Positions 1 to 64,000 of a stretch of 64,000 bases of DNA are shown one piece after another. Every line of letters starts with the position of its first letter. Within the stretch, counting starts at the first letter, position 1. The stretch is taken from the NCBI GenBank assembly GCA_000092065.1, contig CP000593.1. One strand, given 5' to 3'. The stretch is from Ostreococcus lucimarinus (lineage: Eukaryota). A program made the translations under genes and the position numbers. The notes under the pieces were generated by a model, which worked only from the letters and a program-made list of their open reading frames with translations, ran no database searches and had not been told where the DNA came from.

Positions 1-1078
1 CCCACTTCTTTCGCAAATCGTCGTCGAGCGTGCGATACACGCCGTGATCAAGCAGCACAATGCCTCCCTTATCTGTAATCAAGATGTTCCCCGGGTGCGG
101 ATCAGCGTGCACGAATCCGTGCACAAAAGTCATTTGCGCGAATATTTTCTGTATTCTCGCCGCGACGTCGGCTAAATCGATCCCCTTGCCTTTGAGCGCC
201 TCGACGTCGTCTATTCTCACCCCGGGCACAAACTCCATCGTGAGCACTCGCTTACCGCTCAAATGTCTGTGCACGCGCGGTATCTTCAACTCACTCTCGT
301 CGAACTCATCCGCGAGCATCTTGCTCGCCTTGAGCGCGTTCGCTGCCTCGCGAGTAAAATCCATCTCCTCTCCCATGTGCCTTCGCGTCTCCTTTGCCAG
401 CCACCCAAATCGCAACGACGGCACGAGCCATTCCATGAGCGAGTAATACCCTTCTATCGTAAAAAGATCGCTCTCCAGGAACCTCGCCACCGGTCGCTGC
501 TGAATCTTCACCGCGACATCTTCCCCCCCGAACGTTTTCGCTCGATACACCTGCGCCAACGACGCCGACGCCACCGGCGTCTCGTCGAACTCCGCGAACG
601 CCTCTTCGATTTCCAACCCGGTTTCCTCCGCGAACGTCTTTCGATCCTCCTCAAACGGCCGTCGCGCCGCGTCGTCCATCAGCGCTCGCAGCACGATTTG
701 AAAAGGTTTCGGCGCGATCGGCTGCGCCGCCAGGTGTTGCCCAGCCTTGACGTATATCCCTCCCAGCGCCCGCGCGCACGCCAAAAATCGCTCGCTCACC
801 GCGCGCCACAAAATTTGTCTCGACGCCCGTCGCTCGTCCTCGCTCGCGCTCGCCCCGAGCGCGCGCACCCGCGCGCGGTGTTCGCGATAATCGATCGCGT
901 ACATCGGCACGAAGTGCGTCGACGCCACGGCGAAGCGCCGCGCGGACGTCACCGCGCGATCGACGTCGTCGACGAGGCGTCCCGGCGTCGGCGTCGACGT
1001 CGACGTCGCGACGTGCGCGAGCGCGGCGCCGCACGCGAGCGCGGGCGCGAGGGCGCGCAACGCCGGCGCGCGCGCCAT
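1..1078 (-). CDS. ABC1/UbiB-family atypical kinase (ADCK-like); C-terminal part lies beyond the window start
   Basis: Absent from the ORF track because it has no stop inside the window. Hand translation of the minus strand from ATG 1078-1076 (an in-frame TGA lies about 70 nt upstream) gives MARAPALRAL...GIYVKAGQHLAAQP...ASLAQVYRAKTFGGEDVAVKIQQRP...EMDFTREAANALK...RVLTMEFVPGVRIDD...FVHGFVHADPHPGNILITDKGGIVLLDHGVY. This is the ABC1 domain with its HADPHPGN signature. Confidence 0.85.
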   Translation of the reverse strand, partial: MARAPALRALAPALACGAALAHVATSTSTPTPGRLVDDVDRAVTSARRFAVASTHFVPMYAIDYREHRARVRALGASASEDERRASRQILWRAVSERFLACARALGGIYVKAGQHLAAQPIAPKPFQIVLRALMDDAARRPFEEDRKTFAEETGLEIEEAFAEFDETPVASASLAQVYRAKTFGGEDVAVKIQQRPVARFLESDLFTIEGYYSLMEWLVPSLRFGWLAKETRRHMGEEMDFTREAANALKASKMLADEFDESELKIPRVHRHLSGKRVLTMEFVPGVRIDDVEALKGKGIDLADVAARIQKIFAQMTFVHGFVHADPHPGNILITDKGGIVLLDHGVYRTLDDDLRKKW

Positions 1079-1168
1079 GCCGAGCGCGCCGCGTCGCGTC
1101 CGCGCGCGCGAGTGCGGTCCGACGGGCGGACGAGGCGACGACCGTCACGTCGCGACGCGTCGCGCGGG

Positions 1169-2224
1169 ATGCGAGGCCGCGCGCGCGCGGTCGCGGCGCG
1201 ATCGGCGCGTCTGATCGCGCGCGATGCGCGACGGCGCGCGGTCGTCTCGCGCGCGAGCGGTGATGGGCGCGAGGCGCTCGTGCCGCGCGCGCGCGAGGGA
1301 GCGACGGCGCTCGCGACGCTGAGCATGGCGAGCTACTGGCGCTTCGGACAGCGCGGATACTTCGACGCGGACGCGCGAGAGGCGGAGTTAGACTTCGCGA
1401 CGCCGCTTGGATTCGAACCGCTGATAGGAGACGGGCGAGCGCTGCGGCGAGCGACGCTGGAGGCGTTTCCAAAGCTGAAGCGACTGTCGTGGAACGACGG
1501 CGGCGAGGCGACGACGCGCGCGGGGGTGTTCGCGACGAGCGATGAGGAGTGGGTGGTGGTGGTTTTCAGAGGTACGACGCCGAGCCCGCTGAGAGGGTTG
1601 ATTCGAGAGTCGCAGATCAACGGTAGGGCGGGGCAGGTGAAGATGAAGGAAGGACGCGCGCACGCGGGATACGCGCGGGCGTACGAGGCGTTACGAGACG
1701 AGATCGAGACGACGGTGCGCGATGAACTAGAGCGTGGACGCGGAAAGAAAGTCGTCGTCACGGGACACTCGTTGGGGGGGGCGCTGACGACGCTGTGCGC
1801 GGCGTCATTGGCGGAGGCGCACGCCGACGTCGAGGTGGAGGCTGTGACATTCGGACAACCGCGCGTGGGCGACAAAGCCTTCGCGCGTTACCTCGATCAA
1901 GGGTTGACAAATTTGAATTACGCCCGCATCGTGCACGGCGGCGATTTATTCGCTCGCGTGCCAACGAGCGGTTATTGGTTGCCGTCCGCAAATGACGGGA
2001 AATTTGCCGTCGAGTACGCGCACGCGGGTTCGATGCTCTGGACGAATTCAAACTCAGGCGGCGGTCACACGTACGTCGCCAAGGGCGAAGAAGAACCCGA
2101 AGAGTTTTCTCGCGACGTGCGCATGCTGAATCCAATCACGGTGGCGAACCATCACAGCGGGTACGCGCGTTTCTTCGAGGACTCGACCATCGCCGACGCG
2201 TGGCCGAAGGCTGGTCTACTCTGA
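1169..2224 (+). CDS. class 3 (GxSxG) lipase / triacylglycerol-lipase-like protein
   Basis: Downstream third of ORF 263..2224. Conserved core: VVVVFRGT...KVVVTGHSLGGALTTLCA (nucleophile elbow)...VTFGQPRVGD...HHSGY. ATG 1169 is the first ATG that does not overlap the neighbouring ABC1 gene and opens an Arg/Ala-rich presequence-like 52 aa. The conservative alternative start is ATG 1325 (MASYWRF). Confidence 0.75.
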   Translation: MRGRARAVAARSARLIARDARRRAVVSRASGDGREALVPRAREGATALATLSMASYWRFGQRGYFDADAREAELDFATPLGFEPLIGDGRALRRATLEAFPKLKRLSWNDGGEATTRAGVFATSDEEWVVVVFRGTTPSPLRGLIRESQINGRAGQVKMKEGRAHAGYARAYEALRDEIETTVRDELERGRGKKVVVTGHSLGGALTTLCAASLAEAHADVEVEAVTFGQPRVGDKAFARYLDQGLTNLNYARIVHGGDLFARVPTSGYWLPSANDGKFAVEYAHAGSMLWTNSNSGGGHTYVAKGEEEPEEFSRDVRMLNPITVANHHSGYARFFEDSTIADAWPKAGLL

Positions 2225-2429
2225 GACGCGACATCTAGCGCGCTTGGAATCGCACAGTAGCGCATCGTTGTATTTCATTGTTGTATTTTATGAAATTTTA
2301 TGAATTGATCGCGCGATTCGCGCGCGCCTTCGCGCCGATCGTCCGCCCGCTCTTCGCCTTGCGCGCGCCTTCGCGTCTCGCGAGCGCGAGCTCGCTCGTT
2401 ATCCAAGCCTCACACACGCGCTCGACGCG

Positions 2430-3110
2430 ATGTCCGCGCGCTCTTTCGCGTCCACCGCGCGACCGCACGTCGCGGTGCGATCCAAAGCCCCGTCGCGCAC
2501 CGTCGCCGTTCGCCGCCTCGCCGCGATTCCGTGCACGGCGAGCGCGTCGTCGTCGTCCGAAGACGACGCGCGCCACGTCACCAAGCGTGGTCGTCGACCG
2601 CTCATCGTGCTCCCGCTCGCCGGCGCCGCGCTCGCGGCCTCCGCGCCGAGCGGCGACGCGAAGGCGAACGGTGAATTCGTCACCGACGCCCAGCTCGCCG
2701 TGCTCGAGCGACGGGGACCGATCGCGTTCACGGAGGATGAGTGGAAGAACAAGCTGGAACCGTTCTCGTACAAGGTGCTGCGGAAAGAGGCGACGGAGCG
2801 ACCGTTTTCGAGCGAGTTGAACTCGGAGAAACGAACTGGACGGTTCGTGTGCGCTGGGTGTGGAACGCCGCTGTTCGACTCGAAGGCGAAGTACGATTCG
2901 GGGACGGGTTGGCCGAGCTTTTACGAGCCGCTCGCGGGCGCGGTGATGGAGGTTCCGGATTACTCCATCATGTTCTTACCGCGCTCGGAGGTGCGATGCA
3001 CGGCGTGCCAAGGGCACCTTGGGCATGTGTTCGAAGATGGGCCGCCGCCAACGGGCTTGCGATACTGCATGAACGGTGCGGCGATGAAATTTGAGCCGGC
3101 GTCGGCGTAA
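2430..3110 (+). CDS. MSRB: methionine-R-sulfoxide reductase B (SelR/MsrB) with organellar-type presequence
   Basis: ATG verified at 2430. The C-terminal ~130 aa carry two CxxC pairs (CAGCGTPLF, CTACQGHLGHVF), GWPSF and the catalytic RYCMNG motif. The catalytic residue is Cys (TGC), not Sec. The N-terminal ~90 aa are Ser/Ala/Arg-rich. Confidence 0.9.
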   Translation: MSARSFASTARPHVAVRSKAPSRTVAVRRLAAIPCTASASSSSEDDARHVTKRGRRPLIVLPLAGAALAASAPSGDAKANGEFVTDAQLAVLERRGPIAFTEDEWKNKLEPFSYKVLRKEATERPFSSELNSEKRTGRFVCAGCGTPLFDSKAKYDSGTGWPSFYEPLAGAVMEVPDYSIMFLPRSEVRCTACQGHLGHVFEDGPPPTGLRYCMNGAAMKFEPASA

Positions 3111-3128
3111 AAAATATTGCACGATATG

Positions 3129-5726
3129 CTAGAAATTTGTAGTGTCGGAAACCGCACAGTTTTGTTCGTCGATCCACTTAAACCAACTTCGCCACATCTC
3201 ATTGTTTGACAAAGTTTTGCGATTTCCGAGGACGATCAATCCACGTTTCGCTCGCGTGATTCCCACGTTGAGCCGGCGCGGGTCGGCGACGAAGCCGATG
3301 TCTCCAGACGGGTTGCTTCGCACGGTGCACAAAACGATCACTTCCTTTTCTCTGCCTTGGAATCCATCAACGGAACGTATTTCGAGCTCCTCTATTTTAT
3401 CCTCTTCGGTGTAGTCCAAGTAATTTCGTTTCGGACTTCCTCCTACGCCGTATTCTTCTTGCAACCGTCGAACTTGCGCGGCGTACGGCGAGATGACGCC
3501 GATGTCCCCGGGTCCCGCTAAATCGCCCGCCGCGAGAAGTTTTCTCACCACACCGATGGCCATCTTCGCTTCTCCGACGTTATACAGACTGTTTCCATCG
3601 GGTGCTCGCGATTCAGGGGCGGAGATTTCTACGAAGGCTACTGGAACGTTCGGCGACGGCCAAGCGATACCCGGCACCAACGGACGATCTTGCGGCGTCG
3701 GTACCGATCCTACTTTCCCTTTGTAAAACGCCAGAGACGGAAATTCGGCGATTTGCGGATGCATGCGGTACTGCATGTCTAGCAAAGACACCTTCACCCC
3801 GAGCCTCTCCATGCGCTCAAAGATTGAAACTTGTAAGCCAGCGTCGACGGCGTCACGAGACACCACCGTGGGAGGCAATTGCTTGGAATCACCCACGAGC
3901 ACGGCGCTCAAGGCTTTCGTGAGAGAGATTAACGCTCCTGGTTCGGTGCATTGTGTCGCCTCATCCACGACAGCCACTGGGAACGTGAAGTCCTCCAGTA
4001 ACTCGTCGCCTGCGCCGACGCATGTGGTGCACACGACATCCACAGACTTTAATATGCTCTTCGCAGCCGTCAGTTCCAACTGCGTCGCTTGCTTGCGCTG
4101 GCGAGCAAACGCTGGACCAGATTGTCCTCGGATAGCTTCACGCATGGCCGCCGCTTGACGCCCGAGAGGGTGCAACGCGATTTGAGCATCCAGCGTGAGT
4201 TGCTGAAGCCAAGGTTGCACCTTTGCGGGCGCTCCCACGCGCACGACTCGCAGCGGTCGTCCATCGACGATGAAAGATTCTTTTGCCAGTCCTTCGAGGA
4301 TATTATCCACGGCTACGTTCGACGCAGCGGAAGCGAGAACGATCGGACCCCTTCCTCGCCTCTTTTGGATGGACGCCAGGTGTACGGCAGCACCGATGTA
4401 CGCTATGAGCGTGCGAGTCTTACCCGTACCGGGCGGACCTTGCCAAACCGCGAGCGAAGAGCTTAGCGCGCTTTTCACGGCGACGCGCTGGCTTGGGTTC
4501 AACGGCTCTCGCACTTCCTTCAACGCCATCGCGAGTTGCGGCTTTTGCGCCTTGCCCGCCCAATGCGGCGGCGTCGCCGCCAATTCCTCCAGCGTTCCGT
4601 TTTCATCGGGCACGCCGAGCAAGGCGCGCTGCAAAGTTGCGTACGCCGTGGAAGAACTGTTCTTATCGCTCGCGCGCGTGGACATGGAAGACGCGCCGGA
4701 CATGCCTCCCGGTTCAGAAAATGCGACGAGCGCCGCGAGCGAGCGATCGTGGGCCACCGTGTTCGCGCTCAAATCCACCCTCCATCTCGAGCCTTCGGAC
4801 ACGAGTCGAGAGAGATCATCCTCGTGAATGGCGACGGTGATGAAAAACATCGACCTCAGCGCGACGACGCCCGTGATTCCACCCGCGGCTTCGTGGTCGT
4901 CGCCTTCGCTGAGCTGTACCATGTCTCCAGTCGTGAAGCGATGATACGGCAACTCTTGTCCGAGCGGATTCGCCTCGCTCGCGTCCTTGTAAGGAATCGT
5001 CAAACGCACGAGCGAATCTCGCTGAAGCGTTCCTTCGTACTTCGCGCGCACGCCTAAAATCGCGTATCCCTCCGCGACGAGCCGCTCTCGCGGCCACGTG
5101 TTCAATCGCTCCTCCGCGAGCGCCATCTCTTCCTCGAGCTCGCACTTCAAACCTTTCGCAAACCTCTCCCTGTGCGCGGCGTACCCCAATCGCAGCGCCG
5201 CTCGATTACTCCCTCTCGATCTCGACGACGACGACGCGGACGAAGACGCGTTCCTCGCGTCTCCGTCGAGCAAGTGCGCGTACCGCGCGCCCCCGCTCTC
5301 GCCGCCCGTCGCCCCCAACCGCGCCCACATCTTTTCCCGTTCCTCCGCCGCCTTCCTCGGATCTCTCGCCCCCGCCTTACTGTACCCGATCGTCTTCTCC
5401 GCCCTCTCCGGCGTCGCCGTCAAGTCCCTCACCCTCGTCCGTCGCCGCGCCGGCGCCGCGCGCGTCCCCTCTCCTCCCCTCGTCGTCGCGTCGCCGCGTC
5501 CCGTTCCCTCCACCTTTCGTCGCGCGCGCGCCGCCCGACGTCGCTCGCCCCTCGCGCTCGCGCTCTCCGTCCTCGTCGCCTCCGTCCCGTCGTCGCCATC
5601 GCGCGCGTCGTCGCCCGTCCGTCGTCGTCGTCCCGTCGCCGCGACGCGACCGCCCCGTCCCTTCCCGCGCGCCGTCGTCGTCGCGACGCCGCGACGCGCG
5701 CCATCGCGCGACGCCGCGACGCGCAT
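3129..5726 (-). CDS. UPF1-like superfamily-1 helicase (DNA2/NAM7 family, IGHMBP2/SMUBP-2-like)
   Basis: ATG verified at 5726-5724. Motifs: Walker A GPPGTGKT, motif II VVDEATQ, SVDGFQGREKEVIVLCTVRSN, RRLNVGITRAKRG. The region upstream of the helicase core (LVAEGYAILGV...FTTGDMVQL...GVVA) resembles the IGHMBP2 barrel domain. The first ~190 aa are low complexity, so the true start may be internal. Confidence 0.8.
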   Translation of the reverse strand: MRVAASRDGARRGVATTTARGKGRGGRVAATGRRRRTGDDARDGDDGTEATRTESASARGERRRAARARRKVEGTGRGDATTRGGEGTRAAPARRRTRVRDLTATPERAEKTIGYSKAGARDPRKAAEEREKMWARLGATGGESGGARYAHLLDGDARNASSSASSSSRSRGSNRAALRLGYAAHRERFAKGLKCELEEEMALAEERLNTWPRERLVAEGYAILGVRAKYEGTLQRDSLVRLTIPYKDASEANPLGQELPYHRFTTGDMVQLSEGDDHEAAGGITGVVALRSMFFITVAIHEDDLSRLVSEGSRWRVDLSANTVAHDRSLAALVAFSEPGGMSGASSMSTRASDKNSSSTAYATLQRALLGVPDENGTLEELAATPPHWAGKAQKPQLAMALKEVREPLNPSQRVAVKSALSSSLAVWQGPPGTGKTRTLIAYIGAAVHLASIQKRRGRGPIVLASAASNVAVDNILEGLAKESFIVDGRPLRVVRVGAPAKVQPWLQQLTLDAQIALHPLGRQAAAMREAIRGQSGPAFARQRKQATQLELTAAKSILKSVDVVCTTCVGAGDELLEDFTFPVAVVDEATQCTEPGALISLTKALSAVLVGDSKQLPPTVVSRDAVDAGLQVSIFERMERLGVKVSLLDMQYRMHPQIAEFPSLAFYKGKVGSVPTPQDRPLVPGIAWPSPNVPVAFVEISAPESRAPDGNSLYNVGEAKMAIGVVRKLLAAGDLAGPGDIGVISPYAAQVRRLQEEYGVGGSPKRNYLDYTEEDKIEELEIRSVDGFQGREKEVIVLCTVRSNPSGDIGFVADPRRLNVGITRAKRGLIVLGNRKTLSNNEMWRSWFKWIDEQNCAVSDTTNF

Positions 5727-5968
5727 GTCGGCTTGTTCGCTTCGTTCGCGCGTCGCGTCGCGCGCTCGCGCCGACGCGTCTCGCCGCGCGCGTCGACGCG
5801 CCGAGCTGTCGCCGGCGGATTCGAATCGGATTTGAATCCGTGTTGTGAACGAGTCTCGAATGCGTGACGGTCCGTGTGTGAGAACACCGACACGAAACCG
5901 AACCGACGGCGACCCGCGCGACGGCGACGGAGCGCGACGCGCGAGCGACGGCGACGGCGCGACGCGCG

Positions 5969-7066
5969 ATGATGCTGACCGCGACGACGACGACGACGAC
6001 GACGACGGTGCGGTGCGCGCGCGCGAGACGGACGCCGACGACGACGGGCGCGGGACGGGGACGCGCGCGGTTGACCTCGCGCGCGCGCGCGACGGGACGC
6101 GCGACGCGCGCGCTGGGACGCGAAACGACGCGCGAGCGCGCGAGCGGGACGCGGGATGGACGCGACGCGGCGCGGAGAGGCGCGAACGGGCGCGCGAGGG
6201 CGACGAGGGATGGGATGGAGGGCGACGCGCGCGAGGACGACGCGCGCGAGGGTCTCGCGCGCGAGGACGCGCGGGAAAAACGCGGTCGGGCGCTCGGGGC
6301 GTGCGCGATGGTGGCGTGCGCGGTGGCGGTGACGGCGATGGTGATGCCGGAGAGCGCGCTCGCGGCGAAAGCGGCGGCGGTGGCGTCGTCGAGCGAGGGC
6401 TTGTTGGCCAAGGCGTTGTCGTGGGTGATGCACTTGGACAAACACCTCGCCGAGTTGTTCGTGAGTCAGGGGATGTTTGCGTACGGGATCTTGTTCGCGA
6501 TCATCTTCGCCGAGACTGGGTTCGTGGTGACGCCGTTCTTGCCGGGGGACTCTCTGCTGTTCGCCACCGGCGCGCTCGGCGCGCTGGGCGTGGTGAACTT
6601 TCCGTTGACGTGCGCTCTGCTCTTCGCCGCGGCGACGCTCGGGGACACGGTGAACTACTCCATCGGCTCTTACGTCGGTGCGAATTTCATGGAGACGCAT
6701 CCGAAAATCTTTCCTCCTGAATATATCGCGAAAACACGAAAGTTTTACGATCAGTACGGTGGTAAGACGGTGGTCCTCGCGCGCTTCTTCGTAATCGTGC
6801 GCACGTTTGCGCCGTTCGTCGCCGGCGTGGCAAACATGAACTATTCCAAGTTCATCACGTACAACGTTGTGGGTGCCGCGTTATGGATCGCGAGTTTCAT
6901 GGGACTGGGTTACTTTTTCGGCGCCATTCCCGCGGTGCAGGAGAACTTTGCCCTCGCCGTTGCCGGCATCGTCGTTCTCTCGCTCGTGCCCGTCATCGTA
7001 GAAATTATTCAACACGCCACGGGCAGTAAAGGGGACGAGAGCGAGACCGCCCCGGCCGCGACGTAA
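5969..7066 (+). CDS. DedA/VTT-domain (SNARE-associated, TVP38-like) membrane protein with presequence
   Basis: ATG verified at 5969. Conserved block: YGILFAIIFAETGFVVTPFLPGDSLLFATGAL...GDTVNYSIGSYVG...YGGKTVVLARFFVIVRTFAPFVAGVANM, plus C-terminal TM helices. The N-terminus is MMLTA(T)8VR, followed by about 130 aa rich in Arg/Ala/Asp. Confidence 0.8.
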   Translation: MMLTATTTTTTTTVRCARARRTPTTTGAGRGRARLTSRARATGRATRALGRETTRERASGTRDGRDAARRGANGRARATRDGMEGDAREDDAREGLAREDAREKRGRALGACAMVACAVAVTAMVMPESALAAKAAAVASSSEGLLAKALSWVMHLDKHLAELFVSQGMFAYGILFAIIFAETGFVVTPFLPGDSLLFATGALGALGVVNFPLTCALLFAAATLGDTVNYSIGSYVGANFMETHPKIFPPEYIAKTRKFYDQYGGKTVVLARFFVIVRTFAPFVAGVANMNYSKFITYNVVGAALWIASFMGLGYFFGAIPAVQENFALAVAGIVVLSLVPVIVEIIQHATGSKGDESETAPAAT

Positions 7067-7160
7067 ATCTCTTACAACATTCGTTCAATTTCGTGCGTTG
7101 CTTTTCAATATCCATTTTTCAATAGTTTTCGCTCGGCGCCGCACAACGCCGCTCTCGACG

Positions 7161-7877
7161 ATGGCGTCTCTCGCGCGCGTAACCCCTCTCCTCCCATCGC
7201 TCTCGCGAGCGCACGCCCGTCGACGCGCGTCGACGATTAGAGCATCCTCGAGCGGCCCGAACGAAGGGCAGAGTGGGTACCTTCCCGGAACGATGGCGTC
7301 GGCGGAAGAGATTCTCATGCAAGTCATCGACCGAAGAGAGTTCAAGCCCACGAGCGAAGAGTGCCCGTTCTGTCGCGAAGCGCGCGTGAAAGAGAACGGG
7401 TCGAAGTGCTTGGGGATCTGTCGAAACCCGCAAAACGTGCCGGGGCCTCTGGTGTACCCGCACGCGATGCAAACGTGGGAAGACGCGGTTGATTGTATAT
7501 TGTGGGCGATGAGAGACATATCGACGCCGCGAACCGACCACGGCGTTCAAGTGATGTGGGAGTACGCCGTGGAGCACGGAAATATGGAACGCTCGCGATT
7601 CTTTGGGTTTTCGAGTGATATGTATCACTTTGACCATTTCATCGGCAAGGCTTTGAACACTTACGACGCCTTCGTGAGGAACACTGGGCACGAAATCACG
7701 CAAGTGTCGACTATGGAAGACGGCCGAACAAGAGTTGATGTTCGAGTGAAGGATAGGGTAGGAGAGGAGACCGAATGGATTTTCATCATGGTGCGTAGGA
7801 CGTTTGGGAAATACGAGGGCTGCATCCAGGCTCATCGGATCGTGCGCGCGGATTTTCCGCACCTCGGCGATATTTAG
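7161..7877 (+). CDS. conserved hypothetical protein (Cys-rich segment plus possible NTF2-like/DUF4864-like domain)
   Basis: ORF 7098..7877 begins at TTG; the first ATG is 7161 (MASLARVTPLL, presequence-like). Amino-acid composition is balanced. Features: CPFCREARVKENGSKCLGIC, then ...VQVMWEYAVEHGNMERSRFFGFSSDMYHFDHFIGKALNTYDAFV...WIFIMVRRTFGKYEGC. The family assignment is from memory only. Confidence 0.55.
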   Translation: MASLARVTPLLPSLSRAHARRRASTIRASSSGPNEGQSGYLPGTMASAEEILMQVIDRREFKPTSEECPFCREARVKENGSKCLGICRNPQNVPGPLVYPHAMQTWEDAVDCILWAMRDISTPRTDHGVQVMWEYAVEHGNMERSRFFGFSSDMYHFDHFIGKALNTYDAFVRNTGHEITQVSTMEDGRTRVDVRVKDRVGEETEWIFIMVRRTFGKYEGCIQAHRIVRADFPHLGDI

Positions 7878-7898
7878 GCCTTGTCATATCATAATCCT

Positions 7899-8954
7899 CT
7901 AGACATTCTCTACTTCGCGCGGCATCTCGCTCATTTCCTCGCTTCTATCTAAATCTACTTCCCTAAAGGCTCCTGGATCGCGATGCGTCGGCTGGAACGA
8001 TTTGCTTATCGCGGTGAGAAGAGGCGTGCCTTTCGGCGCGTACGTCCAACCGCTCTTCCACGCCAACAAGCACAAAATCCCAAGCGAAAACACCTGCACG
8101 AACTGATAAAACGTCGGCACGCCGCTCGCGACGCCGACGACGTTACACGCCGATCCTGCGCTCGATGCGCACGACGGATCGTCCTCAAATGAGCTTAAAA
8201 TCACCGCCAACGAGATGGCGGTGTTCTGATAGCACACCTCGATGGCCACCGCCAGGGCTTGAGGCATATCCAACCGAGTCAATTTGGCGAATCCCAAACT
8301 AACCACTAATCCAGCGACGCAGGGCACGATGAGGGCGACGTAGAACTTCCATTCGCGATCCCAAATCGGCGCCGAAGAATTTGACGAAAAGAAGAACCCC
8401 AAGAGCACAAGCAAGACGCCGCACACGTTGCCCACAAAGTTGAGAGGCGCGCGCGCTTTCGGCGCTCGCCGACCGACAAACAACCCCAACACGATCCCGC
8501 TAATCACCATCGAGATCGACAGAAACAGTCCCCCCCATTTCATCCGCACATTCGTTCCGTTAGGATACGCTCCCTCGGTGTACATGTACAGATTCAGCGG
8601 TAAAAATCCCACCGATAAAATCGAACTCACCGTCGTCATCGCCACGCTCAGCGACAGGTCCGCGTTGAACAGTGACGTCCACCAATTACTGTACGAACCC
8701 CCAGGCGAGCTCGTGGTGATAATGAGCGGTATTCCCAGCGCCGGTTGATCCCACAGCAGCGTCCGCGCCATCGTAAACCCAAACAGCGGTAAGAAGACGA
8801 ACTGCGAAAACACGCCTATGACCAAACCTCGGCTCCTCAACGACTTTTTAAACGCCTCGAATTCCACCGTCACCGCTAATCCGAGCACCAGCGCGAATAA
8901 CAGCACGTTACCCACGATCGCGGCCCACGACCCGAGCCCACCGCTCACCGCCAT
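7899..8954 (-). CDS. sodium/bile-acid symporter family (SBF/BASS, SLC10-like) transporter
   Basis: ATG verified at 8954-8952. It has about 9-10 hydrophobic segments. ITTSSPGGSYSNWWT matches the (C/S)PGGxxSN signature region of the family. Confidence 0.8.
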   Translation of the reverse strand: MAVSGGLGSWAAIVGNVLLFALVLGLAVTVEFEAFKKSLRSRGLVIGVFSQFVFLPLFGFTMARTLLWDQPALGIPLIITTSSPGGSYSNWWTSLFNADLSLSVAMTTVSSILSVGFLPLNLYMYTEGAYPNGTNVRMKWGGLFLSISMVISGIVLGLFVGRRAPKARAPLNFVGNVCGVLLVLLGFFFSSNSSAPIWDREWKFYVALIVPCVAGLVVSLGFAKLTRLDMPQALAVAIEVCYQNTAISLAVILSSFEDDPSCASSAGSACNVVGVASGVPTFYQFVQVFSLGILCLLAWKSGWTYAPKGTPLLTAISKSFQPTHRDPGAFREVDLDRSEEMSEMPREVENV

Positions 8955-9100
8955 GACGTCTCGAACGTTCGATCAAACGCGCAGTCAATCGGCCGGAGAC
9001 GACGCTCGCATCTCCGCTCGAGGTCTTCGCCCGCGTCGCGTCGACGCGCGCGCGTTTTCGTCGATCGATCCGCCGTCCGACGAAAGATACAGCGCGCGCG

Positions 9101-9136
9101 CGTCGCTCGCGTCGCTCGCGTCGCTCGCGTCGCTCG
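9101..9136. repeat. 9-bp tandem repeat cgtcgctcg x4
   Basis: Counted directly. It lies in the divergent spacer between the BASS-like gene and ORF 9294. Confidence 0.9.
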
Positions 9137-9293
9137 CGCGCGCGACTGTGACCGGATAAACAGCGCGCGGCGACCGGACGCTTTTGCGGTCGGTCGCCGC
9201 GCGCGGACGTTGGCGCCACGCGAATGTTGATTTTGCGACACCGCGAGGCGGCGACGACGCGGCGTCAGATCGCGCGCGCGACCGACGCCGACG

Positions 9294-10169
9294 ATGGCGC
9301 GCGATCCGCGCGGGTTAGATCTGTTACTGCGCGCCGCGCGCACGGCGACGGAGGCGCGAGCGAGGGATAGGGATGAGACGGTGAAGAAGAGCACGACGGT
9401 TCGATTTCAAACCGCCGACGCGACGGGACGAGTCGAGGCGAAGACGAGACGACAGGGCAAAGCGCGAGCCGATGGGGCGATGCGGGACAGGACGAACGAT
9501 TTTGAACGAGGCGGGACGGCGGGTAAAGGGAAGAGAGGACGCGGGCGAGCGACGATGACGATGAAGGCGAAGGCGAACGCGCCGCCGCCAGACGTCGACG
9601 ACTCGGCCGAGGCGACGACGGTGCGCGAGGAAACGTTAGCGATCGGGGCGGAGACGTTGGCGAGGGAACACGCCGATGTGGTGATTGAACGTGTGCGGCA
9701 GTGGTTAGATGTGATGATGAGCGATGCGCGCGGGCGGTTAACGGCGCTCGAACGGAGCCAAACGAGGACGCATCGCGCGCTGGAAAAATACGACTCAGAG
9801 GAAGCACAGGACGACGTCGGGATCGAGATGCTGGTCGAGTTCGATAAGACATTGGAAATCGAGCGCAGCATCCTGGAGGAGACGATGAAGAATTTGGAGG
9901 CGATGCGCACGAAGGTTGAGTTTGAGAGCGCGAATTTGGCACTTCGGTGGTTACGCCGCTCAAATTGTGGAGGCGATGACGACGGCCAGGCGAGCGAGGA
10001 AGATCAAGCGACGGATGGACGCAAGTATTTTTATTCCTCGAGTGCGTACGCATTTCTTCAAACCGCCATCGGTGCGTTCATGAACGACACCACGCCCGCA
10101 AAGTCGGCAAAGAGCGCCGATGCGCACTCGCCGAGCGGCGTTCTAGACGCCGCGCGACTCTTTACGTGA
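9294..10169 (+). CDS. hypothetical coiled-coil protein
   Basis: ATG verified at 9294. From about 9600 onward the ORF has balanced, Glu/Leu-rich composition (VIERVRQWLDVMMSDARGRLTALERSQ...LEIERSILEETMKNLEAMRTKVEFE). The overlapping minus-strand ORFs are Ser/Pro/Arg low complexity. I recognise no family, and the start is uncertain. Confidence 0.5.
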   Translation: MARDPRGLDLLLRAARTATEARARDRDETVKKSTTVRFQTADATGRVEAKTRRQGKARADGAMRDRTNDFERGGTAGKGKRGRGRATMTMKAKANAPPPDVDDSAEATTVREETLAIGAETLAREHADVVIERVRQWLDVMMSDARGRLTALERSQTRTHRALEKYDSEEAQDDVGIEMLVEFDKTLEIERSILEETMKNLEAMRTKVEFESANLALRWLRRSNCGGDDDGQASEEDQATDGRKYFYSSSAYAFLQTAIGAFMNDTTPAKSAKSADAHSPSGVLDAARLFT

Positions 10170-10345
10170 TCCCACTCGCACTAGGCCGCACTAGGCGCTG
10201 AAAAACGTAGTACGAATTGAATGCCGATCTTAGCCGCGCGCGTAGCATTTTTAATCGGTAACCACGCCGTCGACAGATTGACGCCAAACCCTGGCGCGCG
10301 TACGAGTGCGCGCGCGCCTGCGTTCGTCCCCAGAAGCCGCCCGTC

Positions 10346-11446
10346 ATGCCCGTCGGCGTGTGCGTCATCACCGGTTTTCTCGGCAGTGGCAAGACGACGC
10401 TGGTGAATTACATCTTAAAAGCTGATCATGGGTACAGGATAGCCGTCATTCTCAACGATTTCGGCGCCGAACTCGGCGTGGAGAAGATGCTCGTCCAACA
10501 GGATGGCGTCGACGGGGACAACGCCTCGCGCACGCTCGTCGAGGATTGGGTCGAACTTAACAACGGATGCGTGTGTTGCACGGTTAAGGGGAGTTTGGTG
10601 CAAACCATCGAGGGTTTGCTGGAGAAGCGGAAGGAGATGGGGGAAAAGTTTGACTTCATCCTCCTCGAAACCACCGGACTCGCTGACCCGGGGCCAGTGG
10701 CGCGCGAGCTGTGGGTAGACGACGAACTCGTGGAGGAAGACGGGGCAGTTTTAGACTCCATCGTGACTTTAGTCGACGCATCGAACATCGAGAAGCAGAT
10801 CGAGGAGAACAAAGAGGCGACGCTGCAGGTGGCGTATGCGGATACGATTTTGTTAAATAAAGCCGACTTGGTGAAGGCGGAAGACTTAGAGCGCGTGAAA
10901 GCGCGAATAGCAGCGATTAACGCCGAAGCCGAGATAGTGGTGACGACGAGATCGAGCGTGGATTTAGGCATCGTGCTCAATCAAGGCACGGTCGCCGGTG
11001 GAGGTTGCGGTAGGAAGCCGGTTTTAGGCGAATTCGCGTCGGCGCCTCCGAGCGCGGTGGTCGCCTCGGGGGGCGGTTTCTGGGCCAAGGGTGTCGAAAA
11101 GTACGCACCTGCGTCGAGCGTGCACAATTCAGACATCAGAACCGTGTGCATCGCCACGAGTGGGTTCTTGGATGGCGAATCCTTTCAAAACTGGCTCGAA
11201 GACTTGCTGTGGGAACGACGAAACGCCGAGGGCGGCGCGGACATTTTACGCGCCAAAGGTCTCGTTTACACCGCAGGATCGGACAAGCGCCGAGTGTTAC
11301 AAGCGGTTCGCGAAGTGTACGAAATCACGGACGGGCCCGTCGAAGAGAACTCGGACGAAGTGATGAACAAGCTGGTGTTCATCGGACGTAACTTGGACGA
11401 AGACGCCTTGGCAGTCGGCCTGAAATCGTGCGTCGCGCGCGACTGA
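10346..11446 (+). CDS. CobW/HypB/UreG-family G3E GTPase (COBW-domain, ZNG1-like metallochaperone)
   Basis: ATG verified at 10346. Features: P-loop GFLGSGKTTL, metal motif NGCVCCTVKG (CxCC), LLETTGLADP, ILLNKADL, and a C-terminal CobW_C-like region (ILRAKGLVYT...VFIGRNLD). Confidence 0.85.
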   Translation: MPVGVCVITGFLGSGKTTLVNYILKADHGYRIAVILNDFGAELGVEKMLVQQDGVDGDNASRTLVEDWVELNNGCVCCTVKGSLVQTIEGLLEKRKEMGEKFDFILLETTGLADPGPVARELWVDDELVEEDGAVLDSIVTLVDASNIEKQIEENKEATLQVAYADTILLNKADLVKAEDLERVKARIAAINAEAEIVVTTRSSVDLGIVLNQGTVAGGGCGRKPVLGEFASAPPSAVVASGGGFWAKGVEKYAPASSVHNSDIRTVCIATSGFLDGESFQNWLEDLLWERRNAEGGADILRAKGLVYTAGSDKRRVLQAVREVYEITDGPVEENSDEVMNKLVFIGRNLDEDALAVGLKSCVARD

Positions 11447-11503
11447 CTGTGTTTCATAGAATTCTTTCCATGTATGTAATGTACAAATTGTGTTGCTATC
11501 GCG

Positions 11504-12220
11504 CTAACGTTCGGCCTCGATCTGCGCCAGCGCGCTCACGAGCTTGGGCGCGAGCTCCTCGACGCCGCGTTTCTCGCCATCCTTGGCGCCGACGTTTGCG
11601 CCGTGCTTCGCCAGTCGAATCGCCGCTTCGTCTTGCCCCGCTTCGCACGCCACTAAAAGCGGCGTCTGTCCGCGCTTATCTCTCGCCTCGAGCGCCATTT
11701 TCGGCACCTCTGTCGTCCCGTTCGCGAGCGCGTCCACCAAGAAATCGATCGCCCGCAGCTCCCCTCGCGCCGCCGCCCGATGCAACGGCGTCGCCCCGAC
11801 GTCGTCCTCCATCGTCAACCACCCCCTCCCTCCGCTCACCAGCGTCTCCAGCGTCCCCACGCGTCCCTTGCTCGCCGCGTAGTGCCCCGGCGTCTGCCCC
11901 CCCGGCGTCCGCGCCTCGCAATCCGCCCCTCGCGCGAGCAGCGTCCCGCACGTCTCCCGCTCCCCCAGCGCCGCGCTCGTGTGCAGCGGCGTCCACCCAC
12001 CGTCGTCCGCCGTCGTCACCACCCTCGCCATCGCCTCGCCCTTCATCCGTTCGCGCGCCAGTCGCGTCACGTCGCGTCCGCGCGCGCCCGCGGCGCACGC
12101 GCGATGAAAGCTCGTGCGTCCGTCGTCGTCGCGACGCGTCATCGCGCGCTCGAGCGCGTCGTCGTCGAGCGCGGAGAACCACGCGGCGTCGCCCGCGCTC
12201 GCGCGCTCGAGCGCGTCCAT
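11504..12220 (-). CDS. ankyrin-repeat protein, gankyrin/PSMD10-like
   Basis: ATG verified at 12220-12218. It has five to six ANK repeats (GWTPLHTSAALG, GQTPGHYAASKG, GATPLHRAAARG, GQTPLLVACEAG). Size and layout resemble 26S proteasome regulatory subunit 10. Confidence 0.7.
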   Translation of the reverse strand: MDALERASAGDAAWFSALDDDALERAMTRRDDDGRTSFHRACAAGARGRDVTRLARERMKGEAMARVVTTADDGGWTPLHTSAALGERETCGTLLARGADCEARTPGGQTPGHYAASKGRVGTLETLVSGGRGWLTMEDDVGATPLHRAAARGELRAIDFLVDALANGTTEVPKMALEARDKRGQTPLLVACEAGQDEAAIRLAKHGANVGAKDGEKRGVEELAPKLVSALAQIEAER

Positions 12221-12399
12221 CGGCGCCGCCGTGTGCCGGTCGCGGGCCGGGGTGATTGCGCGATGACTTCCCGGACTGTTTGCCCATACGGAAACTGCCG
12301 CGGACGATTTCGAGCCGTTCGTTCGCCCGTCGCCGCACCGCGCGACGCGCGACGACGGCGACGCGGGCGCCGACGCGCGGCGCGGCGACGACGGCGACG

Positions 12400-15300
12400 A
12401 TGACGCCGCGCGTCGCGACGACGGCGACGACGCGCCCGACGCCGCGCGCGACGCGAGACGAGAGACGCGCGCGCGGAGGACGACGCGCGGCGGCTGCGGC
12501 GCACGATGGACGACGAAGCGACGCGATGGGACGCGCGATGACGACGCGGGGAGGCGAACGAACGACGCGAGGACGATCGACGTCGTACGATGAAGCGATG
12601 ACGACGCGGGAGTCGGGAGAGACGCGACCGAGACGCGCGGAGACGACGATGGAGGGCGAGGGCGGGTGCGCGGCGACGGCGACGCGGACGACGAACGCGC
12701 AGGGCGTGCACACGGTGTCGATCGCGCTGAAGACGCTGCCGAAGGGAGTGGCGAACGCGAGGGAGGTGACGTTTCATTGGGGGGTGATGCGGGAAAAGAC
12801 GGGGAAGACGTGGCAGGTGTTGCCGAGCGAGTTGCACCCGCCGAACACCGAATATTACAAGGGCGACAAGGCGATGCGGAGCGCGTTTCCGGTGTGGGGA
12901 CCGGTGAACTTAGTGCTCGATCCGCAGGCGAAGAGCGTCGCGTTCGCGCTGTACGTCGAAAAGACTGGAGAGTGGATCAACGCGGTCGGGGGTGGGAATT
13001 TCGAGATCGACCTCGCGGCGGAAACGCCGTCGACGGCGGTCAAAGCGGCGGCGAGCGCCGTCGAAGCGCCCGCGCCGACGCCGAAGGAGGAAATCCTGAA
13101 GACGGCGCCGAAGGTGACTGTGAAGGCGACGGCGACAGAGATGACGAGTGCACTCACCGATCCCATCGAGCTTCTCATCGCGGACATGGCTCGTGTGGAA
13201 TGGGAAGCCGTCGGACGTCCGGGCCTCGACGCCCAGACTCGGGACGACATGCTCAGGCGCGCGGCGGATCAAATCAAAAGTAAGCTCGCCGAGGGTATGA
13301 GTTTTGAGCAAATCGCGGCCGGTGACGCTAGCGTGAAGAGTGTTCCCAAGGTTGTCGCGACTGAAGCGCCCAAGGTGGTTGCGAAGACGATTGAGACGCC
13401 AATCGCGACGAAGAAGTTTTCCCTCGAGGATTTCCAGGCTGTCGCGCAGGACAGAGCGACCGACGACACGAACGTCAAGTGGAATAAACTGTACGAAGAA
13501 GGTGGTACGACGATATTCGTGGAGGCGCGAGAAGTGAATGGTAGTGGGATCCAATTACACGTCTTGGCGGACTCCAAAGACGATCTTATCATTCATTGGG
13601 GCGCGACGACGACGACGGATGGCTCATGGAAACCGCCGCCGCACGGTTTCAGCACTCAACCCTCTCGTTCATGGGCTTCCTCGGGCAGCAGTTGGGAGAC
13701 TGAGCTCGAACGCATCAGTCCCAATCTTCGAGCGGTGACTTTGGATGTGCCGTTGGATGTAAAAGCGCGCGAGGGCATCATCTTTGTGCTACGAACAACG
13801 TCAAACAAATGGATCAAGAATGGTCGAGACGACTTTTTTGCCTCCCTCGAGGGTTCGGTTCTCGAGCGTCCGGCTAAGACGGAGAAAAAGTCGGAGCGTC
13901 GCAAAGATTCCCAACAAGATCGATCGCGTAAAGAGAGCCGTAGCGAACCAGTCGTCGTCAAAGTCGCGAAGAAGGAGAAGCCTGCGCCAATCAAGCGAGA
14001 CCGCTGGGACGTCGACGACATCGCGCTCGATCAGGGCGTATTCCAAAACTTGGGCGGTTTTGTCGCGCAGGATATGGTTGACAGGATTTGTGGCGAAGAA
14101 TCGGGTGCAACACGATCTTTGATGCATCGATACAACGCTGGCGCAGACATGTTGGGCGCAATGCACGGCGCGGGCGAACCCGGACTCACCGCCCTCTTCT
14201 GTTGGTTCCGCTTCATGGCGTTGAGACAGTTGGTCTGGAATAACGATTACAACATCAAGCCACGAGAAATTAGTGCAGCGCAGGCGAGAATGACAGAGGG
14301 TCTGAGTGCGATTTACAGACAAGATCCTGAGTACAGAGACATCGTGCGTCTCATCATGGCTACGATTGGCAGAGGTGGCGACGGAGACGTCGGTCAGCGC
14401 ATTCGAGACGAGATTCTTGCCGTTCAGCAAAAGAACAACTGCAAGGGTGGAATGATGGAAGAGTGGCATCAAAAGTTGCACAACAACACGTCGCCGGACG
14501 ATGTTCCTATTTGTGAGGCGTTGCTCAAATTTATTGCGGCAGATTGCGACATCAGCGTTTATTGGGCGCACCTTCACGCCAACGGCATTGACGCCGCGCG
14601 GATGAAAGCTTACGACCGCCAAATTTGTAGCGAACCCAGCTTCTCTCGAGATCAATACGAAGGTTTGACGGCTGATTTGACCGAGTATCTTCGCACGCTG
14701 AAGGCGGTGCACTCTGGTGCTGATCTTGATTCAGCCGCAGAGGCGTGCCTCGGTTACCACCAAGATGCGTGCAAAGGTAAGGAGATCAATATTCCTCCGA
14801 TTCGTGAAGTTGCGAGCGAACGTCTGGAAGAGCTCTTATGCGCAGCGCGAGAGTTACGTTCTGAAGATCCTTTGCTCGCGCTCGAAGCGATGATTGAGGC
14901 GAGAAGATACCTTTGGACGTGGACTCGTCCCGGCGGAAAATCAAACGATCGCATCAAGGATGTCATTTATCTCGATCTTGCGTTAGAAGGTGCGGCGCGT
15001 TCGGTCATCGAAGGATCTCTTGAATCTTTGCCTACTCGAGCTCCTTACGAAGTTTTGAGAATCATGAGCCTCGTCCTCGAGAATCTTTGCATGTCTGCAA
15101 GCGGCAACCACGAGTTGCGCATTTGCCTGAAAGAGTGGCAAAATGTGCTTGAAGCAGCGAGACGCCAAGGAGATTGGGCTTTGCAGGCAAAAGCGGTGTG
15201 CGATCGACTGCAAAACTCGCTTGGCGAAATTTCTCAGCGCTATATTGACGCACTTCAGCCGACGGCACAGAGCATGGGAAACAAGCTCGGTGTGGATGGA

Positions 15301-16833
15301 CACGTGCTCGACCTGTTCTCGGAAGAAATCATCCGTGGAACTGCAGCGGCGCCACTTTCTCAAATGCTCAGAGTTCTCGACCCAGTTATTCGTAATGTTG
15401 CGAACATGGGCAGCTGGCAAATCGTCAGTAACGCCGAGTGTAGTGGCGTGATTGTTTCGGTCGCATCCCTCGCCGATGTGCAAAATGTCAAGTATTCTCA
15501 ACCGACTGTCATTATTGCCGACCGCGTTGGTGGCGAAGAGGACATTCCGGTTGGCGTGGTCGCGATCGTTACTCCTGATATGCCAGATGTGCTGTCTCAC
15601 TGCGCCGTTCGCGCCCGTAACGAAAAGGTTCTTTTCGCTACTTTGTTTGACGTGAATGTTCTAGAACAGATGAAAGCCATGACCGGGAAATCCGTGCAAC
15701 TCAAGCCGTCTGCGCAGGGCGACGATTTGCAATTCGATGTTGTCGACGGCATCATCGGTACCGACGCGGAGGTCATAGCAACATCGTCGAGCGATTCCGT
15801 TTCGAGTGACATATCGATCATCAAACGTCCGTTTCAAGGAAAATTTGTCGCCACGTCATCAGAGTTTACCCCAGAGCTTGTCGGCGGCAAATCTCGAAAC
15901 TTGCAACTCCTTCGCGGTCGAGTCTCAAACCTCATAAAGTTACCGCCGTCCGTTGCGATGCCTTTTGGTACGTTCGATGCAGTTCTTGATGTCCCTGAGA
16001 ATGCAGGCGCAAAGAGACAAATTGCAGAGTTAGTCAAACAACTTGAAGCGTACGACTCCACAGACGGCGTTGGCTTCAAAGCACTCATTGCGGAAGTCAA
16101 GGCATGTATCGCCACTTTAAAACCGACGGCCGACCTGTCGAAAAGTTTGAAAGTCGCCTTCGAAGCCGAATCACTCGGTTGGCCGGGAGATCTCGTGACG
16201 AGCGCTCAAGGTCAAAAGGCATGGAAGACGATTCTTGGCGTATGGGCAAGCAAGTACAACGAGCGAGCCGTTTTGAGTTGCAAAAAGGCAGGGCTGAATC
16301 ACGCCGATTTGTCCATGGCTGTGCTTTGTCAGCCCGTCGTTCGTGCGCGATACGCATTCGTACTGCACACAGTGAATCCACAAAACAACGACAAGAGCGA
16401 AATTTACGGTGAGCTTGTGTGTGGTCTGGGCGAAGCGCTCGTCGGTAACTTTTCTGGTCGAGCATTGTCATTCAAGACATCCAAGAGCAATTTGGATAAT
16501 CCGACCGTCGTCGGGTTCCCTTCGAAGTCAAAAGGACTTTTCATGGAGCAAGATTCACTTATTTTCCGATCCGATAGTAACGGCGAAGACCTGGAAGGGT
16601 TCGCCGGTGCGGGCTTGTACGATAGCATCACCATGGAGGAGGCAACGTTGAAAAACGTCGACTACTCCACCGACAGCCTCATTACGGACGAAACCAAGCG
16701 ACAAAAGCTTTTAGCGACCATCTCCAAGGTTGCACTAGAGATTGAGACACTTTGTGGGTCTCCTCAAGACATTGAGGGCGCGATATCTGAAGATGGGCAG
16801 CTCTACATCGTTCAAACGCGACCTCAAGTGTAG
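12400..16833 (+). CDS. GWD: alpha-glucan, water dikinase (GWD/R1/SEX1-type starch phosphorylating enzyme)
   Basis: ORF 12256..16833 begins at TTG; the first ATG is 12400 (MTPRVATTATT). It has two N-terminal HWG repeats (VTFHWGV, LIIHWGATT) like CBM45 modules. The phosphohistidine loop is TPDMPDVLSHCAVRARNEKVLFAT. The C-terminal PPDK-type nucleotide-binding domain shows GGKSRNLQ...FRSDSNGEDLEGFAGAGLYDS...LYIVQTRPQ. Confidence 0.9.
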   Translation: MTPRVATTATTRPTPRATRDERRARGGRRAAAAAHDGRRSDAMGRAMTTRGGERTTRGRSTSYDEAMTTRESGETRPRRAETTMEGEGGCAATATRTTNAQGVHTVSIALKTLPKGVANAREVTFHWGVMREKTGKTWQVLPSELHPPNTEYYKGDKAMRSAFPVWGPVNLVLDPQAKSVAFALYVEKTGEWINAVGGGNFEIDLAAETPSTAVKAAASAVEAPAPTPKEEILKTAPKVTVKATATEMTSALTDPIELLIADMARVEWEAVGRPGLDAQTRDDMLRRAADQIKSKLAEGMSFEQIAAGDASVKSVPKVVATEAPKVVAKTIETPIATKKFSLEDFQAVAQDRATDDTNVKWNKLYEEGGTTIFVEAREVNGSGIQLHVLADSKDDLIIHWGATTTTDGSWKPPPHGFSTQPSRSWASSGSSWETELERISPNLRAVTLDVPLDVKAREGIIFVLRTTSNKWIKNGRDDFFASLEGSVLERPAKTEKKSERRKDSQQDRSRKESRSEPVVVKVAKKEKPAPIKRDRWDVDDIALDQGVFQNLGGFVAQDMVDRICGEESGATRSLMHRYNAGADMLGAMHGAGEPGLTALFCWFRFMALRQLVWNNDYNIKPREISAAQARMTEGLSAIYRQDPEYRDIVRLIMATIGRGGDGDVGQRIRDEILAVQQKNNCKGGMMEEWHQKLHNNTSPDDVPICEALLKFIAADCDISVYWAHLHANGIDAARMKAYDRQICSEPSFSRDQYEGLTADLTEYLRTLKAVHSGADLDSAAEACLGYHQDACKGKEINIPPIREVASERLEELLCAARELRSEDPLLALEAMIEARRYLWTWTRPGGKSNDRIKDVIYLDLALEGAARSVIEGSLESLPTRAPYEVLRIMSLVLENLCMSASGNHELRICLKEWQNVLEAARRQGDWALQAKAVCDRLQNSLGEISQRYIDALQPTAQSMGNKLGVDGHVLDLFSEEIIRGTAAAPLSQMLRVLDPVIRNVANMGSWQIVSNAECSGVIVSVASLADVQNVKYSQPTVIIADRVGGEEDIPVGVVAIVTPDMPDVLSHCAVRARNEKVLFATLFDVNVLEQMKAMTGKSVQLKPSAQGDDLQFDVVDGIIGTDAEVIATSSSDSVSSDISIIKRPFQGKFVATSSEFTPELVGGKSRNLQLLRGRVSNLIKLPPSVAMPFGTFDAVLDVPENAGAKRQIAELVKQLEAYDSTDGVGFKALIAEVKACIATLKPTADLSKSLKVAFEAESLGWPGDLVTSAQGQKAWKTILGVWASKYNERAVLSCKKAGLNHADLSMAVLCQPVVRARYAFVLHTVNPQNNDKSEIYGELVCGLGEALVGNFSGRALSFKTSKSNLDNPTVVGFPSKSKGLFMEQDSLIFRSDSNGEDLEGFAGAGLYDSITMEEATLKNVDYSTDSLITDETKRQKLLATISKVALEIETLCGSPQDIEGAISEDGQLYIVQTRPQV

Positions 16834-16835
16834 AT

Positions 16836-16851
16836 GCCCGCGCGCGCGGGC
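16836..16851. repeat. perfect 16-nt GC palindrome gcccgcgcgcgcgggc, starting 3 nt after the GWD stop codon
   Basis: The sequence is self-complementary when read directly. Its role as an RNA hairpin or protein-binding site is unknown. Confidence 0.9.
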
Positions 16852-17045
16852 ACCCATCAAGTATACATCTGCAACGCGCTTCAATTAGTAGTTATTGTAA
16901 ACTTAACGCACGCTAATGATAACGTGAAAGTGAGTCCGAATTTTATTTGACAAAACCGCTATCGAACCGTGATGTACGTACAGTAAATGGAGTGTTGTTA
17001 TAAGCGCAAGATGCGAGTTTTAAGGCGACCGAGTTACGTGTCAAA

Positions 17046-18809
17046 TCACGCGACGGTTCCAATCTTCGCGTCTGGAGAGAGATATTTCTTCAAGACGTTC
17101 GGAGGGTGGAGCATGTTGAACTCTTCAGTGGCATCCTTTCCGGCGAAGAGCATGATCGCTTTCTTTCCACCTGGATGATCGGGCAAGAAAGTCGTGAGAT
17201 CGTAAACGGCGCCCTCGATGATGACCCAGAGGTCGCCCTCGGAGTTGTGCTTCGCGATTTCATCCATGGTGATAGCGCGAGCACCGCCACCGCTAGACAC
17301 TGGCGCGGCGGACGCCGTGCTCATGGATGGGTTGATCTTGTCGTTCAAGTTAGCGACGCGATTAAGAGCGACGGATTGACCAGATCTAAGCGCCTTGATA
17401 GCCGTCGCCATGAGGTGTCGAGAAACTGAGGCACCCGCGACGCGACCAAAGACGACGCAATCCAACAGAGAGTTACCACCGAGTCGGTTACGGCCGTGAA
17501 TACCCCCAACGACCTCGCCCGCACCGTATAAACCAGGAATCGGTCCTGACGACCCGACGATTTGCGAATCAGTGTTGATGGCGAGTCCACCCATGGTGTA
17601 GTGCACGACGGTGCACACGATGGCGGAGTGAAAGAAATCATTCATTTCGAACGGAGCGTTGGTGAAAAACTTTTTACCGAACGGACACTTCTTCGTTCGA
17701 GCGGCTTCGTTGTACTTGGCAAAGGTGTCGGCGAGCTTTTGTGGACTGATGCCCATTTCTTTTGCAACTTCGGCACCCGTATCGTGACGCTTCATGATGC
17801 CTCGCCCGACGTAATGCTTGCAGTGCCATTCGATCTCCTTTGAAGCCTTGCCGTTCAGAATCAAACGGAAAGGCCCTTTGTTTCTGTTCATTTCACCACT
17901 GACGTAGTCTCGTCGACCGAGCTCATCGGCGAATCTGTTCCCGTCTGCGTCCAGGAGGATGCCTCCGACGCCTCGAAGCGCCTCGGCGGCTAAGAACTTC
18001 ACCTTGGAATCTGGCTCTGAAGGGTTGACTAATCCGGTAGGATGCACTTGCACAGACTCCATATCGATCGTATCCGCTCCGACGGCCAAGGCCATCTTGA
18101 TTCCATCCCCCGTGCAGTGGTCACCGTTCGTCGTCGGCAGCGCCTGCAAGTCGGGTCGGTACTTTTTCAACAACGAGTCTGACTGGTAATCCGCACCGAA
18201 ACCACCGGTAGCGATGACGACTGGACCGTACTCTTGATGTAAAGCGCCACCCTTCTCGTATTCCACCCCGATCACGGTACCACTTCCGTCCTTTAGCAAC
18301 CGCTTTGCCTCGGCTTTGGTCACGATTCGCGCAATTTCCCCATTCGTCTCCTCCATAATCTTCTCCAACCCCTCCATCAGGGCGTACGTGATCGTGAACC
18401 CTGGGAACCGCTCTTTGCCTCGATGCGTTCGCGGGAACGAGTGCCCACCGAGCTGCGCGACGAGGGACAAGTCAAGGTTAAACTTTTCCATCAACCAATC
18501 CACGCTCGAACCGCTTCCTTGCGCCAGCACCTTTGCGAGCGGCACCGTGTGTGCCGGCGCTTCGGTGTGCCCGACGCCCGCCGCGCCCTTGATGATATCA
18601 TCTTCAAACTTATCAGCGCTGTCGGGAATGTTCAACCGCGCCTGCGTCTTCGTCAACGCTCCGTTAATCCCACTCGTCGCCTTCGTGCTGTTCCCGCCCA
18701 GGAAGGAACATTTGTCGAGCAACACGACGCGCGCGCCGTGTTCGATGACGGTGTGCGCCGCGGACAGGCCCGCGAGACCACCGCCGATGACGATGACTTG
18801 ATCAGCCAT
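17046..18809 (-). CDS. soluble FAD-dependent fumarate reductase (OSM1/FRDS-like) fused to a C-terminal cytochrome b5 domain
   Basis: ORF 17046..18938 begins at GTG; the first ATG is 18809-18807 (MADQVIVIGGGLAGLSAAH, a dinucleotide-binding fold). FRD motifs: GGNSTKATSGINGA, VQVHPTG, HYTMGG, GGIHGRNRLGGNSL. The last ~80 aa (ITMDEIAKHNSEGDLWVIIEGAVYDLTTFLPDHPGGKKAIMLFAGKDATEEF) form a cytochrome b5 heme-binding domain. Confidence 0.85.
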   Translation of the reverse strand: MADQVIVIGGGLAGLSAAHTVIEHGARVVLLDKCSFLGGNSTKATSGINGALTKTQARLNIPDSADKFEDDIIKGAAGVGHTEAPAHTVPLAKVLAQGSGSSVDWLMEKFNLDLSLVAQLGGHSFPRTHRGKERFPGFTITYALMEGLEKIMEETNGEIARIVTKAEAKRLLKDGSGTVIGVEYEKGGALHQEYGPVVIATGGFGADYQSDSLLKKYRPDLQALPTTNGDHCTGDGIKMALAVGADTIDMESVQVHPTGLVNPSEPDSKVKFLAAEALRGVGGILLDADGNRFADELGRRDYVSGEMNRNKGPFRLILNGKASKEIEWHCKHYVGRGIMKRHDTGAEVAKEMGISPQKLADTFAKYNEAARTKKCPFGKKFFTNAPFEMNDFFHSAIVCTVVHYTMGGLAINTDSQIVGSSGPIPGLYGAGEVVGGIHGRNRLGGNSLLDCVVFGRVAGASVSRHLMATAIKALRSGQSVALNRVANLNDKINPSMSTASAAPVSSGGGARAITMDEIAKHNSEGDLWVIIEGAVYDLTTFLPDHPGGKKAIMLFAGKDATEEFNMLHPPNVLKKYLSPDAKIGTVA

Positions 18810-19051
18810 GTCGACGGCGAGTCTGACGACGCACGACGACGCGTTATGACGACGAACACGCGCCGCAATCCGATCGCGATTATTTTTAACGACCTCGCGA
18901 TGGGACGTCGGTCGAGGTTCGCGAACCGCGCTCGGCACCGGGACGAGATTTTAGAGACTGTGCTCGACAAACGACGCGATGAAGTCGTCGAGGGGGGAGA
19001 GAGTGGAGCGAAAACGACGCGATGACAACACAAAAATAGTATAATGTTACA

Positions 19052-21655
19052 TCACGCCGCGAGCTCTGTCGCGAGCGCGCTCAAGAGGACGTCGCACGCG
19101 TCTTTGGACGTCGTCGGCGCGCACATGAGGTAGACGACGTTACCCAGAGGACGCGCTTGGATGGAGTGGGGAAGAAGACGCATGACGACGTCTCGAGCGG
19201 CGTTGGAGCTATAACCACCTTCACCTTCGACCTCGAGCTCGACGGCGAGGACACAACCCTGACCGATGACTCGGCGAACGTTGCTCAAAGTGGAAATTTT
19301 CTTCAACGCGTCCTCGTCCCAGAGCTCGCGAAGCACCGACGTAGGCTCGCCCGTACTCGAAGACTTTGAGACGATCACGTTGCGATTTTTCGCGGGGTCT
19401 TTGTACATAGAAAGCGCTTTCGCCGCCACGGCGCATCCCATGGGGTATGCCGTGTACGAGTGCCCGTGTAACAAGCCCTGGGCTTTTCCAGGGCCGTAAA
19501 AAGCGTCGAAGACATCCGCCGTCGCGAGCGTGGCTGACATGGGAATGAGCCCACCAGTGAGAAGTTTTGCGTAGCACGAAATATCGGGTTTTTCGCCTAT
19601 GATTTCCCACGCACCTTCCGTGCCTAATCGCCAAATGCCAGCAAATACCTCGTCCAAGACGACTGGAATCTTTCGCTCGCGGCACGACTTCATGAGAATG
19701 TTTTGAAACAACGGATCAATCAAAACCATCCCACCTGCACCGTGAAGCACGGGTTCCATGATTAAAGCCCCGACGTGACCCATGTTATTATCCTTGGCGT
19801 CTTTCGCGGCGCGTTCTAAGACTTTGTCGATCGCAATTTTGTATTCTTTTGCGAGCGGGCTGTCGAGACGCGCAGCGATGTTGAAAGCCGCCTCCTTGCT
19901 AGTCCAACTGGTGTTCTCATCCACATCTTTGCCTTCGCGGAAGAGTCGATCGCCGTCGTTCAATAATCCATCACGCGGCAACGCCACGTTCCAACGTCCT
20001 TCTCTGATCGCTAAACTCGGAGGCTGAAGGAACAGTCCGCGAGGTTGGTACCAGGGCGTTTGCATTGGACCCGTAAAAACGCTCGGTGATTGCATATCCA
20101 TCGCACCGAGAGTATCACCGTGATACGAACCATCCAATGCTATTATTCGCAGCGGAGGTAAGTCATCGGCTCCTTTGTTGACGAGATCTTTCGCTCTCTG
20201 ATTGCCGTCTTTAGACACAAAGCCTGCGTCGACGTAAAACTTGCGAAAAGCCATTTTCAACCCAACCTCTGTCGCAGTCGATCCGTTGTCGGAATAAAAT
20301 GCTCTAGCTGCCCAACCTTTCCCAGGTCCTTCTAATAATGCCGTCGTCGCGTCCACGGCGGGCTGGTGCACGTTTTCTGGAAACATCGCGTGCCCGAATC
20401 GTCCCGCCGCATGCGTCGCGGTGCGAACCAACTCTTGCTGCAATTCTGGACTCAAACCTTGCGTCCACCAACTCGCTGAACCATCAAAGCGAAGTACTAT
20501 GGAGCCATCTTTCGATGAGTGCGTGTTTTGGGCGTAGATTGCGAAATCTTCACCATATCTCCCATCGATCACCGTGACGGCGTCGCGCTCCACCATCGCG
20601 TGCTGCGTAAACGGCCACCAAATCTTCGTCAGAGCCTCGTCTGGAAGACTTTGCAGAGTTTTGATGCGATCGTCGTGCCATTTTGTGATGTATTTCAGTA
20701 AATCGTCGAACGTGTGCTTTGAGTCTTCGAGCCAAGCGTCCGCTTGTCCTTCTGGGGGCAGAGGCGGAAGCGCCCAGACGCGGGTTTCGCTCGGCAAAAT
20801 CTTTGCCATGGCTTTGTGATTGGCCAAACCATCATCGTCCGCCATGACGATGGCGACGATGTCGTACCCTCTCGCGTGCAGTGATTCGTACGCGGCCGTG
20901 GTGGCAGATATCCCGCCCAAACGCCCGTCACCCACGAGTATGGCTGGCAATCGTAGCCCGCGCAAAAGCTCGCATTGCAGCGTTCCCGACGGCCCCGGAC
21001 TCGCCACCCCTCCCGCGGTTTCGACGAGCGCCAACGCTCGCTGCTGCCCCGATTCGTTCGCTCGCATTTTTTCCGCGAATTCTCTCAAATATCTCGACGT
21101 CGCTCGCACGATGTCATCGTCTAAAACGCCTCTCCCCTCCTCCGCCGCGCTCACGTGCGGCCCCGCGGGGCGTCGCCACGCAAACTCGGTGTGCGCCCAC
21201 GCCCCTCGATCGCCCTCTAATCCTTTCCTCGCCGTTTCTCCCGCCGCCACCGCCGCGTGTTCGCCCATGCTCTCCACGCCACCGCTCACGCGCGCCACGA
21301 ACGCGGCGTCTGAATCTTCTGGGAATCCCGTCTGCACGGGTTTCACGAAGAGCGTCCCCGCCTCCGCGCTCCGCGCCGCGCGCGCCAGTCCTCCCGACAC
21401 CAGCGTCTTCCCGACCGCGGTGTTCGCCCCCCACACCGCGAACGCGGCGCACGTCAGTTCGACGTCCCGCGCCGCCCGCGTCGCCAGCGCGCGGCGTCCC
21501 GCGTCCCGCTCGACCCGTCGCTCGCGCGCGCGCGGTAACCGCCGCGCCGTCGTCGTCGTCGTCGTCGTCGTCGTCGCGCCCGTCGTCGCGCCCGTCGTCG
21601 CGCCCGCGCATCGTCGCGCGAGCGCGCGCATCGCGTCGCGTCGTCCGCCTCGCAT
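19052..21655 (-). CDS. BIO3-BIO1: bifunctional dethiobiotin synthetase / DAPA aminotransferase (plant-type BIO3-BIO1, BioD-BioA fusion)
   Basis: The N-terminal half has the DTBS P-loop FAVWGANTAVGKTLVSGGL...KPVQTG. The C-terminal half is a class-III aminotransferase (WWPFTQH...GSYHGDT...VLDEVFAGIWRLG). The ORF extends to 22021, but that extension overlaps the CSN7 gene. The first sensible ATG is 21655-21653 (MRGGRRDAMRALARR). Confidence 0.85.
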   Translation of the reverse strand: MRGGRRDAMRALARRCAGATTGATTGATTTTTTTTTARRLPRARERRVERDAGRRALATRAARDVELTCAAFAVWGANTAVGKTLVSGGLARAARSAEAGTLFVKPVQTGFPEDSDAAFVARVSGGVESMGEHAAVAAGETARKGLEGDRGAWAHTEFAWRRPAGPHVSAAEEGRGVLDDDIVRATSRYLREFAEKMRANESGQQRALALVETAGGVASPGPSGTLQCELLRGLRLPAILVGDGRLGGISATTAAYESLHARGYDIVAIVMADDDGLANHKAMAKILPSETRVWALPPLPPEGQADAWLEDSKHTFDDLLKYITKWHDDRIKTLQSLPDEALTKIWWPFTQHAMVERDAVTVIDGRYGEDFAIYAQNTHSSKDGSIVLRFDGSASWWTQGLSPELQQELVRTATHAAGRFGHAMFPENVHQPAVDATTALLEGPGKGWAARAFYSDNGSTATEVGLKMAFRKFYVDAGFVSKDGNQRAKDLVNKGADDLPPLRIIALDGSYHGDTLGAMDMQSPSVFTGPMQTPWYQPRGLFLQPPSLAIREGRWNVALPRDGLLNDGDRLFREGKDVDENTSWTSKEAAFNIAARLDSPLAKEYKIAIDKVLERAAKDAKDNNMGHVGALIMEPVLHGAGGMVLIDPLFQNILMKSCRERKIPVVLDEVFAGIWRLGTEGAWEIIGEKPDISCYAKLLTGGLIPMSATLATADVFDAFYGPGKAQGLLHGHSYTAYPMGCAVAAKALSMYKDPAKNRNVIVSKSSSTGEPTSVLRELWDEDALKKISTLSNVRRVIGQGCVLAVELEVEGEGGYSSNAARDVVMRLLPHSIQARPLGNVVYLMCAPTTSKDACDVLLSALATELAA
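21547..21609. repeat. (CGT)9 followed by a 12-bp repeat (cgcgcccgtcgt) x~3, inside the BIO3-BIO1 presequence
   Basis: On the coding (minus) strand this encodes GATTGATTGATTTTTTTTT. The units were read directly from the sequence. Confidence 0.85.
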
Positions 21656-21787
21656 CGCCCTCGACCGCGCCGACGTCGCGATGTGACCGCGGAGAGAAGA
21701 ATGGATGCGTGGATGGATGGATGAACAGATGGCGCGATTGGGATTCGGGGCCGATCGATCGACACTCGCGCGCGTCGTTCGCTCGCG

Positions 21788-22564
21788 ATGCGCGCCGACG
21801 ACGAGGACGATGCGATGGCGTCGATGACGCCCGACGACGGCGCGGTGACGCGGTGCGCGACGTCGATCGCGACGACGAAGACGCTCGATCGCGACGCGCT
21901 CGGCGAGGCGCTCGAGGCGCGCGACGCGATGCGCGTGACGAAGATACTGCACGCCATGGAGCGCACGGAGGGGTTCGAGTGCGCGGCGGAGGTGCGCGCG
22001 ATGGTGGAAATATTCGCGCACGGCACGCTGCGCGAATATCGCGCGCGAGCGGCAAACGAAAAGTTGCCGACGCTGACGACGCGCGAGGAGGCGAAACTGA
22101 AGCGACTGTCGACGTGCGCGCTGTGCGCGGAGGGAGGGACGATCGCGTACGTACGATTGATGCGAGAGCTGGAGTTCACGAGCGAACGCGCGATGGAAAA
22201 GTTCATCGTCGACGAGTGCCTGGGAGAAATCGTGTGGGGAAGGCTCGATCCGAAAAATAAAGTTTTACGGGTTCGACGCGCGAAGGCGAGAGACGCGCGA
22301 GCGAGCGCGCTCGACGGCGTCATCGCGGACGTCTCGCGGTGGCACGCGATAACGGAAACGATGTTGGCGAGTTTGAATGAGCAAATTGCGTACGTGTCGA
22401 GTGAAAAAGCGGAATCACTGGCGCGCGAGGACGAGCTCAACGCCGCGATAGAGGAGACGAAGAAACAACTCAAAGCCGCCGAGCCGGACGTCGCCGAGCG
22501 CGTCGACGAGGACGAGGACATGGACGAGGACGGTCCGAGCACGGGCGTGAAACGAAGACGATAG
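21788..22564 (+). CDS. CSN7: COP9 signalosome subunit 7 (PCI-domain protein)
   Basis: ATG verified at 21788. VEIFAHGTLREYRARAANEKLPTLTTREEAKLKRLSTCALCAEGGTIAYVRLMRELEF...FIVDECLGEIVWGRLDPKNKVLRV matches the CSN7 PCI core. It also has a coiled-coil tail and an acidic C-terminus. Confidence 0.75.
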   Translation: MRADDEDDAMASMTPDDGAVTRCATSIATTKTLDRDALGEALEARDAMRVTKILHAMERTEGFECAAEVRAMVEIFAHGTLREYRARAANEKLPTLTTREEAKLKRLSTCALCAEGGTIAYVRLMRELEFTSERAMEKFIVDECLGEIVWGRLDPKNKVLRVRRAKARDARASALDGVIADVSRWHAITETMLASLNEQIAYVSSEKAESLAREDELNAAIEETKKQLKAAEPDVAERVDEDEDMDEDGPSTGVKRRR

Positions 22565-22712
22565 CTACGTCACGATTAGATGCGGCGCGATGATGTGTAA
22601 TTTTAGTTGAATGCGCGTTTAGGAATTTGGTTTGAGCAGGCGTTGCTTCGTTCAATTACACAGTCTCGCTATTTGCTAAGAACGTGAACGAAAGCCAGTA
22701 AGCGTGAGCCGC

Positions 22713-23986
22713 TTACATCATGCCGGTGCCCACGGAACCGACCGACCAAACGCGAATGACGTTATCGGTGTAGCCCGTGTAGAGGGTGGAACCGTCCGCC
22801 GACCATTGGAGGGAGGTGCAGTACGGTTGTTGGGACTTCTTGCCAACCGGCGGGAACTCCGGGCGGAGCTCGTCGACGATGGACTTGGATTCGAGGTCCC
22901 AAATCTTGACGCAGGACTCGGTCGCCGCGCACAACCAGTAGCGGTTGGGGGAGAAGCACAAGCCGTAAATGATGTCACCCGCATCGAGGGAGTACAATCG
23001 CTTGCCCTCGCCGAGATCCCAAAGCATGGCGACGCCATCCTTGCCGCCGGAGGCGCACAAGGAACCGTCCGGAGAGACGGTGACGGCGTTGATGTAGCCG
23101 GTGTGACCAACAAGGTTGGTGCGAATCTTGCAGTTGGTGAGGTTCCAGACCTTGACGAGCTTATCCCAGCCCCCAGACACGATGATCGGGTTGGAGGTGA
23201 CCGGGGAGAAGCGCACGCACGACACCCACTCGGAGTGCGCGTCGGCGTCTTGAATCGTGTACTTGCACTCGCCGAGCGTGTTCCACAACTTGATCGTCTT
23301 ATCCCGGGAGCCGGAGACGATTTGGCGGTTGTCCACGGAGAAAGCCACCGAAAGGACATCCTTGGTGTGTCCGACAAAGCGTCGGGTGGTGGTACCGGTG
23401 TTAAGGTCCCACAATCGAAGGGTGCCGTCCCAAGACCCCGAGAGCGCGAATTGCCCGTCCGAGGAGATGACGACGTCTTGCACGAAGTGCGAGTGTCCGT
23501 GAAGCGATCGGCGCGGGTAACCGTAGTTCTCTTCCTCGCGCGTCAGGTTCCAAAGGATCACCGTCTTGTCTCGCGAGGACGACAAGAGAATGTCAGAGTT
23601 ATCCAACGGAGTCGCGATGGACGTGACCCAGTTTTCGTGCCTGCGCGGAAATGAAAAAAACGTGTGGGTTAGTGTCGTCGTTCGACGTCGTGATCGAGCT
23701 CGTCGAGCTCGAGTCCGTTTCGCGTGAACGGTCACGCGCTCGAGACGACGCGCGTTCGACGCGTGAAATAATCATCGCACGAACGCGTCGCCGTCGTCGC
23801 GCGTCCCATCGCCGCGCGCCGCCGCCGCGAGCGTCAACGTCCGCCTCGTTCGATGGCGCAGACCCTATTCCACGAACGATCGGTTCGCCGCGCGTTCGCC
23901 GTCGACGCGACGCGACGCGCGCTCGGATCATCGATTCGCGCGACGCACCCCTTGAGCACGCCTCTGAGCTGCATTTGAGTCGCCAT
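22713..23986 (-). CDS. RACK1: RACK1 (receptor for activated C kinase 1, WD40 ribosomal scaffold), two exons
   Basis: Structure: join(23986..23949, 23640..22713), 321 aa. Exon 1 encodes [13 protein letters not shown], and exon 2 continues [16 protein letters not shown]...[17 protein letters not shown]...[31 protein letters not shown]. The unspliced ORF start at 23735 gives a non-homologous N-terminus. Confidence 0.9.
23641..23948 (-). other. spliceosomal intron of RACK1 (308 nt)
   Basis: Read on the minus strand: AAGGG|gtgcgtcgcgcg...cactaacccacacgtttttttcatttccgcgcag|GCACGAA. Exons of 38 + 928 nt sum to 966, which is divisible by 3. Confidence 0.85.
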
Positions 23987-24127
23987 GTCGCGCGTCGAAC
24001 GCGTCGCGTAGAGGCGGACGTCGTCGCGCGCGCCATCCACCCGGTCGCGCGCGCGGGTGATTGTGATGGTCCGTGTGTTTGACACCGCGGGCGGTCTCAC
24101 GACGTCCCGACGCGCGCGGTCGTTTCA

Positions 24128-24133
<6 letters not shown>

Positions 24134-24178
<45 letters not shown>
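24134..24178. repeat. (GAC)15 trinucleotide microsatellite in the RACK1-ADA2 divergent spacer
   Basis: A perfect run of gac units, counted directly from 24134 to 24178. Confidence 0.95.
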
Positions 24179-24180
<2 letters not shown>

Positions 24181-24307
24181 GCGCGAGTCGCGCGTGAACG
24201 CACGCGAGTGAGCGCGCGCACGACCGTCGAGGACGCGCGCGACGGGAACGCGGACGCGGAGGTAACGCGACGCATCGGCATCGGCGTTCGGCATCGCATT
24301 CGGCGCC

Positions 24308-25954
24308 ATGGCGAGCGCGCTCGTGCCGAAACGGCGACGGGTGGCGACGGAAAACGCGATGACGAAGCTGAGTGGGAACGGGGAGTCGTGCGCACTGTTT
24401 AACTGTAACTATTGCCAAAAGGACATCTCGAACGTGGTGCGCGTACGGTGCGCGGAGTGCGCAAACGTGGATCTGTGCACGGAGTGCTTCGCGGTCGGCG
24501 TGGAGCCGCACCCGCACAAGGCGTATCATCAGTATCACGTCATCGACAACATGTCGTTTCCGCTGTTCACGCGAGATTGGGGGGCTGACGAAGAGTTGTT
24601 ATTGCTGGAGGCAGTGGAGATGTTCGGGTTGGGGAACTGGACCGAGGTGAGCGAACACGTCGGGACGAAGACGCGCGCGCAGTGTCACGCGCACTATTTT
24701 GAAGTCTACGTCAAGTCTCCTTGCGCGCCGTTACCGGATATGTCGAAGATTTTAGGAAAAGGCGTCGCGCGTATGACATCAGACGAGCTCAAAGCGGAGG
24801 CGGAGCAAAAGGCGAACGAAAATAAGGATGTGGAGGAGGAGGAGAAGCTTCTCGAATCGCTTGCTAACCCGAACGCAGTGAAGACGGAGGGCAACGTGCA
24901 GGAACTCACAGGTTACAACATCAAGCGCAATGAGTTCGATCCCGAATACGACATGGATGCCGAACTTCCCCTGGCGGAGATGGAATTTCGCGAAAACGAC
25001 ACCGAAGAAGACGTCCAGATGAAGCTGCGAATGATTGAAATCTACAACAGCCGGCTTCAAGAACGAGCGAGAAGAAAACAATTCATTCTCGAACGCAATC
25101 TGCTGAACGTGAAAAAGCAACAAAACGTGGAAAAGAAGCGTTCACAATACGAGCGCGACTTACACGGCACCATGCGTATATTTGCACGCTTTCTCACGAG
25201 TACCGAGTACGACGTCTTGCTCGAGGGTCTCGCCGCGGAGCACCGAATCCGAACCCGCATCACCGAACTGAAAGAGTACAGACGCAATGGTATTCATACC
25301 ATCGCAGAGGGCGAGGATTACGATTTGGAGAAGCGTCGTCGTGAGACGGAGTTCGCTCGTCTACACGCGATCGAGCATCCAACTAGCAAGAACATAGCCA
25401 GAGCGAACAAGTTCATCGTGCGAGATGCCACACAAATCAATGAGCAGTTGACTCGCATGAACGACGAAGACAAGACGGTATCCGTGATCCCGACGCCTCG
25501 TACGTCGAGCTTAGGTCCTCGCCGTCGAATGTACTTGTCACTTGATCTCGCCGATCTTCCAGGCGTAGACCTTTTGAACGACGACGAAAAGGAGTTGTGC
25601 AGGAGCTGTCGCTTATTGCCTGTGCAGTATCTCTCGATGAAGGTGGAGTTGATGCGAGAGGGTCTCAAGTCCGAAAAGCCGCTCAACAGAAATCACGTTC
25701 GGAATATGTTCAAAGTAGACCCACTCAAGGCTATTCGTGTGTATGAGTTACTCCTACAGCACGGCTGGGTGTTGGAAGACGGCTTCGTGAACCCAGGTGA
25801 GGATGAAGACTCCGAACCTGCGCCGAAAAAGTCAGCCAGCGCAGACGAGGAGGAAGACGAGGAGGACGATGAAGTAGATTACGAAACCGACGATAACGAC
25901 GAAGACGAGGACGAGGAAGACGACGAGGAAGAGGATAGCGAGGAAGACGATTAG
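24308..25954 (+). CDS. ADA2: transcriptional adaptor ADA2 (ZZ finger, SANT, SWIRM)
   Basis: ATG verified at 24308. ZZ finger: CNYCQKDISNVVRVRCAECANVDLCTECF...HPHKAYHQY. SANT: WGADEELLLLEAVEMFGLGNWTEVSEHVGTKTRAQCHAHY. C-terminal SWIRM: LLNDDEKELCRSCRLLPVQYLSMK. The tail is acidic. Confidence 0.85.
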   Translation: MASALVPKRRRVATENAMTKLSGNGESCALFNCNYCQKDISNVVRVRCAECANVDLCTECFAVGVEPHPHKAYHQYHVIDNMSFPLFTRDWGADEELLLLEAVEMFGLGNWTEVSEHVGTKTRAQCHAHYFEVYVKSPCAPLPDMSKILGKGVARMTSDELKAEAEQKANENKDVEEEEKLLESLANPNAVKTEGNVQELTGYNIKRNEFDPEYDMDAELPLAEMEFRENDTEEDVQMKLRMIEIYNSRLQERARRKQFILERNLLNVKKQQNVEKKRSQYERDLHGTMRIFARFLTSTEYDVLLEGLAAEHRIRTRITELKEYRRNGIHTIAEGEDYDLEKRRRETEFARLHAIEHPTSKNIARANKFIVRDATQINEQLTRMNDEDKTVSVIPTPRTSSLGPRRRMYLSLDLADLPGVDLLNDDEKELCRSCRLLPVQYLSMKVELMREGLKSEKPLNRNHVRNMFKVDPLKAIRVYELLLQHGWVLEDGFVNPGEDEDSEPAPKKSASADEEEDEEDDEVDYETDDNDEDEDEEDDEEEDSEEDD

Positions 25955-26072
25955 CATGAGACGTTTTCTCCTCATTAGATTTTACAGTGCTGTAGTGACA
26001 TATGACGGGAGTCATTTATTATTAATTTTTTCCCCAGCGTAGAAGCGATCGCCCCGTGCTGCCTGTCGTCTA

Positions 26073-27905
26073 CTACGTGAATTTCACTCTGTTTTGAGGG
26101 TCCATGCTTTCTTTGATTCCACGATACACCAATCCAAGCGAACGGCCTGCGTTAGAGAGAGTAAGTCGATGCACAAAATAATTAATTTCAAACGCACCAA
26201 TTAATGTCACCAGTAACCAAGAAGCCACCCGGCTGCAGTTGTTCAGTGCGCTTCTGAACAAGGGAAGGCTCACATCAGCGAGTTCTATTATCATAGAAAC
26301 AGCTAAACGAAATCCCTTCACCTTTGCGAGCTCTGGCTGGCGACAAACGTGAATTTTCCTCGTCACGAGCTGTGTGAAAAATAATTAATTTCAGCGACAA
26401 ATTAAAAAATTAATTCAAACGCGCCGTCGCGCGGAGATACGTACCTCGCCGTTTGCATTCATGCCCCACAATTTATGCCAATCTTCGTACATCGCGACCA
26501 CGTCGTAATAATTGCGTGCAAGCCACGTGCGCAATGATGTTTCATTTCGAAATTTTTCCAACGAACGTGTGCTCTTCAAGCGAACGCTCAACGCGTCTCT
26601 GAACGGTGGAATGCGCACGACCGCTCCTGTGTCCTCCGTACGTGCGACTCCACCATTTACAGGCGCTTGTAGCCCGCTTTCACGCGCACACGTCACGTAA
26701 GCACACGCCACGGAGTCGGCAATATTTAATACCACGTCCTGCAAAACCGAAACGCACACCGAAGCCATAGGAGAATTGAAGAATTCCAGCACCGGTTCGA
26801 CGTCTTGAGTGTTAATTTTCGTCGATTTCTCAACGACTTGAACGCTTTCGGAAATATTGTCCGTTCGATTGGAGTTCTGCGATGATTGAAATAATTCAGA
26901 ATAATTAAATAAATATTTGTGAAGCTCAGCGAAAGTTAGACGTACCTTGGCCAAATACATCATCACTCCGGCATACAAAGCCATCTTACTTCCTTCAAGT
27001 ATTTCTCCTGTGAAAAACGCGATCAGCTCGGTCGAAGACGAAAGCGAGATCATACGTACCGTTCTGCCAAATTTTTTCATCGGCCACGTCTCCGGCCACG
27101 CGAACCACCCGAGCGCACCGCTCCTTGGCGCCGATGTCAAGCGCCATCGAATTCATCCAATCATTCGCGGAGACCCTAGCCACTGTTTGAATGAGTTCAC
27201 GCAAGCTTCCGTTGCTCTCTTCTATGTTCTCGAGCCCTTCTTTAAGCGCCAAGAGCACCACCCCTATGAGTTGTGCCCTGGCGCCGTCGTTGAGCGCCTG
27301 CAATTCAAGTTGCGGGGACGTGCCTTCTACCCCGCGTGAGTCCCACCAACCAATCGCTACGACGTCGCCTCCGACACCAGCTAACCCTTGACCCGCGGCG
27401 TGGAATATATCATCTCTTCCCGCGTCGGGCTTAAGCAAACTCTCCACGCGCGCCTGGGTGAGCTCTGCGGCTCGCGTTCTCGAGTTTGTCTTCGCGGCGT
27501 CTAACGACTCGTTTTCCCGCTCGATTTCGACAGTATCGTCGTGTCCAAGCAGTATTGGTAACGCCTTCGATGCCTACGAATGAAAATAAATCGGTCAGCC
27601 TCAATCTTCGTCGCGTTTGCGCTCGTTTGCTTCACCGAGAGCGTGCGGCGAGAGGCAACAAAACCACTCTTGACATCGCTCTGTCGGCGCGCACCGATCG
27701 ATTTTAGGTCCGAATCTCGCGCTTGTCGATAACGTACCCTTTGAACGAACGTCTCCAACCCGTTTCTCGCCGCGTCGACGAGATCGACGCCGATTTGCGC
27801 CCGTCGAACCGTTTCTAACCTGCTCCCGCCGCGACGCCCACGCCATCCTCGGCGCGCCGTCGGTGCGCTCGCGAGCGATCGCGACGACGTCGAAACCGAG
27901 AGCAT
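26073..27905 (-). CDS. six-exon gene for a conserved green-lineage protein (DUF3685-like, name from memory)
   Basis: Structure: join(27905..27738, 27573..27060, 27007..26946, 26876..26445, 26369..26198, 26146..26073), totalling 1422 nt (473 aa). All phases are consistent. The splice pattern joins pieces of ORFs 27501..27983, 26995..27447, 26415..27140 and 26073..26366. The C-terminus ...LKSTRSLEKFRNETSLRTWLARNYYDVVAMYEDWHKLWGMNANGE|LVTRKIHVCRQPELAKVKGF...LVTLIG|RSLGLVYRGIKES resembles DUF3685 proteins. Confidence 0.75.
26147..26197 (-). other. intron 5 (51 nt, AT-rich)
   Basis: TTAATTG|gtgcgtttgaaattaattattttgtgcatcgacttactctctctaacgcag|GCCGTTCG. Phase 1 is restored, yielding ...TLIGRSLGL. 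Confidence 0.8.
26370..26444 (-). other. intron 4 (75 nt, AT-rich)
   Basis: GGCGAG|gtacgtatctcc...ttgaattaattttttaatttgtcgctgaaattaattatttttcacacag|CTCGTG. Confidence 0.8.
26877..26945 (-). other. intron 3 (69 nt, AT-rich)
   Basis: GCCAAG|gtacgtctaactttcgctgagc...tatttatttaattattctgaattatttcaatcatcgcag|AACTCC. Confidence 0.75.
27008..27059 (-). other. intron 2 (52 nt)
   Basis: CAGAACG|gtacgtatgatctcgctttcgtcttcgaccgagctgatcgcgtttttcacag|GAGAAATA. Phase 1 is restored across the splice. Confidence 0.7.
27574..27737 (-). other. intron 1 of the six-exon gene (164 nt)
   Basis: CAAAGG|gtacgttatcg...ggctgaccgatttattttcattcgtag|GCATCG. Exon 1 and exon 2 lie in different frames, and exon 2 has an in-frame TAG just upstream of it. 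Confidence 0.65.
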
Positions 27906-28277
27906 GTTCGTGTGGACGCTTTCGCAAATTTCGCCGCGCGCTGTGACGCGCGCGCGGTCTCGCGCTCTGGTTCGGCGCTTCAACGGTCGCCACGAACGTC
28001 GCTTCGTTCGCGCGCGCGGCGCGCGGGGGCCGACGCGGCGTTTATCGCGCGCGTACCGTGTTTGCAGATAGTTCTAAATTGTCTTTGAGTGCGTGATTTT
28101 TCGACGACGATTTCGTAGGGTTGCGCGCCCTCGAGACGCCCACGAAATCGCTCGACGCGCGTTCGTTTTGGCGTTCGTTCGTTCGAAATCGACTCGACGC
28201 GCGTCCACGTCGACCGCGCGCGTGATCGGCGGTGCGCCCGCAGACGGACGCGCGCGGCGCGCGTGCGGACGAATATC

Positions 28278-29312
28278 ATGCACGTCACCAACGTCGGCGG
28301 TTCGTTAACCACCGCCGTGTGTCTGTCTCTCATCGCCTGGTCCGTGCGCGTCTTGCGAAGCGCCAAGCACAGAGATCGAGCGAGACAGCGAACGACGTCG
28401 AGCTCGCAACCGACGGTGAAATTGAACAAACAGACGTACGGGGTGCTGAGTGCGAAAGCGTTTTGGATGTTGGTTCAAACGAAACCGGTGAAATACTTGC
28501 TATTAGACGTCAGACCGAAGAGCGAGGACGGGGGGGCGACGGCGGTGACGAAGCTGAGCGACAGACTCGCCGTGACGCACATCTTACCGGAAGAGTTGGC
28601 GAACTTGTTGCGCAATCGTAACACACTGTGGAAGAAGAGATTTCCAAACATTCCCGTGCCGAGTTTAAGGACGACGATGATTTTTGTGAGCACGCACGGG
28701 CATAGCTCGTCGCACGCCGCGGCGCTCGCGACGAGCCTGGGATTCACGCGGTGCTCCATCGTGGACGGCGGACTCGCCGCGGCGGTACCTCTAGCACACT
28801 TCGACGAACCCGCTGTGTTTTCATCAGGGAAAGATCGAGCTCTGAGCTTCGACGCGGTGTTACTTCTCCTGGAAACGGTGAGAGACGACGGCAATGCGCT
28901 GGGACTAGTGATTTTGGACATTCGAAGGTTTGACGAGCGCGCGCTTTACGGAACACTCGAGGGGTCAACGCACGTCCCGGTGGATCATCTGCCCAAAGCA
29001 GTGCATATGAACGATGAAGAGTGGGTGCGGATGTTCCGATTTCACAAGCCGACGTCGGATAATCTCATCTTGTTGCATAGCCGAAGCAGTAGTTCCGCGG
29101 CGTGGGCGAAGCAGCTGCTTTCAGACGCCGGTTTGCACAACTGCCATTCTTACGTCGACGGCGCGTATGCCGGTCCTGATGGGACTTTAAGAAGTTACGA
29201 GGCATACGAAGAGGGTGGTGCACCCCCGGAGCCGGTGAGTATCGGACAAAGTGTGACGTTTAATCGAACGAGCGCCGAGCGAGAGTTGCTCAACTTGAGA
29301 ATTCGTGTGTAG
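28278..29312 (+). CDS. membrane-anchored protein with two rhodanese-like domains, both lacking the catalytic Cys
   Basis: ORF 28263 begins at GTG; ATG is at 28278 (MHVTNVGGSLTTAVCLSLIAWSV, an N-terminal hydrophobic anchor). Domain 1: YLLLDVRP...MIFVSTHGHSSSHAAALATSLGF...VDGG. Domain 2: LVILDIRR...LILLHSRSSSSAAWAKQLLSDAGL...VDGAY. The position of the active-site Cys is Ser or Thr in both loops. Confidence 0.75.
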   Translation: MHVTNVGGSLTTAVCLSLIAWSVRVLRSAKHRDRARQRTTSSSQPTVKLNKQTYGVLSAKAFWMLVQTKPVKYLLLDVRPKSEDGGATAVTKLSDRLAVTHILPEELANLLRNRNTLWKKRFPNIPVPSLRTTMIFVSTHGHSSSHAAALATSLGFTRCSIVDGGLAAAVPLAHFDEPAVFSSGKDRALSFDAVLLLLETVRDDGNALGLVILDIRRFDERALYGTLEGSTHVPVDHLPKAVHMNDEEWVRMFRFHKPTSDNLILLHSRSSSSAAWAKQLLSDAGLHNCHSYVDGAYAGPDGTLRSYEAYEEGGAPPEPVSIGQSVTFNRTSAERELLNLRIRV

Positions 29313-29431
29313 TTTGTAAGTTAGAATTAGATCAAAACAATGATGAGGCGGAGGTGTAAGTATATCACAATAATCGTATTTCTGTCGTTTGCTCGTTTGA
29401 AGTCAACAAGCGCGTAAGGTAAGTTATAATT

Positions 29432-31051
29432 CTAATTGATGGCTGGCGAAAGTTGCGGGTTCGCGAACTTCGGAAGTAAAACGTCGTCGATTTGCTCCGC
29501 CGTGCCCATGTCTCTGACGAATTTCCAGAACGCGACGAAAATGCCGGGAAGTGTTCTGTATGACGAGTAAGGAATGCCCATCTTCGCCGCTTCTTCCGCG
29601 ACAATTTTCGCGATCGCGGGGTAGTGCACAAAGCAAATCGCCGGGAACAGGTGATGCTCGACTTGCAAGTTCAGACCGCCGGTGAAAAAGTTTCCAATCT
29701 TTCCACCCCAGTCAGCGCTAGTCACCAACTGCTGCACGCCCCAATCTCTTTCCCACGCCTCTCCACCGGTATCTTCAGGGAGTTTGGCCTCGGGCACGTT
29801 GTGACTCACCGCGAACGTACACGCGAGGACGACTCCTTGGCACGCCATGAAACCGACGATGCCGGCGACGACGGCGGAAGCCGCGTGGCTCATCAAAGGT
29901 GCAGCCAACAAACCGAAGTGCACAAACTTGCCGATAACTACGGTGGCAAGTTCCCAAGTGGTCGCCCCGTGGAGCTTTGCGCCTTCGGTATCGCGAGTGA
30001 ACAAACCGACGATGTCGCCGACTTGGAACGCCACCTGCAACAACGGAAAGGCCAAGAACATGTACCAGTGCTGGAAGCGGTGGTACCACGCCTTGGGACG
30101 ACGAGCGTCGAAACGCAAGAGAGGCATGGCGGTGTACACGTCTTGATCCATAGCATTGTCGTTGCAGTGAATGTGGTGGCTCACCTGGTGGTGGTATCGC
30201 CACATCAAAGACGAGCCGCCGATGAGATCGTTCGTCAAACCGAGGACGCCGTTGACGGCGGGCGACGGTGACATCGCCCCGTGATTGGCGCAATGCTGAA
30301 TCGTGAGCCCGATCCACGCACCAGCTAAGCCAAGGAGGCAACCCGAGAGAAAGCCCGGGATGGTGGCGTACACACCGTACGCAAACGCGGCGAAAGACAA
30401 AATCGTTATCGTCGCGTGGTCGCCACCCATTCTGTGTTTGTTCTTCCCTTCTTCCGGGAAAAGTTCCTCGCGAACGCGATTGCGGATGTTGTTGTACAGC
30501 GGCGAATCGTTCGGTCTCGGTGACTTCGCCACGGCGTCGACCGGGAACCCCTCGAGCTTGGGTAACATCCTGAAGCGCGCCGTCGCCACCTCTGGTCGCA
30601 AGTGATAGGATTCCATGAGCGCCGTGCAGTCGCGACCGATGGCGAGGTTCAACAACCAGTTCCCGCCCGGATGCTTCTCAAAGAACGGTCCGAGGTCGTA
30701 CGCCACGTCTCGAAACACCGTCCACTTCACCTTTTGCCACTTCTCATCGTTCCACGGATCCTCCATCCCCGGCGCCGCGACGTCCGGGCGCGGCAACCTC
30801 AGCGCCTCGCGTCTCGCCTCCAGGGACATCATCTTCTCCCCCTCCTCGCCCTCGACGCTTCTTTCGACGACCGCGGCGTTCCCTTCGCCCTCGATCGATC
30901 GCGGAACGATCGCATACCTCCCCGATCGCGCGCGCCGCGCGTCCGCGCGCACCGCGCTCGTCGTCGCGCGCGTCGTCGTCGCTCGACGGCGATAATCACA
31001 CCTCGCGCTCGACGTCGTCGTCGTCGCGAACGCGCGCGCGACGGTGCGCAT
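29432..31051 (-). CDS. front-end fatty-acid desaturase with N-terminal cytochrome b5 domain (regiospecificity not assignable by eye)
   Basis: Cytochrome b5 motif: FEKHPGGNW. His boxes: HCANHGA, WRYHHQVSHHIHCN and QVEHHLFP (a Q-type third box, typical of front-end desaturases). The likely start is ATG 31051-31049 (MRTVARAFATTTTSSARC, presequence-like). An upstream in-frame ATG at 31297 is also possible. Confidence 0.85.
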   Translation of the reverse strand: MRTVARAFATTTTSSARCDYRRRATTTRATTSAVRADARRARSGRYAIVPRSIEGEGNAAVVERSVEGEEGEKMMSLEARREALRLPRPDVAAPGMEDPWNDEKWQKVKWTVFRDVAYDLGPFFEKHPGGNWLLNLAIGRDCTALMESYHLRPEVATARFRMLPKLEGFPVDAVAKSPRPNDSPLYNNIRNRVREELFPEEGKNKHRMGGDHATITILSFAAFAYGVYATIPGFLSGCLLGLAGAWIGLTIQHCANHGAMSPSPAVNGVLGLTNDLIGGSSLMWRYHHQVSHHIHCNDNAMDQDVYTAMPLLRFDARRPKAWYHRFQHWYMFLAFPLLQVAFQVGDIVGLFTRDTEGAKLHGATTWELATVVIGKFVHFGLLAAPLMSHAASAVVAGIVGFMACQGVVLACTFAVSHNVPEAKLPEDTGGEAWERDWGVQQLVTSADWGGKIGNFFTGGLNLQVEHHLFPAICFVHYPAIAKIVAEEAAKMGIPYSSYRTLPGIFVAFWKFVRDMGTAEQIDDVLLPKFANPQLSPAIN

Positions 31052-31535
31052 GGCGGGCTCGATCGCTCGGCGCGGATTCGTGGCGTTCGGATCCGTCTCG
31101 GGCGCTTCGCGCGTTCGGGCGTTCGAGCGCTCGCTGTCCCGGACGCGCGCTGTGACGAGCCGACGCGACGACGCCGACGCGACGACGCCGCGCGCGGATC
31201 GGATCGCGTGACGTCGGTCGGGGCGCGTCGGGCGTCGAGGGACTCGTTCTCGAGTCGAGACTCGTCGATGGGATCGGTGTGGTCCGTGTGTATCCATTCA
31301 ATCGCACCATCGGTCGCATCGTCCGATCGCGACCGCTCGCGACCGCTCGCGCTCGCGCTCGAGGCGGACGCGCGGGACGCCGCGGGACGACGACGAGACG
31401 ACGATCCGACGACGCGACGACGCCCGGCACAGCGACGCGCGTCGTCGTCGTCGACGTCGTCGTCGACGAGTCGCGAGCGTCGTCGACGCGCGCGCGTCGT
31501 CGACGCGCGAACGCGACGCGCGCGCCGTCGACGCC

Positions 31536-31673
31536 ATGGCGCTGGATAGGGCGCTCGCGACGCGCGCGCGCGCGAGCGGGGCGTCGACGTCGACGTCGAC
31601 GCGCGACGCGAGCGGACGGCGACCGGGACCCGGCGCGCGAGGACGGCCGGCGAAGGGGCGCGGACGGGGGAAG
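31536..31673 (+). CDS. SGR: candidate first exon (transit-peptide-like) of STAY-GREEN
   Basis: This is the only nearby ATG whose frame reaches a GTGCG-type donor in phase 0 (GGGAAG|gtgcgcgg at 31674). It encodes MALDRALATRARASGASTSTSTRDASGRRPGPGARGRPAKGRGRGK. The model is inferential. Confidence 0.35.
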
Positions 31674-31865
31674 GTGCGCGGCGACCGACGCGACGCGACG
31701 CGCGCGCGACGCGCGTCGATCGGGACGGGACGGGACGTCCGAGGCGCGGTTTTCGCGCGATGGGGGGGGACGGCGACGTCTAAAACCGCGAGCGACGCGC
31801 GAGAAAGGCGCGAGTGCGACTCGATGGAATCGTGACACTGACCGACGGCGATCGCGCGCGCGCAG
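31674..31865 (+). other. candidate SGR intron (192 nt)
   Basis: The acceptor end is well supported: two in-frame TGA codons at 31833 and 31839, then gacactgaccgacggcgatcgcgcgcgcgcag|ACGACG (a CTGAC branch-like motif about 20 nt upstream of CAG). The donor position is tentative. Confidence 0.4.
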
Positions 31866-32507
31866 ACGACGACGAACGCGGTTTTCGACGCCTTGAAGTT
31901 TGACCCGGACAGAGTGTCGGTGGCGTTCGACGCGAGCTCGACGCGGGTGGAACCGGAGTCTTTATTGCAGCGGCGTTACACGCTGACGCACAACGATGTG
32001 ACGAGGAATTTGACGCTCACGGTAGGCGACGCGTTCAACGACGATCAAACGTCGATATGGTACACGAGATTGCTCAGAGACGAGGTGCTCGCGGAGTGGC
32101 GCGAGGACGGCTTGCACGTGTTTTGTCAGGTGAGCGCGAAGGAGGCTTGGTGGATACGATGGGCGGCGCCCCTTCGTTCGGTCGTGTTTCGTCAAAAATT
32201 ACCGTTGGTGTTAGATACGTTGCGTTACGCCGAGAGAGAGCTACTGGCGACGTATCCAGAGTTGTTTGACAGTCCGGTGTACGTCAACTTTGGCTCCGCG
32301 GACGGACCGGGGGACAAGGAGTATTGGGGAGATTTCAGAACGGCTGGATCGGAAGAGACGCGATCGAGTCGAGTGACGTGCGCGGATGGTGCAGGACTGG
32401 ATCCCAGAATAGCAGACAATGTTAGAAACACGATAATCACAGGGCGTGGTTCTCGCGTCGAGGTCGGCGGAGTGATTTTGGAAAACTCCCCAGCGCCTCC
32501 TCGCTAG
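31866..32507 (+). CDS. SGR: STAY-GREEN (SGR) magnesium dechelatase, main exon
   Basis: ...RRYTLTHNDVTRNLTLTVG...WYTRLLRDEVLAEWREDGLHVFCQVS...FRQKLPLVLDTLRYAERELLATYPELFDSPVYVNFGS...EYWG matches the SGR core (RTYTLTHSDITAKLTLAI...RDEVVAEW...LHVHCHIS...CKELPVVLKAF...YPEL). ORF 31893 starts at TTG, and this reading frame contains no ATG. Confidence 0.85.
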   Translation, partial: TTTNAVFDALKFDPDRVSVAFDASSTRVEPESLLQRRYTLTHNDVTRNLTLTVGDAFNDDQTSIWYTRLLRDEVLAEWREDGLHVFCQVSAKEAWWIRWAAPLRSVVFRQKLPLVLDTLRYAERELLATYPELFDSPVYVNFGSADGPGDKEYWGDFRTAGSEETRSSRVTCADGAGLDPRIADNVRNTIITGRGSRVEVGGVILENSPAPPR

Positions 32508-32733
32508 CGAATGCGTTTTGAAGACCACGTCGTCGTCGTGCCGGCGGGCGAGCGACGCGGTCGAGTTTAGGACTTTTTATTACCACCTTTCTCATTAGTA
32601 CTCATCATTCTTCGCACGATTCGAGCGGTGCGAGGAGCCAACGAGAGCTCGCCGACTTCGCAGCCGCTCTTCTGCTCGCCCGACGAGTGACCGCAGACCG
32701 CGCTTCGCACGCGCGTCTCGGTGCGTCGCTACC

Positions 32734-34215
32734 ATGCGACGCTCGGCGTGTTCGCGCCAACACCGCGAGCTCTGTGAGAATTTGTTCTCGTTCGCGCACA
32801 GAGCGCGCGCACGAGCCCGCACATCGACCGCATTCGCGACGGTGGACGAAGCGTTGCGGGACTTCGTCAATCACGAAAAGAGCGGCGTCCCGCGAAACGC
32901 TGGGACGGATACGACGGACGGATTCGATCTCGGACGCATGCATAGATTGTTGCGAGACTTTGACGATCCACACAGGGCGTATAACACGATACACGTGTCG
33001 GGAACGAAGGGGAAAGGAACGACGGTTTCCGTGCTCGCGAGCGTCCTGCGCGCCGCTGGATTACGAATCGGCACGTATAAGAGCCCTCACGTGTATACCG
33101 TGGCGGAAAGGATTCGGAGTAGCGAAAGTGATGCGTCTGCACAAGTTCTCGACGTACTGCGCGATTTAGAGCGAGAGATAAAGTCTGCACAACAGCGTGA
33201 GGGCGGTCAGTTGTCGTACTTTGAAGTCCTCACGGCGCTCGCCTTTGCATACTTTAAAAAGGCAAACGTCGATTTAGCGCTCGTGGAAGTCGGTCTCGGG
33301 GGAAGTCGAGACGCCACAAACGTACTCGCGGCAGAAAATCTAGAAGCAGCGGTGATCACACACATAGGTGAGGAACACCTCGAAGCGCTCGGCGGTTCGA
33401 TTGAGACAATCGTAGACGCAAAAGCTGGCATCGCGCATAAAGGTCGTCCGGTGTTTTGTGCCCCAAACGTGGACGAACGAATAACAACAATGTTGAAAAC
33501 TGCGCTCCGCGCGCGTGGGGCGAACGTTATCGATAACGTATGCGTAGACACGCGTCTCGTGCGGTATCACGTGGAAGACTCGATCGCTTCGCAGGACGTC
33601 GACATCGACATCAAAGTGGATGGTAAAATAGCGTCCACCCTTTCGAACGTTCGAATTCCTCTCGCTGGGCCGCACCAGCGCGAGAACATAAGTCTTGCGC
33701 TTCGTGTTCTGTGGTGGCTTCGCGCTCAAAACAAAATCGACGCATCTCTGGAAGATATTCGAAGAGGCTTGGAAACGACGCGCAGTCCGGGGAACTTTGA
33801 AGTATTTGAGACGAGTGGAGGGCCCACGATGATTGCTGATGGCGCGCACACCAAAGGTTCCGCTCGAGTTCTCGTGAACACGATTCGTGAGGTTTATCCC
33901 GACCGAAAACTTTTGTTCGTCGTAGCGATGGCGGACGACAAGGATCACGGAGGATTTATTGAAGAGCTGTACAGGGCGGATCCCGTCGGTGTGGTGTGCA
34001 CTCAAATGCAAGTCGCCGGCGCATCGTCTCGAACGACGCCCGCGAAGACGCTCGCGAAGGCTTATATCGGCCCAGCGCATGGTCCGACTCCCACCTCAGA
34101 AGATGATTTCGAGAAGGCCTTGAAAGGAGCGCTCTCGCGCGGCGACGACGAGATTGTCGTGGTCGTGACGGGATCACTTTACACGTTCAAAGCGCTTAGC
34201 AAGGCGTTACTGTAG
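32734..34215 (+). CDS. FPGS: folylpolyglutamate synthase / dihydrofolate synthase (FolC, Mur-ligase family)
   Basis: ATG verified at 32734. Motifs: P-loop IHVSGTKGKGTTVSVLASVL, YFEVLTALAFAYF, VEVGLGGSRDATNV, ITHIGEEH, ADGAHT. Confidence 0.85.
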   Translation: MRRSACSRQHRELCENLFSFAHRARARARTSTAFATVDEALRDFVNHEKSGVPRNAGTDTTDGFDLGRMHRLLRDFDDPHRAYNTIHVSGTKGKGTTVSVLASVLRAAGLRIGTYKSPHVYTVAERIRSSESDASAQVLDVLRDLEREIKSAQQREGGQLSYFEVLTALAFAYFKKANVDLALVEVGLGGSRDATNVLAAENLEAAVITHIGEEHLEALGGSIETIVDAKAGIAHKGRPVFCAPNVDERITTMLKTALRARGANVIDNVCVDTRLVRYHVEDSIASQDVDIDIKVDGKIASTLSNVRIPLAGPHQRENISLALRVLWWLRAQNKIDASLEDIRRGLETTRSPGNFEVFETSGGPTMIADGAHTKGSARVLVNTIREVYPDRKLLFVVAMADDKDHGGFIEELYRADPVGVVCTQMQVAGASSRTTPAKTLAKAYIGPAHGPTPTSEDDFEKALKGALSRGDDEIVVVVTGSLYTFKALSKALL

Positions 34216-34278
34216 AGACACCGTAGACGTAGACTAGCGTAGATTAAGTAGTTTAGTTACAGCCGCGTTAGACTAAAT

Positions 34279-36039
34279 CTAGAACTCAGCGCTACCCGGG
34301 TAACGGGGGAAAGGAATGGCGTCACGAATGTTCTCCACACCTGTGACGTACTGAACGAGGCGTTCAAAACCGAGGCCGAAACCGGCGTGCGGCTGCGAAC
34401 CGTATCGTCTCAAATCTAAGTACCACCAGTACGACTCCTTTTCCAAACCAACCTCTTCGATTCGGCGCTCCAAGACATCAAGGCGTTCTTCTCTTTGGCT
34501 ACCACCCATCAACTCACCAACGCGGGGCACCAAGACGTCCATTGCGGCGACGGTTTTGTTGTCGTCGTTGAGACGCATGTAGAACGCCTTGATATCTTTC
34601 GGATAATCGCGCACGATCACGGGGCGATCTTTGAAGACTTCTTCTGAGATGTACCGCTCGTGCTCGCTCTGAAGATCCGATCCCCATTCGATTGGGAACT
34701 CAAACTTCTTCTTCGCGTTCAACACGTGCTCGACGGCTTCGGTGTACGTGATGCGCGCAAACTCTTGCGACGCGACGTTTCGAAGTCGCTCTCTCAGGTT
34801 GTCTTTGGAGATGTTCTTCTCGAAGAATTCAAGATCTTCGTCGCAGTGCTCGAGGACGTGGTTCAGGCAATACTTCAAGTACGCTTCTGCGCAATCCATG
34901 TCGTCGTTCAAATCCGCGAACGCGAGTTCGGGCTCTACCATCCAAAACTCAGCCAGGTGGCGCGACGTGTTGCTATTCTCCGCGCGGAACGTCGGACCGA
35001 AGGTGTAGATGTCGTTGACCGCGCAAGCCATGATTTCACCGTTCAATTGCCCAGACACGGTCAAATAAGACGGTTTGCCGAAGAAGTCTTGAGAATAGTC
35101 GATGGAACCATCCTTATTCTTCGGCAAGTCGGACGACGGGCGATTGTTCTTCAGCGCCTCGACGCTCGCCTTGAGATCTAAAAGCTTCGCCACGGCCTCA
35201 TCAACTTGCTCTTTCGTCGCGTCTCCCGCTTTCTTCGCCTCCTTCAGGGCCTTCACCGCGTCACCCTGTGCCTTCACCATGGCTTCTTGCTCGTCCACGA
35301 CCGAGGCCGGCGTCGTCCACTCGCCGGCGCCGAAGCCGTTCAACAGCGTCGTCACTTGAAACTGTTCCCCAGCGCCTTCGCAATCCGACGCGGTGATGAT
35401 CGGCGTGTTGGCGTATAAAAACCCATGCTCTTGAAAGAACGTGTGCGTCGCGTACGCCAACTGATTGCGCACGCGAGCCACGGCGCCGATGGTGTTTGTG
35501 CGAGGTCGCAAGTGCGCGATGCTTCGAAGATATTCCAGCGTGTGTCGCTTCTTTTGCAGCGGATACGTCTCCGGATCCGCCGTTCCGATGACATCAATCT
35601 CCTCCACCGCCAATTCCGCCGCTTGCTTCCCTCCCGGACTCGCCACGAGTTTCCCCTTCACCCTGAGCGCCGCCCCCGTGGAGACGCCGCCCGCGTCGAG
35701 CGCGTCCCACGCCGCGCTTCCCTCGTTCACCACCGCTTGCATCCCCGAGATCGCGCTCCCATCGTTCAGGTCGATGAACGCCATTCCCTTCTGCGTCCGC
35801 ACCGATCGCGCCCACCCTCGCAGTTCCAACGCCTCGCCCACGCGCGACGCCCCCCCGTCGTTTCCCTTCACGCGCGCGATGCGCTCGGGTCGTCCGTACG
35901 TCGCCCGCGTCGCCACCGCGCGCGCGCTCCGCGCGTGTTTGATCGCTCCCGGCGTCGCTCTCGCCCGCATCGCGAGCGCACCGAGTCGCGCGCCGAGTCG
36001 CGCGCCGCGCACCGCGTCCACGGACGCGCGCGACATCAT
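34279..36039 (-). CDS. asparaginyl-tRNA synthetase, bacterial/organellar type, with presequence
   Basis: Class IIb signature: FGPTFRAENSNTSRHLAEFWMVEPELAF...GGSQREER...GFGLGFERLVQYVTGVENIRDAIPFPRYPG. An anticodon-binding OB fold is present (LRGWARSVRTQKGMAFIDLNDGS). The likely start is the MM pair at 36039/36036 (MMSRASVDAVRGARLGARL). An upstream in-frame ATG at 36156 is possible. Confidence 0.88.
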   Translation of the reverse strand: MMSRASVDAVRGARLGARLGALAMRARATPGAIKHARSARAVATRATYGRPERIARVKGNDGGASRVGEALELRGWARSVRTQKGMAFIDLNDGSAISGMQAVVNEGSAAWDALDAGGVSTGAALRVKGKLVASPGGKQAAELAVEEIDVIGTADPETYPLQKKRHTLEYLRSIAHLRPRTNTIGAVARVRNQLAYATHTFFQEHGFLYANTPIITASDCEGAGEQFQVTTLLNGFGAGEWTTPASVVDEQEAMVKAQGDAVKALKEAKKAGDATKEQVDEAVAKLLDLKASVEALKNNRPSSDLPKNKDGSIDYSQDFFGKPSYLTVSGQLNGEIMACAVNDIYTFGPTFRAENSNTSRHLAEFWMVEPELAFADLNDDMDCAEAYLKYCLNHVLEHCDEDLEFFEKNISKDNLRERLRNVASQEFARITYTEAVEHVLNAKKKFEFPIEWGSDLQSEHERYISEEVFKDRPVIVRDYPKDIKAFYMRLNDDNKTVAAMDVLVPRVGELMGGSQREERLDVLERRIEEVGLEKESYWWYLDLRRYGSQPHAGFGLGFERLVQYVTGVENIRDAIPFPRYPGSAEF

Positions 36040-36273
36040 CGCGCCGTCGCCCGCGGGGACGTCCAGTGACGTCGCGCGCCCGTAATTCGTCGTCGGCAAA
36101 GGCGCGGTCGGTCGCCGAGACCATAAAATCGCGTTCGACGGCCACTTGCGAACCATTGAGTTGATCGTTTTTTTCTCGTGTGGACGACTTTTTCGCTCGA
36201 CGCGCGTCGTCCGTCGGGCGTCGCGGTCGACGCGCGCGACGGGACGGGAGACGGCGTCGGGGGCGTGACGCGC

Positions 36274-37398
36274 ATGCGGGACGAGATCGCGCTCGTCGAG
36301 CGCGCGCGCGTGGTCGTGGCGGACGACGGCGCGCGCGCGCGGCGAGACGCGGTCGCGCGGGCGACGACGCGACGGTTGATTTTGACGTTCGAGACGACGG
36401 CGACGGCGGCGGCGGCGGGGAGCGCGGCCGAGGGTGGGACGGTGATCGAGTACGACGACGTGGCGGCGTGCGAACGAGCGCAGGAGTCGCGGTCGACGCT
36501 GGGTGGGTTGTTCAGGAGGCGCGAGCGCGGGGTGGCGCTGGTTTTGACGAGCGGGAGACGGGTGACGATCGGCGCGCGAGGGGCGAGCGCGGAGGAGGTG
36601 TGCGGGAAAATCGAGAACGCGATCGTAAAGTATAAGAGACAGAAAGCGACGGCGGCGGTGGAGACGACGCGGGAGGATGCGAGGCGGCGGGCGAGCGGCG
36701 CGTCGGCGGCGACGGCGGGCGTCGGCGGCGCGGTGAATCGACAGCTCGAACGCGCGGAGGCGACGAATAAGACGATGGACGAGGCGTTTACCGATCTCAG
36801 AGCGCTCATGGCGAAGGCTGGAGAGATGGTGACGCTCGCCGAGCGGCTCGCGGAGTCGATGGACGGGAAAGGGGAAAGTTCAGAGCTTCAGCGTCTCGTG
36901 CTCAGTCTCGGGATTACGAGTCCGGTGACGCGCGCGAACGCGGGGGCAGAGTTTCATCGAGAATTAGGTAAACAATTAGCGGATTGGATAACGCCCGTGG
37001 TGCAAAAATCGAACGGCATCATTACCGTCACCGATGCGTTCTGTTTGTTCAATCGCGCGCGAGGCACGGAGTTAGTTTCCCCGCAAGACATGCTTCGCGC
37101 GAGCGAATCGTGGGAGTCGCTCGGGGTCGATTTGCACTTGCGTAAATTTGAAAGCGGAGTGATGGTGATTCATACCGTAGAACGCACAGACGAGGAAGCG
37201 TGCGCGCGATTGCTCGCGCGATTGCCGTCTTACGAGCATTCAATCGATTCGTACGAGGCGGCGCAAATATTAGCGACGACGCCCGAAATAGCGCTCGAGT
37301 ACCTCTACATGGCAGAAAGCCGAGGCGTTTTGTGTCGAGACGACGGACCTGCGCAGATGAGATTTTATGCAAACATGTTCGAGGCTAGATTGACGTAG
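36274..37398 (+). CDS. VPS36: ESCRT-II subunit VPS36 (EAP45-like)
   Basis: ORF 36178 begins at GTG with an in-frame TGA at 36157; the first ATG is 36274. The C-terminal winged-helix region ITVTDAFCLFNRARGTELVSPQDMLRA...LRKFESGVMVIH...LEYLYMAESRGVLCRDDGPAQMRFYANMF matches VPS36. Confidence 0.72.
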   Translation: MRDEIALVERARVVVADDGARARRDAVARATTRRLILTFETTATAAAAGSAAEGGTVIEYDDVAACERAQESRSTLGGLFRRRERGVALVLTSGRRVTIGARGASAEEVCGKIENAIVKYKRQKATAAVETTREDARRRASGASAATAGVGGAVNRQLERAEATNKTMDEAFTDLRALMAKAGEMVTLAERLAESMDGKGESSELQRLVLSLGITSPVTRANAGAEFHRELGKQLADWITPVVQKSNGIITVTDAFCLFNRARGTELVSPQDMLRASESWESLGVDLHLRKFESGVMVIHTVERTDEEACARLLARLPSYEHSIDSYEAAQILATTPEIALEYLYMAESRGVLCRDDGPAQMRFYANMFEARLT

Positions 37399-37469
37399 AT
37401 TTTTATTGAACAACTCACAAATTAGCCACGGGTGATTGATGATGCTACACAATTTTCAAGCGCGCGCGC

Positions 37470-37898
37470 TTAAATGTCATTAATGTCGTCGAAATCGAAG
37501 AAGTCATCGTTCTCGTCGCGCTCTTCTTCGAACGTATCCGTATCGTTCACGCGGAAAGTGTCCGGGAGTTCCCCGTACGCCTTCAACGAGCGCGCCTCGT
37601 CGGCCAAGTACTTCAAGATGACGTCCGCCTTTTCGTCTTGAAAGTCCCGCAAGCCCAACAGGATGATGTCCCCGGTGTTCACCCAAACCTTTTTCCGCAT
37701 TTTACCGCGAATGTGACACAAACGCTTCACCCCATCGATGCACTGCGCCTCTAAGCGCCCGTTCCCGAGCATGCGCAACACTTGCGCGTACTCTTGACCG
37801 TCCTCTTTGAAGATGAGTTCGCGCTTCTCGTCTTCGCCGCCCCCTTTCCCGCGACGACGGTTCTTCCCTCCCTTTCCCTTGGAGTTACTCTTCGGCAT
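37470..37898 (-). CDS. EIF1A: eukaryotic translation initiation factor 1A
   Basis: ATG verified at 37898-37896. [18 protein letters not shown]...[73 protein letters not shown] is the S1-like eIF1A core. The tail is acidic. Confidence 0.95.
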
Positions 37899-38337
37899 CG
37901 TGCGTTTACGACGCTCGCGTGTCTAAAACTTTACGCAGTCCCTCGATCGAGGACGAGTCGCGGATGAATGCGATTTCGGCGTCGTTCAAACTGAAGACCC
38001 TAGAACTTTCTTCGCGCGTCCGTCGCGCGCGTCCGTGCGCGCGAGGCGTGCGGTGAATCGATCGAACGCGCGTGCGTGACGTTTACGTGCGTGGAGCGCG
38101 CGCAAAGATCGGCCGAGTCCGGGTCGTCGACGGCGGGGCGTCGAAAAGAGACGGATGGGCGCGGGCCGAGCTCGACGTCGTTCGAGCGAACGCGCGGCGA
38201 AATCGAACCCGACCCCGTGGGCCAGGGTTGATGCGAGCGTTCGTGACTCAAGGAGTGGGGACTCGATCGGCGCGCGCGCGCGCGTCGAGAGGAAGTCGGT
38301 CGCTCGGGCGCTCTACAATCGGCGACGACGCTATGAA

Positions 38338-41300
38338 CTATAAATACTTCAGCCCGACGATCTTCGCTCGACGCTGGAGGGTGTGCTGGGTGACGACGGC
38401 GATGAGACTGGTGAAGGCGAGCGCGCGCACGGAGGGAATTTTTGAAAGAAACGGCGCCACGACGGCGAGCGGGGCGGTCAAGATGAGCGTCATCCCGTCC
38501 GTGCGAACGCTCGTGGCGAGGTAGTGCACCAAATTGATGCTATTCACCGAAGCGAGGAGCAGACTCAACGCGTTGAGCGTCATCCACGGCAACTTGGAGG
38601 CGGTCGCGGCGAGAACGTGAACTCGGTTCGGGCCGGCGAGGATGGCGGCGACGGCGTCCCAGCACATCTTACCCACGATCATCGCGAGCGGTGGAGCGTA
38701 TCGTTGGCTGTCTTCCAGTATAGGAAATATCACCGAGTCTTGGTGAAGAAGAAGCAGAATGGGCGCGAGGACGAAGACCGAAAACGCGGAGCCATCGGCC
38801 AACTCATCGCTCAGCACCACGCACGCGAGAAAGGACGTGAGCGTGGCGATGTTCCCGATGATTGGCATCCAAGCGATCGCCTTTGCCTTGAGTTCTCTGT
38901 GCTCGTTTCTGCTCGCGACACCGCGGAAATATTCCGGACGACTGCGACCAGTGGCGGGAAGGAACGGTGAAGTACCGCCTTGACGTCGTCGATGTTGCAC
39001 GCTCTCCAGGCTCGTTTTGATTCTCAACTTCAGAGCAAACGCGATTTGCAGCGAAGTCCCGGCGAAAACGCCGACGACACCGAATTTTCCTTCCATTCTC
39101 GCCTGATGGTCGTCCACAGTCTCGTCTGAGCCACCCATTTGTGTGACGTACGCCAAGCCGAGAACGGAGACGAACGATAAATACACGTAAGGCAACCAGC
39201 GCGAAGACTTCGGCGAAGGGCTGTACGTGAAAGACAAGAACACTCCCACCAGCGCACACGCGACAAATAGTAGTGCCGTCAGCGCCACTTGCTGGACGAA
39301 GAATTCCAGCGCCATATATAAACCAACGCTCCCACCGCACACGGCGCTTAAGGCGATTCGAATCGTTGACGTTGATTTTGTCTGTTGTCGTGGAGACGAG
39401 ACGGCGAATATCGCGGTGAGCGCGGCTAACATCAGCAACCAGCTCGGCCATCCATGATGCGCGTTCTCGCGCACGCCGTACATTCTCGCTTCGTCTTCTT
39501 CAGAGTCGGGAACGTGTTCGGCGTCATACCACATGCCCACCTCGCCCTTCCAAGGCATCGGCGGTCGGAAGGTGATGAGAAAGACGCCACAGAAACTCAA
39601 GAGCATCATCAATCGTTTGCTAAACATGTCATCACCGTAACTTTGTCGCGTTACCACGGACGCCAAGCTCGCCCCCGTGATCAGGAGGAGTCCACCGAAG
39701 AGCGTCGCGTCCGTCGGTCGGTGACCCGAGAGTTCAAATATAACGTCAAACATCGCAAACCGAGCGAATACCAAAGAGAACACCAAAGCGACGCAATAAC
39801 CAACGCTCGCGCCCGGAGATAATTGAGTCATTCGCCGTGACATCGCGTGCGGAGCGGTGATGGCGAGCACGACCACCAAGACGCTGAACATTTCCTTCAA
39901 ACCGCGAACAAAGAGCATGGAGAGCTTTGCGCCGCACACGCTCTGCATCACCCAGCCAAATTCGCGACTGATTCTCCCGCTGATGACGAGGCCTCGACTC
40001 GCCAAGAAGCCGCTGATGGAAGTGACGATGACCAAATATGGTGGATAAATCAAAGAATCGTCGTCATGCGTCGCTTGACTCAGGATTTGTTCAATCGTTG
40101 CGAGCGCCGAGACGTAACAGACGACGAGGACGCCAACCGTCGGCGCGCGCGCGCTTTTCGTATTCAACACCGCTGGCAAAGCCAAAGCCGCCACGGCGAG
40201 GAGTAATATGGCGACACACAATTGTTTGACGTCGAAAGCTCCCACGCGCACATCGAGTGACCAGAAATTCTTCGAAAGAAACCACGAAAAGCATCCGACG
40301 CAACTCGCGGCAAACACGCCGTAATCCTTCGGCTCTCGGTCCTCGTAATAATATTTGACGAATGACGATGATCCGGCGATGGGGATCGGAATCATCCACA
40401 GAGGTGCACCCAAAGCACAAATTGCGGTCGACGTAGACAGAGCCAACGTCGCCTTCACCGCACCCGTCGGGACGCCGTCGCCGACGGCGTTTGCGTAGCA
40501 CGCGGCGAAAACTGCCAGCGCGCTGTGGACGGAAACCGTCACCATGATGTAATTCAAAGGAGCCATGATTTCGATGTACTCGGCAAATTCACTAAATATT
40601 ATTCCACCTTCAACGCTCACCGCAAATCCAGTGAGTGCGAAGAGGAGCACGGCGGTTTCCATCCTTTTCGACGCCACGTCGACGCCGCGCGCGCGCCACC
40701 ACAACGACTTCTCCGTGCCGGCGGCTATTAAATACAACACCGGGACCGTCACCAACGCCCCACACGCGAAGACGTGATCGAGGGACTTGAACAGTGTGTC
40801 GAGGTTCGTCCATAAATACAACGCGACGGGTAAGCCGAGCGTGGCCACGGTGGCGTACTCGGCGTCGCTCTCGGTCAACGCCGAGCGCTTGTCCGACGGA
40901 GGCCCGTTCGTCTTCGTCACCGCCGCGCACGCGCTCGCGCACGGAAACAAAAACATCCGATGCGTGATCAACGACACGACCGAGCCGTAAAACGCCGCTC
41001 TCTCAGCTCCCGCGCTCGCGCTCGCGAACGCCCACGTCAGAATCGTCGTCGTCGTCGGCGGACACAGCGCGAAAATCAAACGCTCGCACGTCGCCGCCGC
41101 GCCCGCGTGCGACTCGTGTATCCACCGAAATTGCAGCGTGCACCACGAGCAAAATAAAAACAAATTCACCCCATTCACCGCGAGCAGCGCGCACGACGTC
41201 CCGACCGTCGCGCTCGTCCGCCAGCTCCCTCTCGTCAGCAGCGTCCCGAGCGCCGCCGTCGCCGTCGTCCAAATCGCGCCCAGCGCCCCCTCTCCGTTCC

Positions 41301-41508
41301 CCATCGCGTCCATCCCGCGCGCCGCGCTCGCCCCGATCGCGACCACGGTCACCATCGTCTCCCCCCCGCTGCCGAGCGTGACGCACAGCGCCGGCGCGAG
41401 CGCCGTCAGCGCGCGCGTCGAGTGTCCCCAACGACATCCCGCGCGTCGTCGCGTCGCCTCCTCGCGCGCCCCCGTCGCGCGCTCGCGCCCGCGTCCGCGC
41501 GCGCGCAT
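38338..41508 (-). CDS. large polytopic membrane protein (~20 TM segments), possibly NEF1 (no exine formation 1)-like
   Basis: ORF 38338..41766 begins at GTG; the first ATG is 41508-41506. The reading frame is continuous and hydrophobic. LLLLHQDSVIFPILEDSQRYAPP and the C-terminal ...TQHTLQRRAKIVGLKYL recall plant NEF1, but that name is from memory only. Confidence 0.75.
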   Translation of the reverse strand: MRARGRGRERATGAREEATRRRAGCRWGHSTRALTALAPALCVTLGSGGETMVTVVAIGASAARGMDAMGNGEGALGAIWTTATAALGTLLTRGSWRTSATVGTSCALLAVNGVNLFLFCSWCTLQFRWIHESHAGAAATCERLIFALCPPTTTTILTWAFASASAGAERAAFYGSVVSLITHRMFLFPCASACAAVTKTNGPPSDKRSALTESDAEYATVATLGLPVALYLWTNLDTLFKSLDHVFACGALVTVPVLYLIAAGTEKSLWWRARGVDVASKRMETAVLLFALTGFAVSVEGGIIFSEFAEYIEIMAPLNYIMVTVSVHSALAVFAACYANAVGDGVPTGAVKATLALSTSTAICALGAPLWMIPIPIAGSSSFVKYYYEDREPKDYGVFAASCVGCFSWFLSKNFWSLDVRVGAFDVKQLCVAILLLAVAALALPAVLNTKSARAPTVGVLVVCYVSALATIEQILSQATHDDDSLIYPPYLVIVTSISGFLASRGLVISGRISREFGWVMQSVCGAKLSMLFVRGLKEMFSVLVVVLAITAPHAMSRRMTQLSPGASVGYCVALVFSLVFARFAMFDVIFELSGHRPTDATLFGGLLLITGASLASVVTRQSYGDDMFSKRLMMLLSFCGVFLITFRPPMPWKGEVGMWYDAEHVPDSEEDEARMYGVRENAHHGWPSWLLMLAALTAIFAVSSPRQQTKSTSTIRIALSAVCGGSVGLYMALEFFVQQVALTALLFVACALVGVFLSFTYSPSPKSSRWLPYVYLSFVSVLGLAYVTQMGGSDETVDDHQARMEGKFGVVGVFAGTSLQIAFALKLRIKTSLESVQHRRRQGGTSPFLPATGRSRPEYFRGVASRNEHRELKAKAIAWMPIIGNIATLTSFLACVVLSDELADGSAFSVFVLAPILLLLHQDSVIFPILEDSQRYAPPLAMIVGKMCWDAVAAILAGPNRVHVLAATASKLPWMTLNALSLLLASVNSINLVHYLATSVRTDGMTLILTAPLAVVAPFLSKIPSVRALAFTSLIAVVTQHTLQRRAKIVGLKYL

Positions 41509-41792
41509 CCCGGACGCGCGCGCGCGTCGTTTCCTCGCCCGATTCGCGCGCGTCGTCACCGCATCGCCGCCGCGCGTCGCTCGATGGCGTCGTTCGTCGT
41601 CCGTCCGACCGCCCGCGCGCCCGCGCCGCCCGCGCTCGCGCCTTCCGTTCGACGAGACCGTCCGATTGAGACCGTCCTCGCGCGCGCGCCCTCGCGCGCG
41701 CGCCCTCCGCGCGCGCGCCGCGCCGCGCGGACCCCGAACGCGCGCGGACGCGACGCGTCGCGACACAACGCGACGACGCGAAGCACGACGCG

Positions 41793-42221
41793 ATGGCGAC
41801 GCCGCGCGCGATGACGATGACGCGCTCGCGCGCGCTCGTCGCGACGCGCGTGACGACGCGAAGAGGGACGGCGACGACGCGACGCGCGCGCGCGACGCGC
41901 CCGAAGATCGAAAGCCTCGGTGGGTTCGGGCCGAACATCGACGCGAAGGAGATTCAACGACGCATGGCGGAGAAGCAGCGAAAGATCGACGAGAACAAGC
42001 GCAAGGCGCGGGGCGCGAAGGAGGCGTCGACCGCGTTCGGGGCGCGAAGGGAGTTTCAGAGGACGATCTCGAGCGCGAGACCGTCGCGCGCGGGACGGAC
42101 GATGCCGGGGGGCGGCGTCGCCGCGGGGACGACGTCGAGCAAGACGAAGACGACGAGCGGGAAGGGCGGGAAGGGCGGGAAGGAGGAGGCGCCGAAGAAG
42201 AAACTGTTCGGATTGTTTTGA
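41793..42221 (+). CDS. small basic hypothetical protein with presequence-like N-terminus
   Basis: ATG verified at 41793. Third codon positions are G/C-biased like neighbouring genes. Sequence: MATPRAMTMTRSRALVATRVTTRRGTATTRRARATRP then KIESLGGFGPNIDAKEIQRRMAEKQRKIDENKRKARG...KKKLFGLF. I recognise no family. Confidence 0.45.
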   Translation: MATPRAMTMTRSRALVATRVTTRRGTATTRRARATRPKIESLGGFGPNIDAKEIQRRMAEKQRKIDENKRKARGAKEASTAFGARREFQRTISSARPSRAGRTMPGGGVAAGTTSSKTKTTSGKGGKGGKEEAPKKKLFGLF

Positions 42222-42495
42222 GCGACGACGACGGGCGCGAGTTTGTAACGAACGAGTCATTCTAATCGCTCGCGAGTCGACGCGACGACGCGAATGCGCG
42301 CGCGCGTCGACGCCACAATTCGACGACGTCTCGACGCGACGTCTCGACGCGATCGCGCGATCGCGATCGGTCGACGGCGAGAACGCGACGACGGCGCGAT
42401 CGCCGACGCGCGATCGGGCGTGAGTCGTCGCGACGGGCGCGCGGGGCGACGACGACCGACAACACGTGGCGCGATCGACGGTCGACGACGACGCG

Positions 42496-43378
42496 ATGAG
42501 CGCGCAGGCGACGCGAGATCAGCTGCGGACGGCGTTCGCGGAGTTAGAGTGCGTCGCGCGATGCGATGGGATGGGATTCGAGCGACGCGAGCGACGCGAC
42601 GAGACGGAATACGCGCGAGGGACGGGACTGACGGAGCGAGCTCGCGACGCGTCGGCGCAGGGACGGATTCAAGCGTAAGGACGTTCTCGAGAGCCGCGAG
42701 ACGTCGGTGTCGAGCGGACACTTGAAAAAGTTGACCAATAAAATGGCGGAGAGTAAAAAGCTGATCAAGGAGTTTGAGAGACGGGCGCTGAGCGAAGGGG
42801 CCATGGACGCGAACGCGTTGGCGGCGGCGAAGAAGGAATACGTGTCGAGGTTGAACAAGTTTGTGCAGATGAAGAAGGAGGCGCAGATTGCGATCGCGGA
42901 GAAACAAGAAGAGAGGAAGAGCGAGGTTGGTAGTCAGGGCGGGGAAGCGAGCACGTCGGGAGGGGTGACGACGTCGACGACGGCTACGTCGACGGCGTTT
43001 ACGTTGCCGGCGTTCCGGCCAAAGCCAAAGGGGGAGATTGTAGAGGATGAGCAGTTGCAACTCATGGAGGCTGGGGATTTGATTGATCACGGTAGGAACG
43101 TCATGGACCAAACGGATAAGAGCATCATGCGAAGCGAAGCGGTGGTTGAGGAGACGATTCAAATAGGGACGCAAACCGCCGAGGCGTTGCGCGGGCAGAC
43201 AAAACAACTGGAGAAAATCGTAGATGATCTCGATGAAATCCACTTTTCGTTGAAAAAGTCGTTTGGCGTGCTGAAGGACATCACCCGTGGGTTAGCGACG
43301 GATAAGTGCATCATGCTCTTGCTCTTTTTGGTCGTCGTCGGCGTAGTTGTGGTCATCATTACGAGGTTCGTGAAGTAG
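42496..43378 (+). CDS. NPSN: NPSN-type (novel plant SNARE) Qb-SNARE, two exons
   Basis: Structure: join(42496..42548, 42661..43378). The spliced N-terminus MSAQATRDQLRTAFAELEDGFKRKDVLESRETSVSSGHLKKLTNKMAESKKLIKEFERR parallels NPSN11 (...FRALSNGFQKLEKIKD...LEELTDKMRDCKSLIKDFDRE). The SNARE motif and tail anchor are VVEETIQIGTQTAEALRGQTKQLEKIVDDLDEIHFSLKKS...ATDKCIMLLLFLVVVGVVVVII. Confidence 0.85.
42549..42660 (+). other. spliceosomal intron of the NPSN SNARE gene (112 nt)
   Basis: GAGTTAGA|gtgcgtcgcgcgatgcg...gggactgacggagcgagctcgcgacgcgtcggcgcag|GGACGGATTC. The phase-2 junction creates GAG (Glu). Confidence 0.8.
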
Positions 43379-43608
43379 CGCGTATCTAAATAAAAGAAGT
43401 TTCGCATCTTAAACATCGCGCGTCTACTTCATCGTCATCAGTTTAATTGCTGAAATTAAAAATTGGATATTCTTTCGCTCGGTAGCGTCGTCGTCGTCGT
43501 CGTCGTCATCTCGCAATCATCCCAGACCGCGGTTGTCATCCTTCGTCGTCGCCAGCGTCGTTTTTCCGAGCTCCATCGTTGTACAGTACAGTATGCTAGA
43601 ACATTCGT

Positions 43609-45387
43609 TTAGTTTTCGCGCATCGAATCAGGTTCAAAGTCGGCATCATCGTCGTCATCCTCTTCTGGCGCATCCGCAGCATCGACGAGCGCTCGAGACC
43701 ATCTCGCGAGATTTTCGCCGCGGTGGTCGTCGTCGCTATCGGTGCTCGCTTCGTCTTCATCGTCTTCATCCGTATCTTCTTCTTCCTCGTCATCTTCTTC
43801 GTCAAATCCCCAAGCGTCGTGTTCATCGCGCATGGGAGGGGTGCCGAGATGCACTCCACCATCACCAGCTTCGAAGACGCGCACGTGATTGTCTATACCG
43901 CAGCACACGATGGTCGGCAAGTGCGGGTGCGGCAAAACGGTGTTCACCACCTGACTGTCTGCTTGCATTTTGCACACGAGCTCGCACGTATCTTTGTGCC
44001 AGACGTATACGTTGCCATCGTCACCACCCGTCGTGACGTACTCATCGTCGCACATAAAAGCGACACCCTTTAAGAAGGTTTTCACATTTCTGCGTCCGAC
44101 GTACCTCTTCGCCGCCTGATGCGTGATCGGCATTTCCCACGGCACGGAGAACGACTTAAAAATACGTTCCTCAGAATTGATATTCGCCGCCGCTCGGCGA
44201 GTGTCCAACAGGTACACGTCGTCGCCTTTGCAGTTAATCGCGAGTTCGCCCTTGGACGAGTAAGCCAGGCCAGATATACCCTCAAAGCCCGGGCTTCGCA
44301 CGCCTCGACCGAGCTCGAGCGGACTGAGCATCATGACGCACGGAATGTCGTGATTCATCGAAGGCCGAGGCGATCTCAGAAACATCGGTTGACCCGTGGG
44401 CGACGTGCTCGGACTCGGTGCCGCTGGACATTCGCGCGCCGCTTCTCGCCGGTTACTCTTGACGTGTCTGAGATCAAACACGCGCACGTGAGGATCGTCC
44501 GAGCACGCGGCGAACGTCGTAGGCGCCGTCGGGTCGAACACGATTTCCGACGTCGGCCCGCACGCGCTCAAATCGACGACGATTTCGTGTGAGTTTCCTT
44601 CGAAACCACCGTGACTTTGCCTCAAGTCGAACAAACGAACGCGACCGTCTTGATGGCACGACAAAAACGTATTCGGTTCGTTCGGCACGAACGTCATGCC
44701 GAACCCCATCCCCGCGCCTCGACCGTGCCAGAGCGAGCGACTGCACTCGGAATTCGGTTGATTCGCCCCGCGCAGGCGATAACCGTAATGCGCGGGCGCG
44801 GGCCCTCGAAACCCACGCTCTAAATCCACCAACCGCACGTCTCCATCCGCGGACGTCGTGACGCAGTACGCGCTGTTCGATTGCGGCACGAATTCGCTCG
44901 CGAAGACGTTGTGCGTGTGCCCCGTGAACGCCGACCCCTTCAGCGGCATCTTCGCCCCGCACCCCCACACGCACACCGTCATATCATCGCTCCCAGAGAT
45001 CAACAGCGACGCATCGTCGTTCCAACTCACGCAATTCACGCACCCACCGTGCTTCTCCAGCGTCTCCCTCAGCCTCAATTCCTCCACGAAGCGCTTATTC
45101 GAGCACCGCAGCGCCGTCGCCCCCGTCTTCGCGCTCGCCGCGCCTCCCCGTCGCTCCCCGATCTGCCGCTCTCTGCACCACTGCCGTCGCTGCGCGTCGG
45201 CGAATATATTTCGACTCCGTCGCGCGAATCCTCCCGCGCCGTCCTCGTCCATCCGCGTCGTTCGCGTCGTCGTCGCCGCCCCGTCGTCGCGCGCCGCCTC
45301 CGCGCCTCGTCCCGCGCCGTCTTCGTCCTCGTCCCGCGCCGTCTTCGTCCGCGCTCTGGCGCGCGCGCTTCTCGCGCCGTCGTCCAT
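43609..45387 (-). CDS. WD40-repeat protein, DCAF8/WDR42-like (DDB1-CUL4 associated factor)
   Basis: ORF 43609..45486 begins at GTG; the first ATG is 45387-45385. NKRFVEELRLRETLEKHGGCVNCVSWNDDASLLISGSDDMTVCVWG resembles the DCAF8 entry into the WD propeller. Later WD repeats and a long acidic C-terminal tail are present. Confidence 0.72.
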   Translation of the reverse strand: MDDGARSARARARTKTARDEDEDGAGRGAEAARDDGAATTTRTTRMDEDGAGGFARRSRNIFADAQRRQWCRERQIGERRGGAASAKTGATALRCSNKRFVEELRLRETLEKHGGCVNCVSWNDDASLLISGSDDMTVCVWGCGAKMPLKGSAFTGHTHNVFASEFVPQSNSAYCVTTSADGDVRLVDLERGFRGPAPAHYGYRLRGANQPNSECSRSLWHGRGAGMGFGMTFVPNEPNTFLSCHQDGRVRLFDLRQSHGGFEGNSHEIVVDLSACGPTSEIVFDPTAPTTFAACSDDPHVRVFDLRHVKSNRREAARECPAAPSPSTSPTGQPMFLRSPRPSMNHDIPCVMMLSPLELGRGVRSPGFEGISGLAYSSKGELAINCKGDDVYLLDTRRAAANINSEERIFKSFSVPWEMPITHQAAKRYVGRRNVKTFLKGVAFMCDDEYVTTGGDDGNVYVWHKDTCELVCKMQADSQVVNTVLPHPHLPTIVCCGIDNHVRVFEAGDGGVHLGTPPMRDEHDAWGFDEEDDEEEEDTDEDDEDEASTDSDDDHRGENLARWSRALVDAADAPEEDDDDDADFEPDSMREN

Positions 45388-45450
45388 CGACGTTCGCCTC
45401 GTCGCCTCGTCCCGTCGTCCCGTCGTCCCGTCGTCGCGCGTCGTCGCGCG

Positions 45451-45480
45451 TCCGTCCGTCCGTCCGTCCGTCCGTCCGTC
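45451..45480. repeat. (TCCG)7.5 tetranucleotide microsatellite
   Basis: tccgtccgtccgtccgtccgtccgtccgtc, counted directly. It lies just upstream of the DCAF8-like ATG. Confidence 0.95.
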
Positions 45481-45680
45481 AACCACCGCGTCCGTCGCCC
45501 CGTCGGTCCTTCGTCGGTCGCCTCGCGTCGCGCCTCGCGTCGCGGCCGACGGTCCGCGTCAGCGCGCGCGTCGCGATCGCCCGGCCGACGCGCGCCGCCG
45601 ACTGCCGCGCGTCGCGCGCGTCCGCGTCCGCGTCGCGCGCGCTGACGCGGCCCGTCGGCCGGCGACCGCGCTGGACGTCG

Positions 45681-45797
45681 CCACACGAGGGTGTTTTTCG
45701 TCCGGGATCGCCATACGAGGGTATTTTTCGTCCGGGATCGCCACACGAGGGTGTTTTTCGTCCGTCCGGGATCGCCATACGAGGGTTGTTTTTCGTC
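45681..45797. repeat. 30-bp tandem repeat array (about 3.8 copies) with alternating variants
   Basis: Copy 1, 45681-45710: ccacacgagggtgtttttcgtccgggatcg. Copy 2, 45711-45740: ccatacgagggtatttttcgtccgggatcg. Copy 3, 45741-45774: ccacacgagggtgtttttcgtccgTCCGggatcg. Copy 4, 45775-45797: ccatacgagggttgtttttcgtcg (truncated). Confidence 0.95.
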
Positions 45798-45922
45798 GAG
45801 TCGGCGCGGGACGATTGGGCGACGAGGATTGGGCTCGCGACGCGCGACGACGGGAGAGGACGGCGCGGTGCGCGCGGGACGCGAGGTGCGCGAGGTGCGC
45901 GAGGTGCGCGGTGCGGCGCGCG

Positions 45923-48199
45923 ATGGTGCACCGGTGGTGCGAGACGTGCGGGAAACGGGTCGCGGCGGAGACGAACGAGGCGAACGGGTTCACGTGCTGC
46001 ACGACGTGCGGGAAGATTTTAGACGAGCGCGCGGCGTTCAGCGCGGACGCGACGTTCGTGAAGAACGCGCAGGGAGCGTCCGTGCCGGATGGACACTACG
46101 TGCCGGAGAGCGGGGTGGCGCACGGGGTGATACGGGCGACGCGAGGCGGAAGACTGTACGGCGTGCAGTTGGACTCGCACGAGCGCACGCTGTATCGAGG
46201 GAAGCTGGAGATTAAACAGTTGGCGGATCGGTTGGGGATACGACCGAGGGAGGACGTCGTGGACGCGGCGCATCGGCTGTATAAGCTCGCGGTGCAGAGA
46301 AATTTTACGCGAGGGCGAAGGATTTCGCAAGTGGCGGGGGCGTGCATGTACATCATCTGTCGACAGGAATCGAGACCGTACATGTTGATTGATTTCGCGG
46401 ATATTTTACAGACGAACGTGTACGTTTTGGGGGGCGTGTTCTTACAGTTGTGTCGGTTGTTGCGACTGGAGCAGCATCCGCTCATGCAAAAGCCGATCGA
46501 TCCGAGTCTGTTCATTCATCGATTCGCGGACAAGTTGAACTTGGGACGACGGATGCACACCGTGGCGAACACGGCGCTGCGGCTCGTGGCGTCCATGAAG
46601 CGGGATTGGATGCAGACTGGTCGTCGTCCGAATGGAATTTGTGGTGCCGCGTTGTGGGTCGCCGCTCAAATTCATGGATTCAGTCCGAGCAAGCGCGATG
46701 TCGTGGCTGTGGTGCACGTCGGCGAATCGACGCTGAAGAAGCGTCTGAGCGAATTCGAAAACACGCCGAGCGCGGCGCTGTCGATCGAGGAGTTTGACAC
46801 GCAAGCTCGCACGTTTGAGGCTGAAGAAGAAGCGAATAAAAACACAAAATCGCTAGCGTCGAGCCCAATGTCGGTGCTGAGCTGTGTGCACAAAGACAAC
46901 GAAAACATTCCGCACTTTGCGCACGGAATGTGTCGCGCGTGTTACGTGGATTACGTTAGAATTTCGGGGGGTTCGGTGGGAGGCGCCGATCCGCCCGCGT
47001 TCATGCGCGCAGAAGCGAAGCGGAAAATCGATGCAAAACAAAAGCTTTTGTTGCCCGCGCTGTCGTCGGGCGAATTGGGAGACGAAGACGCGTTGACGCA
47101 AGAATTTAACTCGGCGCTCGAGCAAGACTTGAGCGCGCTGCTCGCGTCGCCTACGCCGTTGAATTCAGTTCAGCCCTTGGCCTTACCTTGCTCGTCGAAA
47201 CGCGCGACTTCGGCGAGGAATATGACGAAAAAGGGGCAAAAGCAGCAACAGCAACATCACGTTCAAACTAGTCGCCGCGAGCCGGTCGACGCTGATTTCT
47301 TGAGACGCGCCGAGGACGCCCTGCGCCTGCTCGTCGGATCTCGATGGGCCGAACTCGTTTGCTTACCGTTTACAAGCGATCTCTCCAAGGCGCGACTGTC
47401 GAAGATGCATATGTGTGAGCTCCATCCAAACTACGAAACCTTTGTGAACAACGAAGGTGAACGCATCGCGCAAGTGGACGCGCTGGTCTTACACTTTTTA
47501 ATAGCCGCGAAGTGTTTCGACGATTCAGCTCTGGCGCAGTTGGCAAAGCATTCGCCGCACGACGTCGAGGCTTTCCAAACGACGCCGTTCGATCCATCGC
47601 AAACGTCATCGAAGGCCGCGCTTGCGGTCGTTGAAAGCGACGGTCTCGTCGCCAAGGAGGATAACGAAGTCATCGATACGCTCTCGGACGTTGACGACGA
47701 TGAAATCGATTCGTACATTCACAACGAAAACGAAGTCAACCTTCGTCGTTTGGTTTGGTCTGAGATGAACAAGGAGTACTTGGAATTCCAAGCCTTGAAA
47801 GAGCAAGCCGCCAGCCGCACGAGCGCGCCGACGAAAAAGAAGCATAGAAAAGCCCCCGACACGCTGCCCGCGGAGACTCCCGCGGAAGCTGCGCGTCAAG
47901 TCTTAGCTAAAAAGAAGGGCAGCTCGAAAATCAACTACGAAGCGTTGGAAAATCTCTTCAAAGTTTCTGATGGTTCGCAGCCGCCTCCGAACTCAAAAGC
48001 GACGTCTGACGTCGAAAATGACGCTTCTCCGACAAAGTCTCCTCGCACGAGACGCGCGCGTCCCGCAGGCTTACCCTCGAGCGCTCCGATGTCGACGAAA
48101 TCAACCGCCAAGCGTCGCGGCTCGAGCGTCTCGACGCACGCGCCGTCGTCCGCGCGTCCGAGCGGTCTCGCGAAGAAGCCATCGGCGAAGAAAAAGTGA
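45923..48199 (+). CDS. BRF1: TFIIIB subunit BRF1 (TFIIB-related factor, RNA polymerase III)
   Basis: In-frame ATG at 45923 (MVHRWCETCGKRVAAETNEANGFTCCTTCG, a zinc ribbon). Two cyclin-fold repeats are present (AAHRLYKLAVQRNFTRGRRISQVAGACMYIICRQE...; ...TALRLVASMKRDWMQTGRRPNGICGAALWVAAQIHG). The BRF1-specific block is DDDEIDSYIHNENEVNLRRLVWSEMNKEYLEFQ. The upstream 355 codons of ORF 44858..48199 are antisense to the DCAF8-like gene. Confidence 0.85.
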   Translation: MVHRWCETCGKRVAAETNEANGFTCCTTCGKILDERAAFSADATFVKNAQGASVPDGHYVPESGVAHGVIRATRGGRLYGVQLDSHERTLYRGKLEIKQLADRLGIRPREDVVDAAHRLYKLAVQRNFTRGRRISQVAGACMYIICRQESRPYMLIDFADILQTNVYVLGGVFLQLCRLLRLEQHPLMQKPIDPSLFIHRFADKLNLGRRMHTVANTALRLVASMKRDWMQTGRRPNGICGAALWVAAQIHGFSPSKRDVVAVVHVGESTLKKRLSEFENTPSAALSIEEFDTQARTFEAEEEANKNTKSLASSPMSVLSCVHKDNENIPHFAHGMCRACYVDYVRISGGSVGGADPPAFMRAEAKRKIDAKQKLLLPALSSGELGDEDALTQEFNSALEQDLSALLASPTPLNSVQPLALPCSSKRATSARNMTKKGQKQQQQHHVQTSRREPVDADFLRRAEDALRLLVGSRWAELVCLPFTSDLSKARLSKMHMCELHPNYETFVNNEGERIAQVDALVLHFLIAAKCFDDSALAQLAKHSPHDVEAFQTTPFDPSQTSSKAALAVVESDGLVAKEDNEVIDTLSDVDDDEIDSYIHNENEVNLRRLVWSEMNKEYLEFQALKEQAASRTSAPTKKKHRKAPDTLPAETPAEAARQVLAKKKGSSKINYEALENLFKVSDGSQPPPNSKATSDVENDASPTKSPRTRRARPAGLPSSAPMSTKSTAKRRGSSVSTHAPSSARPSGLAKKPSAKKK

Positions 48200-48334
48200 A
48201 GCACGAGATGATCGTTCATTACCATTCCTGCACGTCGCCTCGCTCATTGTTGTTTGTATTCATCATGTACTGTACATTACATTAATTATTCGCCCACCGC
48301 CAGCCGCCAGCCGCGCCAACCGCGCCGGCGCGCT

Positions 48335-48362
48335 GCATTTCGCATTTCGCATTCCGCATTTC
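48335..48362. repeat. 7-bp motif gcatttc x4 (one copy gcattcc)
   Basis: gcatttcgcatttcgcattccgcatttc, counted directly. It lies 115 bp upstream of ATG 48477. Confidence 0.9.
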
Positions 48363-48476
48363 GCGTTCGTTTCATTGACGCGCGCTCAACATCGCCGTCT
48401 CATCGCCCCGAGCACCATCACGTTCACGAACGACGACGCGTAACACATCGACGAACACCACACGCCGACGCGCGCG

Positions 48477-48899
48477 ATGTCGTCCGCCAAGGTGCAGTTC
48501 ATGATCACGAACGCCATGCGCGCGATTTTGGTTGATGATTTGGATTATCTCGACGCCGAAGTCGACGTGATGCGACCCGAGATCGCGGCACAGCTCATCG
48601 AAACGCGAACGAAACGACCGTTTGGCGATCGCCCGATGCCGGAGGCGTGGAAACGAGGAGGGAACATGCCGCAGAGACGAGGGGGAGGGGCGCTGTCGAA
48701 TAATCTGGTAAAGCTGTTCCTCGCCGGCGTCTGTTGCCTGGGCGCGGCGGTGATGAGCGGGAGAGTGTCCGTGGGAACTCTTCTCGGTGGGGCGCCGCTG
48801 GGGAGGAAACCGTTGAAGAAACTTTCGAGCGAGATGAAGTCGACGAAGAAGCGGAAGAGTTCGTCGAAAAAGCGAAGAAAAAAAACGGCGGCGGCGTAA
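48477..48899 (+). CDS. small hypothetical protein with one predicted TM segment and a Lys/Arg-rich tail
   Basis: ATG verified at 48477. Composition is balanced: MSSAKVQFMITNAMRAILVDDLDYLDAEVDVMRPEIAAQLIE...LVKLFLAGVCCLGAAVMSG...KKRKSSSKKRRKK. I recognise no family. Confidence 0.5.
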   Translation: MSSAKVQFMITNAMRAILVDDLDYLDAEVDVMRPEIAAQLIETRTKRPFGDRPMPEAWKRGGNMPQRRGGGALSNNLVKLFLAGVCCLGAAVMSGRVSVGTLLGGAPLGRKPLKKLSSEMKSTKKRKSSSKKRRKKTAAA

Positions 48900-48949
48900 C
48901 GCGCAACGCGACTCGGGAAGGAAGTTGTTATATTAAACGTAGCATATAT

Positions 48950-51900
48950 CTAAATGTATCCTCGTCGATACGCCTGAATCGCGCCAACCATGATGAACAC
49001 GCTACCTTCACTCCAAACGTACCAGATGGCGATGATGGACCATATGATGGCTCGGCGTATGAAAGGAAGCGCGTCTTGCATCGTCGGCATGGCGGTGATG
49101 GTGTCGCGATAAGACGCGAACAAAATGTCCCTAGCGAAAATGAACAGCATGAGTTGATCCCAACCCACGGTACCGATGACGGATCCCGCGAGAATACCGA
49201 GCACCTTGTATCTAAAAGCGTCGTCCGGCATCGATACGAGTTGGAGCTTCTTGTTCAACCATGGGATGACTTCGAACGCGCACACGAAGGCGCCGATGAC
49301 CATAGACGCCATCGATCCCATGAGAGATTTGTTCTCCATCGCACCGAGCATGAACGGACGTCCTTTGTAGTTGACGAGCATGACACATACTCGCTGCACG
49401 GTGTCAACGAGGAACACGACGGTGTTCAGCAAGCACGGTTCAAAAGGCGGTCCCTGTTCCCAGAAGCTTCGCTGCGTTTCGTTCGCTGCTTTTTTAACCT
49501 CCTGACTCACCACAGCCACCTTTTCAGCAGTAGGGAAAGCAAGCTCTTCCCCAGTCACGGACTTAACAAGATGTACAGCGTAAACCATGGCGGCGAGGTG
49601 GATGACGAGTTGGCCAAAGAGGGACAAAAAGTTTGCCGGGTGGAAAATCGAGCGGAGAGGACGAACCTCGCTCAACGTGTGGACCGGTGTTGCGTACGAA
49701 AACGCAAGCCCGGCTACCGTGAGCGCGGTTCCAGCCGCCATCATTTGACTTTCGCTGTTGCGAACACCGTCCAAGTACAACACGGATAGAGAGTACGCGG
49801 AAATCAGGCAACTCAACATCAACACTTGCTGCATTTGAATGGCAGAGACGAGCGTGCATCGACCTTGACGGATGATATCAGCCGTGGCTTTAATGCTCGG
49901 GGCTCTGCTCGTGAAAGGTGCAGCCATGGAGGCGTCACCAAGCTTAACTTTCGGCACTTCCCCGTCCGTCTCTTCCAACTCTGCAAACACTTGCTGCAGC
50001 GACTGCCCAGTCCCAGCAACCTTTGATCTGGCAGCTTGTCTACGCTTTGCCTCTTGTACTAGTCGTTGCGTCGCCACTTTCATGGCGTTCAATTGAGCCC
50101 ACTTTTCTCCAGCTTCTAAGCGAACCTTCAACTCCTCTTCGTACCATTGAGTTTGAAGTACTTGTAATTCTGCACGGTCTGCCGCCTGCGCGAGCTTTTC
50201 CTTTTCCTTGTCCGCCTTTATCTTTTCGGCTTGCTCCTTGACGCGGGCCATCTTTTCGGCGAAAGTTTCCGTCTTTGTGGCAATTGTAGCGGCACCTTCC
50301 TGCTTCTTCGTGTTTGCACTACCAAATCCGCTCAACAAGGCGACGCCGACGTGCGCTTGCTTGAGTGCGCCGACATCGTTTGCGCCATCGCCGCACATCA
50401 GGGTATGTTTTCCTTGCGTCTTCAAACGTTTTAGAACTCTCTCCTTGTCGTCAGGAGACATACGAGCGTAAATGCTAATTTGATCCAGGTTATCCCAAAG
50501 TGTACCGGAAGCCGTGAGAGCGACGTTCAGGCTTTTACCGGTGACGCACAAACTGTACTCTTTCGCAAGTTCGCGAATGGATGTTTCTTCGTATGGGAAA
50601 ACTTTCATAGGCTTCATGTGCTCATCAACTCGAGCGCTCTGCCACTCCAATTTATCCAACTGGTCACGTGCTAATATCAACGCTCCATCGAGACCACCTC
50701 GAGCGATCCCAACTTCGTTACCGACGTGTAACGCCGTGAGCGTTGCGTCGCCTGTCGCCATCATCACATTATTAGAACTCGCCTGTAGTGCGTGAATGAT
50801 CTCAGCAGAGTCAGCGCGGACCTTGCAAGCGAACGCAAAAAATCCATCAAACACGAGATCTGATTCCGCTTCATCCCGAGTCAAAGGTGTGGACTGGGAG
50901 CCAACTCGAGCGCTCTCTTCGGCGCTCAATTCCTTGTGCGCCAGAGCAATCACTCTCATACCTTGCTCGGCCAAGCCGCGGTACGCGGCATCATAACCTT
51001 GCGGAACGTTCTTCAACAGTGATTTGATCATCTCTGGAGAACCCTTCACCAAAGACCATCGACTAACGGTTGAATTACTCGAGACGTCTGCAATGACGCT
51101 CATTCGCTGCAATGCTGACGCAAAGTGATTGCGCACCAAAATCTTCACAGAAGTGTTCTCAGCGCCAGTCCACGATCGAGTAATCTTATCATCAAGTTTT
51201 GGCGTTCCTAAGTGAGTGGCGGGATCGTACTTCCATTTGATTCCCAAAAGAGCAGCCTTTTCGAGAGGGTCGCCAAACGTTTTTCCGTCGATTTCAAGCA
51301 GTGCGTGACAACCACCGATGACAATGGATACGTTCTTGTCCGCTTCTACGGGTTGTTTAAGCGGAGCGCCCTTGGTCAAATCACTTAGGACTCCCTCGGC
51401 AACGAGACGGTCGCTCGTGATGGTGCCAGTCTTGTCGAATAAGCAGCAGTCCACCTTACCGGCGACGGGAACGCGGAACGGCTCTGTGCAGTAAACGGAA
51501 GCTTTCACCAAAGCAATGAGAGCCGTGTTTACCGCCATCGCTGTTTGCATCGGAAGATCCGGAGGCACAACACTTGTGACGATCATAATGCATCGCAGGA
51601 TGAGTTCATACTGACTCCGTTTCCCATCTGCAATGCCTTTGACGTAAACGTTGTAACTCGCCGCTAAAGCAAAGATGAGGAGAATGAAGAGTAAAACGAG
51701 CGTTTCCTTTGTGTCTCCAGTGACTTGCTCACTGCTAAATTCCATCATACGCATCAATTTACCTTGCGTAGACGCGAAACCCGTTTGAAGGACGTAGCAC
51801 AAGCATCCGCCATCCGGCGTGGTCACTTGGAGCGCCGACGATTCGCTTTCTGTCTTTGAGGTGTGTTGCATCAACGTCGTGCCGCTGTAGAGAATGTGTA

Positions 51901-53215
51901 CTTTGTGCAAGCCATTCATATCAAGTCTTTCATCCTTCGACACCTCCGGGTTGATGTGCTCTTTCATTTGCGGGACACTTTCGCCGGTCAAGCTCGCTTC
52001 GTTGACGACAGCTGATCCGGCAAGGAGCACGCAGTCGCAAGGAACCGGGACTTCTTCGCCTCCGTTACGCTTAATGGAAATGATATCGCCAGGGTACAGC
52101 TCTTCAGTTGAGTGATCTTCCCATACACCACCACGTCGCACAAGGATGCGCCCAGCTTTTTGACCCATACCCCGCAAAGTGGCGATGTTTCTCTGCCGCG
52201 AAAACGCCGTAGTGCCTTCAAAGATCAACAAGCTCAACGCGCTGAACAGGGCGTACTTCCAGTACTCATCCATGAGCCAAAGGAGTACGGTAAAGATTTG
52301 GAAAACAGTCACCGGACCCGTGAGTTGCTCTTTGTACAAGTTCCAAAACGTGGGAATGTTGACTTGGAGCGCGTTGTCGCCGTATCGTTCATGACTGTGG
52401 TGTACCTCTTCTCCGGAAAGACCTCTCGACTTGACGTAATGCGAAAGCGGTAAATCTTTTGGCGTCTCGATTTCGCGAAGTTCGCCTTGACCTTTGCCGC
52501 GAGCTTCGTCCCACTCAATCTCCACGTACTCGTACCGCTGGCGCTGAAACACGCACCAAAGCATTGTTCGTAAACTACCATCCGCGTCAAACACTCGTAA
52601 GCGCGACACCGGCACGATTTCCGGTTTCCCTTGATGCGCGTGCGGAGTAATGATAAAGTAAGACCCCTCGGTCACGCGGTTGATGGGTTTGTACTGCACG
52701 AAGCACCGAATACGAACGCTCCAATGTTGCGCGAAGAGCAACAACGCGTGCGCCGTCGCGATGGACGCGAACGCCAAAACCGTGGGAAAGTCCGGCAACC
52801 ATCGCGCGGGCAGCGTCGGCGGTACTTCATACTTGACCTCTTCATCCACCGTGGCCCCAGCGTCGTCCTCGCTCGCTTCCGGCTCCCCCGCGTCCCACGC
52901 CCCGCTCGCGTCGTCCCCGCCGTCCCCGCTCGTCCACTCGTCTCGCACTCGCCCTTCGCCAACCCGCGTCTTCTCCACCCCGACCGCATCGAACACCGCG
53001 GGATCGTATCCAGCGTCGATGTGATGCGCCAGCGCCGCCCTGTACGGGTTTCCAGACGTTTCGTAGCACTTTTTCAGCGAGATCGCGTAGAGCACGAAGA
53101 ACGGCAGATGAATCAATCCGACCGCGTTCGCGACGCGGTACCGCCGCGTTCGCGGTCGCGCGTCGTGCACGTGCGCGGGCACGCTCACGCGCAGGTTTCC
53201 ATCGCGCGGCGCCAT
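48950..53215 (-). CDS. P5A-type P-type ATPase (Spf1/ATP13A1/MIA-like)
   Basis: ATG verified at 53215-53213. Motifs: phosphorylation site CLFDKTGTIT, SLTGES, VVPPDLPMQTAMAVN (the P5A PP(E/D)LP signature), MCGDGANDVGALK. It is long, with about 10-12 TM segments. Confidence 0.88.
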   Translation of the reverse strand: MAPRDGNLRVSVPAHVHDARPRTRRYRVANAVGLIHLPFFVLYAISLKKCYETSGNPYRAALAHHIDAGYDPAVFDAVGVEKTRVGEGRVRDEWTSGDGGDDASGAWDAGEPEASEDDAGATVDEEVKYEVPPTLPARWLPDFPTVLAFASIATAHALLLFAQHWSVRIRCFVQYKPINRVTEGSYFIITPHAHQGKPEIVPVSRLRVFDADGSLRTMLWCVFQRQRYEYVEIEWDEARGKGQGELREIETPKDLPLSHYVKSRGLSGEEVHHSHERYGDNALQVNIPTFWNLYKEQLTGPVTVFQIFTVLLWLMDEYWKYALFSALSLLIFEGTTAFSRQRNIATLRGMGQKAGRILVRRGGVWEDHSTEELYPGDIISIKRNGGEEVPVPCDCVLLAGSAVVNEASLTGESVPQMKEHINPEVSKDERLDMNGLHKVHILYSGTTLMQHTSKTESESSALQVTTPDGGCLCYVLQTGFASTQGKLMRMMEFSSEQVTGDTKETLVLLFILLIFALAASYNVYVKGIADGKRSQYELILRCIMIVTSVVPPDLPMQTAMAVNTALIALVKASVYCTEPFRVPVAGKVDCCLFDKTGTITSDRLVAEGVLSDLTKGAPLKQPVEADKNVSIVIGGCHALLEIDGKTFGDPLEKAALLGIKWKYDPATHLGTPKLDDKITRSWTGAENTSVKILVRNHFASALQRMSVIADVSSNSTVSRWSLVKGSPEMIKSLLKNVPQGYDAAYRGLAEQGMRVIALAHKELSAEESARVGSQSTPLTRDEAESDLVFDGFFAFACKVRADSAEIIHALQASSNNVMMATGDATLTALHVGNEVGIARGGLDGALILARDQLDKLEWQSARVDEHMKPMKVFPYEETSIRELAKEYSLCVTGKSLNVALTASGTLWDNLDQISIYARMSPDDKERVLKRLKTQGKHTLMCGDGANDVGALKQAHVGVALLSGFGSANTKKQEGAATIATKTETFAEKMARVKEQAEKIKADKEKEKLAQAADRAELQVLQTQWYEEELKVRLEAGEKWAQLNAMKVATQRLVQEAKRRQAARSKVAGTGQSLQQVFAELEETDGEVPKVKLGDASMAAPFTSRAPSIKATADIIRQGRCTLVSAIQMQQVLMLSCLISAYSLSVLYLDGVRNSESQMMAAGTALTVAGLAFSYATPVHTLSEVRPLRSIFHPANFLSLFGQLVIHLAAMVYAVHLVKSVTGEELAFPTAEKVAVVSQEVKKAANETQRSFWEQGPPFEPCLLNTVVFLVDTVQRVCVMLVNYKGRPFMLGAMENKSLMGSMASMVIGAFVCAFEVIPWLNKKLQLVSMPDDAFRYKVLGILAGSVIGTVGWDQLMLFIFARDILFASYRDTITAMPTMQDALPFIRRAIIWSIIAIWYVWSEGSVFIMVGAIQAYRRGYI

Positions 53216-53309
53216 TCGTTGGCGCGCGAACGACGCGTCGATGTGACGCCTTCGCTGCTCCGCGACCTTTCGTCACAGCGCGACGGCGCCGCGCGCGAGA
53301 CGACGCGCG
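53216..53309. promoter_or_regulatory. 94-bp divergent spacer between the P5A-ATPase and photolyase start codons (inferred shared promoter/5' UTRs)
   Basis: The coordinates follow from the two verified ATGs (53215 minus strand, 53310 plus strand). Confidence 0.4.
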
Positions 53310-54926
53310 ATGGCGTCTCTCGCGATTCGAGACGCCGTGCGCGCGCACGGCGCGCGCGCGCGACTCGCGCGCGCGCTCGCGCGACGGCGCGCGGGCGCGA
53401 CGACGGGCGCGCGCGGTGCGACGACGACGACAGCGACGGCGACGACGACGCGCGGTGCGCGCGATGGCGTGGACGCGCGACGGTGCCGAGGGATGAACGA
53501 CGCGGCGAAGGCGGCGTTGGATGCGTCGGCGCGCGCGCGCGCGAGCGCGAGCGCGAGCGCGAGCGCGGGGCCGGTGGTGTACTGGTGCGACCGGGACAGG
53601 CGGTGCGCGAATAACGACGCGCTGGGACGAGCGATGGAATTGGCGAACGAAAGGCGCGTCCCGCTCGTCGTGGCGATGCACGTGGGGACAGATTTGAGCG
53701 GGAGCGGCATCGGAGGCGCGCGCAGGGCGGTGTTCGCGCTGAAGGGGTTGAAGGAATTGGATGAGGATTTGCGAGCGCGAGGAGTGTCGACGCGAACGAC
53801 GACGGGAAGCGACGTCGCGGGAGGAATCGTGGAGACGTGCGAGACGCTGAATGCGAGTGCGGTCGTGTGTGACTTTTCGCCGTTGCGAGAGGGGCGTGCG
53901 GCGAGGGAAGCGGTGGCGCGTGTGGTGGAGGTTCCGGTGATTGAAGTGGACGCGCACAACGTCGTGCCGGCGTGGGTGACGAGCGATAAGCAAGAGTACG
54001 CGGCGAGAACGATTCGGCCGAAGATTCATCGAAATCTCGGGGATTTTCTCACCGCACCGCAAGCGTTAGATGATCTCATCGCCGCGCCGGACGCGTTGAC
54101 GCCAAGTGAGACGGATTGGGACGCATTGATTGACACCGCGCGCGTCAAGGGCGCGCACGTCCCAGAGGTTGACTGGATCAAACCGGGTGAACGTGCCGCC
54201 TTAGCCGCGCTGCTCGATCCGAATGTCGACTCTTTCCTCCCACAGCGATTGACACTCTACGGGGAGCGAAACAAGCCGACGTCGCCGCGCGCCGTGTCTC
54301 GCCTCTCGCCGTACTTGAATCACGGCCAGCTGTCGCCACGTCGCGCCGCGTGGGAAGCTGCGCAACTTCGGGGAATCGTAGACGACGAGGCGATCGATAG
54401 CTACTTGGAAGAGCTCATCGTTCGAAGGGAATTATCAGACAACTATTGTCTCTTCAATCCGTATTACGACTCGTTGCAAGGAGCGAGTCAATGGGCGCAA
54501 GATTCACTGAGTTTGCACGCCCGCGACGTTCGCGAGTACGTGTACGATTACAAAACACTCGAGCGTGGCAACACGCACGACGAGCTTTGGAACGCGGCTC
54601 AGAAAGAATTATACCATCTCGGACGAATGCATGGGTTCATGAGAATGTACTGGGCGAAGAAGATTCTTGAGTGGACGCCGTCGCCGGAGGTGGCCCTGCA
54701 GACGGCGATTCAACTCAACGACGCTTACGCGTTAGACGGTCTCGATCCCAACGGCTACGTTGGTTGTATGTGGAGCATTGCCGGTGTGCACGATCAAGGA
54801 TGGAAAGAGCGCGCGGTGTTCGGTAAAGTGCGGTATATGAATTACGCCGGTTGCAAGAGAAAGTTTCAAATCCAAGATTACGTAGCGGCGGTCGACGCTG
54901 AGATAAGCGGAATAGGTCGCAAATAG
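53310..54926 (+). CDS. class II CPD photolyase (deoxyribodipyrimidine photo-lyase)
   Basis: ATG verified at 53310. VVYWCDRDRRCANNDAL...LSPYLNHGQLSPRR...GFMRMYWAKKILEWTPSPEVALQTAIQLNDAYALDGLDPNGYVGCMWSIAGVHDQGWKERAVFGKVRYMNYAGCKRKF is the class II photolyase FAD-binding region. Confidence 0.9.
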   Translation: MASLAIRDAVRAHGARARLARALARRRAGATTGARGATTTTATATTTRGARDGVDARRCRGMNDAAKAALDASARARASASASASAGPVVYWCDRDRRCANNDALGRAMELANERRVPLVVAMHVGTDLSGSGIGGARRAVFALKGLKELDEDLRARGVSTRTTTGSDVAGGIVETCETLNASAVVCDFSPLREGRAAREAVARVVEVPVIEVDAHNVVPAWVTSDKQEYAARTIRPKIHRNLGDFLTAPQALDDLIAAPDALTPSETDWDALIDTARVKGAHVPEVDWIKPGERAALAALLDPNVDSFLPQRLTLYGERNKPTSPRAVSRLSPYLNHGQLSPRRAAWEAAQLRGIVDDEAIDSYLEELIVRRELSDNYCLFNPYYDSLQGASQWAQDSLSLHARDVREYVYDYKTLERGNTHDELWNAAQKELYHLGRMHGFMRMYWAKKILEWTPSPEVALQTAIQLNDAYALDGLDPNGYVGCMWSIAGVHDQGWKERAVFGKVRYMNYAGCKRKFQIQDYVAAVDAEISGIGRK

Positions 54927-55011
54927 GACAGCAATCTTTGTTATTCTTAGAGATTTTAGGTAGAAACGTTACAATCACTAGCGACGTACTACTGACACAC
55001 GACGTACATAC

Positions 55012-56691
55012 TTACGGTGCGCCTTCGGCGGAGCAAAGGAAAGGATCTAAAGGCTTCCCAAGCGCATACACAATGAAACCAATGTCCTTCAACTTCTGGT
55101 GGTCCAAGATGAGGCGGCCGTCGAACACAAAGGCCGGCTTTTGCATGACGCCATAGATCGCTTCCCAGTCGTACGTCTTGAACTCGTCCCATTCCGTCAT
55201 AATGCACACGGCGTGCGCACCAGTCAAAGACTCAGTGTGAGTCTTGCAGCACGTGATGGATTTCATCGCTTCCTCGCCCATGTCCAACGCGATTTGCGCC
55301 GCAGCAACCTTCGGGTCATAAATATTGAGCTTCGCACCGTCTTCGATGAGGCCGTGACCGACGTCGATAGCCGGAGACTCACGAGTATCACCCGTATCTT
55401 TCTTAAAAGCGTAACCGAGCATTGAAATCTTCTTGCCGCTGATCGTGTTGAACATGGCGGAAATCATGCGCTTGACGAAGCGGCTCTTTTGGTAGTCGTT
55501 CATGCCGACAACGCTGTGCCAGTACTCCGCCACTTCCGGCAAGCCGTGGCACTCACAAATGTATGCCAAGTTTAAGATATCCTTTTGGAAGCACGAGCCA
55601 CCGAAACCGACCGAGGCGTTCAAAAATTTGGAGCCGATACGCGTGTCGGTGCCGATGGCGTGCGAAACTTGCTGGACATCCGCGCCGGTCGCTTCACAAA
55701 GCGCGCTCATGGCGTTGATGGAAGAAATGCGCTGCGCCAAGAATGCGTTCGCAGCGAGCTTTGAGAGCTCGGCAGACCACAAGTTAGCGGTCAGAATGTT
55801 CTCTTTCGGTACCCAGTTGGAGTACACGCCTACGAGCGCGTCCACCGCCGCTTGACCTTTGGCGTTTTCAATCTTACCCCCGATCAACACGCGATCGGGC
55901 GCATCCAAGTCTACAATGGCCGTACCTTCGGCCAAGAATTCTGGGTTGGACAAGATGTCGAATCGCACGCCGTCGTGCGGGCAGTTGCGCTGGAGCACCT
56001 TTTCAATGGCCTCCGCCGTTCGCACGGGCACCGTAGACTTCTCAACGATGATCTTATCACTCTCGGAGCACGCCGCGATGGTGCGCGCCGCCAACTCCCA
56101 GTACGTCAAATCCGCCGCCTTACCTTTTCCTAAACCAGTCTTCTTCGTCGGCGTGTTCACGGAGACGAAAATCATCTCGCAGTCTCGAATAGCCCCTTCG
56201 ACATCCGTCGAAAAGAACAAGTTCTTCCCTCTGCACTCGAACACGATCTCATCCAACCCGGGCTCATAAATCGGCAGCTCGCTCGAGTTCCACGCGTCGA
56301 TCCTCGGCTGCGAGATGTCCACCACCGTGACCGAGATCTGCGGGCACTTCTTCGCGATCATCGCCATCGTCGGCCCGCCCACGTATCCCGCGCCGATGCA
56401 ACATACTGCGTCGTCCCCGAAACCGCGCGCGTCGTCAGTCCTTCGTCCTCGCGCGCCTCCATTCGCACCGTCGCGCGCTCTCCCATCTTTCGCGCCCGTC
56501 CCAACGCTCTCCCGTCGCCGTCGTCGCGTCTCCGGTCGTCGCCGCGTCTCGCGGATGGTTTCCGGACATCTTTCCGACGACCGTCGCGATCGCCCTCGTC
56601 GCGTCGTCTCGCGCGTCGCGTCGTCTCGCGTCGCGTCGCGTCGCGTCGCTCGCGTCGTTCTTCACGCACTCGTCGTGATCGGCCTCGTCAT
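55012..56691 (-). CDS. UGD: UDP-glucose 6-dehydrogenase, two exons
   Basis: Structure: join(56691..56670, 56405..55012), 471 aa. The spliced N-terminus [29 protein letters not shown]... matches plant UGD ([21 protein letters not shown]). The rest is collinear ([22 protein letters not shown]...[12 protein letters not shown]...). Confidence 0.9.
56406..56669 (-). other. spliceosomal intron of the UDP-glucose dehydrogenase gene (264 nt)
   Basis: ACGACGA|gtgcgtgaagaacgacg...aaggactgacgacgcgcgcggtttcggggacgacgcag|TATGTTGC. The phase-1 junction creates ATA (Ile). There is no in-frame ATG between an upstream TGA (inside the donor) and the GxGxxG motif. Confidence 0.85.
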
Positions 56692-56912
56692 GCCGCGATC
56701 GCGTCGCGTCGCGTCGTCGCGCGCGCGCGTGTGCGGGGCGACCGGATCGCGCGCGCCTCCGAGGCGTCGATGTCGTGTGGGTAAACAGTCCGACGTCGCG
56801 GTCGGTCGTGTATTGGCACCGCGCGCGGGTGTGATTTCGAATTCGATTTCGAAATCGACCTCGCGCGTCGCCGGCGCCGACCGACGCGCGGCGCGCGACA
56901 CCGACGCGCGCG

Positions 56913-58190
56913 ATGGCGACGGCGACGACGACGACGACGGCGCGCGCGATGCCGTCGCGATGGCGCGCGCGCGCGACGACGCGAACGAACGCGAGGGCGA
57001 ACGCGAGGGCGAGCGCGGCGGCGGACGAGCGGTACGCGATGCGCGGCGTGAGCGCGTCCAAGGAGGACGTGCACGCGGCGATAAAGAAGGTGGACAAGGG
57101 ATTGTTCCCGAAGGCGTTCTGTAAGATCGTGGAGGACATCGCTGGGGACGAGGCGTACTGCACGTGCATGCACGCGGACGGCGCGGGGACGAAGACGAGC
57201 CTGGCGTACGCGTACTGGAGAGAGACGGGAGATTTGGGAGTGTGGCGAGGAATCGCGCAGGATTCGATCGTGATGAACACGGATGATTTGTTGTGCGTCG
57301 GGTGCGTGGATAACATATTCGTCTCGAGCACGATCGGGAGGAATAAGGCTTTGATTCCGGGGGAGGTGCTGAGCGCGCTCATCAACGGGACGGAGGAGGT
57401 TTTGGAGACTTTGCGCGAGTGTGGGGTCGGGGTGAAGTCCACGGGAGGTGAAACCGCGGATTTGGGTGATTTAGTGCGCACGGTGGTGGTGGACACCACG
57501 GTCACGGCGCGCATGCGAAGAGACGCGGTGGTGAGTAACGACAACATTCGCGCCGGAGACGTCGTCGTCGGTTTGGCGTCGTTCGGTCAAGCGACGTACG
57601 AGAGCGAGTACAACGGCGGAATGGGAAGCAACGGATTGACGTCTGCTCGACACGACGTGTTTGCGAAGAATTTGGCGGAAAAATATCCGGAAACGTTCGA
57701 TCCGAACGTACCCGAATCGTTGGTGTACAGCGGCAAGTATCAGCTCACCGACGTCGAGCCGGAAACCGGCGTGACGGTTGGCAAGTTGGTGCTCAGTCCG
57801 ACGCGAACGTACGCCCCCGTGGTGAAAGCCGTGCTCGATGCCATGGACGTGAGGGATATTCACGGCATGGTGCACTGCAGCGGCGGCGCGCAGTCCAAGG
57901 TTGGACACTTTCTCCTCGACGGCTTGCGCGTCGTCAAGGATAACATGTTCCCCATTCCCCCGCTCTTCCGCTTGATCCAGGAGTGCTCCAACACCGAATG
58001 GAGCGAGATGTACAAAGTGTTCAACTGCGGACATCGTCTCGAGTTTTACTGCTCCCCCGAACACGCGCAAAAGATTATCGATATTAGCCAGAGCTTTAAC
58101 ATCGACGCCCGCGTCGTCGGCAGAGTCGAAGCCAAGGATGGCAAGTCTGAAGTCGTGGTGAAGAGTGAATACGGTGAGTTTACGTATTAA
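56913..58190 (+). CDS. PurM-like (AIR synthase-related) protein of the non-canonical type, with presequence
   Basis: ATG verified at 56913. RYAMRGVSASKEDVHAAIKKVDKGLFPKAFCKIVEDIAGDEAYCTCMHADGAGTKTSLAYAYWRETGDLGVWRGIAQDSIVMNTDDLLCVG, plus a C-terminal PurM-type domain. From memory it resembles the Bacteroidetes-style PurM rather than classical plant PurM. Confidence 0.75.
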   Translation: MATATTTTTARAMPSRWRARATTRTNARANARASAAADERYAMRGVSASKEDVHAAIKKVDKGLFPKAFCKIVEDIAGDEAYCTCMHADGAGTKTSLAYAYWRETGDLGVWRGIAQDSIVMNTDDLLCVGCVDNIFVSSTIGRNKALIPGEVLSALINGTEEVLETLRECGVGVKSTGGETADLGDLVRTVVVDTTVTARMRRDAVVSNDNIRAGDVVVGLASFGQATYESEYNGGMGSNGLTSARHDVFAKNLAEKYPETFDPNVPESLVYSGKYQLTDVEPETGVTVGKLVLSPTRTYAPVVKAVLDAMDVRDIHGMVHCSGGAQSKVGHFLLDGLRVVKDNMFPIPPLFRLIQECSNTEWSEMYKVFNCGHRLEFYCSPEHAQKIIDISQSFNIDARVVGRVEAKDGKSEVVVKSEYGEFTY

Positions 58191-58212
58191 TACGTAATAT
58201 AAAATCAAAAAT

Positions 58213-58932
58213 CTAAACCACCCCTTGTTTCGTCGTCCCCGTCGGGCGATCCTGCTTGCCCTCGGCGATTTCCTTTGCCTTGCGCGCGTCGCGCCGCGCT
58301 CGCAACTCTTCGATGCTCACCCCTCGAAGCTCGCGCCTGTAAAACAACAACCAATTCGCCACCTGCGCTCGACGCGTCATGTTCGGCGTCAACCCTTCCA
58401 TCTTAAACCCTTTCCATCCCAACGGCGTGAGCGTCGTCTTAATCCCTTGCTTGTGTTCCTCCGGCACCGACCGCGTCAACGCCGCGCACGCCACCTTCAC
58501 CGGCGCGTCAATCTTCGGATCGTACTTCCTCGTCACCCCGATCACGTCCGGTGGTTCGGGATAACTTTTCGCCCAATTCGGAAACACCTCATCCGGCGTC
58601 CACACCTCGTTCGCCGTGAGCGTCTCCGCGTCCAGCTCCACGCGCGAGCGATAGCCCAGCGCGTTCCACACCAGCCGGTTCACCTCCTCATCCGCGAGCT
58701 CCGAGCGCACGATCGACAGCAGCACCTCGTTCGACAGCGGGTCCGCCCCATCGCGCGCGTCGTCCCACGGCTTCGCGCCCCACTCGTCCTCACCAGCGCG
58801 CGTCTCGACGCGTCTTCGTCCCGAGGGCGTTCGCACCGCGGCGGCGCGTCGCGGCGTCGCGCGTCGCGTCGTCGTCGCGTCGCGCGTCGCGCGTCGCAGC
58901 GTCGTCGCGGACGTCGTCGTCGAGCTCGCCAT
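58213..58932 (-). CDS. conserved cyanobacterial/green-lineage protein (DUF1823-like, name from memory), presequence-bearing
   Basis: The first non-overlapping ATG is 58932-58930 (MASSTTTSATTLRRATRD). Conserved-looking core: LSNEVLLSIVRSELADEEVNRLVWNALGYR...VFPNWAKSYPEPPDVIGV...GFKMEGLTPNMTRRAQVANWLLFY. The longer ORF reaching 59307 overlaps the LMBR1-like gene. Confidence 0.65.
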   Translation of the reverse strand: MASSTTTSATTLRRATRDATTTRRATPRRAAAVRTPSGRRRVETRAGEDEWGAKPWDDARDGADPLSNEVLLSIVRSELADEEVNRLVWNALGYRSRVELDAETLTANEVWTPDEVFPNWAKSYPEPPDVIGVTRKYDPKIDAPVKVACAALTRSVPEEHKQGIKTTLTPLGWKGFKMEGLTPNMTRRAQVANWLLFYRRELRGVSIEELRARRDARKAKEIAEGKQDRPTGTTKQGVV

Positions 58933-59062
58933 CGCGCGTCGTCGCTCGCGCGCGTCGTCGTCGAGCGGGCGCGTCGAGGTGTCCCGAGCCGTCCCGGCGC
59001 CGTCGCGACGCCGTCCGCACACGCGCGCGCGCGTCCGCGAGCGCACGTCGCGCGCTCGAGCG

Positions 59063-61150
59063 ATGGAGTGGACGACGCGCGACGTCGCCGCGGACCCGCG
59101 CGCGACGCGCGCGCGCTGGACGCGCTCGGCGGCGGAAACATCGTCCGGGAGCGGTGCGGACGATGGATTCTTCGCGTCGTGGTCGACGCCCGTGTTCGTC
59201 GTCGCGGCGTGCGTCGCGGCGCTCGCCGTGGCGCGATTCGCCGATCGTCGGGTCGGCGCGGCCGTGCGCGCGCACTGTTTCGTCGCGTGGACGCTGGCGC
59301 TGATCATGGTGGGGATCGTGCCGACGGATGTGACGGCGACGCTGCGCGCGGGAGAGGCGCCGCGCGGGTTGGACGCGACGTGGGACGTCGCGTACTGGAG
59401 TACGTACGCGCTGACGTGGATCGTGCTGCCGCTGCACCAGTGTTACGTGGACGCGGCGGATTTTTCGTCCGTGGGACGATTGAAGAGAGCGGCGCGGGAG
59501 AACGCGATGTTTTTGGGAATCGCGGCGACGGCGATGTTCGTGGGCGCGGCGGCGCTGTTGGCGACCGAGTCGCTGTCTTTGGACGCGATGCGCGCGTATG
59601 GGATCGTGGTGGCGAACGTGTGGGGTATTTCGACCGGGGTTTTACTCATGGGGTTTGGTTTGGTGGACGTGCCGCGGGCGATTTGGCGGCGAGCGGCGTT
59701 TAATAATCGTCTCACGCGGTCGTACAAGCGCGTCGCCGGAGTGTCGCGGGCGCTCGGTAACGCTCACGCGCGCTTGGCACGGCAAGTTGTGGCGGTAACG
59801 ACGACGAGTCGAGTGATGCCACGGCGACATAGTTTGCGTTGGGCGATGAGCGTCATCGAAAACGAGACGCCAGAGTTCTCAGAAATGCACCGAGGAAGCT
59901 TAGATGAAGCGTTGGACGCGACAGAGGAAGACGTGCTGGATTACGATTACGATGAGTTGAACGATTTAGTTGCGCTGCGTCGCGCGGTTCGCCGTTCGCT
60001 GAGGCAGTACGATCGCACTAAGGCGCAGTACGTGATAGCGGTGAAGGATGCGTTTGAAGCGGAAGCCGCCGAGCAATCGCGGGCATCGTCAACTCGACGA
60101 TTGCATCGCCCGCCAAACTCGGTATCTCGTAGCGGCTCGCTCGGAAAGTGTATGGATGATGTGCAGTACACGTGGTCGATCGTCATCGTGCCCGTCCTCT
60201 TGAGAGTCATCGCCACTGGTTTGGCCTTTTTTTCGGTATCCATCATCATCGCAGAGAGCAGTATTTGGATCGGGAAACTGTGGGAAGAGGCGGATCAGAT
60301 ATCTCTTTTGAGCGTGATGCTGGAAAACGCTGAAGATTCGACATCGGGTTTGACCTCCATGCACGTCGTCGTGGCGTTTCCGCTCGCTTACATGTGCCTT
60401 TGCACGTTTCATTCCCTCCACAAGCTGGGCATGTTTTCGTTTTACACGCTCGTGCCTCGACACACGGATGCGTTTTCGCTCTTGGTGAACGCGAGTCTGG
60501 TATGCCGTTACTCAGCGCCGCTGAGTTTCAACTTTCTCATGCTTTTGCCCATTATTCGCGCGAGTGGCAAGATGACAACCTTCTCACGGAAGATGGCCAA
60601 CAACGTCCCAGAGCTCGCGGGTGAGCTGAACATCATCGTGCCCACGTTTTTGGGCTTGTACTGCGTCGCCATCGCCCTCGGCTGGTTCGACCGCATCGCA
60701 CGCGTACTCAACGTGGAGGGGTTTAAATTCGATAGCGACAAAGACGTGAATGAGAGCACGGAAACTGGAAAGTCAATCGTAGACAGGGAACGCGCCGAAG
60801 TCATGGACGGCGCCGAAATCGGAAGCTCGCACGAATCTTTCGTCTCTGAGACTGCGCCTCGCGAGCAAAGGCTTCCGCCAATTGCTTCGAATAGTAACGA
60901 GTGGAACGACGTCGAGCACGACGCTCGAGGAGGTCTGCTATCGACCTATCCCGATCCGGAATCCGCGAGCGCACGGTGGGAGACGCAAAAAGCCCGTCTC
61001 GCCCAAGCCACGCAAGCGAGCGCCGCAAGAGCCGTACCGCGCGGGTCGCCGCTCTCGCGAACTGGTCGAGACAAAGTGAGCGAACTCGACTTCATGTTCT
61101 CGAACCTCGGTCGCCGCAGCAGCGGCGGTGAATCGTTCTCGGATGAATGA
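59063..61150 (+). CDS. LMBR1-domain (LIMR family, LMBD2-like) multipass membrane protein
   Basis: ORF 58979 begins at GTG; the first ATG is 59063. WDVAYWSTYALTWIVLPLHQCYVDAADFSSVGRLKRAARENAMF is the typical LMBR1 N-terminal block. There are about 9 TM segments separated by a long coiled loop. Confidence 0.72.
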   Translation: MEWTTRDVAADPRATRARWTRSAAETSSGSGADDGFFASWSTPVFVVAACVAALAVARFADRRVGAAVRAHCFVAWTLALIMVGIVPTDVTATLRAGEAPRGLDATWDVAYWSTYALTWIVLPLHQCYVDAADFSSVGRLKRAARENAMFLGIAATAMFVGAAALLATESLSLDAMRAYGIVVANVWGISTGVLLMGFGLVDVPRAIWRRAAFNNRLTRSYKRVAGVSRALGNAHARLARQVVAVTTTSRVMPRRHSLRWAMSVIENETPEFSEMHRGSLDEALDATEEDVLDYDYDELNDLVALRRAVRRSLRQYDRTKAQYVIAVKDAFEAEAAEQSRASSTRRLHRPPNSVSRSGSLGKCMDDVQYTWSIVIVPVLLRVIATGLAFFSVSIIIAESSIWIGKLWEEADQISLLSVMLENAEDSTSGLTSMHVVVAFPLAYMCLCTFHSLHKLGMFSFYTLVPRHTDAFSLLVNASLVCRYSAPLSFNFLMLLPIIRASGKMTTFSRKMANNVPELAGELNIIVPTFLGLYCVAIALGWFDRIARVLNVEGFKFDSDKDVNESTETGKSIVDRERAEVMDGAEIGSSHESFVSETAPREQRLPPIASNSNEWNDVEHDARGGLLSTYPDPESASARWETQKARLAQATQASAARAVPRGSPLSRTGRDKVSELDFMFSNLGRRSSGGESFSDE

Positions 61151-61208
61151 ATATATTGTTGCAACATCGCTCGCGCGCCTAGATAAAATTACACCCCTCT
61201 ACGACAGC

Positions 61209-61856
61209 CTACTCCTCCGGCAACAGCGCCAGCGCGTGCCCATCGACGCACACCGTCCCACACTTCACTTTCCGCACCACCGTCTCGTACCGCGCCCTCG
61301 TTCCCGATCGTTTCACCAATTTCAACTCAATCTCCAGCTCCTCGTCCACGCGCACCGGTTCCCTGAATTTCAACTCTTGGCTCGCGTACACCGTCCCCGG
61401 CCTCGCGCGCGCCAGCAGCGCCCCGAACGCGCTCGCCGCCAGCATTCCGTGCACCGCGCGTCCTCGCAATCGATTCTCGCCGTCACCCACCGCGCCGTCG
61501 TCGAAGTGAATCGGATTCTCATCGCCCGTCAACCGCGCGAACGCCGCGCAATCGTCCGCCGTGAACGTCCTGCGCTCGCGCAGCGCGTCCGCGCGCGTCG
61601 ACGACGTCGCGGACATCCCGCGCCGCGCCGCGGACGACCGCGCGAGCGCGCGCGCGACGATTCGCGCGCGCATCACCGTCGGTCGCGCGACACAGCGCCG
61701 CGCGCCGGCGTCTGCGGCGTCGCGCGATGTCCGCGTCGGTCGACGCGCGCGCGCGCGCGCCGACGACGCGGTGGACATCGCGCGCGACGACGCGCGCGGC
61801 GACGAACGGCGCGGCGCGCGCGCGGCGAAGGAGTCGCGAGGGAATCGCGCGGGCAT
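61209..61856 (-). CDS. MaoC-like hot-dog-fold dehydratase (R-specific enoyl-CoA hydratase / HTD2-like)
   Basis: ATG verified at 61856-61854. RTFTADDCAAFARLTGDENPIHFDD...RAVHGMLAASAFGALLA...GTVYASQELKFREPVRVDEELEIELKL. A long Arg/Ala/Ser presequence means internal ATGs are alternative starts. Confidence 0.75.
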   Translation of the reverse strand: MPARFPRDSFAARAPRRSSPRASSRAMSTASSARARARRPTRTSRDAADAGARRCVARPTVMRARIVARALARSSAARRGMSATSSTRADALRERRTFTADDCAAFARLTGDENPIHFDDGAVGDGENRLRGRAVHGMLAASAFGALLARARPGTVYASQELKFREPVRVDEELEIELKLVKRSGTRARYETVVRKVKCGTVCVDGHALALLPEE

Positions 61857-61936
61857 TCAATTCCGGCGGCGGCTCGACGACGCGCCGCGGACGCGCGCTT
61901 CGCGTCGCTCGACGCGGTGCGGACGCGGACGACGCT

Positions 61937-62737
61937 ATGATGGACGACGACGACGACGACGACGCGAGCGCGAGCGCGTCGGGACGCGCGGCCGAGGACG
62001 CGCGGTGGCTGGACGAGGACGAGGCGCGACGCGCGCGAGGGGCGACGGCGTCGGCGTCGACGCGACAACGGCGAGCGGCGCGAAGGGAACCGCGAGAGCG
62101 ACGAAACGAGCGACGGGATCGAGGTGGAGCGCGACCGAACGTGCTGGTGCTGACGCAGCGGGATTACGAACGCGTGCTGCCCATCGCGGCGACGGGGGAG
62201 CAATACGGGTACTTTTGGGGGGATAACGATACCGCGTTTCAACGCGTGGGGTTGTCGCTGTTGACGACGGTGTTGACCGCGAATGCGGCGCCGGCGCTCG
62301 CCGTGCCCGCGAGCACGTTTTTTTTGTGGGCACCCGTGGCGTTAGCGGCGCGACGTAACTCAAAGGTGCGAAGCGCTAAATACGCGGGCCTGTGGCGCGC
62401 CAGAGTCATCTCAGTCGAGCCCGTGGAGACGCGCGGGACGTCGAGCGTAGATTGGATGTTTAACCTAGTCGTCGGAGATAGATCCGGGGCGCGAGTACCG
62501 CTGAAAGTTCCTTTAAAAGCGGAGTACGCGGATATCAACGTAGGCGACGACGTCGAGCTCATCGTGACATCAGACGACCCGTACTTTTACACGTTTCAAG
62601 CCGTTCGCGAGGCGTATTTTCCGTTCCTTAACGTCTGGGTGGGCGAGTATCCGTTCCTCGACCGTCGTGGGATGGTGAGCGTGAGCGATCGTTTAGCCGG
62701 GGAAGAGGAGGCGCGTCGCGCCAGGGCGAGAGGATAA
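61937..62737 (+). CDS. hypothetical membrane protein (acidic N-terminus, two hydrophobic segments, conserved-looking C-terminal domain)
   Basis: The in-frame ATG pair at 61937/61940 (MMDDDDDDD) is the first start that does not overlap the MaoC gene. Sequence: ...GEQYGYFWGDNDTAFQRVGLSLLTTVLTANAAPALAVPASTFFLWAPVALAA...VELIVTSDDPYFYTFQAVREAYFPFLNVWVGEYPFLDRRGM. I recognise no family. Confidence 0.55.
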   Translation: MMDDDDDDDASASASGRAAEDARWLDEDEARRARGATASASTRQRRAARREPRERRNERRDRGGARPNVLVLTQRDYERVLPIAATGEQYGYFWGDNDTAFQRVGLSLLTTVLTANAAPALAVPASTFFLWAPVALAARRNSKVRSAKYAGLWRARVISVEPVETRGTSSVDWMFNLVVGDRSGARVPLKVPLKAEYADINVGDDVELIVTSDDPYFYTFQAVREAYFPFLNVWVGEYPFLDRRGMVSVSDRLAGEEEARRARARG

Positions 62738-62778
62738 ACTGATAAAAGCGCCGCACTTACACTGCAATAGAACACTAC

Positions 62779-63427
62779 TCACTTCTCGTCCAATTCGTCC
62801 ATCATCTTCTCCAGCTCGCTCGCCGGCATTTCTTCCAAACGCTTTTGCATCACCGCGTTTTCGTACTGTTTAACCATCGTCGAAACGAAACGTCTGAGCG
62901 TCAGTCTTCGGTTCGCGTTTTCTTTCTCCTTCGCGTTTCGTCTCGCGCTCTCGCCTCGTTCGCTTCGCACGCACATCCTTCAACTGCTTCGCGTAAGTCA
63001 TGTCCTTATTGAACACTCGCATGACGTACGACCCCACCCACGCGAGCGTCAATCCGAGCACGAACGTCAACTGCACCGCGTTGCCCGCCTTCGTCGAATC
63101 CATCCCCGCGAACGATTGCAACCCGTAGTACGCCGCGAATCCCGCGCCCGTGACCCCGGTCCCGATCAGCATCACGTCCGCGCGCGTGTACCCGAACGGC
63201 ACGTCGCCTTCATCGTCCGCGGGCGTCGCGCGCGTGCGCGTGGTCTTCCCGACGCGCGGCGATTCCAGCCTTCGCGTCGTCGTCATCGTCTTCGTCGTCG
63301 CGCGCGCGCGCGTCGCGCTCGACCGCGCGGCCGCGAACACGCCGCGCGCGCGTCGCGTCGTCGCGCGTCGCGTCGTCGCGCATCGCGCCGTCGTCGTCGT
63401 CGCGCGCGTCGTCGTCGCGAACGTCAT
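62779..63427 (-). CDS. DUF3007-like small membrane protein (cyanobacterial/plastid lineage, name from memory), two exons
   Basis: Structure: join(63427..62975, 62865..62779), 179 aa. Splicing joins ...AGNAVQLTFVLGLTLAWVGSYVMRVFNKDMTYAKQLKD to YENAVMQKRLEEMPASELEKMMDELDEK, which lies in another frame (ORF 62779..62976). The presequence is MTFATTTRATTTTARCATTRRATTRRA. Confidence 0.78.
62866..62974 (-). other. spliceosomal intron of the DUF3007-like gene (109 nt)
   Basis: AAGGAT|gtgcgtgcgaagcg...ccgaagactgacgctcagacgtttcgtttcgacgatggttaaacag|TACGAA. The junction is phase 0; exon 1 is 453 nt and exon 2 is 87 nt. Confidence 0.75.
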
Positions 63428-63438
63428 CGTCTCGATCG

Positions 63439-64000
63439 ATGATGCGTCGACGAATGGCGCGACGCCGCAGAGCGCGCCTCGCCGCGGGCGCGATGCGCGC
63501 GACGCCGGCGACGCGCGCGAGCGGGGACTCCGAGCGCGGCGCGCGCGACGCGATCGCCGCCGCCGCCGCCGACGCGTCGGTCCCGACGGTCGATGACGCG
63601 AACGACGACGACGACGCGAACGATGTCGACGCCGACGCCGACGCGCGACGCCGACGCGCGGGCGACGACGCGAACGCGTCTCGAGCGACGCGCGCCTCGA
63701 TGACGCCGGCGCGCGCGCTGTACGCGCGCTTCGTCGCCGTGGGCGTGGGGACGCTGTTCCCGTGGAACGTCTTCATCACCGAGCGCGCGTACTTCGCGCG
63801 ACGGTTCGCGAACGATGGCGCGAACGATGGGTCGTTCTTCGCGGCGAATTTCGAAGGGACGTTCGCGAACGCGTACGCGCTGAGCAATCTGATCGGATGC
63901 GCGGGGTTGGTGAAATATGGGGACGCGCGCGGCGCGGCGACGGGTTCGCGAGCGACGGCGAGCGCGCTGGGAATCGCGGCGGTGGGGATATGGACGTGTG
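63439..64000 (+). CDS. equilibrative nucleoside transporter (ENT/SLC29) family, N-terminal part; continues past the window end
   Basis: Not in the ORF track because there is no stop before position 64000. Hand translation gives ...ALYARFVAVGVGTLFPWNVFITERAYFARRF...GTFANAYALSNLIG, which contains the GxGxLxPWNxFxT motif of ENTs. In-frame ATGs lie at 63439, 63442, 63454, 63493 and 63700, so the start is uncertain. Confidence 0.7.
   Translation, partial: MMRRRMARRRRARLAAGAMRATPATRASGDSERGARDAIAAAAADASVPTVDDANDDDDANDVDADADARRRRAGDDANASRATRASMTPARALYARFVAVGVGTLFPWNVFITERAYFARRFANDGANDGSFFAANFEGTFANAYALSNLIGCAGLVKYGDARGAATGSRATASALGIAAVGIWTC

Follow-up and report, generated by a model that had tools for sequence, protein, structure and literature searches.

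The window, by which we mean the whole 64-kb stretch of DNA analyzed here, is unremarkable nuclear DNA from a species of Ostreococcus, with one gene per 1.6 kb. Its genes were re-called independently of the list underlying an earlier note on this DNA, with every ORF scored by a codon log-likelihood ratio and 40 candidates scanned against Pfam. Comparison with calls from other pipelines, made on metagenome contigs of 99.2-99.4% identity to the window, led to a final set of 40 genes (22 plus, 18 minus). From left to right their strands read -++-++-++-+--+-+-+-++-+--++-++-+-+-+-+-+.

At the left edge lies a gene newly assigned as a partial ABC1-kinase-like gene, which runs on leftwards (1-1078, minus; codon score 98, with a 567-aa PF03109 call at the matching position in L014-L016). 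It is followed by a class-3 lipase (1169-2224, plus; Lipase_3, E=1.5e-27; 351 aa in L014-L016) and a SelR/MsrB gene (2430-3110, plus; Pfam E=2.8e-45; identical protein on 24 contigs). Pfam matches then identify an SF1 helicase with AAA_11/AAA_12 domains (3129-5726, minus), a VTT-domain membrane protein (5969-7066, plus), a member of the SBF (bile acid:sodium symporter) family (7899-8954, minus), a CobW-family GTPase (10346-11446, plus), an ankyrin-repeat protein (11504-12220, minus), an alpha-glucan water dikinase (12400-16833, plus), a FAD_binding_2 plus cytochrome b5 protein (17046-18809, minus) and a BioD-BioA fusion of AAA_26 and Aminotran_3 (19052-21655, minus). Interspersed among these are three hypothetical genes, all on the plus strand: one of 238 aa (7161-7877; codon score 29-31; 194 aa on the same strand in L014-L016), one of 291 aa (9294-10169; codon score 60-69; also 291 aa in L014-L016) and one of 258 aa (21788-22564; codon score 72-80).

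The central part holds a seven-WD40, RACK1-like gene (22713-23735, minus; Pfam WD40 E=2.6e-58; 89% identity to L018) and an ADA2 transcriptional adaptor (24308-25954, plus; Pfam). Two minus-strand ORFs with a weak DUF3685 match (26415-27140 and 27501-27983) are probably a single gene spanning 26415-27983 and broken by an intron or frameshift, as suggested by tblastn and by a single 493-aa PF12452 gene in L018. Further Pfam-matched genes encode a rhodanese-domain protein (28278-29312, plus), a cytochrome-b5 fatty-acid desaturase (29432-31297, minus), Staygreen (31893-32507, plus) and a Mur ligase of the folylpolyglutamate synthase type (FPGS; 32734-34215, plus). An asparaginyl-tRNA synthetase gene (AsnRS; 34279-36156, minus) precedes the Pfam-matched EAP30/Vps36 (36274-37398, plus) and eIF-1A genes (37470-37898, minus; identical protein on many contigs). 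Next come a large hypothetical gene of 1056 aa (38338-41508, minus; codon score 184; 1056 aa on L004, L005, L007, L009 and L011, 1046-1201 aa on L002, L003, L006 and L010) and another of 142 aa (41793-42221, plus; codon score 32-40; 142 aa on L004, L005, L009 and L010).

In the right part, Pfam matches support V-SNARE/Sec20 (42743-43378, plus), a WD40 protein (43609-45387, minus), the TFIIIB subunit BRF1 (45923-48199, plus), a P5A-type ATPase (48950-53215, minus), a photolyase/cryptochrome (53310-54926, plus), UDP-glucose dehydrogenase (UGDH; 55012-56367, minus), an AIR-synthase-related protein (AIRS; 56913-58190, plus), a DUF1823 protein (58213-59307, minus), an LMBR1-like membrane protein (59063-61150, plus), a MaoC-like dehydratase (61209-61856, minus) and a DUF3007 protein (62870-63427, minus). 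A 140-aa hypothetical gene (48477-48899, plus), with a codon score of only 27-33, is the least certain call; another, of 336 aa (61727-62737, plus; codon score 48-54), has counterparts of 266-278 aa in L012 and L013. The right edge cuts a gene reassigned as a nucleoside transporter, which runs on rightwards and whose 5′ part lies at 63454-64000 on the plus strand (codon score 47-50; 511-aa PF01733 gene at the matching position in L012).

Strand alternation in the window and beyond

The earlier note had counted 31 of 39 adjacent gene pairs on opposite strands, and our independent re-call returns the same figure (exact one-sided binomial P = 1.5e-4 against 50:50; permutation P = 1.9e-4 with the 22 plus and 18 minus genes held fixed). 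An automatic caller reproduces this with 31 of 40, and beyond the left edge of the window all three flanking pairs alternate as well. No same-strand run in the window exceeds two genes, and long co-directional clusters resembling operons are absent from it.

Spurious switches could arise if antisense ORFs in this 60%-GC DNA had been mistaken for genes. The window contains 112 ORFs of at least 150 aa, many of which run opposite to real genes as antisense frames, and one such mis-call did occur: a 653-aa ORF at 263-2224 was an over-extension of the lipase, whose start at 263 is rejected in favor of one near 1169. We nevertheless give this explanation almost no credence. Codon scores tell sense from antisense ORFs, the called strand of 33 of the 40 genes is backed by a Pfam match or by orthologues with Pfam annotation, and these genes by themselves switch in 27 of 32 pairs. 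Since the hypothetical genes contribute mainly same-strand pairs, they do not inflate the pattern. Moreover, the gene strands match those of independent callers on 16 near-identical contigs and those in a second Ostreococcus species (87-88% amino-acid identity), and the same caller finds only 33% switches (27/81) in bacteria-like control loci.

Because the pattern was noticed after the fact and in a single window, independent loci offer the proper test. As a stand-in for a genome-wide count we used 18 non-overlapping Ostreococcus-like metagenome loci, assigned by tetranucleotide signature and called automatically, which constitute a sample rather than a curated whole-genome annotation. In these, 60 of 93 pairs switch (65%; bootstrap 57-71%; P = 0.003), and the longest same-strand run is three genes. 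The loci had been retrieved through a (GAC)n motif, which tends to sit near gene 5′ ends; on removal of motif-adjacent pairs, 42 of 67 switch (0.63; P = 0.025). As a check on the automatic caller, 17 of 20 proteins from two random loci have Pfam matches. With an annotation of about 7,900 genes in O. tauri, a count of 2288 head-to-head pairs corresponds to about 29% divergent neighbors, near the 30% of the 18-locus sample, and implies about 58% opposite-strand neighbors overall. This count refers to head-to-head pairs within 1 kb (PMC4035068).

The excess of opposite-strand neighbors seen in the earlier note is real and extends past the window, and it also appears in Bathycoccus-like loci (63%). 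Around AsnRS in Micromonas commoda, the single curated sample (NCBI annotation), 7 of 10 pairs switch; the automatic caller, which is untuned for the intron-richer Micromonas, put the fraction at 0.47 in five Micromonas-like loci, and given this value the bias may be uneven among Mamiellophyceae. The window's fraction of 0.79 lies above every estimate from the other loci (probability of 31 or more in 39 of 0.038 at a true rate of 0.65; Fisher P = 0.10), which, together with the post hoc choice, might suggest a local fluctuation around a true fraction of about 50%. The independent loci, the contrast with the bacteria-like controls, the alternating left flank and the O. tauri count make such a fluctuation highly improbable. 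Alternation is a genome-wide but moderate bias, about 63-65% in our sample, of which the window is a strong local instance in the upper tail; the earlier note's picture of a chain made up essentially of head-to-head and tail-to-tail pairs is too strong as a general description.

Spacers and the origin of the bias

The three classes of junction differ in length and composition. Within the window, as delimited by ORF and codon-score boundaries with ORFs tending to over-extend 5′ through GC-rich DNA, tail-to-tail spacers have a median of 71 bp (minimum 18 bp; GC 0.39), head-to-head spacers 210 bp (GC 0.71) and same-strand spacers 234 bp (GC 0.59), the last being open to inflation by small exons or genes that escaped calling. 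With no spacer longer than 600 bp, there is little room for hidden genes. The medians in the other loci are 134, 176 and 351 bp, respectively, with same-strand spacers longer than the other two classes (Mann-Whitney P = 1.5e-4); in the window alone, head-to-head and same-strand lengths do not differ significantly (P = 0.39). Around start codons GC stands at about 0.70, falling to 0.42 just past stop codons, and same-strand spacers are composite, with GC 0.52 in the terminator-side third and 0.67 in the promoter-side third. All 16 head-to-head pairs of the window have starts at most 595 bp apart by ORF boundaries, within the <1 kb used to define bidirectional pairs, and some of their spacers are below 100 bp. 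GC-rich examples are 5727-5968, 45388-45922 and 31298-31892, the last being 595 bp at GC 0.75 with (CG)n and (GAC)n low-complexity DNA. The shortest tail-to-tail spacers are 3111-3128 (18 bp, GC 0.28), 7878-7898 (21 bp) and 58191-58212 (22 bp); stop codons only 18-22 bp apart predict overlapping 3′ ends of the convergent transcripts. In the O. tauri re-annotation, transcripts were concatenated through overlapping UTRs (PMC4378021).

These spacers fit the earlier suggestion of compaction, in that same-strand spacers exceed the mean of the head-to-head and tail-to-tail classes both in the window and in the other loci. We consider it fairly likely that long-term compaction pressure, with same-strand junctions costly and head-to-head ones hard to break, drives alternation above 50%. 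Head-to-head junctions place two promoters and two 5′ ends back to back in roughly 200 bp at GC ~0.7, and they alternate along the DNA with tail-to-tail junctions, in which two 3′ ends meet at GC ~0.4, often in less than 100 bp. A same-strand junction would have to accommodate a full terminator and then a full promoter and keep upstream read-through off the latter; as it carries both elements and this barrier, it would require more DNA and withstand shortening poorly. Compaction could then retain inversions that replace a pair of same-strand junctions by one junction of each opposite-strand type, and with two promoters in ~200 bp the head-to-head type would be hard to break without damage, shifting the equilibrium above 50% alternation. 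Neither operon-like co-transcription nor necessary co-regulation would be implied. Selection against tandem read-through is a plausible component, and the spacer and strand data, as we read them, single out neither selection nor a bias in rearrangement as the cause.

Alternation survives rearrangement. A Bathycoccus-like contig that carries many of the window genes, but reordered, retains switches in 10 of 12 pairs; gene order in the Micromonas loci also differs from that of the window. Two head-to-head pairs (desaturase/Staygreen and RACK1/ADA2) and one tail-to-tail pair (FPGS/AsnRS) are kept across genera. This persistence despite altered gene orders, along with the retained junctions, could be a neutral by-product: by the logic of signed permutations, inversions between like spacers, such as two AT-rich tail-to-tail ones, should preserve junction types, and breaks in promoter spacers would be lethal, with no selection for compactness or against read-through. 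We hold this to be possible, if rather unlikely. It overlaps heavily with the compaction account, as both need head-to-head junctions that are hard to break; by itself, however, it leaves the roughly twofold longer same-strand spacers unexplained, and the conserved junctions are far too few for a comparison between classes.

The short, GC-rich head-to-head spacers and the pairs retained across genera could also point to bidirectional promoters, with pairs held together by selection for co-expression. However, the partners in the window are unrelated in function (e.g., helicase/VTT, AsnRS/Vps36, P5A-ATPase/photolyase, UGDH/AIRS). According to one summary of footprinting work in Ostreococcus, bidirectional regulatory elements are less numerous there than in yeast (PMC2850359), and divergent pairs of the brown alga Ectocarpus share a common nucleosome-depleted region with uncorrelated transcript levels (r ~0.04-0.05; 10.1101/2020.03.09.980763). 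The literature thus leans against shared promoter elements and co-expression of head-to-head pairs, and we regard functional pairing as a very unlikely cause of the bias.

A more speculative and, in our estimation, unlikely reading is that alternation represents a chromatin unit of two genes that is specific to Mamiellophyceae and actively maintained, giving a succession of GC-rich head-to-head islands and AT-rich terminators that overlap. If so, the islands could be nucleosome-free and possibly hotspots of recombination or biased gene conversion, selection could act on the GC/AT domain structure itself or on antisense control that convergent mRNAs exert on each other, and some regions, such as this window, could be held near 80% alternation.

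Comparison with known systems

Such an alternation bias is already known for very compact eukaryotic genomes. In brown algae of the Ectocarpales, alternating pairs can exceed 60%, and spacers of divergent genes are shorter than those of tandem ones (10.1101/2024.02.19.579948; 10.1101/2020.03.09.980763). The Ostreococcus-like loci resemble them in the fraction (~65%), obtained with the same binomial test against 0.5, and in the ordering of spacer lengths. They differ in that Ostreococcus spacers are about ten times shorter (~200 bp versus 409 and 2293 bp), with tail-to-tail spacers at the extreme of 18 bp and GC-rich and AT-rich junctions alternating sharply. The Ostreococcus genome is more than 10 times smaller than the brown-algal genome used in this comparison.

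In budding yeast, by contrast, gene orientation is near random, with about 50% tandem, 25% divergent and 25% convergent pairs. Yeast is otherwise comparable in gene density, its promoters lie in shared nucleosome-free regions, its convergent genes end in shared zones, and read-through or interference between close neighbors is a known problem (10.1101/2022.11.02.514956; PMC4943177). A further difference lies in the fewer bidirectional regulatory elements attributed to Ostreococcus in the summary of the footprinting work (PMC2850359).

The bidirectional promoter pairs of mammals and plants likewise have head-to-head genes within 1 kb around a GC/CpG-rich region (PMC4035068, PMC2648788). There they are a minority class in gene-sparse DNA and are often co-regulated, whereas in Ostreococcus they belong to the majority state, with equally frequent tail-to-tail junctions. 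Bacterial operons and trypanosomatid polycistronic units represent an alternative form of tight gene packing with the opposite layout: Ostreococcus same-strand runs comprise at most two genes in the window and three in the other loci, in contrast to the bacteria-like loci of the same scan, where only a third of neighbors switch strand.

Gene content and strand order of the window

The final list for the window holds 40 genes, which lie in the strand order -++-++-++-+--+-+-+-++-+--++-++-+-+-+-+-+, such that 31 of the 39 adjacent pairs switch strands (exact one-sided binomial P = 1.5e-4; permutation with strand totals fixed, P = 1.9e-4) and no same-strand run exceeds two genes. An earlier note made from the sequence alone had claimed such an excess, and our independent gene calls reach the identical count. 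When only Pfam-supported genes are retained, 27 of 32 pairs switch; hypothetical genes mainly produce same-strand pairs and hence do not inflate the effect. All spacers in the window are at most 600 bp, leaving room for few hidden genes. On the left flank three further pairs all alternate (a 2040-aa gene, -; ACBP/Ank, +; ABC1, -), while the next pair on the right is same-strand (nucleoside transporter, +; NSUN2, +).

The window has a GC content of 59.8%, no Ns and about one gene per 1.6 kb, and on sequence comparison it is Ostreococcus nuclear DNA. Metagenome contigs as long as 531 kb, Tara Oceans assemblies included, match it at 99.2-99.4% nucleotide identity. The asparaginyl-tRNA synthetase (AsnRS) ORF at 34279-36156 (-), assigned by protein comparison, is 99% identical to a marine-metagenome protein and 88-89% identical to Ostreococcus lucimarinus-type proteins, as against 75% for Micromonas commoda; an exact-protein look-up with the O. 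lucimarinus AsnRS entry P0096 gave no match.

Owing to the high GC, many of the 112 ORFs of at least 150 aa in the window are spurious, and ORF length was therefore not trusted. Instead, a codon log-likelihood ratio trained on long ORFs was applied to every ORF, 40 candidates were scanned with Pfam, and the gene calls of other pipelines on near-identical contigs were compared. These calls place a partial ABC1-kinase gene at 1-1078 (-), the start of a lipase gene near 1169 (+), and the 5′ start of a nucleoside-transporter gene at 63454-64000 (+). A 653-aa lipase ORF at 263-2224 (+) was rejected as a real gene because its 5′ part overlies the opposite-strand ABC1 gene. Two DUF3685 ORFs (26415-27140 and 27501-27983, both -) are probably one gene split by an intron or frameshift, a Bathycoccus-like contig having a single 493-aa gene, and a 340-aa RACK1-like WD40 ORF (22713-23735, -) lacks an ATG close to its start, pointing to a short exon upstream; both cases hint at introns overlooked by ORF-based calling. 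For the 621-aa desaturase ORF, whose start differs from that of the called gene, the exact-protein look-up was without a match. ARAGORN predicted a tRNA-Pro(CGG) at 2512-2587 (-), on the opposite strand within the 5′ part of SelR, but this was rejected as no Rfam tRNA reached the gathering score there, and it is probably a false positive of GC-rich DNA. No Rfam family reached the gathering score anywhere in the window, and a repeat search found no dispersed elements, only GC-rich low-complexity runs, which concentrate near the 5′ ends of genes and in head-to-head junctions.

Length and composition of the junctions

The three junction classes differ in length. In the window, tail-to-tail (convergent) spacers are the shortest (n = 15; median 71 bp, range 18-460), followed by head-to-head (divergent) spacers (n = 16; median 210 bp, from overlapping ORFs to 595) and same-strand spacers (n = 8; median 234 bp, range 94-521). 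The ranking recurs in 18 other loci fetched from metagenomes, with medians of 134, 176 and 351 bp, respectively, the same-strand spacers exceeding the other two classes there (P = 1.5e-4). Thus, a tail-to-tail junction costs about 70-130 bp of DNA, a head-to-head junction about 180-210 bp and a same-strand junction about 230-350 bp. An additive expectation for the same-strand spacer, namely the mean of the other two classes, is about 140-155 bp, and the observed spacers are 1.7-2.3 times longer.

The classes also contrast in composition, with a mean GC in the window of 0.39 for tail-to-tail, 0.71 for head-to-head and 0.59 for same-strand spacers. The last are composite, rising from 0.52 in their first third to 0.67 in their last third, as expected from a terminator followed by a promoter. 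To either side of start codons, GC stays near 0.70 over 300 bp, and at stop codons it falls from 0.57 before to 0.42 directly after; composition switches with gene polarity, giving a 5′-to-3′ GC gradient along genes. Stretches at 5727-6050, 12221-12470, 24100-24210, 31298-31892 and 53330-53560 exemplify the GC-rich state, and those at 3111-3128, 11447-11503 and 58191-58212 the AT-rich one. Low-complexity (GAC)n, (GTC)n and (CG)n DNA fills head-to-head spacers and 5′ coding ends.

Several longest-ORF starts overlap the neighboring gene: 263-2224 (+) with 1-1078 (-), 58213-59307 (-) with 59063-61150 (+), and 61209-61856 (-) with 61727-62737 (+); elsewhere, 26 bp separate two ATGs (63427/63454). 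ORFs extend through GC-rich head-to-head DNA because stop codons are scarce in it. The true start codons probably sit further downstream, in which case the head-to-head spacers are underestimated.

On the terminator side, TGTAA, the poly(A) signal of Chlamydomonas, occurs 13 times in sense orientation within 120 nt past stop codons as compared to 4.4 in shuffles (e.g., 11475, 16896, 22596, 29315). It lies within 60 nt of the stop in 9 of 39 genes and is absent from most, making it a candidate poly(A) signal here. The shortest stop-to-stop distances (18, 21 and 22 bp) are too small for two separate 3′ UTRs, so that the convergent transcripts would have to overlap, in agreement with O. tauri, where RNA-seq assemblies join transcripts owing to overlapping UTRs (PMC4378021). 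One tail-to-tail spacer (25955-26414) is unusually long at 460 bp and AT-rich (GC 0.43), and AATTAATT motifs recur in it. Neither an ORF with coding signal nor an Rfam match was seen there; the spacer might harbor a small RNA missing from the annotation, or else long 3′ UTRs.

Alternation in other loci and through rearrangement

As the pattern was picked post hoc in the window, it needed replication. A quasi-random sample was drawn by scanning a metagenome collection with a (GAC)n-containing 19-mer, common in window DNA and taken from one of its GC-rich low-complexity runs. This yielded 120 loci, overlapping neither one another nor the window, which were sorted by the correlation of their tetranucleotide signature with that of the window. 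Genes were called as maximal-scoring segments with trimming and exon merging, a longest-ATG-ORF caller having been dropped after missing three genes. The retained caller reproduces the window (31 of 40 pairs), and 17 of its 20 proteins in two random loci have Pfam matches, among them green-algal ones such as chlorophyll a/b-binding and ABA4-like proteins.

The excess of opposite-strand neighbors is replicated outside the window: 60 of 93 pairs switch in 18 Ostreococcus-like loci (0.65; bootstrap over loci 0.57-0.71, P = 0.003), a fraction that holds at 0.63-0.65 across three threshold settings and at 0.63 (42/67) without the pairs adjoining the probe motif. The 12 Bathycoccus-like loci give 31/49 (0.63). 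The five Micromonas-like loci give 14/30 (0.47), which we do not take as a real rate given the few loci, the intron-richer genome and a caller trained on Ostreococcus and not tuned further. Bacteria-like control loci, at 27/81 (0.33), match the operon expectation, showing that alternation is no product of the caller. In O. tauri, 2288 head-to-head pairs lie within 1 kb (PMC4035068). Divergent junctions make up 30% of our own sample. Taking the O. tauri gene number to be about 7,900, the reported pairs would amount to about 29% divergent junctions, and hence about 58% switches. The opposite-strand bias is genome-wide but moderate, as gauged from a sample of loci and not from a whole-genome count. 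The window, at 0.79, falls in the upper tail (P of at least 31/39 = 0.038 at p = 0.65; Fisher's test of window vs loci, P = 0.10).

A second Ostreococcus species has identical gene order and orientation across 20 kb. The Bathycoccus-like contig and M. commoda contain many of the window genes in rearranged order, and alternate at 10 of 12 and, in the curated NCBI annotation around AsnRS, 7 of 10 pairs, respectively. Alternation is thus maintained through rearrangement, in a sample too small to compare the survival of junction classes. The head-to-head cytochrome-b5 desaturase/Staygreen pair (29432-32507) is kept in Ostreococcus, M. commoda and the Bathycoccus-like contig. The head-to-head RACK1/ADA2 (22713-25954) and tail-to-tail FPGS/AsnRS (32734-36156) pairs are common to Ostreococcus and the Bathycoccus-like contig amid rearranged neighbors. 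The conserved pairs lie at L017 1-1892 and, on the Bathycoccus-like L018, at 5037-8746, 10001-13962 and 17669-21158.

Within the natural population, the SNARE/WD40 gap (43379-43608) is the site of a presence/absence polymorphism of about 4 kb. Extra genes occupy it on four contigs of about 98-99% identity to the window (L001 1-2650, L002 1793-4400, L009 159-4418, L010 282-4404) and are absent from the window and seven other contigs. An OTU-domain gene (247-378 aa) is present on all four and a rhomboid+TPR gene (455 aa) on L001, L009 and L010; L002 and L009 carry 79-aa and about 340-aa genes, while L010 has different small ORF calls.

Possible origin and comparison with other algae

We posit that a same-strand junction would need a full terminator, a full promoter and insulation against read-through, and would thereby tolerate shrinkage least. 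Inversions that replace two same-strand junctions with one of each opposite-strand type would save DNA and avoid interference, and head-to-head junctions, with two promoters within about 200 bp, might resist breakage; jointly, these steps could push the equilibrium above 50% alternation. A nearly neutral variant, in which breakpoint bias alone generates the pattern, may instead account for these data, though we hold it to be less probable. The earlier note had read the alternation as compaction through shared promoters and terminators or as selection against tandem read-through. Compaction with terminator overlap is plausible given the spacer lengths, the 18-22 bp between stops and the overlapping UTRs of O. 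tauri, but promoter sharing with co-expression of head-to-head pairs is doubtful. Selection for co-regulation of paired genes is the weakest rival: the pairs in the window are functionally unrelated, bidirectional elements are scarcer in Ostreococcus than in yeast according to a summary of footprinting work (PMC2850359), and divergent pairs of Ectocarpus lack co-expression (bioRxiv 10.1101/2020.03.09.980763).

The importance is modest: raw sequence without annotation confirms that a picoalgal genome favors head-to-head and tail-to-tail packing. It offers a strand prior for annotating GC-rich compact algal genomes and a caution over start codons, since ORFs over-extend across GC-rich head-to-head spacers. 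It can also guide the choice of compact promoters and terminators when Ostreococcus is engineered, and provides a quantitative handle on transcriptional interference as a possible limit to genome compaction. No new element or mechanism is revealed, and our literature search turned up no count of gene orientations across an Ostreococcus genome. The sharp switching between GC-rich and AT-rich DNA and the costs per junction are of descriptive use and do not amount to a new kind of system; going by the portions of the literature consulted, the pattern is an already known property of genome organization, in a group where it is said to be typical. It has a counterpart in brown algae, where genes in tandem are spaced more widely than divergent ones and, in Ectocarpales, alternating pairs can exceed 60% (bioRxiv 10.1101/2024.02.19.579948; 10.1101/2020.03.09.980763).

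Follow-up and report, generated by a model that had tools for sequence, protein, structure and literature searches.

Ten introns in a 64-kb window of Ostreococcus lucimarinus: published splice grammar and probable low-complexity matches

The ten introns in the window analysed here, a 64-kb stretch of Ostreococcus lucimarinus DNA, are very probably regular canonical spliceosomal introns of strain CCE9901, of the type found outside chromosome 2, and the short sequences that some of them have in common by-products of simple-repeat composition. What an earlier note had described as a uniform intron grammar, with sequence shared between unrelated introns, is known grammar together with coincidental low-complexity matches. 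The grammar is real, but it has already been published as the consensus of this species.

Introns and their splice signals

All ten introns mapped in the earlier note were recovered, with lengths of 51-308 nt; its overall observation was confirmed in part and its details were corrected. The introns are as follows (a slash marks the exon-intron junction).

RACK1 intron, 23641..23948, minus strand: 308 nt, phase 2, after a 38-nt first exon; GC 0.65; donor GGG/GTGCGTCG; branch CACTAACC 28 nt from acceptor GCGCAG
DUF3685-gene intron a, 27574..27737, minus strand: 164 nt, phase 0; donor AGG/GTACGTTA; branch GGCTGACC 21 nt from acceptor
DUF3685-gene intron b, 27008..27059, minus strand: 52 nt, phase 1; donor ACG/GTACGTAT; branch AGCTGATC 15 nt from acceptor
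DUF3685-gene intron c, 26877..26945, minus strand: 69 nt, phase 0; donor AAG/GTACGTCT; AT-rich, GC 0.30
DUF3685-gene intron d, 26370..26444, minus strand: 75 nt, phase 0; donor GAG/GTACGTAT; GC 0.37; TGAAATTAATTATTTT directly before the acceptor
DUF3685-gene intron e, 26147..26197, minus strand: 51 nt, phase 1; donor TTG/GTGCGTTT; TGAAATTAATTATTTT directly after the donor; branch CTCTAAC 5 nt from acceptor
SGR (Staygreen) intron, 31674..31865, plus strand: 192 nt, phase 0, after a 138-nt first exon (46 codons; ATG 31536); GC 0.73; donor AAG/GTGCGCGG; branch CACTGACC 24 nt from acceptor
NPSN (SNARE) intron, 42549..42660, plus strand: 112 nt, phase 2, after a 53-nt first exon (ATG 42496); GC 0.71; donor AGA/GTGCGTCG; branch GACTGACG 29 nt from acceptor
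UGD intron, 56406..56669, minus strand: 264 nt, phase 1, after a 22-nt first exon (ATG 56691); (GACGC)n-like tract inside; donor CGA/GTGCGTGA; branch GACTGACG 29 nt from acceptor
DUF3007 intron, 62866..62974, minus strand: 109 nt, phase 0, at 84% of the CDS; donor GAT/GTGCGTGC; branch GACTGACG 35 nt from acceptor AAACAG

These ten introns are real. Spliced RACK1, UGD (471 aa) and SGR (259 aa) are exact matches to O. lucimarinus CCE9901 RefSeq proteins (XP_001421096/XP_001422858, XP_001421104/XP_001422850 and XP_001420948/XP_001422946, respectively), an identity that makes O. lucimarinus, not Micromonas, the source of the sequence. The RACK1 junction is spanned by an intron-less, transcript-like environmental contig (L013, which aligns to 23991-23948 and then to 23641-22634), and the NPSN junction by a 256-aa MMETSP transcript protein (P0142); spliced NPSN, likewise 256 aa, is itself among the proteins of the collection searched. 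In the part compared, the spliced DUF3685 model is 100% identical to a 473-aa protein (P0225), and the MMETSP transcript protein P0228 supports it too; the model agrees with both at the intron a junction, and the 23 read-through residues of intron c are absent from both. Splicing of DUF3007 raises its Pfam score from 83.6 to 117.9 bits and its profile coverage from 2-78 to 2-95 of 96. The evidence is at transcript level for the RACK1, NPSN and DUF3685 introns and consists of protein or Pfam evidence only for the remaining ones.

Boundaries are GT-AG throughout, with a YAG acceptor in 10/10 introns. The donors GTGCGT and GTACGT, which had been claimed for every intron, are used by nine of the ten (five and four introns, respectively), the SGR intron having GTGCGC instead, and the G said to precede the donor is present in seven, with A in its place in NPSN and UGD and T in DUF3007. 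As to the CTGAC, CTAAC or CTGAT motif said to lie 5-40 nt before the acceptor, CTAAC is 59 nt away in DUF3685 intron c, and intron d has CTGAA only. The distance from branch A to acceptor is 15-35 nt in 7/10 introns. The branch is GACTGACG in NPSN, UGD and DUF3007, ACTGAC in SGR and ACTAAC in RACK1, all 24-35 nt before the acceptor, and the motifs of the DUF3685-gene introns are weaker than those of these five. The short first exons of RACK1, UGD, NPSN and SGR were found as described, and the extreme 5' position holds for four of the five single-intron genes, DUF3007 being the exception.

For EST-confirmed O. lucimarinus introns outside chromosome 2, Irimia & Roy (2008; PMC2483917) reported the 5' splice-site consensus GTGCGTG (4.8 bits), with ACTGAC in 87% and GACTGACG in 66.5% of the non-chromosome-2 introns. 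The window introns resemble these canonical introns of the same species in their GT-AG boundaries, in the atypical donor GTGCGT(G) and in an ACTGAC/GACTGACG branch whose distance from the acceptor varies little, and their sizes are within the range of the published mean of ~188 nt (Lanier, 2008). They differ in the mostly GTACGT donors and weaker branch motifs of the DUF3685-gene introns and in the SGR donor; DUF3685 introns c, d and e, short and AT-rich (51-75 nt, GC 0.30-0.37), resemble in this respect the variable introns of chromosome 2. Canonical Micromonas introns have AG/GTGCGT and NCTGAC and lie mostly at gene 5' ends (Verhelst, 2013; PMC3879977).

Because the intron-poor O. lucimarinus would need near-consensus signals (donor GTGCGTG/GTACGT, branch GACTGACG/ACTGAC ~20-35 nt from YAG), its introns would be alike at both ends, and this likeness probably reflects common grammar, not common ancestry. 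The location of the single introns, mostly just past the start codon, would be the usual 5' bias of intron-poor genomes, for which the established explanations are intron loss via reverse transcripts, biased towards the 3' end, and/or selection favouring promoter-proximal introns where genes are highly expressed. RACK1 and UGD are kinds of genes that are usually highly expressed, as in 5'-biased single-intron genes. Intron-poor eukaryotes such as budding yeast likewise have a single intron right after a very short first exon and strong consensus splice signals; a feature outside those descriptions is the intron body in the window, which consists of CpG-rich low-complexity DNA and continues the character of the promoter spacer.

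Shared words in CpG-rich low-complexity DNA

The shared words are present as reported: the 13-mer GTGCGTCGCGCGA in RACK1 (23936-23948, minus strand) and NPSN (42549-42561, plus), the 18-mer GACGCGAGCGACGCGACG in NPSN (42584-42601, plus) and UGD (56639-56656, minus), and GGACTGACG in the latter two (42625, plus; 56433, minus). The first of the two origins proposed for them, low-complexity GC-rich DNA, was upheld, in that masking removes all significant matches and spacers and coding DNA match better. Both the 13-mer and the 18-mer sit in (GACGCG)n-type low-complexity DNA, which also fills divergent-promoter spacers and some coding regions. The window has a mean GC of ~60%; the 5' introns have GC 0.65-0.73 and CpG 0.23-0.26 per nt, every head-to-head spacer >30 nt has GC 0.66-0.75 and CpG 0.23-0.30 per nt, and tail-to-tail spacers have GC 0.14-0.47. 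Smith-Waterman scores average 25.5 between introns (maximum 43), 28.8 between introns and spacers (maximum 64) and 36.4 between spacers (maximum 62). Moreover, 16-mers found in the GC-rich introns turn up again in spacers (38160, 41850, 53280, 56700), in coding DNA (58830, 63330) and also at 5730, 9090 and 12330-12510. After dust masking, a search of the window at E<=1e-3 left every intron with no match other than itself. Without masking, the UGD intron matched coding DNA best (63345-63412; 85.7% over 70 nt, E 4e-15), and its match to the NPSN intron covers 27 nt only (E 7e-6).

The 5'-proximal introns would share their CpG-rich low-complexity composition, of (GACGCG)n/(CGCG)n type, with the adjoining divergent-promoter spacers, the simple repeats probably arising from replication slippage, and the short exact matches would be by-products of this composition, not of intron-to-intron copying between genes. 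Against dinucleotide shuffles, the shared words look rare; against composition-matched real DNA (GC>=0.65, CpG>=0.20), the proper null, the length of the 13-mer is unremarkable (P=0.19). The 19-nt match between NPSN and UGD, at P ~0.007 per pair of composition-matched segments, counts against a reading as coincidence. RACK1 and NPSN also agree exactly in the 7 nt after GTGCGT, for which the chance is ~0.002 per pair in GC-rich non-coding DNA and roughly 0.01-0.02 over 6-10 comparable pairs; we regard this agreement as a mild post-hoc coincidence. The longest antisense matches (RACK1-SGR 20 nt, RACK1-UGD 17 nt) are as long as the sense ones.

Introners and cis-elements as alternative explanations

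The idea of related, propagated introns, which the earlier note had raised, was not supported. In this alternative, the RACK1, NPSN and UGD introns would be an introner-like family, descended from one intron sequence that reverse splicing or a transposon had placed in unrelated genes, and since degenerated. We consider it highly improbable, even though the first 60-70 nt of the RACK1 and NPSN introns, including the 13 nt at the intron start, align at 71%, NPSN and UGD have 18-19 nt and GGACTGACG in common, and introners are known in the related genus Micromonas (IE-A, IE-B and IE-D in CCMP1545, IE-C, or ABC-IE, in RCC299, and E2-IE in CCMP2099; Verhelst, 2013; Simmons, 2015), where they have similar GYGCGT-type donors, a GACTGAC(G) branch point and a CAG acceptor. 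Against it, GGACTGACG is the branch-point consensus of O. lucimarinus, and the three introns (308, 112 and 264 nt) have neither full-length similarity nor a family-typical length, whereas Micromonas introners are ~80% or more identical over their whole length, with family-specific lengths and internal motifs. Masking leaves no significant match, non-intron DNA gives better unmasked matches than other introns do, and the matches occur equally in both orientations. Intron folding is no better than that of shuffled sequence (z 0 to +1.6), and the introns showed neither terminal inverted repeats nor target-site duplications (terminal complementarity <=9 matches, flanking direct repeats <=4 nt). 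A scan for Micromonas introner motifs, which covered IE-A1 and IE-C, gave 0 matches to the IE-A1 motif ACTGGTYCCCRTACGACC at up to 3 mismatches and chance-level matches to IE-A1 GCCTTTCAACTC and IE-C TATGGGCAA...GACTGACGTG; of the three sites inspected, none was in an intron context. Repeat introns have been described as unique to Micromonas among Mamiellophyceae (Verhelst, 2013; PMC3879977), and introners are not reported in Ostreococcus in the available portions of the literature surveys. In the supplement of Gozashti (2022), two of seven mentions of Ostreococcus belong to a TARA MAG list, and the introner table has none among the matches listed, which weighs weakly against introners.

Position is a further point of difference, as Micromonas introners tend to lie mid-gene and at sites not shared with orthologues, and the RACK1, NPSN and UGD introns each have a counterpart at the orthologous site in divergent Ostreococcus lineages, where the shared k-mers are absent or mutated. 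L006 and L007-9, lineages whose protein identity is 96% and 88%, have the RACK1 intron at the same position, where it begins with GTACGTTTTACGA or GTGCGTGGTAGAG, not with the 13-mer. In O. tauri, the UGD gene has an intron at the same position, phase 1, of unalignable sequence and without the (GACGC)n tract. For NPSN, position and phase of the intron are kept in the close lineage L010-12, where mutation has turned the 18-mer into GATGCGAGCGACGCGGCG, and in the more distant L017 (67% protein identity), whose intron begins with GTACGTCGAGTCG and carries (GTC)n instead of the tract. In O. tauri or other divergent lineages, all five DUF3685-gene introns are found at the same site and in the same phase; O. 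tauri has introns at the positions of a and c, AT-rich at c. The four 99%-identical metagenome contigs (L001-L004) all contain the UGD and DUF3007 introns.

Functional convergence would offer another account, in which the (GACGCG)n-rich, G-rich, T-poor first-intron sequence is not neutral low complexity and is instead a selected cis-element, which could be a promoter-proximal or intron-mediated expression enhancer or an R-loop/CpG-island-like feature. Introns hold 8.7-11.8 words of the GACGCGACG type per kb, against 1.2-3.5 per kb of spacer and 0.4-0.85 per kb of coding DNA; the 5' introns exceed GC-rich spacers 2.5-6 times in this density and are therefore not compositionally identical to the spacers. 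On the sense strand, G makes up 43-45% of the SGR, NPSN and UGD introns and 34% of the DUF3007 intron, with T at 6-12% in the four, and highly expressed O. lucimarinus genes are enriched in introns (Lanier, 2008). However, one tandem tract in the UGD intron supplies much of the enrichment, the RACK1 intron has the motif in antisense and no strand skew, and the tracts are not kept in the UGD and NPSN orthologues described above. We consider such an element improbable, if less so than introner copying, and the matches are very probably by-products of simple-repeat composition in regular canonical introns.

An AT-rich element in the DUF3685 gene and the meaning of the window

The AT-rich, partly palindromic GAAWTTAATTAWTTT occurs in the DUF3685 gene at the 3' end of intron d and directly after the 5' splice site of intron e, so that its copies flank the 172-nt exon 5. 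It is kept in recognisable form in O. lucimarinus, O. tauri (L014) and a third lineage (L016, 62% protein identity), in contrast to the other orthologous introns compared, which are poorly alignable or unalignable. Judged by sequence, it is the only intron-to-intron sharing in the window that looks non-random, and we tentatively propose it as a putative conserved intronic splicing-control element, while considering this role rather unlikely. It could, for example, pair with the exon-5 end UUAAUUGGU and hide the 5' splice site, or pair across exon 5 and promote its skipping, with a frame shift.

Much less likely still is the residual idea of a low-copy introner-like family in Ostreococcus, although such a family could escape a survey span of 64 kb in a 13-Mb genome. 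If introners were present in Ostreococcus, a eukaryotic genome that ranks among the most compact and best studied would join those with ongoing intron gain; for this window, the sequence evidence says that they are absent. The window is a local illustration of published facts, namely that intron-poor genomes have near-identical splice signals and introns near the 5' end. It also offers a useful caution for scans for propagated elements: in very CpG-rich low-complexity genomes, exact 13-20-mers common to non-coding segments are not evidence of homology.

Splice models and signals of the ten introns

All ten of the introns claimed in the earlier note were recovered, and its three quoted strings, a 13-mer opening the RACK1 and NPSN introns, an 18-mer common to the NPSN and UGD introns, and 'ggactgacg' in the branch region of the latter pair, each lay exactly where it had been placed.

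Introns and the multi-intron gene (coordinates, strand, identity)
23641-23948, minus, RACK1 intron, 308 nt
26076-27905, minus, DUF3685 gene, six exons and five introns
27574-27737, minus, DUF3685 intron a, 164 nt
27008-27059, minus, DUF3685 intron b, 52 nt
26877-26945, minus, DUF3685 intron c, 69 nt
26370-26444, minus, DUF3685 intron d, 75 nt
26147-26197, minus, DUF3685 intron e, 51 nt
31674-31865, plus, SGR intron, 192 nt
42549-42660, plus, NPSN intron, 112 nt
56406-56669, minus, UGD intron, 264 nt
62866-62974, minus, DUF3007 intron, 109 nt

The splice models are well supported. Once spliced, RACK1 (321 aa), UGD (471 aa) and SGR (259 aa) are identical at every residue to annotated proteins of O. 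lucimarinus CCE9901 (XP_001421096, XP_001421104, XP_001420948 and their duplicates). A transcript-like environmental contig without the RACK1 intron (L013) joins 23948 directly to 23641, and the NPSN junction is spanned by a transcript-derived MMETSP protein. For DUF3007, the Pfam score was 117.9 bits when spliced compared with 83.6 unspliced, covering profile positions 2-95 and 2-78 of 96, respectively. The five-intron DUF3685 model rests on homologue search, in which the six-exon product was 100% identical to a 473-aa protein over the compared part and also consistent with a relative's transcript protein. Exact-protein look-ups returned no match for either of the unspliced ORFs at 24308-25954 and 29432-31297.

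The identity of the organism matters here because the introner idea was taken from Micromonas. A Micromonas origin of the DNA was excluded by the exact RefSeq matches to O. lucimarinus, and the homologue search found no near-identical Micromonas protein. Marine metagenome assemblies commonly carry the window's DNA at 99% identity, and the two loci that hold the 13-mer are represented in hundreds of assemblies. L013 aligns with the window only from 5 nt before the ATG onward; its positions 1-102 differ from the genomic sequence farther upstream (23992-24100), no acceptor site is present there, and the contig may be a chimeric assembly, derive from the second genomic copy or reflect a difference between strains. 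RACK1 (22713-23986), SGR (31536-32507) and UGD (55012-56691) each have two accessions (ABO99xxx and ABP01xxx) recorded on two contigs; the stretch is therefore present twice in the deposited assembly, as either a segmental duplication or a redundant scaffold.

The donor is GTGCGT in five introns, GTACGT in four and GTGCGC in SGR, so that the proposed grammar of GTGCGT or GTACGT after a G held for the hexamer in nine of ten cases, failing in SGR, and for the preceding base in only seven. The branch motif is GACTGACG in the NPSN, UGD and DUF3007 introns, ACTGAC in SGR and ACTAAC in RACK1, lying 24-35 nt from the acceptor in all five; those of the DUF3685 introns are weaker. For EST-confirmed O. 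lucimarinus introns not on chromosome 2, Irimia and Roy (2008, PMC2483917) found GTGCGTG as the consensus at the 5' splice site (4.8 bits), with ACTGAC in 87% and GACTGACG in 66.5%. The grammar is real, but already published for this species. Since it matches the published consensus, the 'ggactgacg' of NPSN and UGD is the branch-point consensus; the three copies of GACTGACG in the window are not above chance expectation.

Intron-poor genomes generally show a 5' intron bias. The extreme 5' position noted previously is borne out by the short first exons of RACK1 (38 nt), UGD (22 nt), NPSN (53 nt) and SGR (138 nt), but is not universal, as the intron of DUF3007 falls at 84% of the CDS and DUF3685 introns b-e at 48-95%. 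It is also already known for the lineage, canonical introns of the related Micromonas being biased to the 5' end (Verhelst, 2013, PMC3879977). The sense strand of the SGR, NPSN, UGD and DUF3007 introns is G-rich (0.34-0.45) and very T-poor (0.06-0.12), with GC and AT skew both positive, and these introns therefore lack a polypyrimidine tract; the RACK1 intron has no strand skew.

Sequence sharing and base composition

The strings shared between unrelated genes had been read either as low-complexity GC-rich DNA or as traces of propagated introner-like introns. Shared k-mers appear rare against dinucleotide shuffles. Because CpG-rich simple repeats saturate the window, real DNA was chosen as the null, in the form of segments drawn at random from the window to match in length and in composition (GC ≥0.65, CpG ≥0.20 per nt). 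Pairs of such segments had a common substring of at least 13 nt in 19% of cases and of at least 19 nt in 0.7%. Other intron pairs share matches on the sense strand (SGR-UGD, 17 nt; RACK1-UGD, 16 nt) and in antisense (RACK1-SGR, 20 nt; RACK1-UGD, 17 nt). The pairs singled out earlier are not alone in having long matches, and sharing that is blind to orientation fits simple repeats, unlike sense-inserted introners.

The same sequences are found well beyond introns. Mean local alignment scores were 25.5 for intron-intron pairs (maximum 43), 28.8 for intron-spacer pairs (64) and 36.4 for spacer-spacer pairs (62), and spacers, coding DNA and the window's first 20 kb all contain further copies of 16-nt words from the GC-rich introns. 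At 9090-9150 there is a tandem 9-mer, (CGCGTCGCT)n, a reverse-complement version of the 18-mer family, and the 18-mer therefore belongs to a microsatellite family; read on the opposite strand (GACGCGAGCGACGCGAGCG...), the tract shows exact matches of 21 nt with the NPSN intron. Unmasked, the UGD intron finds its best match in coding DNA (63345-63412; 85.7% over 70 nt, E 4e-15); its match in the NPSN intron is far weaker (27 nt, E 7e-6). BLASTN of all introns against the window with low-complexity masking gave no non-self match at E≤1e-3. Masking thus removes the intron matches, and introns align to spacers or coding DNA as well as or better than to one another, which upholds the low-complexity reading; for propagated introns, masked BLASTN and the non-intron matches gave, within the window, the very outcome that the earlier note had named beforehand as refuting them. 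Two oddities are left. The RACK1 and NPSN introns agree in all 7 nt that follow GTGCGT (chance ~0.002 per pair, roughly 0.01-0.02 over comparable pairs), and 5' introns carry GACGCGACG-type words at several times the density seen in spacers, an excess due in part to a single tandem tract in the UGD intron. The sequence sharing is a coincidence of low complexity.

Across all intergenic spacers of 19052-64000, head-to-head (promoter, 5'-5') spacers of more than 30 nt show a GC of 0.66-0.75 and a CpG of 0.23-0.30 per nt, values shared by the four 5'-proximal introns, and tail-to-tail (3'-3') spacers have a GC of 0.14-0.47. Spacer composition follows gene orientation as a strict rule, and first introns follow that of 5' spacers. 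In one metagenome contig of the same species (L003, ~15723-15824), the DUF1823/LMBR1 divergent spacer with its gene starts (59032-59105) differs in length by ~28 nt, which suggests indel polymorphism in CpG-rich low-complexity DNA.

An AT-rich element in the DUF3685 gene

DUF3685 introns d and e have in common an AT-only 16-mer, TGAAATTAATTATTTT, in sense orientation, and the three occurrences of AATTAATT in the 64 kb all fall within these two introns. The degenerate motif GAAWTTAATTAWTTT was found, at up to two mismatches, only at these sites (0.09 expected), directly before the acceptor of intron d and directly after the donor of intron e. A recognizable form occupies both positions in O. 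tauri (L014, 2030-2060 and 2236-2260) and in a third lineage of 62% protein identity (L016, 3160-3190 and 3368-3390), whose intron e copy is weaker (TTGAATTAAATTTTTT); a further contig (L015) equals the window over the compared part of the gene and is uninformative on conservation. RNAalifold predicted a weak conserved hairpin enclosing the intron e 5' splice site, in which the end of exon 5, UUAAUUGGU, pairs with the motif of intron e; its stem of eight weak A-U/G-U pairs shows no covariation because the alignment columns barely vary. Exon 5, flanked by the two copies, is 172 nt long, and its skipping would therefore shift the frame. The element may be a candidate conserved splicing-control element; its sharing is confined to one gene and has no bearing on unrelated genes.

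The annotated DUF3685 protein of O. tauri RCC1115 (P0227, on L014; 581 aa) appears to run through the intron e orthologue into a long serine-rich tail, and the O. lucimarinus RefSeq model (P0230, 275 aa) holds the C-terminal part only. Both look wrong against the transcript-supported 473-aa model.

Conserved positions and changing intron bodies

A propagated intron is expected to be young and missing from orthologues. The UGD gene of O. tauri is interrupted at exactly the same phase-1 position, by an intron of unalignable sequence that lacks the (GACGC)n tract. The phase-2 site of RACK1 is occupied by an intron of 275-286 nt in two further Ostreococcus lineages, whose proteins are 96% and 88% identical; it opens with GTACGTTTTACGA or GTGCGTGGTAGAG instead of the 13-mer. 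For NPSN, a lineage whose protein is 67% identical carries an intron in phase 2 behind the same ...AEL(E/D) codon, starting GTACGTCGAGTCG and containing a (GTC)n tract; a close relative has GATGCGAGCGACGCGGCG in place of the 18-mer and, nearby, a deletion of 7 nt. From these comparisons, all three introns are old, their sequences turning over.

Scanning the window for diagnostic motifs of the Micromonas introner families IE-A1 and IE-C found them absent or at chance level, and the introns showed no terminal inverted repeats or target-site duplications. Pairing with the 5' splice site is one structure proposed for introner lariats. Predicted folds of the GC-rich introns were no stabler than dinucleotide shuffles (z 0.01 to 1.63), which speaks against a special RNA structure in them. 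The yeast RACK1 homologue has a snoRNA within its intron. Here, a snoRNA or other known RNA inside the introns is not supported by Rfam, with no gathering-score match in the whole window and just two matches, far below threshold, in the RACK1 intron. Among Mamiellophyceae, repeat introns are described as unique to Micromonas (Verhelst, 2013, PMC3879977). In a 3,325-genome introner survey, two of the seven mentions of Ostreococcus in the supplement belong to a list of TARA MAGs, and there is no Ostreococcus among the introner-table entries listed in part 1. The earlier observation was largely accurate; an introner reading of the ten introns is not supported.

The introns are canonical GT-AG introns with strict species-specific signals, conserved in position, with fast-evolving bodies that resemble the adjacent promoter spacers in composition. 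Following the proposal of Irimia and Roy (PMC2483917), the strict signals may stem from what the splicing machinery needs in a genome with few introns, and the (GACGCG)n tracts would arise by slippage in CpG-rich DNA. Intron loss biased to the 3' end, selection in highly expressed genes for introns close to the promoter, or both could account for the 5' bias (compare Lanier, 2008).

What the first reader, a model, noticed from the sequence alone, without database searches (positions are those of the whole stretch)
26073..27905. One six-exon gene with AT-rich mini-introns that share a 16-mer, among intron-poor neighbours
This gene has five introns in 1.8 kb (164, 52, 69, 75 and 51 nt), whereas neighbouring genes have none or one. 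Introns 3-5 are strikingly AT-rich against the GC-rich background. Introns 4 and 5 share an identical 16-mer (plus strand aaaataattaatttca at 26378-26393 and 26175-26190). Intron 4 contains a second degenerate copy (aattaattcaaacgc versus aattaatttcaaacgc in intron 5). Intron 3 carries aataatt motifs. This looks like intron duplication or spread within a gene, or a shared AT-rich splicing or regulatory element. The exons are also less GC-rich than most of the window.
Basis: seen in the sequence. Interest (0 to 1): 0.55.

Follow-up and report, generated by a model that had tools for sequence, protein, structure and literature searches.

The report
Conserved AT-rich motif in mini-introns
A real six-exon nuclear gene of the tiny green alga Ostreococcus lucimarinus has three very short AT-rich introns that carry an AATTAATT-type motif, kept in every Ostreococcus lineage sampled, so this is an old and probably functional intron signal, not a recent intron duplication.

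Summary
The window is O. lucimarinus nuclear DNA. The minus-strand gene 27905..26073 encodes a 473-aa DUF3685 (Ycf55-like) protein. Its five introns are 164, 52, 69, 75 and 51 nt, and an assembled contig lacking exactly these five intervals supports all five junctions. The 16-mer occurs twice in 64 kb, with none expected.

This is not a recent duplication. About eight Ostreococcus lineages, including O. tauri and a lineage matching the transcriptome of Ostreococcus sp. RCC789, have all five introns at the same positions and phases. Micromonas-like orthologues in the same gene neighbourhood have none, and a Closterium homologue has introns elsewhere.

Introns 1-2 keep only their splice signals. 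Introns 3-5 keep an (AATT)n/TAATTA core, although four-fold sites are near saturation. AATTAATT is found nowhere else in the window, once in the flanks of the other Ostreococcus loci (a 3'UTR), and never in 181 kb of outgroup loci.

All five introns lack the ACTGAC branch point typical of non-chromosome-2 introns. Introns 3-5 look like the short AT-rich "BOC1/chromosome 2" introns, but they sit on a standard chromosome.

Best reading: a conserved AU-rich element that lets weak mini-introns be recognised. A DNA-level palindromic binding site, or an ancient common origin of the three introns, cannot be excluded. No genome-wide scan was possible.

The parts
26073..27905 (-). Six-exon gene (CDS with stop) for a 473-aa DUF3685/Ycf55-like protein. 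Exons: 27905-27738, 27573-27060, 27007-26946, 26876-26445, 26369-26198, 26146-26073.
   Evidence: The spliced ORF is intact. Pfam PF12452 scores 68.9 bits against a cut-off of 25. The protein is identical to P0001, encoded without interruption on contig L001.
27574..27737 (-). Intron 1: 164 nt, phase 0 after codon 56, GC 0.53, branch-point-like GGCTGACC.
   Evidence: Present at the same site at 153-169 nt in all Ostreococcus lineages, with little sequence conservation.
27008..27059 (-). Intron 2: 52 nt, phase 1 in codon 228, GC 0.50, branch-point-like GCTGATC.
   Evidence: Only the splice sites and a CT.A branch-point core are conserved across lineages.
26877..26945 (-). Intron 3: 69 nt, phase 0 after codon 248, GC 0.30. 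The AT-rich block TATTTATTTAATTATTCTGAATTATTTCA lies around the CTGAA branch-point-like site.
   Evidence: The 29-mer is identical in lineage L004, which is 68% identical at the protein level (0 of 2000 shuffles). TAATTA is present in 7 of 9 distinct sequences.
26370..26444 (-). Intron 4: 75 nt, phase 0 after codon 392, GC 0.37. It holds the 16-mer and an upstream degenerate copy.
   Evidence: AATTAATT is present in intron 4 of 9 of 9 distinct Ostreococcus sequences and ends about 9-15 nt before the 3' splice site.
26147..26197 (-). Intron 5: 51 nt, phase 1 in codon 450, GC 0.37. The 16-mer starts 8 nt after the 5' splice site.
   Evidence: TAATTA is present in 7 of 9 and AATTAATT in 4 of 9 distinct sequences, always just downstream of the 5' splice site.
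26378..26393 (-). 16-mer copy in intron 4 (sense strand TGAAATTAATTATTTT; palindromic core AATTAATT).
26175..26190 (-). 16-mer copy in intron 5.
26408..26422 (-). Degenerate third copy in the 5' half of intron 4 (sense GCGTTTGAATTAATT). It resembles the start of intron 5 (GTGCGTTTGAAATTAATT).
   Evidence: A related patch is kept in several lineages.
26198..26206 (-). Last 9 nt of exon 5 (sense CATTAATTG, coding TLIG). It is motif-like and includes the rare Leu codon TTA, which is invariant in 10 sequences.
26009..26034 (.). AT-rich island in the 118-nt spacer between the convergent DUF3685 and ADA2 genes (3' UTR / poly(A) region). A sense-strand TGTAA lies nearby.
   Evidence: Comparable AT islands with TGTAA lie at gene 3' ends in other Ostreococcus loci.

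Best explanation
The gene is an ordinary, expressed nuclear gene for a plastid-derived Ycf55-like (DUF3685) protein. It acquired five spliceosomal introns in the Ostreococcus lineage.

All five introns lack the strong ACTGAC branch point typical of O. lucimarinus introns outside chromosome 2. Introns 3-5 are 'chromosome-2/BOC1-type' mini-introns: 51-89 nt, about 30-46% GC across lineages (0.30-0.37 in this strain), with degenerate branch points.

Their shared 16-mer is one strain's version of an AU-rich element, (AAUU)n / UAAUUA followed by U-rich sequence, conserved across the genus. I infer that it acts in the pre-mRNA as an intron-recognition signal. Its placement suggests three roles. In intron 5, just downstream of the 5' splice site, it would be a U/AU-rich enhancer. 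In intron 4, between the branch region and the 3' splice site, it would stand in for a polypyrimidine tract or supply UUAAU branch-like sites. In intron 3 it flanks the branch point. Together with the sharp drop in GC, this would let weak introns be spliced outside the intron-rich chromosome-2 domain.

Shown: the introns, their age, the conservation of the motif and its local specificity. Inferred: the splicing role.
For: Splicing. A contig lacking exactly the five intervals carries the intact ORF. A second lineage has a contig identical to the genomic one except for precise loss of introns 4 and 5. An MMETSP transcript protein of Ostreococcus sp. RCC789 matches lineage D. Removing the five predicted introns gives intact 473-479-aa ORFs in eight lineages.

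Conservation beyond neutrality. Four-fold sites are only 38-46% identical. Even so, intron 4 keeps AATTAATTAATT.TTT in at least 80% of 10 distinct sequences and intron 5 keeps A.TTAATTATT. Intron 2 keeps only its splice sites and CT.A.

Motif counts. AATTAATT is in intron 4 of 9 of 9 sequences, where the per-intron shuffle probability is 0.009-0.041. TAATTA is in 7/9, 9/9 and 7/9 of introns 3-5 and in 0/9 of introns 1-2.

Fixed placement relative to splice signals.

Strand bias. T/(A+T) on the sense strand is 0.56-0.61 in introns 3-5 against 0.50-0.52 in introns 1-2.

Weak core signals. None of the five introns contains ACTGAC, whereas 87% of confirmed non-chromosome-2 introns do (PMC2483917). 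The literature already proposes that the GC drop aids recognition of BOC1 introns (PMC3879977).
Against: No functional test was possible.

The conserved core is a perfect palindrome. That is more typical of a double-stranded DNA site or a tetranucleotide repeat than of a single-strand RNA-protein site.

Conservation is not absolute. In the sister lineage L067, intron 5 has two changes inside the motif, and lineage L004/L031 has AATTAAATT there.

Published descriptions of BOC1 introns report no conserved motif, so the element may be gene-specific rather than a general splicing signal.

I could not scan an Ostreococcus genome to see whether other short AT-rich introns carry it.
Confidence: 0.5

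Rival explanations
1. Common origin plus low-complexity dynamics. Introns 3-5 arose in the Ostreococcus stem lineage from one source: an ancient introner-like insertion, intron transposition or local duplication. The (AATT)n/(ATTT)n tracts persist through replication slippage and selection for AT content only, with no sequence-specific function.
For: The orthologues in Micromonas-like relatives, in the same gene neighbourhood, have no introns. The Closterium homologue has introns at other positions. This fits lineage-specific gain. Repeat number and type vary between lineages: (AATT)2-4, and (ATTT)n expanded in O. tauri intron 3, which is 88 nt. The 5' half of intron 4 resembles the start of intron 5.
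Against: Similarity between introns is confined to 12-23 nt. Arrays of 8-12 nt slip rarely, yet the block is kept at four-fold-site saturation. No further copies occur in the window or, bar one 3'UTR hit, in the Ostreococcus flanks. True introners in the M. pusilla-like orthologue L083 share 62-88% identity over 140-185 nt in many copies, which is quite unlike this case.
Confidence: 0.2
2. DNA-level element. The palindromic AATTAATT/TAATTA blocks are double-stranded binding sites, for example for a homeodomain, AT-hook or ARID-type protein, a nucleosome-excluding linker, or an origin-type AT island. They sit in introns because those are the only places in this compact gene that tolerate AT-rich sequence.
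For: The core is a perfect palindrome and is conserved in sequence, not only in AT content. Four of the 13 AT-rich islands in the 64-kb window cluster within about 0.9 kb here. The motif is absent from the window outside this gene and all but absent from the Ostreococcus flanks. That TAATTA is a homeodomain core and AATT an AT-hook site is from my own knowledge and was not tested.
Against: The blocks show sense-strand T>A asymmetry and run into T-rich tracts next to the splice sites. Their position is fixed relative to splice signals rather than to each other. The syntenic Micromonas-like loci have no AT island here. No binding protein is known.
Confidence: 0.15
3. RNA-RNA pairing. The self-complementary (AAUU)n copies pair within or between introns to shape the pre-mRNA, bringing splice sites together or presenting the branch point in a loop.
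For: In some lineages two copies flank the branch point of intron 3 (L020, L026). The minimum-energy fold of O. lucimarinus intron 4 has a 10-bp AU stem.
Against: Folding ten introns from six of the Ostreococcus lineages (A, O. tauri, D, E, F, G) gives z-scores from -2.2 to +1.65, mostly near 0, and no common structure. Intron 5 has a single copy. Pairing between neighbouring introns would favour exon skipping. Rfam finds nothing.
Confidence: 0.05
4. Chance or composition. Two AT-rich introns share a 16-mer because AT-only sequence has low complexity, and the AT-richness only reflects the low-GC 3' end of the gene.
For: Genes in the window generally fall from GC3 of about 0.8 to about 0.6 from 5' to 3'. 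AT-only sequence raises chance matches.
Against: 0 of 2000 dinucleotide shuffles reach 16 nt. Intron GC (0.30-0.37) is far below local GC3 (0.5-0.6). The motif recurs at orthologous positions in every lineage.
Confidence: 0.03

Closest known systems
BOC1 / 'chromosome 2' introns of Mamiellales (Derelle 2006; Irimia & Roy 2008, PMC2483917; Moreau 2012, PMC3491373; Verhelst 2013, PMC3879977)
   Same: Introns 3-5 are short (51-75 nt here, 51-89 nt across lineages), AT-rich (GC 0.30-0.37 here), and have weak or degenerate branch points and GTRNGN-type 5' sites. There are several per gene, and they are set off from the exons by a sharp GC drop.
   Different: The gene is not in the low-GC BOC1 region. 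It lies on 321,799-bp and 528,469-bp records (the chr9/13-chr21 duplication), in a window of about 0.60 GC that is collinear with O. tauri and even with Micromonas. BOC1 introns are described as having no conserved motif, whereas these share a genus-wide (AATT)n/TAATTA block. Introns 1-2 of the same gene are not AT-rich.
Canonical non-chromosome-2 Ostreococcus introns
   Same: GT-AG introns on a standard chromosome. Intron 1 has a CTGAC core about 27 nt from the 3' end.
   Different: None of the five has ACTGAC or GACTGACG. The 5' sites are GTACGT(T/A/C) or GTGCGTT rather than GTGCGTG. Four of the five are far shorter than the reported mean of about 188 nt. Five introns in one gene is exceptional, since about 396 introns are predicted for all non-chromosome-2 genes.
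Introner elements (Micromonas pusilla and other introner families)
   Same: Introns of one gene share sequence, and the introns appear to be lineage-specific gains.
   Different: Introners are many near-full-length copies, often polymorphic for presence. Here the sharing is limited to 12-23 nt, the positions are fixed across the genus, and no other copies were seen. The M. pusilla-like orthologue L083 shows what real introners look like in this very gene.
AU/U-rich intron requirement of plant splicing (Goodall & Filipowicz 1989; UBP1/RBP45/47-type U-rich binding proteins) - from my own knowledge
   Same: AU-rich intron sequence, largely independent of position, marks short introns against GC-richer exons. 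This is the mechanism I propose by analogy.
   Different: The plant requirement is compositional. Here a specific palindromic core is conserved. No Ostreococcus factor or experiment is known to me.

Membership tests
BOC1 (chromosome-2-type) introns | Short (<75 nt; typically 40-65 nt) | tested here: inconclusive
   Intron 3 is 69 nt and intron 5 is 51 nt, so both meet it. Intron 4 is 75 nt, which is borderline. Intron 2 is 52 nt and meets it. Intron 1 is 164 nt and does not. The definition is from PMC3879977.
BOC1 (chromosome-2-type) introns | AT-rich (<43% GC) | tested here: met
   Introns 3-5 have GC of 0.30, 0.37 and 0.37. Introns 1-2 have 0.53 and 0.50 and do not qualify.
BOC1 (chromosome-2-type) introns | Located in the low-GC BOC1 region of the big outlier chromosome (chr 2 in O. 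lucimarinus), which lacks collinearity between species | tested here: not met
   The annotated copies lie on records of 321,799 and 528,469 bp. Chr21 is a fusion of duplicated chr9/chr13 segments (PMC2367439). Window GC is about 0.60. Gene order is collinear with O. tauri over 22 kb and with a Micromonas-like contig. That chr 2 is larger than these records is inferred from its gene count of 489.
BOC1 (chromosome-2-type) introns | No strong branch-point or 5' splice-site consensus, and no conserved motif | tested here: inconclusive
   The branch points of introns 3-5 are degenerate (CTGAA, TGAAC, TTCAC...) and the 5' sites vary as GTRNGN, which meets the first part. A conserved (AATT)n/TAATTA block is present, which contradicts 'no conserved motif'.
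[quoted passage not shown] | ACTGAC (often GACTGACG) branch point and GTGCGTG 5' site | tested here: not met
   None of the five intron sequences contains ACTGAC. The 5' sites are GTACGTT, GTACGTA, GTACGTC, GTACGTA and GTGCGTT. The consensus is from PMC2483917.
Introner elements | Many copies sharing similarity over most of their length | tested here: not met
   The longest shared string is 16 nt and the rest of the introns are unrelated. There is no other copy in 64 kb and only one, in a 3'UTR, in the flanks of the Ostreococcus loci. Genome-wide copy number could not be tested.
Introner elements | Recent gain, with presence/absence differences between close relatives | tested here: not met
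   All five introns are present at identical sites in about eight lineages with 64-69% protein identity.
Spliceosomal introns (that these are real introns) | Precise removal from RNA, GT-AG ends, restoration of the reading frame | tested here: met
   Contig L001 lacks exactly the five intervals. L028 lacks exactly introns 4 and 5 of its lineage. An MMETSP transcript supports lineage D. ORFs are intact after removal.
DUF3685 / Ycf55-like proteins (the host gene) | Match to Pfam PF12452 above the gathering score | tested here: met
   68.9 bits against a cut-off of 25, E = 6e-19, residues 345-461. The ycf55 link is from PMC4226036.
Intron-hosted structured RNA (snoRNA etc.) | Match to a known RNA family or a stable conserved fold | tested here: not met
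   No Rfam hit at E<=1 in 25800-28300. Folding z-scores are near 0.
Plant-type AU-rich intron recognition element | AU-rich sequence required for splicing efficiency | not testable with these tools
   Needs mutagenesis or a minigene assay. Only the composition, placement and conservation are shown.

The most novel reading that the evidence does not exclude
The (AATT)n/TAATTA blocks are a specific, genus-wide cis-element that has not been described. There are two versions. One is a dedicated splicing enhancer that allows chromosome-2-type weak introns to be spliced outside the intron-rich BOC1 domain, which bears directly on Irimia & Roy's 'natural experiment' about local spliceosome availability. 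The other is a palindromic protein-binding DNA element (regulatory, chromatin or replication) hidden in three lineage-specific introns of one gene.
Probability: 0.2. Interest if true: 0.65.

Novelty: new variant of a known kind. Interest (0 to 1): 0.4.

Why it matters
Mamiellales genomes are a textbook case of two intron regimes in one nucleus. One is a few strong-signal introns over most of the genome. The other is many weak, short, AT-rich introns confined to the low-GC half of one chromosome. How a single spliceosome serves both regimes is unresolved.

This gene combines three things: a standard chromosomal location, weak AT-rich mini-introns, and a conserved motif. It is therefore a small, tractable test case in a genus where O. 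tauri can be engineered by homologous recombination. If the motif proves necessary for splicing, it would identify a cis-signal for the weak-intron class. If not, it points to a DNA-level element.

The case also documents lineage-specific gain of five introns in a gene of plastid or cyanobacterial ancestry. It sits beside an independent invasion of the same gene by introner elements in a Micromonas pusilla-like lineage.

On present evidence it is a modest curiosity rather than a surprise.

Tried and rejected
1. RNA hairpin or self-pairing of (AAUU)n. Folding ten introns from six of the Ostreococcus lineages gave z-scores from -2.2 to +1.65 and no common structure.

2. Intron-encoded known RNA. 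No Rfam match at E<=1.

3. 'Three-frame stop' role for TAA-rich (AATT)n to trigger decay of retained introns. O. lucimarinus introns 3 (69 nt) and 5 (51 nt) are multiples of three with no in-frame stop.

4. Poly(A)-signal-like islands. AT islands at gene 3' ends carry TGTAA, whereas by eye the sense strand of introns 3-5 has no TGTAA. I ranked use as terminators for the convergent ADA2 transcript low and did not test it.

5. Widespread synonymous constraint in the exons, which would indicate a hidden overlapping element. Mean pairwise codon identity at invariant residues is 0.51 and no window reaches 0.75. Only the TTA codon at the end of exon 5 stands out.

6. A heuristic splice-site scan of the whole window, meant to list all introns, was too noisy to use.

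7. Sampling true BOC1 introns for the motif. I found no route with these tools.

8. A literature search for the motif in Ostreococcus found only a Hi-C ligation-site string.

9. A conserved AT island at the syntenic Micromonas-like locus. None was found.
Full report
**What is there.** The minus strand of 26073-27905 reads as a six-exon gene. Removing 27737-27574 (164 nt), 27059-27008 (52), 26945-26877 (69), 26444-26370 (75) and 26197-26147 (51) gives an uninterrupted 1422-nt CDS of 473 aa. All five introns are GT-AG. Their phases are 0, 1, 0, 0 and 1, after or in codons 56, 228, 248, 392 and 450. Intron GC is 0.53, 0.50, 0.30, 0.37 and 0.37. Exon GC falls from 0.66 to 0.42-0.50.

The plus-strand 16-mer AAAATAATTAATTTCA lies at 26175-26190 and 26378-26393. 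It occurs nowhere else in 64 kb even with two mismatches allowed, and none is expected. Sixteen shared bases between introns 4 and 5 were never reached in 2000 dinucleotide shuffles, whose maximum was 10.

**Organism, protein and transcript support.** The spliced protein is 100% identical over its C-terminal 275 aa to a predicted protein of Ostreococcus lucimarinus CCE9901. It is also 100% identical to a 473-aa protein called on a Logan contig. That contig (L001, SRR28369099) carries the ORF without interruption. It matches the window from 28221 to 24158 with gaps at exactly the five introns. The NCBI O. lucimarinus models splice introns 2-5 identically but start at an internal Met. The protein has a DUF3685 domain (PF12452, 68.9 bits). 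This is the C-terminal domain of plastid Ycf55 and of cyanobacterial CheY-like regulators (PMC4226036).

**Genomic setting.** The gene is present twice in the O. lucimarinus assembly, on records of 321,799 bp and 528,469 bp. This fits the published statement that chromosome 21 is a fusion of duplicated parts of chromosomes 9 and 13 (PMC2367439).

Neither record is the big outlier chromosome 2 or the 149-kb small outlier chromosome 18. For chromosome 2 this rests on inference from its gene count. The window has about 0.60 GC. It is collinear with 22 kb of O. tauri. The local order fatty-acid desaturase / rhodanese / DUF3685 / ADA2 is kept even on a 1.4-Mb Micromonas-like contig.

The immediate neighbours have no introns. 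In O. tauri, four of 12 syntenic genes carry 134-304 nt of intron.

Only 13 AT-rich islands (at least 17 of 20 A/T) exist in the window. Four belong to this gene: introns 3, 4 and 5, and the 3' UTR. Seven of the other nine lie at gene 3' ends and two lie inside long ORFs; 3'-end islands in the other Ostreococcus loci carry TGTAA. Nearly all genes in the window show GC3 falling from about 0.8 to about 0.6 from 5' to 3'. The low-GC 3' exons are therefore partly a general feature.

**Orthologues.** O. tauri (L002) and a third species (L004) have the same six exons. Exons 2-6 are 511-514, 62, 432, 172 and 74 nt. Their introns are 165/168, 55/53, 88/69, 77/78 and 52/52 nt, with the same phases and similar GC.

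A scan of metagenome contigs returned 76 loci. These include about eight distinct Ostreococcus-like lineages with GC of 0.50-0.57. All of them have the five introns at the same sites. Removing the introns gives intact ORFs of 473-479 aa.

One lineage matches an MMETSP transcript protein of Ostreococcus sp. RCC789. In another, contig L028 equals genomic L031 except for exact loss of the 78-nt intron 4 and the 52-nt intron 5, so it is a partly spliced RNA.

By contrast, the roughly 30 Micromonas- or Mantoniella-like orthologues (GC 0.57-0.71) that gave a single uninterrupted match span all five sites. The M. pusilla-like loci L082/L083 are the exception: they carry introner-type introns at other positions. 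A Closterium homologue has introns at other positions, for example KFRNE|V and RGW|K, and none at the sites of introns 4 and 5. The simplest reading is that the introns were gained in the Ostreococcus stem lineage. Loss in the sister family cannot be excluded, and no Bathycoccus orthologue was found.

**The motif is old and conserved.** Protein identity between the three fully analysed species is 64-69%, and four-fold sites are only 38-46% identical. Introns 1 and 2 have diverged accordingly. Across 12 distinct sequences, intron 2 keeps only GT, a CT.A branch core and AG.

- Intron 3 of O. lucimarinus shares an identical 29-mer, TATTTATTTAATTATTCTGAATTATTTCA, with L004 (0 of 2000 shuffles).
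- Intron 4 keeps AATTAATTAATT.TTT in at least 80% of 10 distinct sequences. The block ends 9-15 nt before the 3' splice site.
- Intron 5 keeps A.TTAATTATT, starting 8-12 nt after the 5' splice site.

AATTAATT is present in intron 4 of 9 of 9 sequences, in intron 5 of 4 of 9, and in intron 3 of 3 of 9. TAATTA is present in 7/9, 9/9 and 7/9 of introns 3-5. Neither occurs in any intron 1 or 2. The per-intron shuffle probabilities are 0.001-0.16.

AATTAATT occurs three times in the window, all in introns 4 and 5, against 0.24 expected. In about 25 Ostreococcus loci it occurs only inside this gene's introns plus one 3' UTR. It does not occur in 181 kb of outgroup loci.

The exact 16-mer identity is a feature of this strain. 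In the sister lineage L067, intron 4 is identical (0 of 75 differences), but intron 5 has six changes, two of them in the motif.

**What kind of introns these are.** Irimia & Roy (PMC2483917) made two points about O. lucimarinus.

- Of confirmed introns outside chromosome 2, 87% contain ACTGAC, and these introns favour GTGCGTG at the 5' site. Chromosome-2 introns have weak branch points and GTRNGT.
- 1748 of 2148 predicted introns lie on chromosome 2, and only about 396 lie elsewhere.

BOC1 introns are defined as shorter than 75 nt, below 43% GC, located in the low-GC BOC1 region, and without a conserved motif (PMC3879977; PMC3491373).

None of the five introns here has ACTGAC, and the 5' sites are GTACGTN or GTGCGTT. 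Introns 3-5 meet the size and GC criteria, although intron 4 is borderline at 75 nt. They fail the location criterion, and they do carry a conserved block. The gene is therefore an isolated, intron-dense gene with BOC1-like introns on a standard chromosome. I could not find this combination described.

**Mechanism.** I tested and rejected three ideas: a conserved RNA hairpin (z-scores from -2.2 to +1.65), a known RNA family, and a three-frame-stop function.

Four observations favour an RNA-level role:

- the fixed placement next to splice signals;
- the continuity with T-rich tracts;
- a sense-strand T excess of 0.56-0.61 in introns 3-5, against 0.50-0.52 in introns 1-2;
- the weak core signals of these introns.

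UUAAU also fits the loose YURAY branch consensus, but that is inference only.

I therefore favour an AU-rich intron-recognition element, analogous to the AU-rich requirement of plant introns (own knowledge) and to the 'GC drop' idea for BOC1 introns. My confidence is about 0.5.

The perfect palindromy and the sequence-specific conservation keep a DNA-level binding site alive as a rival, at about 0.15. The variable repeat number, with (AATT)2-4 and (ATTT)n, together with the lineage-specific origin, keeps 'common origin plus slippage, no specific function' alive at about 0.2.

True introners look very different. The M. pusilla-like orthologue L083 carries at least five repeated elements of 140-185 nt, 62-88% identical to each other. 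Further copies lie in the neighbouring gene.

**Verdict.** The gene and its introns are real, and the repeat is real and non-random. The 'recent intron spread' reading is not supported. The 'shared AT-rich element' reading is supported and extended to the whole genus.

Novelty is moderate: a new variant of the known AT-rich mini-intron class, found outside its usual genomic compartment and carrying a conserved motif.

The main gap is the lack of a genome-wide census of the motif and of any functional test.

Noticed in passing
L083:468-1415 and 3295-4433 (also L082): A Micromonas pusilla-like orthologue of the same DUF3685 gene is interrupted by at least five repeated elements of about 140-185 nt, starting GGTAGGGCGGTGCAGGTTGA... 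and 62-88% identical to each other. More copies in the opposite orientation lie in the neighbouring gene. These look like introner elements, so the same gene was invaded independently in another lineage.
   Followed up: partly
L083:1493-1527, 1642-1717, 1904-1965: Two other introns of that orthologue contain plant-type telomere-like repeats: (GGGTTTA)n at one end and (CCCTAAA)n at the other. This looks like an inverted-repeat arrangement inside an intron. I have no explanation.
   Followed up: no
L083 about 1485-1742 and about 1896-2230; L084 (Closterium) introns after KFRNE and after RGW: Two intron positions in the M. pusilla-like orthologue appear to coincide, within a residue or two, with intron positions in the Closterium homologue. 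All other Micromonas-like orthologues have no introns. I have not checked whether this reflects ancient introns or parallel insertion.
   Followed up: no
L002:10001-12131 (O. tauri RCC1115, GCA_002158475.1): The deposited 581-aa model (P0003) reads through intron 5 into a frameshifted tail (…TLIGAFELIICRL…). Splicing the five conserved introns gives a 473-aa protein collinear with the others. The two O. lucimarinus NCBI models (275 and 278 aa) are truncated at the N-terminus.
   Followed up: yes
window 26073-27905 and a second genomic copy not in the window: The gene exists twice in the O. lucimarinus assembly: ABP01216.1 on a 321,799-bp record and ABO99390.1 on a 528,469-bp record. This fits the reported chr9/chr13 to chr21 duplication.
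   Followed up: partly
window 24158-28221: One assembled transcript contig (L001) spans both convergent genes, DUF3685 and ADA2, whose stop codons are only 118 nt apart. This implies overlapping 3' UTRs or read-through transcription.
   Followed up: no
window, whole (e.g. 2271-2309, 19030-19052, 29420-29440, 43383-43475, 48271-48290, 58184-58218): Apart from this gene's introns, most AT-rich islands lie at gene 3' ends, mostly between convergent genes. Some in the window, and most in the other Ostreococcus loci, include TGTAA, the green-algal poly(A) signal (from my own knowledge). Two weaker islands (10842-10861, 40584-40604) lie inside long ORFs.
   Followed up: partly
window, most long ORFs (e.g. 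12256-16833, 3129-5726, 44858-48199): GC3 falls from about 0.8 in the first quarter of a gene to about 0.55-0.65 in the last quarter. GC peaks of about 0.70 lie at presumed promoter regions rich in CGCG.
   Followed up: partly
L028 versus L031:2100-4100: A metagenome-collection contig is identical to the genomic sequence of its lineage apart from precise removal of introns 4 and 5, while introns 1-3 are retained. It is a partly spliced RNA and suggests that the 3' AT-rich introns are removed before introns 1-3.
   Followed up: partly
window 26945-26877 and 26197-26147: In O. lucimarinus, introns 3 (69 nt) and 5 (51 nt) are multiples of three with no in-frame stop. Retention would therefore add 23 or 17 residues in frame. 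Prokaryote-style gene callers read through them (P0006, P0007).
   Followed up: partly
P0041 (Micromonas-like orthologue), alignment A1 columns 566-590: There is a 26-residue in-frame insertion (MQVSISQSPHTASAIAHTRLTLSCSS) in an otherwise collinear orthologue. It is probably a read-through intron at yet another position.
   Followed up: no
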